Shown: positions 1 to 52,717 of the stretch, piece after piece
Layout of the letters: the number at the start of each line of letters is the position of its first letter
Position numbering within the stretch: position 1 is the first letter of the stretch
Assembly: GCA_002269645.1 (NCBI GenBank)
Contig: NIVC01004262.1
Location: 1-52,717 of the forward strand
Reading direction: 5' to 3'
Length of the DNA stretch: 52,717 nt
From: Macrostomum lignano
Lineage: Eukaryota
Program-made: the position numbers and the translations under genes
The notes under the pieces: model-generated
Told to the model about the DNA's origin: nothing
The model's database searches: none
The model's input: only the letters and a program-made list of their open reading frames with translations

Positions 1-1154
1 TCAGATAGATATTGTTTAATATTATGCACAGTATTCTAGCCAATAATATCAATTTTTGCCTCAAATCTTATATTTATAGTTTATATAACTATATTCCATT
101 TTATATTTACCTCTATCTTACTAACTATAACAAGTTTTTGTTTGAGAATGGATTTCAGAATACATGCAAAAATAGTTCCAAGGGTTAGAATTCCTAGGTT
201 CAAAATCTGTGGGTTTGAACAGCTTCAATAACAGTAGTTTCAGATTATTATTTAAACAGTTATTGTAATATAAACAATAATTTTATAAAACAAAGACAAA
301 TCTCTATGGTAATTTTCTACCAAAACTAATATATTATATAATGGTTATTATCTAAGAGAGGATATTATCTGTTGCGCATGTATGAGTTGGGTTATAAGCT
401 AAGCTAGATTAGTTCAATGATAAAACTACTAAAAAGTTAGGTTTACTATTGTAATAATTTATTTAAAATATTTTTTATTAATTTTTTTATTAGTTTATTT
501 ATTTAGCCTTATTGTTTAAATTGCAAGTATGTTAATTAACTTTGCTAAAAGTTTTGTATTGATTATAAAAATATAACTAAATTCTGAGGTATTTTCTCAA
601 AAAATATCCAAAGCATTTTTGTCCAATTAGTTGATAGTAGTTTCATTAAATTCAAAGGGCAAAAATAATACATTTTAAATTAAGTACATAGGTTATTGTT
701 TTCTCTATTAAGTTAAAATTAATGTTTTTGATTTGTTTATTATTGCTTTGCTAAAATATGTTAAAATGTATTTAAAATTAAATTTAATTATTATTAAAAG
801 AATGTGTTTCTAAGAACCAATATAAATTCAATATACAAAACAACAAATTTTATTTAAAAAATAATCAAATTTATTGTTCTTGAATAGCAGATCACTTAAA
901 CTAATGCATTTAAAGTATTGTTTCAATTTTTCTAATTTAAGAAATGTGCTTCACATTGATCTATTCATTTTATAATTATTTATCTTCCTCTATCCTATCA
1001 GAGACATACTTTACTATGACCCTCTATAGGCTTTGTTGATAATAAGTAAGGTTGCTTTTTGATGATTTTGCATTAATTTAGCAAAGCATCAACCATCTAA
1101 TATGTCTGAAATGTTTATTTCAATTTCATTGTAAAATCATGATAATATTTACTT

Positions 1155-1335
1155 CAGGGGCGGATTGAAGGGGGGGGCCCAAATAGCTTGAAAGAACATA
1201 TTGTGCCCCCCAAAACCTGAGTTTGCACCCCATACGTACGCATTTTTTGTGCCTCGTAGCTTAAAAATTGGTGCCCACTTATACTTGTGTTGGTGCCCCA
1301 AACTTGGACTGCCCCCCTCCAAATTTTATGGATCT
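1155..1335. mobile_element. Degenerate MITE-like fragment of similar type
   Basis: CAGGGGCGGAT start followed by G/C-run-rich body and partial TGGATC end; GC-rich island in very AT-rich DNA. Confidence 0.35.
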
Positions 1336-1925
1336 AATAATCTACCTATATTAAGTTAATACTAATTGTTGGTTAACAAAGATAATAAAAGTCAATAGAC
1401 AAAATCAACATGACCTATAGCTATAACTATAGACCTTAAATTATATTTGCATCATTCTTAATATAGAATATGGCTAGACTGACCTGTTGGTTGCATAGTA
1501 CTTCTAGTACAAATACTACAAAGCCTTTGGGTAATTTCCTTACTGGAGATATTGCCTTTGATATATTTATGGCATTGCATTTATTCGTAGGCTTATCTCA
1601 CTTTGGTAGTGACTGCAATCTGTAATTATAACTTATAGCAGCTATGCTAGTTGTTTTCTATAGTACTATTGTTGGCAATTAAGCATTTGTATATTTTATT
1701 GAAAAATATCTCTCTACCCTTCTTGGCTTCTGCATTTTCCAGTTTTGCTTCTTTGCACTACTTTTTCTTTTCCTTTTCATTCTTTGTTTCTGTGCTTCCT
1801 TGTCTCTTTTGAGTTTTGTAATTTTGTAAACTATCCTTGGTCAGCCATGGTTCTGCCATAGTGTCATAGTCAGCCTTGAACCCATAGTTTCTATTTAGAT
1901 TGGTACTATTTTTAGTGTTATAATT

Positions 1926-4900
1926 ATGCGTGACTTGAATTTTCTGTGCGCTGCACGCGCCAGCAAGCACAAGGTGTCGGCGGCGTCGGTGGCAGCGCCT
2001 GCGCCATCTTCACCAATGTCGCGTTCTACAACAGCCACAACAGCGGACCTCTCTTTGTTGTCCAGCGGCTCGTCGCACATGCTGCGCGGCCTGTCAGCAT
2101 CGGCATCCACTCGCTGCCTGCTCCACCTGAGACTGACCGACGCCGCACTGCGCTCCCTGGTACAGTTGGCCGGCGATGCCAGCGTCAACTTTGTTGAATC
2201 GTCAACAAATGGCGTTGTAGGATTTCTCAGCCTGTCGGACGGTAGTCGGCTCAATTTGATGTCGAATGACCCGTCTGAGGATCATCGGCCAACAGATCTG
2301 GTGCGATTCTCCCATAAATCCCAATCGGCTACTCGGCTGGGCCGATTGCGGCGGAGACTGACGGTGGACGCTGCGGCTCAGCAGTTGTCTATGGCGGCGG
2401 CCTCCTCAGTCACCTCATCGGTGAGTGCTGGATAGCATCATCGGGCATGCCGAGTCCTACTTCCAGAACCTTGCAATGCTCAGCCAGAATCCCCGATCCT
2501 CATGATGCTCAGCCAGAATCCCAGATCCTCATGATGCTCAGCCAGAATCCCAGATCCTCATGATGCTCAGCCAGAATCCCAGATCCTCATGTTGCTCAGC
2601 CAGAATCCCAGATCCTCCTGATGCTCAGCCAGAATCCCAGATCCTCATGATGCTCAGCCAGAATCCCAGATCCTAATGATGCTCAGCCAGAATCCCAGAT
2701 CCTCATGATGCTCAGCCAGAATCCCAGACCCTCATATTGCTCAGCCAGAATCCCAGATCCTCCTGATGCTCAGCCAGAATCCCAGATCCTCATGGTGCTC
2801 AGCCAGAATCCCAGATCCTAATGATGCTCAGGCAGAATCCCAGATCCTCCTGATGCTCAGGCAGAATCCCAGATCCTCCTGATGCTCAGCCAGAATCCCA
2901 GATCCTCATGATTTTCAGCTAGAATCCCAGACCCTCTGCCCTCATGATTTTCAGCTAGAATCCCAGATCCTCATGATGCTCAGCCAGAATCCCAGATCCT
3001 CCTGATGCTCAGCCAGATTCCCAGATCCTCATGATGCTCAGCCAGAATCCCAGATCCTAATGATGCTCAGCCAGAATCCCAGATCCTCCTGATGCTCAGC
3101 CAGAATCCCAGATCCTCCTGATGCTCAGCCAGAATCCCAGATCCTAATGATGCTCAGCCAGAATCCCAGATCCTCATGATGCTCAGCCAGAATCCCCAGA
3201 TCCGCCATCAGGATCCCGTCGATGCTTATCTAGATAGAAAATTCCAAAATTAGATGACCCCGATTCCACAATCTCTCTCAGGCCCACTTGGCGACTGAGC
3301 CGACGCTGCGCGATCGCCTTCTGCACCTGCTGGCTGCCAGGCCGCTGACTCGGCCGGAGCTGCTGGCCCGACTTCGCGCCGACGGCTTCGCCCAGCCCGA
3401 TCCGGTGGCCGTGGCCAGCCTGCTAGCCCAGCTGGCTAAACTGCAGGGCGAAGGTCGCGGATACGGCCTACGACCATGCATGTACCGGGAGGTCCGGCCG
3501 GACAGCTGGCCGGGCTACTCGGACACCGAACGAGTGCTGGTTAAACGCCGAGCTGCAGAGGCCGCAGCCGCCGTCGCTGCTTCTACAACCGCATCTACGG
3601 GCAAAGAGAAATCAGGTTGGTAGCGCTGTGTCTTAATCCAGGATTCGAACCAAGGACTGAAAATGCGTTGTACTGACTTTTGACCTAAGTTTTTAGCCTC
3701 AGTACAGCTTCGGTACAGTTTGTGTCTTCTCTTTTATTCATTGCAGTTGCCGAGTGCTCAAATTTCGACCGGGCATCTTCATCCGGTGTCCGTAGCGGCA
3801 GCGGGGGCAGCAGCGGCAGTAGCAAAGCAAAACTCAATAATGTCAACAATAACAATAATAACAACAGTAAGAATAACAACGGCGAGGAATGCTGCCAAAT
3901 TGATATTGCCAATCTGGCCAACTGCGATCTAGTCGACCTAGCCATGGATATTGACGTCAGCGACGAGGACTTGGACGAAGATGACGACATTGAAGATCCG
4001 TTTAATGAGGACGAGTGCAGCGGCACCGACGTGCCGGACGACTCAACAGCCAGCGTCGACACCGGCGAGACCGGTCGATGGCATCAGAGGCGACGCCAAA
4101 GACGAGGACAATCGGCGAATGCCGCCAGGCTGAAGCCAATTCGCAGTGTAGCTCAGCGGACTGCTTATAAGGTCAGTCAACGACTGAGCTGCCCGATCCC
4201 ACCGTCAGGATCAAGACATCCCGGATCCCCATCATCGGGATCACAACATCCCGAATCCCCATCATCGGGATCACAACATCCCGGATCCCCATCATCGGGA
4301 TCACAGCATCATGGATACCCATCATCGGGATCACAGCATCATGGATACCCATCATCGGGATCACAGCATCCCGGATCCCCATCATTGGGATCACTGCATC
4401 CTGGATACCCATCATCGGGATCACAGCATCCGGATCCCCATCATTGGGATCACAGCATCCCGGATCCCCATCATTGGGATCACAGCATCCCGGATCCCTA
4501 TCATCGATTACAGCATCCCGGATCCCCATCATCGGGATCACAGCATCCCAGATCTCCATTATCAGAATCACAGCGTCCTAGATCCTCTTCATTAGAATCA
4601 CAGCAACCCAGATATTCATCATCAGAATCACAACATCCCAGATCTCCATCATCAGAATCACAGCATCCCAGACCTCCATCATCAGAATCACAGCATCCCA
4701 GACCTCCATCATCAGAATCACAGCATCACAAATTCCCATCATCAGAATCACAGCATCCCAGACCTCCATCATCAGAATCACAGCATCACAAATTCCCATC
4801 ATCAGAATCACAGCATCCCAGACCTCCATCAGAATCGCAGCATCCCAGATATGCATAATCAGAATCACAGCAACCCAGATCTCCATCATCAGAATCACAA

Positions 4901-5256
4901 CATCCCAGACCCCCATCATCAGAATCGCAGCATACCAGATCATGAAAAATCTTGGCCCGCAGTCGCTGTACGACCGTCACTATCCCGAATATCGCCGCCT
5001 GTGGGAGCGAGTTCGTTCAGTCTCGGACGAGGCCGCAGTCCTGGAGACTCGCCTGGCGGGCAGCCGGCCCGGCAGCCTAGCGCACTCTGAGGCCAGCGCA
5101 GCGATTGTCCGCCTGTACCAGCGCTATCGATACGATGCTGGATTCCGCGGCGACACCAGACGATGCGGCCGATTGCAACGACGATTGAAACGATTGCGAC
5201 AGATGATTGAAAATTTCGATGCCGCATCGGGCGAGGAATCTGCACGAGCCGAATGA
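1926..5256 (+). CDS. ELL: RNA polymerase II elongation factor ELL, 4 coding exons, 515 aa
   Basis: Exons 1926-2420, 3282-3615, 3747-4171, 4963-5256, all GT-AG with matching phases (0,1,0); 1548 nt total. Motifs: N-terminal LLHLRLTDAALRSL; central LRDRLLHLLAARPLTRPELLARLRADG and DSWPGYSDTER; C-terminal occludin/ELL-type QRTAYK|SLYDRHYPEYRRL...RCGRLQRRLKRLRQMIENFD. Confidence 0.9.
2476..3202. repeat. 29-bp minisatellite in ELL intron 1 (~25 copies)
   Basis: Unit tgatgctcagccagaatcccagatcctca. Confidence 0.95.
4200..4941. repeat. 30-bp minisatellite in ELL intron 3 (~25 copies, sequence drifts along array)
   Basis: Unit catcatcgggatcacagcatcccggatccc, grading to catcatcagaatcacagcatcccagacctc. 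Confidence 0.95.
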
Positions 5257-5334
5257 CCGTCAGAGTTTGTATATCATATTGTTTATGGCAGCCCATAGTT
5301 TGAGTGTCCCAGTTTGACTGCTGAGCATTTGACT

Positions 5335-5590
5335 GGTTAGGGGTTAAAGGGTTAGGGTTTTGGTTACTTTATGGGTTACAGTTAGGGTTACGGCTACGGT
5401 TTGGTTAGGGTTAAGGCTACGGTTTGGTTAGGGTTAAGGCTACGGTTTGGTTAGGGTTAAGGCTACGGTTTGGTTAGGGTTACGGCTACGGTTTGGTTAG
5501 GGTTACGGCTACGGTTTGGTTAGGGTTACGGCTACGGTTTGGTTAGGGTTACGGCTACGGTTTGGTTAGGGTTACGGCTACGGTTTGGTT
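5335..5590. repeat. Telomere-like 23-bp satellite containing TTAGGG
   Basis: Unit ggctacggtttggttagggtta(a/c), ~9 copies, preceded by degenerate GGTTAG hexamers. Confidence 0.9.
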
Positions 5591-8244
5591 CGTTCGGCAG
5601 TCAAATTTTGACCCATTGTTTACATTGTTTATACACAATCGACAGTTGTCGTTTGTGCTGCTGATTTTGTCGTTCAACTCAGGTTCTCCGCATTCTTTAG
5701 AGATGAAAACAGAATTTCTCAAATAGGTTTCCTGTGTTGCTTTGTTAACTCTCTTCATCTGTCTGGTAGGAAACTGGTTAAACAGTTACCGGTCTGATTT
5801 TTATATATTTATATTGTGTTTAAATTCTATCTCGAAAAAAACAACCGATGCTAATTAAGTCACTGGATGGGCATGGAGTTTTAAAAATAGCATTTGGAAT
5901 GAATTAGACATTTGATATACAGCATAGCTCTATGTCAAATTTTTATTTTAATTGCGGCGTAGCTTCCTACATGTAGTAAAGCAATCAGAGAACATCGAGC
6001 GCTCGATATTCTCCGAAAGCAATTCAAACCAACTGACGCACACCTACTTTCTACATTTCATTGTCAAATGCTATTTTTAGAAGTCCATGGCTAGCCCGTA
6101 AAATTTATTGAAAGCTGAATTAGGGTTTCGACCATAGACTGTCGTTTGGCAATAGGTTAATCTTAGCCACAAAGTGTGTCTATATATTGAGGTAAAGTTA
6201 TATTGAAACGATTTTGTCTATGGTGAAAACTCTGCTCTACTGGCAAAAAAATGCAAAATTACAGAAAATATGCATTGATGTTAAACGAATTTTCTCGCTG
6301 CAAACTTTGATATAAGTACAAGTTTGAATATTCAGGTTAAAAACTTTGCCAACAGTAAAACTCATCATCTCTGTTTGTGTACAAAGCTATTGTTTTTTTC
6401 ACAATTTTTATCGTCTATTTTCTCATTCATCTGTTAAGTAATCAAACTTGCATTACTAACATTATAAACACTTCATTAGCATATTGAAGCCTTCAAAATT
6501 TCATATTTTTGTTTTGTGTATCAAAGAGTTTGAGTTAGGTTTGGTTTATGGCTTAGGTTAGGGTTATGTTTTAGGTTAGAGTTAGGTTCGGCAGTGAGTA
6601 TGTGGCAGTCACAGTAGGTAAAAATGGCAATTTACTAATTATCCTATATATTGCATCAATTTATATTTGCAAGAATATATTTGTCGCATTTAAAATATTA
6701 TAGTGATTTCATAGCCTGCCAATTATTTTGCGCTTATTCATATTACATCATTAAGATATTATTATTATTATTCACTTATTAGTTAATGCAATCAAACCTG
6801 TTAATTAGCCAGAAGCGCTTTGAATTTGTGTGTGTGTGTGTGTGTGTACATACCTAGTTGGCAACTACATAAACGTATTATTTCTTGTTTTTGCACGTTA
6901 CTATAGTCTGCTTGCTTGTTTAAATGCAAAATCTATTTTTTTATCTTCATTGTTCCAACTTAAATTTGCCTTCTTGCTCATCGAACTTCATGAGTTGATC
7001 ATAAAGTGACGGTTTTGTTTATATCTTTTTTTCTATTTTCTACTCGCTAATTGGTTTGTTTATATATTTTTGTATTTTTCTCTGTTTTTTAACGGCAGCA
7101 GTCTTACCTTTGTTAATACTGTTCTGTAGCTGCTACCAGTACTAACTTTAGCCCATTGCTAATTTTTACATGCATATATTTTTGACCGATTGGTGGTTTA
7201 AATGAGTTTTGCATATTAGGCAGACTATTTTTTTCTGCCAACTTTTTGTTTTTGCACTTTTCTCACTGTAGAAAGATGTCAAATGCAAGATAAACTGAGC
7301 AGGTCAACAGGTTTTCTTTGGTCTTTGGTTTCTTAAAAAAATTATTCAATAATTCAGCTTGCTGTGTGCTTCTAAAACTGGGGGTTTGACTCGATTTCAA
7401 TTCAGGCATTGTTATTTGCGCACTTGTATTTTAGCCAGCTTATATCACAGATACTAGAATAACTAGATAAGCCACTCAGCACATTTGCGTTCAAGCTACT
7501 TTCAGTTCACAGGGTAAACAGAAGCATTTTAATGTATTTTTAAAGTCAAGGCTCATTTTTTGGCTCTTACCCCACTCCCCGCCCCAGCTTAAACCCAAGG
7601 ACGACTTGCTTAAACCCTCAAACCACGCTTTACCCCCCCCCCGCCTTGCCCTATTTTTATTGCCTTTCTCGGAATTCCAGCCTAAAGCTGCCATGTACAT
7701 TTCAGTGGACTGGCTAATGTACATTATGGCTGAACCAATTAGCAAGCTTTTTACGCCTGCAAGCTTGTAGGCTTCTAAACTTATCGAAGTCTTTTCACTT
7801 TTCATCGAAGTGTATTCTTCCTGGCTACTGAACTGAAAGTAGAAAGCTGTTTTGCTAAGCATATATGCCCGAGTGGCCTATCTATCTGTGGCTGATATAA
7901 AGTACTGAGATGGCTTAATATACTGCACTGAAACAGCTGCGCGTCTCTATGGTAACCGATGCCTTGCCTACAGTGTATCACATTGAATCCCTTTTCCCTC
8001 CACCACCGATACTAAATGCCTCATTGGACGGTTGCTCGCCTTGAGACTCAGTGCTTGTTTGCTTTAGCCGGATAACTCTAAATAAATGAGTGTAAAAAAT
8101 CATAATTATCTGCAGTTATTAGTAGCCAAGTACAGAATGTTAGGTATCGCTGTGTTCGTTTTCATTGGATTGGAGTTCAATGCATGCAGCTAGGCATAAG
8201 ATTAAATTCTTCCTTTTGTAGGATTCACTGTCACCCTTCTTAGA

Positions 8245-8802
8245 CCCTCAGTTGCTGGGCCAGCTTCTCAAATCCCCAGTTGCTGGGCCATCCACTCAGA
8301 TCCTCAGTTGCTGGGCCAGCTTCTCAGATCATCAGTTGTTAGGCCATCCTCTCAGATCCTCAGTTGTTAGGCCATCCTCTCAGATCCTCAGTTGCTGGGC
8401 CAGCTTCTCAGATCTTCAGTTGCTGGGCCAGCCTCCCAGAGTGTCAGTTGCTGAGCCAGCCTCCCAGATACTCAGTTGCTGGGCAAGCTTCTCAAATCTT
8501 TAGTTGCTGGGCCAGCTTCTCATATCTTCAGTTGCTGGGCTAGCCTCCCAGAGTGTCAGTTGCTAGGCCAGCCTCCCAGAGTGTCAGTTGCTAGGCCAGC
8601 CTCCCAGAGTGTCAGTTGCTAGGCCAGCCTCCCAGAGTGTCAGTTGCTAGGCCAGCCTCCCAGAGTGTCAGTTGCTAGGCCAGCCTCCCAGAGTGTCAGT
8701 TGCTAGGCCAGCCTCCCAGAGTGTCAGTTGCTTCAGATCCCAGCCTCCCAGAGTGTCAGTTGCTTCAGATCCCAGCCTCCCAGATCCTCAGTTGCTGGGC
8801 CA
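8245..8802. repeat. 28-bp minisatellite upstream of KAT5
   Basis: Unit cagatcctcagttgctgggccagcctcc, variant cagagtgtcagttgctaggccagcctcc. Confidence 0.95.
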
Positions 8803-8851
8803 CAGACGCTACCCTATTCTCTATAACCTACCCTATTCTCTATAGCGTTAG

Positions 8852-11374
<2,523 letters not shown>

Positions 11375-11479
11375 AGATGCAACTTAATGGCTTGTCTAAT
11401 TTTATAATATGCTAATTAGCCAGCGTGGATTGTTTCTGAACAAATATATCGCAGCTTGTCCTGCAATCTGGGTTTCTAG

Positions 11480-12350
11480 GTAGACCCAGAGATGTAGGGA
11501 GACAATTAGAGATAGACCCAGAGATGTAGGGAGACGATAGACCCAGAGATGTAGGGAGACAATTAGAGATAGACCCAGAGATGTAGGGAGACGATAGACC
11601 CAGAGATGTAGGGAGACAATTAGAGATAGACCCAGAGATCTAGGGAGACAATTAGAGATAGACCCAGAGATGTAGGGAGACAGTTAGAGATAGACCCAGA
11701 GATCTAGGGAGACAATTAGAGATAGACCCAGAGATCTAGGAAGACAATTAGAGATCGATCGAGAGATGTAGGGAGACAAATAGAGATCGACCGTGAGATG
11801 TAGGGAGACAGTTAGAGATAGACCTAGAGATGTAGGGAGACAATTAGAGATAGACCCAGAGATGTAGGGAGACAATTACAGATCGACCGAGAGATGTAGG
11901 GAGACAATTAGAGATAGACCCAGAGATGTAATGAGACAATTAGAGATAGACCCAGAGATGTAATGAGACAATTAGAGATAGACCCAGAGATGTAGGGAGA
12001 CAGTTAGAGATAGACCCAGAGATGTAGGGAGTCAGTTAGAGATAGACCCAGAGATGTAGGGAGACAATTAGAGATCGACCCAGAGATGTAGGGAGACAAT
12101 TAGAGATAGACCCAGAGATGTAGGGAGACAATTAGAGATCGACCCAGAGATGCAGGAGACAGTTAGAGATAGACCCAGAGATGTAGGGAGACAATTAGAG
12201 ATAGACCCAGAGATGTAGGGAGACAATTAGAGATAGACCCAGAGATGTAGGGAGACAATTAGAGATAGACCAGAGATGTAGGGAGACAATTAGAGATAGA
12301 CGAGATGTAGGGAGACAATTAGAGATAGACCAGAGATGTAGGGAGACAAT
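11480..12350. repeat. 32-bp purine-rich minisatellite 3' of KAT5
   Basis: Unit gacccagagatgtagggagacaattagagata, ~27 copies. Confidence 0.95.
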
Positions 12351-12986
12351 TGATTTTTTTCTTTAATCTCACCTTCCCACTTAGGCTTATCCCGTAGGAG
12401 TTTTGCTAGATCTTGTATCCCAATATTTGTTATTTATTGTCTTTTGTGTTGGAAAAACTTCGACTGTGAGGCGACTCCTTTGTGTTTTTTAGTCTCTAGA
12501 AAGGCATAGCCAACCTATTAATTCTATGCAGATTATAACCCGTTAGGTTATTAGTTCAGCTACCGGGCTCGTAAATATAGAGACTAAGTAATTCCTTGAA
12601 GTCAAAATTTAATTTATATACTACTTTTTCTGTTTTTGGTCTATAAAATTTAGTATCGGTTGGCCAGCTGACTTGTACTTCTACTTAAAGTAGTAAGTAG
12701 CTGTCTTAACGATTTTTATACTGTTGTAAATAAAAGTAGGCTGGTTGTCACCGAGCACTGGCAGTTCCTGTATTATCATGGTTATATTTACTAGTATATT
12801 TATTTATTATATGCACACTTGTTCAGTGTGCTCTTGTGTGTTTGTTAATTTTGACAATAAAATGCAATGACGTTACTGCTACCCTGTATCCAGCTTCTCT
12901 GTATTGCGGCGTTTTTGGTGTCCACTTTTGCTTGCTTTTTTACTATTTTTTGTATATATATTTCTATAATATACTGATTGTCGATA

Positions 12987-13305
12987 GGGATTTCTGATTG
13001 CTAATGGGGATTTCTGATTGCTAATGGGGATTTCTGATTGCTAATGGGGATTTCTGATTGCTAATGGGGATTTCTGGTTGCTAGGTGGGATTCCTGATTG
13101 CTAATGGGGATTTCTGATTGCTAATAGGAAATTCTGATTGCTAATGGGGATTTCTGATAGCTAATGAGGATTTCTGGTTGCTAGGTGGGATTCCTGATTG
13201 CTAATGGGGATTTCTGATTGCTAATGGGGATTTCTGGTTGCTAGGTGGGATTCCTGATTGCTAATGGGGATTTCTGATTGCTAATGGGGATTTTTGATTT
13301 TCGAT
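12987..13305. repeat. 20-bp minisatellite between KAT5 and PRELID3
   Basis: Unit gctaatggggatttctgatt. Confidence 0.95.
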
Positions 13306-13645
13306 GTGGATTTCCGATAATTGCTGATAGGGATTGTAAGATTTTCAATAGGGATTTTTTTATTTCCGATTTTAAAACTTCTGCTTGTTCTGCGTGTGAT
13401 TTCTGGGTGTGAATATTGTGAATATATAAAGAAGACTATAGCTACTAATTTGGCAAAAACTATACTTATTGTAAAAGACCGATTCTAGTGCGTTTTTCGT
13501 ACAAGCAAACTTCATCTCTCTCTTACATGCATGAGCTTCACAGTAAGCTTCAGACCTGTTCTAATATCAACACGCAGTTCTTCTATTTATTGTTCGTCTC
13601 TATATTTAATTTATAAAGCAAAATAGCTGTTACAGAGGCTTCACT

Positions 13646-14362
13646 ATGCGCATCTGGAAAACTGAGCACACATTTGAGCACAGCTGGGAGACTGTAGTGC
13701 AGGCAGCTGTACGCAAATATCCCAATCCGCACAATGCCAGCATTGTCAGTCAGGATGTGGTCACCAGAGAGCTGACCTCGGACGGTCGGCTGCGGACTCA
13801 TCGGCTGTTTGGCACGAATTTCTCCGGCGTAGTGCAGCGCATGCAGTCGCTGGGCTTCGGCCGGCTGGTCAGGATGTTCGCAGATGACGACGCCGAGGTC
13901 TGGTACGGCAGCGAGCACACCGTGGTGGACCCGGCTCGGCGGAACTACCGCCTTCAGGCCAGAAATCTGACACTCAGCGCCAATTTCACCATGGACGAGC
14001 AGCTGGAGTATTTGCCTCATCCGGACAGTCCGGAGAGTCGGACACTGCTCAAACAGTCGGTGACAATCCGCTGTCCTTGGTGGCCAGTCGGCGGCCTGGT
14101 GGAGACCATATTGGAGGAGCTGGTGTATTCCAAGATGGCCAGCAAAGGCCCCATGGCTATTGAATGGGTGATTGCGAATCGCAACTTCAAGCTGCCGCCG
14201 CCCCTGCAGCCGCCAGCGAAGCCTTCGGAGCCGTCGCTGCCAACTCCGGCCATCGATTTCAACCGGCTCTGTCAGGCTATGGAGGCCGGCATGCAGCAGG
14301 TTGGCGCCGAGGTCAAACACCTGACTAAGCTGGTTGTTGATGAGCACTTTTTAATTATGTAA
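13646..14362 (+). CDS. PRELID3: PRELI-domain mitochondrial lipid-transfer protein (slowmo/PRELID3 type), intronless, 238 aa
   Basis: MRIWKTEHTFEHSWETVVQAAVRKYPNPHN start, LTLSANFTMDEQLEYLPHP and SKGPMAIEWVI match the PRELI/MSF1 family, slowmo subtype. AATAAA at 14482-14487. Confidence 0.9.
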   Translation: MRIWKTEHTFEHSWETVVQAAVRKYPNPHNASIVSQDVVTRELTSDGRLRTHRLFGTNFSGVVQRMQSLGFGRLVRMFADDDAEVWYGSEHTVVDPARRNYRLQARNLTLSANFTMDEQLEYLPHPDSPESRTLLKQSVTIRCPWWPVGGLVETILEELVYSKMASKGPMAIEWVIANRNFKLPPPLQPPAKPSEPSLPTPAIDFNRLCQAMEAGMQQVGAEVKHLTKLVVDEHFLIM

Positions 14363-16115
14363 TTCGGGTTTCTTTGGTTTCCTTATGGGTAGATGAGGAT
14401 TCAGTTTAGACGTGTGCGCGTGTGTCTGTGCACTTTCTCTAGAACCGCTAAATTAAAAAATATATATAAAAATTTAATCTAAATAAATCACGTGGTACAT
14501 ATGCTATTAAGCTACTTTCATGTCAGTAGTATTTCATTCTCTATTTCGTTCTCTCTTATCTATACTCGTATCTGTTCAGACTCTCTTAACCGCAAACATC
14601 TTAGGCATTCTCTAGACACACTCATCAATTCTATGACTAACTTAACAACACTACTATAAGTAATATAAAAAAACTGCTTTTTTTACTCTGGCATGTGTCC
14701 ACTGTTTTCCTACGAAGTCGAACATTTTTCTTCATTTAATGTGCAACAATACGAGTACAAATAGAGTTTAGGTGTAGTTGCTATTTATTTTTTTTTTGCT
14801 AACCGTCCAGAGTTGCTTTCTAATAATATTTAACTAATATCTGTCGCCTGTTGCGTTATAGTTATTATATCCAGCAGAACAGCAGATGCGTGAGCGCAGG
14901 TTTTCATTTTCAAGCAACTGTGCCTTTGTTATAATTGTCTGAACTATTAATTTGTTAATATGTAATGGTGAAATCTTGCCTGGGTAGCTTAAATCGTTTA
15001 GTTTTATAATTAATAACTGTTCACTATTTGTTTTCTAGCTATTTTCATGGGAAAGTGCCAGGTCCACAGCTTCTGAAGTGGTTTTTGCTCTTGTTTTAGC
15101 TGTTGACAACAGCTTTGCTTTCTGTTTAGAAATTTAGTCGTTTGTGAATCCTCATTTTGATTACTAAGAAGGCAAGGAAACTAATTGAGTTGCATAGTGA
15201 AATTGTGCTCCGTACGCGAATAAGTTCGCATGCCTTAACTATACTACTACTAAACTACTACTACTACTTTGCCGCGTAGTAGAGCTAATGTAACAATTGT
15301 TTTGCTTTTAACTGTGTTTTCTTCGAGATGAATAGATATCGAATTTGAAGAACTGCCTACCTGCGTCTTAACTCCGCTGTCCACCTCGATGAACTTTGAG
15401 TAAAATAAAAACTGTAATATGCCTTTACAGGCCTCTCTTTCAAAACGAAGAGTTATTATATTCTTAGAAAATGTACTTCACAGTTTCTTGTTCTATTTAA
15501 ACTGAGGTGCTGGTCAATCTAGGCTATTTTAAGACCCTGAATTAAGCTGTGGAACTAGGTAAATGGAACGCAAGCTAAGTTCACAGCTCCTAATGTAATT
15601 AAGCTTCGACCGTCTATGGGTGAAAGCCATCATAGGTGCTAAAAAAACCCAGATAATTCATTCGTGTGTTCCGATTCTGCCACTCAGTTAAACTACTTAT
15701 AGGTTAGTAGTAGCTTATACGGAACATTATGCTTGATTCACTTATTTTCCATTAAAGTAGACAGTAAATTATCTTGTGTTTTAGCATCCGTGGACAAAAG
15801 GTCGTTTTCAGTTTTAGGCGGCCGATTTCAATATAATCTTATTTTTTGTTATATCGCTTTGACCTACCTTTTCAATTTCAGCTAACTGCGTTTGCGCTAA
15901 CATCGAATATTTTAATACTGGTAGAGAACAATATTAGACAATTGGACAGACAGGGAAGGTCGCTGTAGGCCCTGTTGGAATGCCAACAGTTTATTTGTCC
16001 ATAGCAAACTGCTAAGATTGATTTTGAGGCATAGAAATCATAATTTGGGCATTTGAGATTATTTTAACCGTAGTCGTTAATCCTATTTAAAATAATAGAA
16101 ATTAGAAATAGTAAT

Positions 16116-19100
16116 ATGTCAGAAGACCACAAATCGGGTTCCTTTTCCGATGACAGCGCTAGTTTAGATAAAGCAATTAGCGGCAATGGATCTGAGAATC
16201 CCGGCGTCGATAATTCGCCGTCCGACTTAATTAATGGCGGCGACGAAGAGGCGGCCACTTCAAAGGTTTTAACCACGCCGGTGTTTATATCAGAGAACTC
16301 GGAATCTTCTTTGTTAGCCTCCGAGGAAGAGACGTCAAACTTTGCGACGCCCGCAGCCACAAAGGAGGCAACAAAGGTTCCGCCTTCAGGAGATGCAGAG
16401 GAAGCATCAAAGGTTCCGCCTTCAGGAGATGCAGCGGAGACATCAAAGGTTCCGCCTTCGGGAGATGCAGAGGAGACATCAAAGATTCCGCCTTCGGGAG
16501 ATGCAGAGGAAACATCAAAGGTTCCGCCTTCGGGAGATGCAGCGGAGACATCAAAGGTTCCACCTTCGGGAGATGCAGAGGAGACATCAAAGGTTCCGCC
16601 TTCGGGAGATGCAGAGGAAACATCAAAGGTTCCGCCTTCAGGAGATGCAGCGGAGACATCAAAGGTTCCGCCTTCGGGAGATGCAGAGGAAACATCAAAG
16701 GTTCCGCCTTCAGGAGATGCAGCGGAGACATCAAAGGTTCCGCCTTCGGGAGATGCAGAGGAGACATCAAAGGTTCCGCCTTCGGGAGATGCAGAGGAGA
16801 CATCAAAGGTTCCGCCTTCAGGAGATGCAGAGGAGACATCAAAGGTCAACAAAGCAGCAGAACCTGCGGGCACAGGGGCATCAGCTGTTCCGACTGTAAA
16901 CGCAACTTCTAACCCAAAGCCTCCACCGCCCGCGGCACTGCTGGAAGCAAACGGTGGCACTCATAACGCCGTAGCCGCATCAACTAGCGGTCACATTCAG
17001 AGAACAGACAGCTGCCAGGGCATCTGTGCTGCTGCTGATTCATCTGTCACCGGCGGCACGCTAAGAAAAGCGACCACTTGTCCCACAGATTTGTCAGCCT
17101 CGGCGGTGTCTAGCGGCGCGGTCATCAATCAGCGACCTGCTGGGCCGCCGCCGGTCAAGGTGAGGCGCAAGGAGGCTCCGCAGCAGTCAGCTGGCGATGC
17201 ATCAGCTGATCAGCAGCAGCCGCCTCCGCCTCGGAATTATCAATTCTTAGCTGGAGACTTGGAGTACTTTATAGTCTGCGGCCTGCCGCTGTCCACCACC
17301 GATCAGTCTTTGAAACGAACTTTTAAAGGCCTATTCAAAAAGTCGCTATGCGATGTTAGCCAAGTAATAATTGTGCCAGAGATTGACAGCAAAACTGTTC
17401 TCGTGTTCTCCGGCAGTGGCGCCACTCCGACTGCCAAAGTTTCTAAGCAGCTGTCGTTGAAGAGAATGCAGAAGAAGCTGCAATCCAGCCTGTTTGTCTC
17501 CCGCTTTCCGGAGGATGCGAATTTAAATAATATGCGGGCCTACGCCAGCCACTCGGACGAGTATTTGTACAAGTGGACTCGGCTGTACTTTTGTCCAGTG
17601 TCCGCTCAGGTGGGTGGCTCCTTGATCTTTGCTGGTTCAGTTATAGTCGCAAACCAACGTTCTAGTTTTCTAGTGACTCAAAAAATCAACTCTATGTTCC
17701 AAAACCCAGTTTGGCTAACAACAATTGATAGTCAAAGATTTCCTTGTGGATTTTCCATTAGTCTATGAAAAATATTTTTTAGACTTATAAAAATATCGAT
17801 GTCTCAAAAAAACTACTACGCCTACAAATGCTGATTTCTTAGAAACTACTTAGCATATTGATATTGACTCATTTCTTAGAAACCGTACTACCTATTGATA
17901 CTGATTTCTTAACAACTCTAAGAAACCCTTGAATAAGCCTATTTGTATTGATTTCTCAGAACCCCCAATAAACCTATTTATATTGATTTCTTAAAAACCA
18001 AGCTTGAACCTATTAATTTGGATTTCTTAGAAACCAAACTTGAACCTATTAATTTTGATTTCTTAGAAACCAAGCTTGAACCTATTAATTTTGATTTCTT
18101 AGAAACCAAACTTGAACCTATTAATTTTGATTTCTTAGAAACCAAACTTGAACCTATTAATTTTGATTTCTTAGAAACCAAACTTGAACTTATTAATTTT
18201 GATTTCTTAGTGAAGAGTTGATTCGGGAGGTGATCAGTCTCCCGAAAACTCCCACTTCCAGACACTTAAGCCTGAGAACAAAATTAACGTGTTCACTTAC
18301 TGTGGCGGGCTCTTCTTCTGTGTCCGGCAGTTTCTCCGAGCTCGTTCCTTGTTTCTTCTTTGTTGCGCGCGTTTGTAGAGTTCGCTTCTTCCAATATTCT
18401 TCTCCGGAGGAATCTTCTTGAAGTCTTCGAAGTCCAAAGTCGGCCGAGAGTGAGAGCAGAACAGTGAAGTCGACGTCGAAATATTTCCTCGAGTGCGGGA
18501 TTCAGTACGTTTCTCGAGTGCCAAATCAGTATCAACAGTGCGCCCTAATAAACTCAAATTCTAACGCGAGGTCCTCCAAAGGGGGCGTCTTCTTCTAGAT
18601 CTAACGGAATCGGAGTCGTGTGCTCCTATCGGTTAACCTAGGATAATCCAAATCAACAGTCAGTAATCCTCTAAGGGTATCGGAATCGGTCCGCAGATCC
18701 TATCCAATCCCTTAGGAAAATGGGAGGCCTCTCAGTAAAGTCAGTGGATCAGCAACGGCCGGCCGGCAATAAAATCGCTCTCAATAATCAAAATAACGAA
18801 GACTTGAACAACGCTTCTCAATTGATACGCTTCTCTCCCAGAGATATAGCCTCGATTAGTTGCTCTAACTAACCACAAGATCTTTTGAGGCTGCTCCGAG
18901 TCTGAGGTTTCAGCTCGGATTTTACGCTTATATTTATAGTCGAATTTTTGGTATATATTTAGTAGCGCGACTCATATTTCATCATATTTCATTAGATTTT
19001 ATCTTATTTCATCATATTTCACCATAGTTGCGACATATTTCACCATCGTTGCAACTTGTCTCATGCTTCGTTGTACGTTGTATTCACGGTCTTAAAATAG

Positions 19101-21044
19101 AGTATGACAGTTTGCAATTTTTATAACATTCAAGTTTTTCGCATTTTTATACTACTTACAGTAGTTTACTTTGTATCGTATTTGGAGATCTCTACATTAA
19201 AAACCAAACTTGAACCTATTAATTTTGATTTCTTAGAAACCAAGCTTGAACCTATTTATATTGTTTCTTAGAAACCAAACTTGAACCTATTAATTTTGAT
19301 TTCTTAGAAACCAAGCTTGAACCTATTAATTTTGATTTCTCAGAAACCAAACTTGAACCTATTAATTTTGATTTCTTAGAAACCAAACTTGAACCTATTA
19401 ATTTTGATTTCTTAGAAACCAAGCTTGAACCTATTAATTTTGATTTCTTAGAAACCAAACTTGAACCTATTAATTTTGATTTCTTAGAAACCAAGCTTGA
19501 ACCTATTAATTTTGATTTCTTAGAAACCAAACTTGAACCTATTAATTTTGATTTCTCAGAAACCAAACTTGAACCTATTAATTTTGATTTCTTAGAAACC
19601 AAGCTTGAACCTATTAATTTTGATTTCTTAGAAACCAAACTAGAACTTATTAATTTTGATTTCTTAGAAACCAAACTTGAACCTATTAATTTTGATTTCT
19701 TAGAAACCAAGCTTGAACCTATTCATTTTGATTTCTTAGAAACCAAGCTTGAACCTATTAATTTTGATTTCTTAGAAACTGGACTAGATTTATATAAGTA
19801 TTGATTTCTTGGAAACCCTGCTAGACTTGAGATTATATATTTGTTAGAAATCTCATACAACCGCCATTCGCAGGTTGCCGAGGAGATCCAGTGCCAGCAC
19901 TTTCTTGTCAGCAATCTGTCCCAATCGCTGCTCCGCTCGCCGTCGGATCTGTTAATAAAATTCTCCCAAACGATGCCCACCGCTCGTTCCTTTTTCCTAC
20001 CCGTCGACGAGAGCGAATCTCCGCTTGGCTACATGCTGGTCAGATTCAACAAGTCCGAAGACTGTCTGGCCTGTTATCGCCTGTTGCAGAAGCACTACTC
20101 TATGGAGATGACCTTTGTTAGCCTGCTGGAAGTCTGCCAACTGCCCGGGGGCTTTTTGGTAATCAAAAACTTTTTATAGAATCTGTTAGGGTTGGCCCGA
20201 TAAATTAAGCCAATATTGAGTCCGAGAAGATAATAAAACTACTAAAAGTAGCATAATTGCAAATGTACTGGCTCGTGCTTACAGAATCTGTGCAAGTCCT
20301 TATATTTAACTGAAAGACAACCTAAAGTTGTTTAATAGCACACGTTTGTATAGAATCTTTGGTACTGGCCTGCTGGGTAGATTAGTCAAGTAAATTAATA
20401 ATACTGTAGGATTTAAACTACTGACAGTAGCTTAATTGAACATTTAGTGGTTAATAATAGTTATTTATTAGAGGCAGGCAGTGGCTGTGTGCACCCTGGC
20501 GCACTTTAAGCGGAATTGTCGCACAACCGGCGAGAGGCATTGCTGCCCATTCCGTCGGCTCCAGTAGTGCACAGCGGCCCTAGCTTTATATTATCGTTAG
20601 GCATGTACTGTGCCTTGGGGGCTTGGCTCTCAAGCTGGGCGTTAATTGCAGGGTGACTGCACTTGGAATCGAGCCTGGGCCGCTGGGCTACGTTCCTCAT
20701 TAATAATAGTTAATTACCTTGATAGAGCTTTTAGTCTGAATGCCTAGGAGTATCTGTACAGTTGCTATGCCTCCGCTATTGCTGCTCCACAGGTGCCAGC
20801 CCACAACCTGCTGAACTGGTGCCGCCTGGAGAAGCCAGCAGCCTCGTCTGCCTCGCTGTCGCAGCCGCGTATTGTACTGGATGACCCCGTCCGTTCGCCC
20901 TACCTGTGCACCTGCCATCCAGCCGCTCAGACTGTGGCTCCGCCGCCTGAGAAGTTGCACATCTTGGCTAACGAATTGGAAAACGCGATGGGCAATCCTT
21001 CCGCTATTGTGGATTTCAAGTCTGTGCTGCTGCGGCTCTGCTAA
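16116..21044 (+). CDS. Uncharacterised protein with acidic 12-aa repeats and 2-3 degenerate RRM-like domains, 3 exons, ~676 aa
   Basis: Exons 16116-17609 (CAG|GTGGGT), 19874-20158 (TTG|GTAATC) and 20793-21044, all phase 0. RNP2-like YFIVCGLP, LFVSRFP and FLVSNLS; RNP1-like LGYMLVRF. Family not recognised. Confidence 0.6.
16374..16845 (+). repeat. Apparently coding 36-bp tandem repeat, 13 copies of KVPPSGDA(E/A)ETS
   Basis: Unit aaggttccgccttc(a/g)ggagatgcag(a/c)ggagacatca; unit length is a multiple of 3 and it lies inside the open ORF 16116-17768. Confidence 0.9.
17820..19780. repeat. 36-bp AT-rich intronic minisatellite interrupted by the solo LTR
   Basis: Unit gatttcttagaaaccaa(a/g)cttgaacctattaatttt; degenerate at the left end. 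Confidence 0.95.
18211..19196. mobile_element. Solo LTR (986 bp) inserted in an intronic minisatellite
   Basis: Starts TGAAGAG and ends CTCTACA (TG...CA, 6/7-bp inverted termini). Flanked by TTAG/TTAA (4-bp TSD, one mismatch); the array resumes in register (aaaccaaact). Minus-strand TATA-like ctataaatata near 18930. Confidence 0.75.
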
Positions 21045-21571
21045 GTTTATTTTGTTAATGAGTAATTTCTAACTCTTATTTTTATATGCTAAGAAGAGAC
21101 CTGAGCAATACATAAAAAATTAATTATTACGATTACAGACCACTTGTTTAACTCCCAATCCCAATACTATAGGCTACAGTCTACTGATTTGTACTTTTCA
21201 AATCTGAGCTCCCAATTCCAGTTATTTTTCATTAACAAATTAAAAAGTATATACCAAGTTGTATTGGAAAAAACTGGCAAAGTGCGTTATTGTTGCATTC
21301 TATACTTAAGGTTATTTGAACTCGTTTATTTGTCGCAGTCCAAATGTTGCACTTTCCTGTTTGTTGTCTGCCTGCTTGCTCGGTGAACATCATTTTTAAA
21401 TAAGCAAGCCGTGTACGGCCGCCTCCTTGAATTCTTTATTTTTATTATTTTCAGATTAGAGATTCCTACTGCTAGTAGCTGGTCAAGAATATTGTAGGCT
21501 AATAGATGCGCAAAAACTGTGGGTTTGATTCACAAGCTGGAATATTAGGCATTAAAGTGTGTGTATCGAAG

Positions 21572-22233
21572 CAGTGGCGGATCCAGAATTTTTCCTTGGG
21601 GTCCGCCGACCTCATTGACCCCTCTACCTCGGATCCACCAGATAGTTCAAGTTCCGAACTTGAGATACTTTTAAGCAATATAACTACAGAACAGAAGAGC
21701 AAACAATTTTTTCAGCTTCCCAGGGGGTCATAATCCCATTATTGTCTCGGGAGGAGGTCAGCCGACCCCCTTGACCCCCTGGATCCGCCAGATAGTTCAA
21801 GTTCCGAACTTGAGGTACTTTTAAGCAATATAACTGCAGAACAGAAGAGCAAACATTTTTTTCAGTTTCCTAGGGGGTCATAATCCCCTTATTGTTTCGG
21901 GAGGAGGTCAGCTGACCCCCTTGACCCCCTGGATCCGCCAGATAGTTCAAGTTCCGAACTTGAGGTACTTTCAAGCAATATAACTGCAGAACAGAAGAGC
22001 AAACAATTTTTCAGTTTCCCAAGAGGTCATAATCTCCTTATTGTGTTGGGAGGGGGTCAGCTGACCCCCTATATTCGCCAGATAGTTCATGTTCCAAGCT
22101 TGAGTTACTTAAAAGCAATATAACTACAGAAGAGCAAGTGTAATTTTTATCTGTTTACCAGCCGGTCATGACCCCCCCCCATAATTTTCTCGTGAGGGTC
22201 AGCTGACCCCCTTGACCCCCCCTAGATCCGCCA
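21572..22233. mobile_element. MITE-like element with CAGTGGCGGATCCAG / CTAGATCCGCCA termini and internal 150-bp tandem repeats
   Basis: Left terminus 21572-21586; right terminus 22222-22233 is its reverse complement with one mismatch. GGATCC(G/A)CCA recurs at 21631, 21781 and 21931, degenerate near 22075. No TSD resolvable. Confidence 0.65.
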
Positions 22234-22363
22234 AAAAGTTCTACAAATGTTCTCCGTGTACTCAAGTGTAAAGTCAGCCCCGCAAGTTAAGCAGAGTTGG
22301 CCGCGGTTAGTAAGCAGCTGAATTATAGGCTTTTGTTTGTCCCTTCCCTTAAAGGCATCCACA

Positions 22364-24772
22364 ATGAGTAATGCTGATTTGGGATTTTTCTACCAGCTAT
22401 AGCTAAACTATATCACTCCTCTGCAGTCTGCTATCACAGGCGACGACAGTAAAGTCCTAGCCAACGTGCTGGACATTCAACCGGAAGTGATACCGGATGC
22501 CGAGTTTGCTACCTACTTTGATCTGTCTGGTACAGTTGAATTCATTAGGAATTTGCTATTGGCTAAAGCGAAACCTCAGGCAGCTGAGAAACAACAGCCA
22601 CCTATTACTGTTGTTGTCGGTCTCCAGCTGCCATCGCCTCTGTTTCACTATGCCAAACAGCTTGTTAACGAATTAACTTGCCTACTCAAAGCCGCAGCTG
22701 ATGAAGACGAGCAGGTCAAGTTGGCTGGCTCTGTGCAGCTTCGCCTGCTGGCAGACACTGACAGCTGTTGCGTTGACTGCGTCACGGCTGCTCACTGCGG
22801 CTGCTCCGCCGTTATTCACTACGGCGACGCCTGTTTCAGCCGGTGTCCTCACCTGCCCGTGCACTACGTTCTCGGTTGCTATGGCAACCAGTCAGCTGCC
22901 GGCCGGGCTGTGTCTGAGAAACTAGCCGAGACTATTCTGTCTACAGTGCTTGCCGGGCCAGACTGCCCCGGTAAATTGTTGTTAGTAGCGCCGGGCGCTC
23001 TGCATGCCTCTGTGTTGCTAGCCGCGCGCGACTGTCTGGTTGCTAAGCAACCGTCTATCGATGTTTATTTAGCAACGCCGAATCCTCTAGCTGGCGAGGC
23101 CGATCGAATCGAAGGCGCCGCTCGGTTTCTATGCGGTCGCTGGGTGCCGGAGCCGTTTTTTAACAACAGCGATGAAAATCCAACTAGTCGAGTTGTAGTT
23201 CACTTTACCACGGACGCCGACTCGTTGCTAGGGCTAGCCGTGGCTTTAGCGTTCCTAGATATCGGGCCAGTGTACCAGTGCGTGTGCCAGCCTGGCGACT
23301 CGGCAATAAAACTCGATCGAATCGACACCGACCGCCGGTTTAAACGCCGAATGCTTCTGAGCAGCAAAGCCGCCGAGGCCAGGCGAATTGGCCTGCTAGT
23401 CTGCGGCTGCGTGGACTCGCTGACGCCCACCCTGGACTACGCGCTTGGCCTGGTCCGCTCGGCCGGCCGCGTGCCCTACATTGTTAGCGTTGGCCGGATC
23501 AACCCGGCCAAGCTGGCCAACTATGCTGATATCGATGCATTTGCTCTGATTGGTTGTTACCTGCGAGCCCTGCTGGACTCCAGAGATTATTTCCAGCCAC
23601 TGCTGTCTATGGTTGAACTTGAGCGTGCTCTCAATCCCAATCGGCAATTTGCCTACGCTTATAGCGTCGACTTCTCCGACTGTCTGCCCGGCGGCCGGGA
23701 CTTTGTTGAGCCGCCGTCTCCGGCTGCGGGACCTGCCGGAGATGGAGACGGAGAGAGCGGGGCCGTAGGGCAGGTGAGGGTTGCGGTGTGGGCGTGCTTG
23801 TTGTGTTTCAGACGCCATAAACCTTCCAGATCCTCAGTTGCTAGGCCACCCTCCTAGATCCTCAGTTGCTGGGCCAGCTTCCCAGATCCTCAGTTGCTGG
23901 GCCAGCCTCCCAGATCCTCAGTTGCTGGGCCACCTTCCCAGATCCTCAGTTGCTGGGCCAGCCTCCCAGATCTTCAGTTGCTGGGCCAGCCTCCAAGATC
24001 CTCTGTTTCTGGGCCACCTTCCCAGATCTTCAGTTGCTGGGCGAGCCTCCAAGATCCTTAGTTGCTGGGCCAGCCTCCCAGAGTGTCAGTTGCTTGGCCA
24101 GCCTCCCAGATCCTCAGTTGCTCGGCGAGCCTCCCAGATCCTCAGTTGCTGGGCCACCTTCCCAGATCTTCAGTTGCTGGGCCACCTTCCCAGATCCTCA
24201 GTTGCTGGGCCAGCCTCCCAGATCCTCAGTTGCTGGGCCAGCCTCCCAGATCCTCAGTTGCTGGGCCAGCCTCCCAGATCCTCAGTTGCTGGGCCACCTT
24301 CCCAGATCCTCAGTTGCTGAGCCACCTTTCCAGATCTTCAGTTGCTGGGCCACCTGCCCAGATCCTCAGTTGCTGGGCCAGCCTCCCAGATCTTCAGTTG
24401 CTGGGCCAGCCTCCCAGATCCTCAGTTGCTGGGCCACCCCAGATCTCCAGTTTCTGGGCCAGCCTCCCAGATCCTCAGTTGCTGGGCCAGCCTCCCAAAT
24501 TCCCAGTCGCTTGGCCGGGGCCATCCTCTCAGATCCCCAATATCCCAAGACGTGCCCAGCACACGCAGAATCTCCAAACGCCCCATTTGCAGCAGCTGGT
24601 GCTGCGCAACGGCAATCTGCAGGTGGCGCTGCCGGCTGGCAACTTCCTGTCCGGCCGGAGCTGGCGCGGCCTGGACCCGCAGCTCGGCGCCACCCCGGTA
24701 GCCCAGCTAGAGAAAGGTCGCAGCGGCCTGGCCATCAGATACGACTCGGAGGATGCTGATAACGCGAAATAA
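22364..24772 (+). CDS. DPH2: Diphthamide biosynthesis protein 2, 3 exons, ~505 aa
   Basis: Main exon 22440-23773 (CAG|GTGAGG) and last exon 24593-24772. Motifs GLQLP, SCCVD...VIHYGDACFS, VGRINPAKLANY..IDAF and DPH2-specific FLSGRSWRGLDPQLG...GRSGLAIRY. The 4-nt first exon 22364-22367 is inferred. Confidence 0.9.
23822..24510. repeat. 28-bp minisatellite in DPH2 intron 2 (same family as 8245-8802)
   Basis: Unit cagatcctcagttgctgggccagcctcc, variant ...gggccaccttcc. Confidence 0.95.
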
Positions 24773-25125
24773 TCAGTCACCAATGTCTACGGCGATATGT
24801 ATAGAAAGTTACTGTTTAACCAACTGTGCTTGACCATTTCTCTCTAGCATTTTCTATGCAATCTTCCGATCGCTGATATTTCATCGCTGTGATTTGGTAA
24901 ACTGTTAGTCAGGTGCAAATGAAGCAAATTATTTTCAGTTTTGTGTGTGCTCTATTTTAAAATATGAAAATACACAAGCCTACTTTTTGATCTTGTTGAG
25001 GAGAAATATTCTGATATTCCTGATTGTCTTGGATTTCCTATAATTTCCATTGTAATTTTCGTATTGAAATTAAGACTGCATATCTTTCAATTCGCTAGTA
25101 TCAATTATGTTTTGTAGCCTAAAAA

Positions 25126-25270
25126 ATTCGAACTCGGGAACTTTTCATTACAGAGAAAATAGGCTCTTGATTATGTGATCAAGTGTGGGATTCGAACTCG
25201 GGACCTTCTCATTACAGAGAAAATAGGCTCCTAAATATGTAATCAAGTATGGGATTCGAACTCGGGACTT
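25126..25270 (-). mobile_element. Tandemly duplicated tRNA-derived (SINE-like) fragment
   Basis: Three copies of (gg)attcgaactcggga at ~64-bp spacing; the reverse complement tcccgagttcgaatccc is a Pol III B-box/T-arm. No full cloverleaf. Confidence 0.4.
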
Positions 25271-25409
25271 TGTTAAAATTCGAGTTCGATTCAGAAATTT
25301 TTCATATAAGTAGCCAGAATAGCGTTTTTTACTATTATTTTTTTGTGCTATCTAATTTGGAAAAAAAACATTTACCATTGATTTGCATGCCGTCTCCGTA
25401 ATCAACATA

Positions 25410-25796
25410 ATGCACATAAAATTAGCGATAGCATCGTTTCGACCGATATGTTGTCATGGCAACAGTCGGCTAATTTTTCTATCGCTGAATCGCCGCCTAG
25501 CCTCGGGCTTAGAGAATCGCCAGGCCAATCCGCAGGAGGCCGCCCTGCAGCAGCGCCAGCAGCAGCGGCCGTTGGCGCCGCCGCCGCCGAGGCCGAAGCT
25601 GCGCTATCAAGACTTCTACGATTTCGATCGGCACTCGATGGATCGAATATCGAAGCTGACTTACTTTACCCTGGCCCTGCTGCTCATCCTTGGGTTCACT
25701 GGCATTCCGGACACGCTGGTGACTACATTGGATCGCTATGTGCAGGGCGACAAGGGCCAAACAGGCTTAATTAATAGTAGAAGGCCGGAAGCTTGA
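25410..25796 (+). CDS. Small orphan protein (~128 aa) with one hydrophobic helix; possibly mitochondrial
   Basis: GC-rich ORF in AT-rich flanks. N-terminus is Arg/Ser/Leu-rich and acid-free (MHIKLAIASFRPICCHGNSRLIFLSLNRRLAS); TM-like LTYFTLALLLILGFTGI. The start codon is uncertain. Confidence 0.6.
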   Translation: MHIKLAIASFRPICCHGNSRLIFLSLNRRLASGLENRQANPQEAALQQRQQQRPLAPPPPRPKLRYQDFYDFDRHSMDRISKLTYFTLALLLILGFTGIPDTLVTTLDRYVQGDKGQTGLINSRRPEA

Positions 25797-25987
25797 CTGT
25801 TGTGACTCTTTTTTAGTCTTTGTGCATGCGTTGCCTTTGTGCGAGATTTCTATTGTATTATTTATTAATATTGTTGCCTGTATCCTGACGCTAGATCGAT
25901 TGTGCTTGGGTGGCCCACAGCAATTTATAATTACATAAAACAGTAATTTGAAAATCTATATTTATCCCTTTCTTGTTTATGGATAAC

Positions 25988-26052
25988 TAGATAGATAGAT
26001 AGAGAGATAGATAGATAGATAGATGGATAGACAGATAGATAGACAGACAGAC

Positions 26053-26091
<39 letters not shown>

Positions 26092-26103
26092 CAGGCAGAT
26101 AGG

Positions 26104-26145
<42 letters not shown>

Positions 26146-26280
26146 TATACATACTCGTATATAGATAGATAGATGGACAGATAAATAGATAGACAGATAG
26201 ATAGACAGATAGATAGGTAGATAGATAGATAGATAGATAGATAGGCAGATAGATAGATAGACAGGTAGATAGAAAGATAA

Positions 26281-26313
<33 letters not shown>

Positions 26314-26345
26314 CAGATAGATAGATAGATAGATAGACAGATAGG

Positions 26346-26376
<31 letters not shown>

Positions 26377-26412
26377 GCAGATAGATAGATAGACAGGTAG
26401 ATAGAAAGATAA

Positions 26413-26449
<37 letters not shown>

Positions 26450-26474
26450 CAGATAGATAGATAGATAGATAGAC

Positions 26475-26519
<45 letters not shown>

Positions 26520-26531
26520 GATAGATAGATG

Positions 26532-26574
<43 letters not shown>

Positions 26575-26575
26575 G

Positions 26576-26670
<95 letters not shown>

Positions 26671-26671
26671 G

Positions 26672-26708
<37 letters not shown>

Positions 26709-26774
26709 GTAGGTAGGTAGATAGATAGATAGATAGATACAGATAGATAGATAGATAGGTAGATAGAAAGATAA

Positions 26775-26811
<37 letters not shown>

Positions 26812-26832
26812 CAGATAGATAGATAGATAGAC

Positions 26833-26893
<61 letters not shown>

Positions 26894-26905
26894 GATAGAT
26901 AGATG

Positions 26906-26940
<35 letters not shown>

Positions 26941-27078
26941 GGATAGATAGATAGATAGATAGATAGATAGACAGATAGATAGATAGATAGATAGATAGAT
27001 GGATGGATAGATAGATAGATAGATAGATAGATAGGTAGGTAGGTAGGTAGATAGATAGATAGATAGATAGATAGATAC

Positions 27079-27158
<80 letters not shown>

Positions 27159-27242
27159 GGATAGATAGATAGATAGATAGATAGGTAGGTAGGTAGGTAG
27201 GTAGGTAGATAGATAGATAGATAGATAGATAGACAGATAGAC

Positions 27243-27290
<48 letters not shown>

Positions 27291-27374
27291 GGATAGATAG
27301 ATGGATAGATAGATAGATAGATAGACAGATAGACAGATAGATAGATAGACAGATAGACAGATAGACAGATAGAC

Positions 27375-27419
<45 letters not shown>

Positions 27420-27420
27420 C
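25988..27420. repeat. ~1.4-kb (GATA)n microsatellite with GACA/GGTA/GATG variants
   Basis: Direct reading. Confidence 0.98.
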
Positions 27421-27533
27421 ACAGACAAATACGATGGAAAATTGAGGATATTTTTTTCGTGCATGAGCCAAAAGCCGAATTCGCACAGCCTGCAGCAGTG
27501 AAGTGCCAGATTGATAGCAGAGTACAACTGTAA

Positions 27534-30500
27534 ATGTCTGACAAAGGCAAGTCTTCAAGCGGCCGGGGCGGCACTGTGAATTCAGACGATCAAAATGGCG
27601 GCGTTGTCGGATCGAAGGCGCCGCCGCCACCGCAGCCTCAGCAAGCGGAACCGGGTCCGCCGCCGACAAAGGACCCTAACGGAGGTGGCAGTGGTGGCGG
27701 TGGAGGAAGCGGCGGCGGCGGAGCCCCAAAGCCAGCCGCACCGCAGGGTCGAAAGCCGCCCGAACTGCCGCAGGTGGAGCGCAGCAACTGGCTAATCCAT
27801 ATGCACTATGTTCGGGGCGAATTCGATGCCTGCATGCGCCTCATCAAAGAGCAGCTGGTTGATAGCGGCAATCTGTGCGAGTATGCCCTGTAAGTGCGCT
27901 GCTGCCCCGATCTTTGAGTCTCTCAAATCCCCCCATGAAAATCAAGCCTCCCAAATCTCCCCATGAAGACAGCCTCTCAAATTTTCCCAAGGATAAGCTC
28001 CCAAATCTCCCCATGAAGACCAAGCCTCCCAAATCTCCTCATGAAGACCAAGCCTCTCAAATCTCCGCAAGAAGACCAAGCCTCCCAAATCTCCCCATGA
28101 AGACCAAGCCTCCCAAATCTCCCCATGAAGACAGCCTCTCAAATTTTCCCAAGGATAAGCTCCCAAATCTCCCCATGAAGACCAAGCCTCCCAAATCTCC
28201 CCATGACGACCAAGCCTCCCAAATCTCCTCATGAAGACCAAGCCTCTCAAATCTCCGCATGAAAACCAAGCCTCCCAAATCTCCTCATGAAGACCAAGCC
28301 TCCCAAATCTCCTCATGAAGACCAAGCCTCAAATCTCCCCATGAAGACCAAGCCTCTCAAATCTCCTCATGAAGACCAAGCCTCTCAAATCTCCTCATGA
28401 AGACCAAGCCTCTCAAATCTCCTCATGAAGACCAAACCTCTCAAATCTCCGCATGAAGATCAAGCGTCTCAAATCTCCTCATGAAGACCAAGCCTCCCAA
28501 ATCTCCTCATGAAGACCAAGCCTCTCAAATCCCGATCCCCATGATATTAAATAAAGACACTCATGTTCGCCCCAATGTTTCCATGTGCAGCTACGTTCAA
28601 GGCCTGATCTTACGCCAGCGCGGCCGCATCCAGGAGAGCATGGACGCGTTTCAACAATGCGCCCTGCTCAACCCTTCCTCCGTTAACAACCTGAAACAGG
28701 TGGCTCGGTCGCTCTTCCTGCTGGGCAGGCATCGCGCTGCTGCTGGCGTGTTCCAGGTAAGCTCCGGATTCGAATCGCTGCTGCATCTTCTTACTTATGA
28801 GTCATTAACAGTTAACAAATTTTAACCTCAGAGTCTTTATGTACATTCAGAGCTGACAAAAGCCTCAGTCTACCCGCTGTCTCTCCTGCCCCCCCCCCTC
28901 GTTAGGACGCCGCCAAGCAGGCGCCAGACGACTGGGAGATCGCGCACAACCTTGGCGTCTGCTGCATGCACATGCGCGATTTTGCCCAGGCCAAGGACCA
29001 TCTGCGTCGGGCAGCCGGACTGCGGCCTCACGAGAGCACCCTGGTGCAGCTGGGCAAAATACACATCATTGAGAACGACCTGCAGCACGCACTGGAGGTT
29101 TTCCGTCGGTCAGTCTCAATAATCTCTTTTCAAGAGAAACGCCCTAATATCCTCTTTATCTGATCTAATCTAGCCTAGAGAATCTGTCCGAATCTAGCCT
29201 AGAGAATCTGTCCGAATCTACCCTAAAGAATCTGTCCGAATCTAGCCTAGAGAATCTGTCCGAATCTACCCTAAAGAATCTGTCCGAATCTAGCCTAGAG
29301 AATCTGTCCGAATCTACCCTAAAGAATCTGTCCGAATCTAGCCTAGAGAATCTGTCCGAATCTAGCCTAGAGAATCTGTCCGAATCTACCCTAAAGAATC
29401 TGTCCGAATCTAGCCTAGAGAATCTGTCCGAATCTACCCTAGAGAATCTGTCCGAATCCACCCTAGAAAATCTGTCCGAATCTACCCTAGAGAATCTGTC
29501 CGAATCCACCCTAGAAAATCTGTCCGAATCTAGCCTAGAGAATCTGTCCGAATCTACCCTAAAGAATCTGTCCGAATCTACCCTAAAGAATCTGTCCGAA
29601 TCTACCCTAAAGAATCTGTCCGAATCTAGCCTAGAGAATCTGTCCGAATCTACCCTAGAAAATCTGTCCGAATCTACCCTAGAGAATCTGTCCGAATCCA
29701 CCCTAGAGAATCTGTCCGAATCTAGCCTAGAGAATCTGTCCGAATCCACCCTAGAGAATCTGTCCGAATCCACCCTAGAGAATCTGTCCGAATCTAGCCT
29801 AGAGAATCTGTCTGAATCTACCCTAGGGAATCTGTCCGAATCCAGCCTAGAGAATCTGTCCGAATGTACACCAGAGAGTACGAGCGTATGTCCGAATCTA
29901 CCCTAGAGAATCGGACCTAATCTACTCTAGAGAATCGGACCTAATCTACCCTAGCAAATCGCCCCTACTCCAACAATAAACACACATTCTCACTCCTACC
30001 TGCAGAGCCGTGGAGCTGGCCCCGGAGAACCCGGACCTGCTATCAACCCTAGGCCTGCTCTATATGCAGTGCAACCAGTATCAGAAAGCCTTCGAGCACC
30101 TGGGCAACGCACTAACCTACGATCCCGAGCACACCAAAGCTATCTTAGCCGCCGGCTCGATTATGCAGGCTCACGGAGACTATGATGTAGCTTTGACTAA
30201 GTACCGGGTGAGCTTGTGCCACTGAGCTTTGAGGGTTTTATAGCTGGATATTGATGATCAGTCCGCTTTGACACCAGTCTGGTAGCGTTGTTTCCGTGAC
30301 TTTCCGGCTGTTCTGCAGGTCTCCTATCTTCTCCATCTCGTCTCTTTACTGTACTATCCTCTCCTCTCCTCTCCCCTCTCTCCTCTCCTCTCTCCTCTCT
30401 CATCTCCCTCCCATATCCTCTCGACTCTTTTCTCTATTCTCTCCTTTCTCCTCTCCCCTCTCTTCTCCCCTCTCCTCTCCCTTGTCTTCTCTCCTCTCCT

Positions 30501-31932
30501 CTCCCCTCTCCTCTTTATCTACCGTAATTCAGCCAATTCACTGCAGGTGGCCGCCGGCAACGCGCCGGAGAGCGCCGCCGTCTGGAACAACGTCGGCATG
30601 GCCTTCTTCGGCAAGCGCAAATTCGTGGCCGCCATCACCTGCCTGAAACGGGCCGCCTATCTGAGCCCGTTCGAATGGAAGGTGCAGTACAATTTGGGCC
30701 TGGTGCACCTGTACACTGAGCAGTATGCCAGCGCTTTTCACTTCCTCACTGCCGCTATTCAACTGCGGCCAAAGATGCCCGCCCTCTACATGCTGCTCGG
30801 CGTGGCTCTCAGCAACCTGGATGATGCCGAGAATTGCCGCCTCGCCTATGATGAAGCTCTTAAAGTGGAGAAGGAGACTGGAAGCAGGTTTGTATATATT
30901 GTATATCCCCACTGTGTCCTTCCCCTTCCCCGCTGTGTCCTTCCCCTTCCCCGCTGTGTCCTCCCCCATCCCCGCTGTGTCCTTCCCCATCCCCACTGTG
31001 TCCTTCCCCATCCCCACTGTGTCCTTCCCCATCCCCGCTGTGTCCTCCCCCATCCCCGCTGTGTCCTTCCCCATCCCCACTGTGTCTTCCCCCATCCCCG
31101 CTGTGTCCTTCCCCATCCCCGCTGTGTCCTTCCCCATCACCACTGTGTCCTTCCCCTTCCCCACTGTGTCCTTCCCCTTCCCCGCTGTGTTCTTCCCCTT
31201 CCCCGCTGTGTCCTTCCCATCCTCAATGTCCTTCCCCTTCCCCACTGTGTTCTTCCCCTTCCCCGCTGTGTCCTTCCCCTTCCCCACTGTGTCCTCCCCC
31301 ATCCACACTGTCCTTCCCCATCCCCACTGTGTCCTTCCCCATCTCACTGTGTCCTTCCCCATCCCCACTGTCCTTCCCCATCCCCACTGTGTCATCCCCC
31401 ATCCCCACTGTGTCCTTCCATACCCGCTGTTGTCAAATATCCCCAACAACTAAAGATCCTCTCTTCCCAACTCCCCACACCTGCAAGATCCCTGGACCCG
31501 CTGGTGGCCCTGAACTACGCCGTCTACCTGTACAACTCTGGCGACGCCTCGGCCAGCGGCCGGATGCTCGGCGAGTTCGAGCGCCGCCTCCAGGAGCGCC
31601 ACGGCAACGCTGCGGCCGCCGCTGCCGAAGCTCCTGACGCTGTTGAGACCGGCAAACGTCTGGCTGCTCTGCTTAACGTCGGCGAGTCGCTGCTCTGGCG
31701 AACTGAGGCCCCGGCCGCCGCCGCCGCCGCCGCCGCCGGTCCCGCCGACTCTGCCGCGCCCGCGGTCCATCGGGCGCCCGCTGGCAGGGATCAGCCGAAA
31801 CGATTCGCCGGCGCTGGTGGTGCGGACGAGCTGCGCGACATTCAACGGGCGCCGCTGCCGCCGACAGAGCCGCCGAGCCACCCGAAGCCGGACCCGACTA
31901 GGCGGCCCATCAACCCTCAGCCGGACTTCTGA
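27534..31932 (+). CDS. BBS4: Bardet-Biedl syndrome 4 protein (BBSome TPR subunit), 6 exons, 570 aa
   Basis: Exons 27534-27889, 28591-28756, 28906-29108, 30006-30207, 30547-30887, 31488-31932 (phases 2,0,2,0,2; 1713 nt). Matches BBS4: [87 protein letters not shown]. Confidence 0.95.
27925..28530. repeat. 28-bp minisatellite in BBS4 intron 1
   Basis: Unit ccaagcctcccaaatctcctcatgaaga. Confidence 0.95.
29168..29950. repeat. 24-bp minisatellite in BBS4 intron 3
   Basis: Unit gaatctgtccgaatctagcctaga / gaatctgtccgaatctaccctaaa. Confidence 0.95.
30350..30515. repeat. CT-rich low-complexity tract in BBS4 intron 4
   Basis: (ctctc/ctcct)n. Confidence 0.85.
30906..31420. repeat. 21-bp C-rich minisatellite in BBS4 intron 5
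   Basis: Unit cccc(a/g)ctgtgtccttcccc(a/t)t. Confidence 0.95.
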
Positions 31933-32071
31933 TGGACTTTTGCCGATATGTTGAGTAGAAAACTTCATTTTCAAGCAGGAACCTACGAAAGGCCTATTTT
32001 ATTGTAGCAATCTAGTTGTTGTTGACGAGTTGCTTGTTGCTTAAATGGGGCTGAGGTGACAAGAGAGCAGG

Positions 32072-32800
32072 TGGGGTAGATAAGTGAGTTGGGTTAGATA
32101 AAGGAGTTAGAGTAGATAGGTGGGGTAGATAAGGGAGATTAAGGTAGATATATGAGGTGGGGTAGATAAGGGAGCTGGGATAGATAAGATAAGGGAGGTG
32201 GCAGGTGGGGTAGATAAGGGAAGTCCAAGTGGGGTAGATAAGGGAGGTGGGATAGATAAGGGAAGTGCGGTAGATAAGGGAAGTGCGGTAGATAAGGGAA
32301 GTGGGGTAGATAAGGGAGTTAGAGTAGATAGGTGGGGTAGATAAGGGAGATTAAGGTAGATATATGAGGTGGGGTAGATAAGGGAGCTGGGATAGATAAG
32401 ATAAGGGAGGTGGCAGGTGGGGTAGATAAGGGAAGTCCAAGTGGGGTAGATAAGGGAGGTGGGATAGATAAGATAAGGGAGGTGGCAGGTGGGGTAGATA
32501 AGGGAAGTCCAAGTGGGGTAGATAAGGGAGGTGGGATAGATAAGGGAAGTGCGGTAGATAAGAGAAGTGGGGTAGATAAGGGAGTTAGAGTAGATAGGTG
32601 GGGTAGATAAGGGAGATTAAGGTAGATATATGAGGTGGGTTAGATAAGGGAGCTGGGATAGATAAGATAAGGGAGGTGGCAGGTGGGGTAGAGAAGGGAA
32701 GTGGGGTAGATAAGGGAAGTGGGGTAGATAAGGGAGGTGGGGTAGATAAGGGAGGTGGGGTAGATAAGGGAAGTGGGGTAGATAAGGGAAGTGGGGTAGA
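32072..32800. repeat. G-rich ~19-bp minisatellite with higher-order blocks, 3' of BBS4
   Basis: Unit ggggtagataagggaagt(g); a longer block starting ggagttagagtagatagg recurs near 32100, 32315 and 32580. Confidence 0.9.
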
Positions 32801-33444
32801 TGACGGAGGTTGTGGGTAATGCAGGTAGGTGTCGGAAAGTTGTACTGATGGAGGAAATGATATTCAACTAACACACTGGGTACTAGCGCCCAGTACCCGT
32901 CTGTTGTAGACTCTTTAGCTGCGACTCTGTATGATCACTATACAGATTTCTCTCGTCACTTCTTTTGCCCTTTTTCTTGTTTATTTTCATTGCTTATTTA
33001 CAGCGGCAGCTGTATGTGTTTTTAATGTAATTTATACAGACATTTCCTAACACCGTCCGTTGAAAAAGGCGATTCCGTCCTCTTTCGTAGTTTTATACTT
33101 TGTGTTATTTTATTGTTGAAACGCAAGCTTATTATCGCGGCTGTGTCGATTCTATTAAAAACAAATATTTGGAAAAGACAAAAAAATTAAATTTGTATGA
33201 GACTTCTTCAAGATGCGTAACCATGAATCAAGTTTTTGTCTTCATATATAACTTGTTGACGCCGCGTGATGCTGAAGGTGCTTAAAAACACAAACTTATT
33301 TTATAGTTCGTAACACAAGTGATAATAGATGCTGGGAAATTGCTACTTTTTATAACTATTTGTATCCATAAACGAAAATTTATAAATAAAAAGGAAAAAT
33401 TAAATCTCTGTTTCTTTAACTGAAATTATCTGCCACTGTCCACT

Positions 33445-33995
33445 GCCTCATCACTATCAGGCTCCGCTTCATCAGAATCAGCCTCCGCCTCATCAATACC
33501 AGCCTCCGCTTCATCTTTACCAGCCTCTGTCTCAGCACTATCAGCCTCCGCCTCATCTCTACCAGCCTCCGCCTCATCACTACCAGCCTCAGCTTCATCT
33601 CTACCAGCCTCCACCTTATCACTACCAGCCCCTTTCATCTCTAGCAGCCTCCACTTCATCTCTACCAGCCTCCGCCTCATCACTACCAGCCCCCTTCATC
33701 TCTACCAGCCTCCGCCTCAGCACTACCAGCCCCAGCTTCATCTCTACTAGCCTCCACCTTATCACTACCAGCCCCTTTCATCTCTAGCAGCCTCCACTTC
33801 ATCTCTACCAGCCTCCGCCTCATCACTACCAGCCCCCTTCATCTCTACCAGCCTCCGCCTCAGCACTACCAGCCCCAGCTTCATCTCTACTAGCCTCCAC
33901 CTTATCACTACCAGCCCCTTCATCTCTAGCAGCCTCCACTTCATCTCTACCAGCCTCCGCATCATCACTACCAGCCCCCTTCATCTCTACAAGCC
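33445..33995. repeat. ~21-bp minisatellite with ~143-bp higher-order period, 3' of the lectin-like gene
   Basis: Units ccagcctccgcctcatcacta / ccagccccttcatctcta. Confidence 0.9.
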
Positions 33996-34022
33996 TCCGT
34001 CCCCTGTCCCTGCCGCTGCCGC

Positions 34023-41479
<7,457 letters not shown>

Positions 41480-41717
41480 TTTGAAGGTTCAAGCTCGCGG
41501 ATTCTTGGTGTCATTCTTGCTGTGAAGAATTTGTCTGAGAGGACTTTGTAGGAGAATTTTCCCAAAATGCCTCGGCCAATCAGCTCCGTTGCTATGAGCT
41601 AACTGGCACATTGCAACAAAGTGTAACAAGAGATTTCATTGGCAGATCGATTCGGAATACTGCGCTGTCTCAGAACAAGGCATCTGTCTGAACAGGTGGC
41701 ATAACAACAACAAGTTG

Positions 41718-42845
41718 GTGTGTCTGACAGGTAGGTTTGTGTGTGTCTGACAGGTAGGTTTGTGTGTGTCTGACAGGTAGGTTTGTGTGTGTCTGACAGG
41801 TAGGTTTGTGTGTGTCTGACAGGTAGGTTTGTGTGTGTCTGACAGGTAGGTTTGTGTGTGTGTGACAGGTAGGTTTGTGTGTGTCTGACAGGTAGGTTTG
41901 TGAGTCTGACAGGTAGGTTTGTGTGTGTCTGACAGGTAGGTTTGTGTGTGTCTGACAGGTAGGTTTGTGTGTGTCTGACAGGTAGGTTTGTGCGTGTCTG
42001 ACAGGTAGGTTTATGAGTCTGACAGGTAGGTTTGTGTGTGTCTGACAGGTAGGTTTGTGTGTGTCTGACAGGTAGGTTTGTGTGAGTCTGACAGGTAGGT
42101 TTGTGTGTGTCTGACAGGTAGGTTTGTGAGTCTGACAGGTAGGTTTGTGTGTGTGTGACAGGTAGGTTTGTGTGTGTCTGACAGGTAGGTTTGTGTGTGT
42201 CTGACAGGTAGGTTTGTGTGTGTCTGACAGGTAGGTTTGTGTGTGTGTAGGTTTGTGTGTGTGTGACAGGTAGGTTTGTGTGTGTCTGACAGGTAGGTTT
42301 GTGAGTCTGACAGGTAGGTTTGTGTGTGTCTGACAGGTAGGTTTGTGTGTGTCTGACAGGTAGGTTTGTGTGTGTCTGACAGGTAGGTTTGTGCGTGTCT
42401 GACAGGTAGGTTTATGAGTCTGACAGGTAGGTTTGTGTGTGTCTGACAGGTAGGTTTGTGTGTGTGTGACAGGTAGGTTTGTGCGTGTGTGTGACAGGTA
42501 GGTTTGTGTGTGTGACAGGTAGGTTTGTGCGTGTGTGTGACAGGTACATGTAGGTTTGTGTGTGTGTGACAGGTAGGTTTGTGTGTCTGTGTGACAGGTA
42601 GGTTTGTGTGTGTGTGACAGGTAGGTTTGTGCGTGTGTGTGACAGGTAGGTTTGTGTGTGTGACAGGTAGGTTTGTGCGTGTGTGTGACAGGTACATGTA
42701 GGTTTGTGTGTGTGTGACAGGTAGGTTTGTGTGTCTGTGTGACAGGTAGGTTTGTGTGTGTGTGACAGGTAGGTTTGTGCGTGTGTGTGACAGGTAGGTT
42801 TGTGTGTGTCTGACAGGTAGGTTTGTGTGTGTGACAGTTAGGTTT
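41718..42845. repeat. ~23-bp minisatellite (CAGGTAGGTTTG + GT dinucleotides)
   Basis: Unit ctgacaggtaggtttgtgtgtgt with variable GT count. Confidence 0.95.
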
Positions 42846-43288
42846 GCATTTTGTAGACTTCAATCTTTAATTGCATTTAATATTGCTTTACAATAATTTA
42901 ATTAATATAAATAACAATTATATTGATTGACACCTCGAATGAACGAGTTTATTAAATCATAAAGCGAAAAAACCCTGAATTCTATATGATTAGTGCAAGG
43001 CAATCACTCATTTTTTAAGTCCAGCGCTTTCTCTTGCATCAAGAATTAATTGCAGTTTGTAATTAACAATAATTGCATCGTCAATTTAGATAAATTGCCA
43101 ATAATCAGATTGCCAAAAAAGAGACCAGACGTAGCCAAAGTTGTTTTAATTTATCGCAAAACTCTTTACTTTCTACTTGCAACAGTAGAAATAAATATGT
43201 AATGCATTTTATTAACTTAATTTGGAGCGAAATTGCCAAGTATTAAGTATGTAAAGGTGCGTGTTAATTGCTACTTGGGGGGGGGTCC

Positions 43289-44047
43289 TCAGACTCCGGC
43301 CAAATCGAGATCGGCTGCCCCATCGCCGAACTGCCACATCCCCTCTCCCTCCAAGTCGAGGCCCTCCTCCTCGTCTTCCAGCATCCACTGCTGCATCTCT
43401 ACATCGCTCATTTCGCCCAGCCCAGCCTCCTCCATCTCGGCGTCGCTCTCCTCGCTCAGCGTCAGCAGGCTGTCGCGAGCTTTCGCCTCGGCCGCGTACT
43501 TGTCTAGCAGATCTCTGTTGACAATCTTGAAGCCCAGCGGGTTGATCAGCTCGCTCAGCCGGGTGAACACCTCGTAATTGTCCGGGTGGAAGAACTCATC
43601 CGGCTCCGGGCTGGAGATGCACAGCAGGTCGCAGCAGTAGACGTACATGCAGTAGGACGGGTGCAGCGACGCTTCTACGGGCATCCGGAAGACTTCGCGC
43701 CAGAACGGGCCGAGCAGAATCCGGTGCAGGTCGGTGAGCAGCAGGAACTTCTGGTGCAGCAGGGAGATCAGCTTCATGCCGTAGTGGATCAGCGGCACAG
43801 TGAGGGGCAGCAGGAAGCCGATCAGGATGGAGTTCGCGTCAATGAAACTGAAGATCTTCAGGGTTAGTCGGGACTGGCCCACCTGGTCCAGGGCCTGCTT
43901 CACGTCCATTGACCGGCCCAGCAGGTCGAACTTGCCATGCAGATTGGCCGCCTGCAGGGGGTCCACGATGAGGGGCAGCTCGGCTCGCTCGTCTGTGTTG
44001 ATGCAGAAGGAGACTGTGCCCTGGCCTGAGCCCACGTAGCAGGACAT
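43289..44047 (-). CDS. Hypothetical protein, 252 aa, single coding exon, acidic C-terminal tail
   Basis: Non-repetitive ORF with strongly G/C third codon positions. In-frame stop two codons before the ATG, and an acceptor-like CCCCAG 7 nt upstream. No family recognised. Confidence 0.7.
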   Translation of the reverse strand: MSCYVGSGQGTVSFCINTDERAELPLIVDPLQAANLHGKFDLLGRSMDVKQALDQVGQSRLTLKIFSFIDANSILIGFLLPLTVPLIHYGMKLISLLHQKFLLLTDLHRILLGPFWREVFRMPVEASLHPSYCMYVYCCDLLCISSPEPDEFFHPDNYEVFTRLSELINPLGFKIVNRDLLDKYAAEAKARDSLLTLSEESDAEMEEAGLGEMSDVEMQQWMLEDEEEGLDLEGEGMWQFGDGAADLDLAGV

Positions 44048-44064
44048 TGCTCAGCTGGGGTCTG

Positions 44065-44275
44065 CTGACTGTCTGCTGACCTGTCAGATTAGTGACTGCT
44101 GACTGTGTCAGATTAGTGACTGCTGACTGTGTCAGATTAGTGACTGCTGACTGTGTCAGATTAGTGACTGCTGACTGTGTCAGATTAGTGACTGCTGACT
44201 ATGTCAAATTAGTGACTGATGGCTGTGTCAGATTAGTGACTGCTGACTGTGTCAGATTAGTGACTGATGGCTGTG
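44065..44275. repeat. 24-bp minisatellite
   Basis: Unit gtcagattagtgactgctgactgt. Confidence 0.9.
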
Positions 44276-44547
44276 TGATGAACGTCTGTTGGCTGTCCAA
44301 TGCGTGCTGTTTTGGACAAAGTCAGGCCAAATCAGTTGTTAGTGTGAAATTGCATATATTTCTTTCCCATTATTGCAAATTAAAATCCTGACTATGAAAT
44401 CCTCTTACCACAGACATTAAAACTGACTTTGGAATTCATCCAGGTTGTTTCACTGCTTCCTTAATATATTTCACTAATGGCACCTTATAATTATATTTTT
44501 ATTGCTTGCTGAGAACAAGTCATTCCAAGAACCGCGATTTGATTGCC

Positions 44548-44901
44548 CCACCTGGAGAACCGGCCACCTGGAGAACCGGTCACCTGGAGAACCGGCCACC
44601 TGGAGAACCGGCCACCTGAAGAACCGGCCACCTGGAGAATCGCCCACCTGAAGAATCGCCCACCTGAAGAATCGCCCACCTGGAGAATCGCCCACCTGGA
44701 GAACCGGTCACCTGGAGAATCGCCCACCTGAAGAATCGCCCATCTGGAGAATCGCCCACCTGGAGAACCGGTCACCTGGAGAACCGGCCACCTGGAGAAC
44801 CGGCCACCTGGAGAATCGCCCACCTGGAGAACCGGTCATCTGGAGAACCGGCCACCTGGAGAACCGGCCACCTGGAGAATCGCCCACCTGGAGAACCGGC
44901 C
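44548..44901. repeat. 16-bp minisatellite
   Basis: Unit cacctggagaaccggc / cacctg(g)agaatcgcc. Confidence 0.95.
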
Positions 44902-45780
44902 ATAACCCTTCTTACCTTCCAGCTCATTCCTCGCCGCTCTCATCAATCAATGTCGCCCAGTGCTCCACAATTTGCCTCTAAAAGCAGCAATGAGCCGCAG
45001 CCAGAAATCTCCACTGCAAAAGCAAACAGTCCTCAGTGATTGAGCAGCAGATCTGCTGAAAGAAACTGTAGCTGTGTTGATTTTAAGTCTCCCGGCCTCA
45101 GACTGAAGTATTTGCCCGGGAAATGCTCTCCTAGAAGAAGTCTTGGCAGAGGGCGGGGCTGGCGGCAGTGGAGGCCGCTGGATTTGCTCAGTGCATCCGT
45201 AATGCGCTGCCCTCCCCTGATGAGGCCGCTCCATCTCTCAGGCTCTGTTTTGCAACTCATGACAGTTTCTTTAAATGCAGTTATGGGGGCTCAGTTTCCG
45301 GCACGCGAAGTGTTTGCCGACCTGAGCTGACTGAGTCCGGCTGGTGGCCTGCCAAGCCCTCAGTGCCGTCTCCAGTTCTTGTCTCATAGAAGAGGAAATT
45401 TATCCCAATTCCGTGGCGTCGCCTTTGCTCCACAGCTGCTTTTGTTTGTCTGCGCAGTCCTCAAAGCCGTGTGAGATCCCATTGGCTCAGGCCTCCCCCC
45501 AGCGAATTTCCCCAATCCCGTTCAGTTTTCCCCAAAAATCCTCTGCAAGCGAGCAGCCGCCGCAATTCCCACAATCAATCTCTGGCTAGGGGATTTTGTC
45601 CCACTTTAAATTCTGAGAGGATAAATTTCCCAACTCAAAGCCGCGACAGCCGCCGACTTTGCAATCCGCGACAGGACCGACCGGACACCCGACTTGAGCA
45701 GCGGTGAGTCTCGGCTGCAGCGGCCGCTGGCGGGACTTTGAAGGTCCGGCAGACTGTCGACTCTGCTGCTTGTGGAAGCT

Positions 45781-46320
45781 CTCCATCCAGTCTCTCACTC
45801 TCCATCCAATCTCTCACTCTTCATCCAGTCTCTCACTCTCCATCCAGCCTCTCACTCTTCATCCAGTCTCTCACTCTCCATCCAGCCTCTCACTCTTCAT
45901 CCAGTCTCTCACTCTCCATCCAGCCTCTCACTCTTCATCCAGTCTCTCACTCTCCATCCAGCCTCTCACTCTTCATCCAGTCTCTCACTCTCCATCCAGC
46001 CTCTCACTCTTCATCCAGTCTCTCACTCTCCATCCAGCCTCTCACTCTCCATCCAGCCTCTCACTCTCCATCCAGCCTCTCACTCTCCATCCAGCCTCTC
46101 ACTCTCCATCCAGTCTCTCACTCTCCATCCAGTCTCTCACTCTCCATCCAGTCTCTCACTCTCCATCCAGCCTCTTACTCTCCATCCAGCCTCTCACTCT
46201 CCATCCAGCCTCTCACTCTCCATCCAGCCTCTCACTCTCCATCCAGCCTCTCACTCTCCATCCAGTCTCTCACTCTCCATCCAGCCTCTCACTCTCCATC
46301 CAGCTTCTCACTCTACATCA
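45781..46320. repeat. 19-20-bp pyrimidine-rich minisatellite
   Basis: Unit catccag(c/t)ctctcactctc. Confidence 0.95.
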
Positions 46321-46924
46321 AGCCTCTCCTCACTCTCCCATCTCCCTCCCTCTCACACGGCTTCATGTCGATCCTCTCACATTTTTCCCATCATCTCCGG
46401 TCCCATCTCTCCACCTTGCCCTTCATCGGCACTCCAGTTCCGCATTTCCTCCCACCAGTCTCGCAGAACCCGCACAGCAAAGTGCGGGCAGTGCGAGTTG
46501 AAATTCCATTCCCAACTTATCCGCAGAACCGCAGACCTTGAGCCTTGAGAACCGCACTGCTTCTTCTGCCCACTACAAGAGGTTTAGCAAAAAAATCTGT
46601 CAGCTCTCTCAGACACCAGAGTTGCCTTTTTTGGCCACGGAAAATCTTGTTTCTTCGGTTGAGTTGAATGGCAGAGTGAGCAGCACTTGGCCCGCCGCCC
46701 TGGAAGCGGATTTTTTATTTAATTTTTTGCCATACGATTAGCCGAACACCTGCAGCCAGTCAAACATTGGCTGCCGGTCTGCCCGCTAGACTTCTTTGAG
46801 GCCATCGTGACTGGCGGGTTCAGGAGGGTTCGAACTGCGGCTGCTGGACCTTTCTGAGAACTCTTGATCTTCTGGCATTGATAACTTTATCCCTTACAGT
46901 TTGATCCCTTAAGGCTTGAGCACA

Positions 46925-47388
46925 GCAGTCAGCAGAGTCAGTGATTCTCCCCCTGACCCTCAGCAGTCAGTGACTCTCTCCCCTGACCTTCAGCAGTCAG
47001 TGACTCTCTCTCCTGACCCTCAGCAGTCAGTGACTCTCTCCCCTGACCCTCAGCAGTCAGTGACTCTCTTCCCTGACCCTCAGCAGTCAGTGACTCTCTC
47101 CCCTGTCCCTCAGCAGTCAGTGACTCTCTCCCCTGACCTTCAGCAGTCAGTGACTCTCTCCCCTGACCCTCAGCAGTCAGTGACTCTCTCCCCTGTCCCT
47201 CAGCAGTCAGTGACTCTCTCCCCTGACCCTCAGCAGTCAGTGACTCTCTCCCCTGACCCCCAGCAGTCAGTGACTCTCTCCCCTTACCCTCAGCAGTCAG
47301 TGACTCTCTCTCCTGACCCTCAGCAGTCAGTGACTCTCTCTCCTGACCCTCAGCAGTCAGTGACTCTCCCCTGACCCTCAGCAGTCAG
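46925..47388. repeat. 30-bp minisatellite abutting the EF-hand gene start codon
   Basis: Unit ccctgaccctcagcagtcagtgactctctc, ~15 copies. Confidence 0.95.
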
Positions 47389-47390
47389 CA

Positions 47391-47998
47391 ATGAGTTCCG
47401 CCATCAGCCCCAGCCCGTCAGCCGTGGAAGCCACGAAGCCAAAGCCGCGCCGTCCCGCCGACTACCCGCCGAACGGCTTCGGCGACTTCTGGCAGCGGAA
47501 GCTGCGCACGAGTTTCCGCCGGATGAACCGCAGCGGCTCCGGGCTGCTGACCCGCGACGACTTCCGCGCCATCGGCGACGAGATGGTCCGCCTGGGCGGC
47601 CTGTCGGGCCAGCGCGCCGAGGACGTCAGGGGGGTGATGCTGAGGATCTGGGATGACTACTACAGGCCGAGGGAGGGCGGCTCCGGCATCAGCGCCGACC
47701 AGTACGTGGCGCAGAAGTGCCGGATGGTCAACGGCCCGCTGCGCGATGACGTCACCCGCTACGGCCAGGAGCTGTTCAAGGCGATGGACCACAACGGCGA
47801 CGAGAGGATCTCGCGCGAGGAGTACCGGATCTTCACCGAGGCCTGGGGCATCGGCGACCGCGCCAGGACGAGATGTTCGAGCTGATGCAGCGCGATGGAG
47901 CCGTGGCGAAGGAGGACTTCTTGAGCGCCCTGGCCGACTTCTACATCAGCGAGGATGAGAGCTCGCCGTACTCCAGGCTGTTTGGCGACCTGTGCTGA
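47391..47998 (+). CDS. Sarcoplasmic calcium-binding protein / calexcitin-like EF-hand protein with a 1-nt frameshift near 47860
   Basis: FWQRKLRTSFRRMN..G.GLLTRDDF and MDHNGDERISREEY, then a second frame continues DEMFELM...FLSALADFYISEDESSPYSRLFGDLC* (stop 47996-47998), typical of SCP C-termini. Confidence 0.8.
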
Positions 47999-48365
47999 CC
48001 TCGGTGACCTTGGTGACTTCTAGTGACCTCGGTTGACCTTGGGTGACTTTGGGTGGCCTTACGTGCTGACCTTCGACTGACCTTGCAGTGACCTTTGGCG
48101 ACCTCTACTGACCTGGGTGGAGCTTGGCTCACCTTGAGTGACCTCTACTGACCTCGGTTGAGCTTGGGTGACCTCTGTTGACCCAATTGGTGACCTTGGG
48201 TGACTTCTATTGACCTCGGTTGACCTTGGGTGACTTTGGGTGGCCTTACGTGCTGACCTTCGACTGACCTTGCAGTGACGTTTGGCGACCTCTACTGACC
48301 TGGGTTGAGCTTGGGTGACCTCTGTTGACCCAATTGGTGACCTTGGAGTGACTTCGGGTGACCTG
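47996..48365. repeat. Degenerate GTGACCT/GTTGACC repeats with a duplicated block, 3' of the EF-hand gene
   Basis: Block ttgaccttgggtgactttgggtggccttacgtgctgaccttcg occurs near 48030 and 48220. Confidence 0.75.
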
Positions 48366-50624
48366 TCCTGTTTTAACCCGGAATTACGAGTACTGTATAG
48401 ACTGGAAAAGTTAATTATGTTAACAAAAGCTATTGGGACAATTTAATTACATAATAAACAATCGGCATCTACTTTTGCAAAATATATTAAATGTTCGTCA
48501 CTTTGCTGAATCACAGTGCGAGCATATGCTGCCGTTAGTTTTAAAAAAGCAACGCCTTTCTCGATGGTTCAATGGTAATTGGCCAGAAATTTCTTCTCAA
48601 AAGACTGCTTAAAAGTCAGTAAGCAGGAATATCAAACAATAGTTATCATTCTTTGCTCACGACAAACATTCAAGTTTAACAGGAGGCTTTGCTAGAACTT
48701 GTATGTACATGTACGAGTACAAGCTTGCTCACACGAAGCACCGGCTGGGTAATCTTTATCTTTAGAGCAGATTTAATACGGCCCGTGAAAGATCTACGGT
48801 CTCTTCAATTTCATGCAGAAAGCACGACTGTTTAATGTAGTCTATGGTCTTTACCCGACGGTCCAGACCAAAGATCATATACGAGTATACACAAGATGGG
48901 CCACCATAGAAGCTAATGTGAAAATTTTTGCAACTCGCGACAGCGCGAAATCAACTACTGAACTCAATTTCGTCACTAGTCTCTGCAGTGCATGCATTAT
49001 GCTTAGTTTATTTAGTACCTTTTTTATAACTCTTTATATAAGAATTTATATAAGAATAGAAGACCTATCTATGGTCGAGACTGAAGAACTGACTTGTTCC
49101 TTAGTGCGAAGAAGAAATGCTTGAAATGAAAAGGTTCAAACAATTAAAGTAACGGAAAACGTGAGTCGAGAAATATAATAGCCCTCGTTGACTACGAAAC
49201 TATATGTAGCGCATGGCTCTCATCAATTAGAGTAATCTACCTGTTGATTCTCTGAACGGGCTGACAAGTAATGATCAGCTATCGCCCTGGACCGAGTGCT
49301 ACCATGACTCGTACTAGCCGTAAACCTTTGTTGACTGCTATATTACGTCATCCTCGAAAATATTGTTTTGTTAACAATTCAACGTTTGTATGTTCTCTTC
49401 TCAATAAACGTGTCTATAGCTCTTAGGCTGACTAAGACTGAAATAATGGCCCAATGCGTGTGACAAAAAATTATCGCTGTGCCTTATGTACAATATGACG
49501 CATGTTTTTTCGCAACCAACTAGTAACTGGCGGCCTCGACTTTCGTCATGCCAAGGAGAATTAAAGTATAGAAGGTCGGGAAACTCGGTTTCTAAGAAAA
49601 ACTTTGATTGTATAATTAACTGTTTAACTTCCGAATGAATTTGCGATCCTGCTACAAACAATTGTATTTTTGATTTATTGACTTGCTTATTTAGGATGAC
49701 AATCGATAAATATAAATTTAAAAGTTGCAGTCTTGAGAAAACAGGCTTATACGCAACACAATGGAAGCCAAAAAAAGTTTATGCTTAATTCTATACAAAA
49801 TATCAGGTGAAAATTTCCTGCATAAATTAAATTAGGTGGCAGTAAATCAAATACAAAAAGGCTGACAGATATTGGAGCAAGCAGTGGTAAAAGAGATTTT
49901 AAAAACATAACTACTGCTAGTAGTAGTAAAATGATATTCTAAAAATATGTGAATGAGAAAAACTATTTATGGTCAGATATTTCAATGCGATTCTGATCAA
50001 TTTAAATAAATTATATTTTTTTCCTTTTAGTAATCATGTAGGTGCAAAAGAGAAAAGTAAAGCTAAAACTATTGGCTGTCGAATGAGTACTGAAAATACT
50101 ATTTAAACAATTAGTGGGAAGATCTGTAAATAAAAAATTGAGACTTTTTGGACATGCCAATTTTTTTCAAAAGAAACTTTGATTGTACAAAAAACGATTG
50201 AAAGTTTTTTTGTCACGCTACTGATAAACAAAAATTGTTGTAAATCTGTACTAAATCATAACAAAAACATGTAGCACAAAATTCAGTCAGTGCGAAAAAA
50301 AATTCCGTTAATATTGCACAATATTTGATAATAAAATAAGTTTATAGTTGTATAGTTGTAGCACGTTTTATAATCCGTTAGCTACTGACAGTAGTAGAAG
50401 TGAGGTGCCTGGAGTGAGATTCTATTTTTTGATCAGTCCGATTAGCGAGTTTTACGCGATTTCTGTTATTTATTTAATCGATTGAGATTGAGCATTCGGT
50501 CATTGTGCGCCGCTTAAAATCGGCAACAATCTTCATCGCCTGGAACCGGAGTGCAGAGCAGATTACTGATATTGCAGTTATTCTTTTATTTGCAGACGAT
50601 TTTCCAGGATAGTTAATTAATTGG

Positions 50625-52015
50625 GGCGATTTTTCTAGGATAATAAATACGAGCATAGGAGCGATTTTTCTAGGATTGTAAATAGGGGCAATTTTCCAGG
50701 ATAGTAAATAGGGGCGACTTTCTAGCGTAGTAAATAGGGGCGATTTTTCTAGGATTGTAAATAGGGGCGATTTTCTAGGATTGTAAATAGGGGCGATTTT
50801 CTAGGATTGTAAATAGGGGCGATTTTCTAGGATTGTAAATAGGGGCGACTTTCTATAGCGTAGTAAATAGGGGCGATTTTCCAGGATAGTAAATAGGGGC
50901 GATTTTCCAGGATAGTAAATAGGGGCGATTTTTCTAGGATAGTAAATAGGGGCAATTTTTCTAGGATTGTAAATAGGGGCGATTTTCTAGGATAGTAAAT
51001 AGGGGCGATTTTCTAGCGTAGTAAATAGGGGCGATTTTCCAGGATAGTAAATAGGGTTGATTTTTCCAGGATAGTAAATAGGGGCGATTTTTCTAGGATT
51101 GTAAATAGGGGCGATTTTCTAGGATTGTAAATAGGGGCGATTTTTCTAGGATTGTAAATAGGGGCGATTTTCTAGGATAGTAAATAGGGGCGATTTTCTA
51201 GCGTAGTAAATAGGGGCGATTTTTCTAGGATTGTAAATAGGGGCGATTTTTATAGGATTGTAAATAGGGGCGATTTTCTAGGATTGTAAATAGGGGCGAT
51301 TTTTCTAGGATTGTAAATAGGGGCGATTTTCTAGGATAGTAAATAGGGGCGATTTTTCTAGGATTGTAAATAGGTTGATTTTTCCAGGATTGTAAATAGG
51401 GGCGATTTTTCTAGGATTGTAAATAGGGGCGATTTTTCTAGGATTGTAAATAGGGGCGATTTTTCTAGGATAGTAAATAGGGGCGATTTTTCTAGGATTG
51501 TAAATAGGGTTGATTTTTCCAGGATTGTAAATAGGGGCGATTTTTCTAGGATTGTAAATAGGGTTGATTTTTCCAGGATTGTAAATAGGGGCGATTTTCT
51601 AGGATTGTAAATAGGGGCGATTTTTCTAGGATTGTAAATAGGGGCGATTTTTCTAGGATAGTAAATAGGGGCGATTTTTCTAGGATAGTAAATAGGGGCG
51701 ATTTTTCTAGGATAGTAAATAGGGGCGATTTTTCTAGATAGTAAATAGGGGCGATTTTTCTAGGATAGTAAATAGGGGCGATTTTTCTAGGATAGTAAAT
51801 AGGGGCGATTTTTCTAGGATAGTAAATAGGGGCGATTTTTCTAGGATAGTAAATAGGGGCGATTTTTCTAGGATAGTAAATAGGGGCGATTTTTCTAGGA
51901 TTGTAAATAGGGGCGATTTTCTATGATAAAAATAGGGCCGATTTTCTATAATACAATAGTAAATAGGGGTGCATGATTTTTCCAGGATTGTCAATAGGGG
52001 TGATTTTTCTTGGAT
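50625..52015. repeat. ~27-bp minisatellite (~50 copies)
   Basis: Unit ggat(a/t)gtaaataggggcgatttttcta. Confidence 0.95.
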
Positions 52016-52120
52016 AGTAAATAGCAGCAATTGTTCCAAAATGTTAAAATATATCTGATATTGATTCTCTTTTTAAAAACTGGAGACTTTTCATGGAGAT
52101 TTCTGAATCCCAAAAAACAG

Positions 52121-52300
52121 AGACAGCCAAGCCTCAGCCTCACCGTCTGCAGAGCCGACACCCAGGCCAGCGTGGTGCGCTGCGTCTCCGGACGTCGGCT
52201 GGACAGCTCGGCTCTCACCGACTCGCCCGAGGAGTTGCGCCAGCAGATGCGGATGCCGCAAGGCAGACTGCTGGCTGGCGGGTCGGTGGGGGCTTGCGAT
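52121..52300 (+). other. Possible isolated coding exon of a gene extending beyond the window
   Basis: GC-rich unique island between two minisatellites, open frame SLSLTVCRADTQASVVRCVSGRRLDSSALTDSPEELRQQMRMPQ, preceded by CAG. Splice sites are weak and the product is unrecognised. Confidence 0.3.
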
Positions 52301-52717
52301 TGATGAAGCTGACTCTGTGCGATTGATGAAGCTGACTCTGTGCGATTGATGAAGCTGACTCTGTGCGATTGATGAAGCTGACTCTGTGCGATTGATGAAG
52401 CTGACTCTGTGCGATTGATGAAGCTGACTCTGTGCGATTGATGAAGCTGACTCTGTGCGATTGATGAAGCTGACTCTGTGCGATTGATGGGGCTGACTCT
52501 GTGCGATTGATGGGGCTGACTCTGTGCGATTGATGAAGCTGACTCTGTGCGATTGATGGGGCTGACTCTGTGCGATTGATGGGGCTGACTCTGTGCGATT
52601 GATGAAGCTGACTCTGTGTGCGATTGATGGGCTGACTCTGTGCGATTGATGAAGCTGACTCTGTGCGATTGATGAGGCTGACTCTGTGCGATTGATGGGC
52701 TGCCTCTGTGCGATTGA
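52298..52717. repeat. 23-bp minisatellite running off the window end
   Basis: Unit gattgatgaagctgactctgtgc. Confidence 0.95.

Follow-up and report, generated by a model that had tools for sequence, protein, structure and literature searches.

The seven genes that lie head to tail on the + strand at this Macrostomum lignano locus, namely ELL, KAT5/Tip60, PRELID3, an RRM-protein gene, DPH2, a 128-aa orphan and BBS4, probably constitute one or a few operon-like units, and most or all of them probably receive the spliced leader (SL). We judge it rather probable that the seven are expressed genes whose mRNAs are each SL-trans-spliced and which are transcribed as a few polycistronic precursors. SL trans-spliced operons have been described in M. 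lignano (Wudarski et al. 2017, PMC5730564; Ustyantsev & Berezikov 2021, PMC8629364).

Gene content and copies of the locus

The window analysed in this study was the entire contig NIVC01004262.1 (52,717 nucleotides) of the M. lignano assembly Mlig_3_7. Further copies of the locus were found on NIVC01004608.1, NIVC01000983.1 and the homeolog NIVC01000001.1 (88-94% identical), which gives four copies in total, and the order of the seven genes was identical on the three other contigs. NIVC01004608.1 was 98% identical to the window, spacers included, and is therefore uninformative on conservation. The original prediction of seven co-oriented genes in this order was borne out by Pfam domains, structure and protein matches, and the deposited annotation. 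The gene models were as follows.

1947..5256, + strand: ELL gene; exons 1947-2420, 3282-3615, 3747-4171, 4963-5256
8870..11374, + strand: KAT5/Tip60 gene; exons 8870-9886, 10754-11374; 546 aa
13646..14362, + strand: PRELID3 (slowmo-like) CDS; one exon, 238 aa
16116..21044, + strand: RRM-domain protein gene; exons 16116-17609, 19874-20158, 20793-21044; 676 aa
22427..24772, + strand: DPH2 gene; exons 22427-23773, 24593-24772; 509 aa with the SL AUG
25410..25796, + strand: orphan CDS; 128 aa, present in the deposited annotation
27534..31932, + strand: BBS4 CDS; six exons (27534-27889, 28591-28756, 28906-29108, 30006-30207, 30547-30887, 31488-31932), 570 aa

The ELL product (509 aa, counting from the SL AUG) carried the Pfam domains ELL and Occludin_ELL, and the deposited proteins agreed with it. 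KAT5, whose two exons are separated by a GC-AG intron, carried Tudor-knot, zf-MYST and MOZ_SAS domains (Pfam), and its top match among solved structures was human HTATIP/Tip60 (E=1e-136). PRELID3 had a PRELI domain with slowmo/PRELID3A/B as top matches, DPH2 had a Diphthamide_syn domain, and BBS4 matched human BBS4 (E=9e-163). The RRM-domain identity was taken from UniRef naming, and a Pfam search of this protein gave no match. Exon 1 of the RRM gene contains a coding 36-bp tandem repeat, and the deposited product has 592 aa versus the 676 aa modelled here; the deposited RRM gene and BBS4 models collapse repeat units or differ from ours. For the orphan, a search of 1.8 billion representatives returned low-complexity matches alone and no homologue. 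Its 5'UTR and CDS were 98.5% identical to the homeolog, versus about 94% in the flanks. Over the whole comparison of window and homeolog, identity was mostly 97-100% in exons (95.3% in RRM exon 1) and 93-96% in spacers, and no clear promoter-like islands were found in this profile.

Genes of a M. lignano operon are adjacent, on the same strand and uninterrupted (PMC8629364). All gene calls between 1 and 35.8 kb of the window were on the + strand, and the deposited annotation calls no opposite-strand gene in this interval. Rfam and tRNA scans of the window gave no RNA genes, the SL RNA gene included. An exact-protein look-up of PRELID3 and the orphan for SL-carrying transcript contigs returned genome contigs alone, and the seven genes were not found in the supplementary tables of the eLife 2016 and Sci Rep 2018 papers.

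Candidate trans-splice junctions

The M. lignano SL has 35 nt (CGGTCTCTTACTGCGAAGACTCAATTTATTGCATG) and ends in AUG, and its published trans-acceptor motif is [T/C]TNCAG. Comparison of the copies, together with the deposited CDSs, indicated the following candidate junctions.

1944..1946, + strand: ELL acceptor position, CTG in the window; exon from 1947, junction 1946/1947
8866..8869, + strand: KAT5 junction, CATG in the window; exon from 8870, junction 8869/8870
13528..13533, + strand: PRELID3 junction, TGCATG after a pyrimidine tract; exon from 13534, junction 13533/13534
15876..15881, + strand: possible RRM gene acceptor TTTCAG, weak; exon from 15882, junction 15881/15882
22421..22426, + strand: DPH2 acceptor CTGCAG, intact and matching [T/C]TNCAG; exon from 22427, junction 22426/22427
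25383..25389, + strand: orphan junction, TTGCATG, the final 7 SL bases; exon from 25390, junction 25389/25390
27460..27465, + strand: BBS4 junction, TGCATG after a T-rich tract; exon from 27466, junction 27465/27466

At the ELL junction, the window and NIVC01000983.1 read aattttCTG/TGCGCT and the homeolog NIVC01000001.1 reads aatttCATG/TGCGCT. The deposited 5'-partial ELL CDS (P0024) begins CAARASK, that is, with the TGC at 1947, and the SL AUG is in frame with it. For KAT5, the window and copies L002 and L010 have aaattCATG/GCT, and the homeolog has aaatttCAG/GCT with an in-frame TAG upstream of the junction and no genomic ATG. The 'ATG' at 8867 in the window occupies the place of the SL's AUG, and the deposited KAT5 CDSs are 5'-partial, beginning 1-2 codons past 8870. 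PRELID3, with a 5'UTR of 112 nt, reads cttacaTGCATG/AGC in the window, L002 and the homeolog, and cttacaTTCATG/AGC in L010; over 9292 aligned unique bases, the window and L010 differ by two substitutions, of which this G/T at 13529 (position -5) is one. The orphan junction is gatTTGCATG/CCGTCTCC in the window and gattTTACAG/CCGTCTCC in the homeolog. That of BBS4, which leaves a 5'UTR of 68 nt, is tttttttcgTGCATG/AGCC in the window and tttttttcgTTCATG/AGCC in the homeolog.

At these five junctions the differences between copies are thus confined to the final 2-5 bases ahead of the exon, and every variant base is that of the SL (..GCATG): CTG versus CATG in ELL, CATG versus TTTCAG in KAT5, TGCATG versus TTCATG in PRELID3 and in BBS4, and TTGCATG versus TTACAG in the orphan. 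Where one copy has the SL end, another has a consensus acceptor or a shorter SL piece. DPH2 is the intact case. Its ORF opens at the junction without a genomic ATG, a TAG lies upstream at 22400, and the deposited homeolog CDS (P0015, 'partial') begins SAITG directly after the same CAG. The RRM gene site is aatTTCAG/CTAACTG in the window and L002 and aatTTCTG/CTAACTG in the homeolog, in which position -2, the sole difference, carries the SL base; this one A-to-T difference weakly suggests that the gene may be trans-spliced at 15881/15882. For four genes, one copy or more retains an intact [T/C]TNCAG motif: KAT5 (TTTCAG), the orphan (TTACAG), DPH2 (CTGCAG) and the RRM gene (TTTCAG). In ELL, PRELID3 and BBS4 the acceptor is overwritten in every copy, and a pyrimidine tract precedes the junction.

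Probable origin of the SL-like bases in the assembly

An unbiased scan for clusters of at least 3 substitutions yielded about nine in unique sequence, including those at KAT5 and the orphan. Acceptors of cis-spliced introns kept their AG in 12 of 12 cases. Because Mlig_3_7 was polished with Pilon on STAR-mapped RNA-seq, the SL-like bases at the junctions most likely entered the consensus from SL-bearing reads during polishing. Real DNA, left by gene conversion from reverse-transcribed SL-bearing mRNA, would likewise place SL bases directly against the exon. We regard this origin as extremely improbable: besides the known polishing with RNA-seq, the tracts are at most 5 nt although the SL has 35, their lengths are nested (position -2 only, -2 to -4, -2 to -5) as expected of reads overhanging a junction, near-identical contigs differ at them, and the 'ATG' at the orphan junction is out of frame and useless. 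If it were true, SL-bearing flatworm mRNAs would be recurrently reverse-transcribed and recombined into their own genes, acceptors would be destroyed, and the SL-donated AUG of KAT5 would become a genomic start codon.

SL trans-splicing of six of the seven genes is supported by evidence that, though indirect, is specific. Among the downstream genes, the indirect signs of the SL are good for KAT5, PRELID3, DPH2, the orphan and BBS4, and weak for the RRM gene.

Start codons predicted to come from the SL

We considered a start codon to be SL-donated when the ORF continues in frame from the SL AUG and has no genomic ATG of its own between junction and conserved domains. This was found for ELL, KAT5 and DPH2, with open products of 509, 546 and 509 aa. 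Their deposited CDSs are labelled 'partial' and start either at the junction itself or 1-2 codons downstream. The mature mRNAs of these three genes are thus predicted to lack a genomic start codon, and the terminal AUG of the SL is their predicted start.

Acceptors proposed in the original prediction

A 3' splice acceptor shortly before the ATG had been proposed for most of the genes, and the listed AG dinucleotides do exist at the coordinates given. Such an AG is no more than chance would produce: of the 1234 ATGs in the window, 82% are preceded by one at a distance of at most 25 nt, and an AG before the ATG at six of the seven genes has P=0.62 given this base rate. The junctions indicated here fall elsewhere, 31 nt downstream of the AG at 1915 (ELL), 24 nt downstream of 8845 (KAT5), 72 nt downstream of 22354 (DPH2) and 102 nt upstream of 13635 (PRELID3), and none of the seven coincides with a listed AG. 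Among the proposed sites the published motif was present at PRELID3 (TTACAG) and absent from all others. The ATG at 22364 that had been taken as the DPH2 start opens a 12-codon ORF closed by the TAG at 22400, and no in-frame splice to the DPH2 ORF is possible.

It is accordingly very unlikely that the AGs at 1915, 8845, 13635 and 22354 are true SL acceptors, or cis-acceptors of 5'UTR introns. They are present, 13635 fits the motif and is conserved in all copies, and minor alternative use may occur. Against them stand the base rate, the deposited ELL and KAT5 CDSs, which lack the ATGs expected after these AGs, the dead ORF that follows 22354, and SL-like overwrites at other positions.

Spacers between the genes

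Spacer length was counted from the stop codon to the SL junction, and tandem repeats alone, not interspersed repeats, were subtracted.

5257..8869, + strand: ELL-to-KAT5 spacer; 3613 nt, 2791 nt non-tandem-repeat
11375..13533, + strand: KAT5-to-PRELID3 spacer; 2159 nt, 975 nt minus tandem repeats
14363..15881, + strand: PRELID3-to-RRM-gene spacer; 1519 nt, tandem repeat absent
21045..22426, + strand: RRM-gene-to-DPH2 spacer; 1382 nt, 771 nt minus tandem repeats
24773..25389, + strand: DPH2-to-orphan spacer; 617 nt, 474 nt minus tandem repeats
25797..27465, + strand: orphan-to-BBS4 spacer; 1669 nt, of which 1432 nt (TAGA)n; 237 nt left

The measured distances confirmed the predicted stop-to-start gaps of 0.6-3.6 kb. 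The description of the gaps as largely repeat fitted three of the six spacers (tandem repeats 55%, 44% and 86%) and not the other three (23%, 0% and 23%). A shared 28-bp minisatellite was the only repeat found by self-comparison, and the homeolog carries a 1.7-kb insertion at window position 14690, within the PRELID3-to-RRM-gene spacer. Counts of AATAAA and ATTAAA in the spacers equalled the expectation from base composition; therefore 3' ends cannot be placed from them, nor depletion claimed.

The published threshold for M. lignano operons is an intergenic distance below 1 kb after subtraction of tandem and interspersed repeats (PMC8629364). With tandem repeats subtracted and the 3'UTR included, four of the six spacers were below 1 kb (975, 771, 474 and 237 nt). 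The other two (2791 and 1519 nt) exceeded it with tandem-repeat masking alone and, if not taken up by interspersed repeats or long 3'UTRs, would have enough room for promoters.

Transcription units

The locus-tag prefix of the deposited annotation, as we read the depositors' methods text, denotes an assembled transcription unit that was later cut at SL and poly(A) signals. The prefix Mlig033023 is common to ELL and KAT5 on one contig, and Mlig001257 to KAT5 and PRELID3 on another. In three of four copies ELL is named separately, with the prefix Mlig021243, and the prefix of DPH2, Mlig029196, is different again. In two other copies, the 10 kb upstream of ELL contained no gene call. A polycistronic arrangement of at least part of the cluster fits both the published criteria for M. 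lignano and these transcription-unit names, and is thereby partly supported.

Two other readings bear on the number of promoters. The seven could be separate genes with their own promoters in the upstream spacers, each trans-spliced as a single-gene outron, with a shared orientation that reflects neighbourhood. About 60% of trans-spliced M. lignano genes lie outside operons, AT-rich sequence outside tandem repeats amounts to 2.8 kb in the ELL-KAT5 spacer and 1.5 kb in the PRELID3-RRM spacer, and the prefixes of ELL, KAT5 and DPH2 differ in most copies. We nevertheless find this doubtful, since prefixes are common to ELL and KAT5 and to KAT5 and PRELID3 in two copies, the final three spacers leave 237-771 nt for 3'UTR plus promoter, and with random orientation seven same-strand genes in a row would be expected in about 1 of 64 cases. 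At the other extreme, all seven would form one operon of about 30 kb with a single promoter upstream of ELL. The co-orientation without intervening genes, the signs of trans-splicing in at least six of seven genes, the absence of genes over at least 10 kb upstream of ELL and the reports of M. lignano operons that hold as many as nine genes and have repeat-inflated spacers agree with it, as does the name of the window's KAT5, whose 'g9' implies many genes under its prefix. This reading is unlikely: when tandem repeats alone are masked, two spacers are longer than the published threshold, operons of two or three genes make up 93% of those reported, and in no copy is a single prefix known for more than two of these genes.

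We favour a few precursors, at least KAT5-PRELID3 and DPH2-orphan-BBS4, with the RRM gene probably joining the latter; at the widest, transcription of all seven would start from a promoter upstream of ELL. Each polycistronic precursor would be resolved into single-gene mRNAs through 3'-end formation and SL trans-splicing, and minisatellites would have lengthened the spacers. Co-transcription of these genes is plausible on the arrangement and names above. Of the operon originally predicted, the SL for six of seven genes and probable polycistrony of a part were retained, the named acceptors were not, and the single seven-gene unit was judged unlikely.

Discussion

The cluster appears to be an ordinary example of an arrangement already described genome-wide in M. 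lignano. Its wider interest lies in the reference, in which Mlig_3_7 seems to carry SL bases over trans-splice acceptors, creating false ATGs and losing AGs. The acceptor motif was seen at 44% of annotated M. lignano trans-splice sites, and overwritten acceptors could partly explain this low share. Conversely, trans-splice sites can be found without reads through comparison of assembly copies. Three of the seven proteins rely on the SL for their predicted start codon, and gene predictions that seek an ATG err at this locus, as in the ELL and DPH2 starts originally proposed and the window's KAT5 'ATG'.

SL-donated start codons are known from flatworms (Cheng et al. 2006, as cited in PMC9851317). 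The present case resembles them in that the SL ends in AUG, in frame with the ELL, KAT5 and DPH2 ORFs; the AUG is in frame in three of seven genes here, versus the 28% reported for Schistosoma mansoni.

The cluster resembles reported M. lignano operons in its species, its 35-nt SL and its co-oriented conserved housekeeping genes. The downstream genes are likewise predicted to be trans-spliced, and the spacers are repeat-inflated, four of the six being below 1 kb minus tandem repeats. It is unlike them in that seven genes would be in the extreme tail, 75% of reported operons having two and the maximum being nine, and in that two of its spacers are above the threshold with tandem-repeat masking alone. 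Operons of Caenorhabditis elegans are similar to the arrangement proposed here in combining unrelated housekeeping genes in a polycistronic precursor that is resolved via 3'-end formation coupled with SL trans-splicing. C. elegans operons have spacers of about 100 nt and a dedicated SL2, whereas the M. lignano cluster has one SL and spacers of 0.6-3.6 kb from stop codon to junction.

Gene content and assembly copies of the cluster

The seven co-oriented genes are real, and the names in the original prediction were correct: ELL, KAT5/Tip60, PRELID3, an RRM-domain gene, DPH2, an orphan and BBS4. The deposited annotation holds no opposite-strand gene inside the cluster. The next called gene on its 3' side lies at 43289-44047 on the minus strand, and no gene is called in the 10 kb upstream of ELL in two other assembly copies. 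The minus-strand gene encodes 252 aa without a Pfam family; it is identical on three contigs and adjoins ZFYVE21 on the other two. A 164-aa EF-hand ORF at 47391-47885 (+) is missing from the deposited gene calls.

The single-exon PRELID3 protein, looked up by exact match, identified the window as the entire 52,717-bp NIVC01004262.1 (GCA_002269645.1). The gene series is also present on three further contigs of the Mlig_3_7 assembly. NIVC01004608.1 is about 98% identical to the window, spacers included. Across 9,292 aligned bases of unique sequence, the end of NIVC01000983.1 departs from the window at just 10 places, 2 of them substitutions and 8 single-base gaps. NIVC01000001.1, the homeolog, is a more distant copy with 88-94% identity. 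Window positions 1-13674 are almost identical with the end of the 312.8-kb NIVC01000983.1 (L010, 291101-312800), and the two may represent one locus assembled twice. At window 14690, within the spacer between PRELID3 and the RRM gene, the homeolog carries an extra 1.7 kb (11049-12730 of L007, the homeolog stretch used here), an insertion that may be a mobile element.

A search of 1.8 billion representatives detected no homologue of the 128-aa orphan (25410-25796). Its sequence is 98.5% identical between two diverged copies, versus about 94% in the flanks. It has a C-terminal hydrophobic stretch (LTYFTLALLLILGF) and no gene call on the homeolog contig. DPH2 (22427-24772) is intact in the window, yet the deposited gene calls of the contig omit it; on NIVC01000001.1 it has a 'partial' call. 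The sole KAT5 intron (9887-10753) has a GC donor (AAG/GCAAGT ... CCCAG) and is 89% minisatellite. Exon 1 of the RRM gene (16363-16846) contains a coding 36-bp tandem repeat with about 13 copies of a 12-aa unit like ETSKVPPSGDAE. The repeat number varies between copies: the full-length model has 676 aa in the window and 724 aa in the homeolog. At 592 and 688 aa, the deposited proteins seem to leave out some of the units.

Almost all introns and spacers of the cluster contain some array, with units of 4-150 bp. A 28-29-bp minisatellite family (..CAGTTGCTGGGCCAGCCTCCCAGATCCT..) occurs in ELL intron 1 (2476-3203), the spacer before KAT5 (8248-8802) and the DPH2 intron (23822-24516), and a 1.4-kb (TAGA)n microsatellite (25988-27419) occupies most of the spacer before BBS4. 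A 150-bp tandem repeat at 21631-22241 has G/C-rich blocks (GGTCAGCTGACCCCCTTGACCCCC). Similar C-rich/G-rich blocks are found upstream of ELL (about 1150-1320) and in the ELL-KAT5 spacer (about 7540-7660), and this repeat may be a dispersed element.

Spliced leader junctions

M. lignano has a single 35-nt spliced leader (SL), CGGTCTCTTACTGCGAAGACTCAATTTATTGCATG, on about 30% of genes, and its top trans-acceptor motif is [T/C]TNCAG (PMC5730564; PMC8629364). In flatworms, the SL is known to supply start codons (PMC9851317). The DPH2 frame opens right after a consensus acceptor, ctCTGCAG/TCT (slash, trans-splice junction with the exon to its right), with the exon starting at 22427 and a genomic ATG absent. 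Because the SL ends in ATG, trans-splicing at 22427 would give an in-frame M-S-A-I-T-G. The deposited homeolog DPH2 CDS, flagged 'partial', begins with SAITG exactly at the junction base. The start proposed for DPH2 in the original prediction, 22364, opens a 12-codon ORF closed by a TAG at 22400, with no in-frame join to DPH2.

The assembly copies were also compared at the junctions of five other genes.

Junctions that differ between assembly copies (+ strand, window coordinates)
1944-1946, ELL: aattttCTG/TGC in the window and NIVC01000983.1; aatttCATG/TGC in the homeolog
8866-8869, KAT5: aaattCATG/GCT in the window, NIVC01004608.1 and NIVC01000983.1; aaatttCAG/GCT in the homeolog
13528-13533, PRELID3: acaTGCATG/AGC in the window, NIVC01004608.1 and the homeolog; acaTTCATG/AGC in NIVC01000983.1
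25383-25389, orphan: gatTTGCATG/CCG in the window; gattTTACAG/CCG in the homeolog
27460-27465, BBS4: cgTGCATG/AGCC in the window; cgTTCATG/AGCC in the homeolog

The deposited window CDS of ELL is 5'-partial and begins with CAARASK, that is, with the TGC at 1947. The deposited KAT5 CDSs of all copies are 'partial' and begin 1-2 codons past 8870, thus without the ATG at 8867. Homeolog KAT5 reads tttCAG/GCT (about L007 4749-4751), with no ATG at all and a TAG seven codons upstream. Since both the homeolog and the deposited CDSs lack it, the window 'ATG' at 8867-8869, which sits exactly at the place of the AUG of the SL, is probably not genomic. The SL AUG is in frame for ELL, KAT5 and DPH2 and would give open products of 509, 546 and 509 aa. 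In PRELID3, the orphan and BBS4, it would instead open a short ORF upstream of the genomic ATG, with 31, 4 and 12 codons, respectively. For the RRM gene, TTTCAG at 15876-15881, which is TTTCTG in the homeolog, is a weak candidate trans-acceptor.

These positions are not those originally put forward. The AGs listed there as acceptors upstream of the ATGs are present, but they carry no information: among the 1,234 ATGs of the window, 82% are preceded by an AG at a distance of 25 nt or less. Given this base rate, an AG before the ATG in six of seven genes has P = 0.62.

Origin of the spliced leader bases in the reference

At all five listed junctions, the copies differ solely in the last 2-5 pre-exon bases. 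The variant bases match the 3' end of the SL (..TTGCATG), and the other copies show either an acceptor of consensus form or fewer SL bases. The changes are nested, affecting position -2 alone, -2 to -4, or -2 to -5, and none extends further into the SL. In PRELID3, the difference is one of just two substitutions in 9.3 kb between the window and NIVC01000983.1. A blind scan for clusters of at least three substitutions recovered the KAT5 and orphan junctions among about nine outside tandem repeats. In our own gene models, the AG of cis-intron acceptors was kept in 12 of 12.

The assembly was polished by Pilon with Illumina DNA reads and STAR-mapped RNA-seq (PMC5730564), and therefore the SL bases at the junctions look like a systematic artefact of the reference. 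RNA-seq reads that begin a few nucleotides within the SL would have been mapped over the junction and prevailed over the DNA reads, so that polishing would have written the terminal SL bases over the acceptor. Real conversion by cDNA would place the junctions identically, although tracts so short and graded are not well explained by it. If the polishing explanation holds, each overwrite is a trace, at read level, of trans-splicing at that exact position. There is good, if indirect, support for trans-splicing of six genes and perhaps of the full seven. The Mlig_3_7 reference seems to carry SL bases over trans-splice acceptors, creating false start codons and hiding the real AGs, which is of practical use to those working with this assembly.

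Probable co-transcription within the cluster

Assembled 'transcriptional units' of M. lignano often contain several genes, and SL and poly(A) signals served as the points at which they were split (PMC5730564). ELL and KAT5 share a prefix on NIVC01004608.1 (Mlig033023g1 and Mlig033023g3), as do KAT5 and PRELID3 on NIVC01000001.1 (Mlig001257g2 and Mlig001257g3). As we read the naming scheme, prefixes belong to assembled transcription units, and therefore unrelated genes under one prefix are presumably pieces of one assembled transcript. Because repeats inflate operon spacers in M. lignano, they were subtracted in the published analysis before a 1-kb threshold was applied (PMC8629364). From stop codon to next SL junction, the six spacers minus tandem repeats measure, in gene order, 2791, 975, 1519, 771, 474 and 237 nt. 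Four of the six are below the published limit with the 3'UTR still counted in.

The original prediction of a polycistronic unit holds best for parts of the cluster: shared prefixes and short spacers make co-transcription of at least some of the genes likely. Extending it to all seven as a single operon is possible but rather unlikely. The genes do lie on one strand with nothing in between; however, the spacers between ELL and KAT5 and between PRELID3 and the RRM gene are long and consist largely of unique sequence. On three contigs ELL bears a prefix of its own, Mlig021243, and that of DPH2 is different again (Mlig029196). Full independence of the genes is a real, if somewhat improbable, alternative, and it agrees with the finding that most trans-spliced M. 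lignano genes are non-operonic (PMC5730564; PMC8629364). About 15% of genes in this species have been placed in operons; 75% of these operons consist of two genes, and the largest holds nine (PMC5730564; PMC8629364). The arrangement of this cluster belongs to a kind already described genome-wide in M. lignano.
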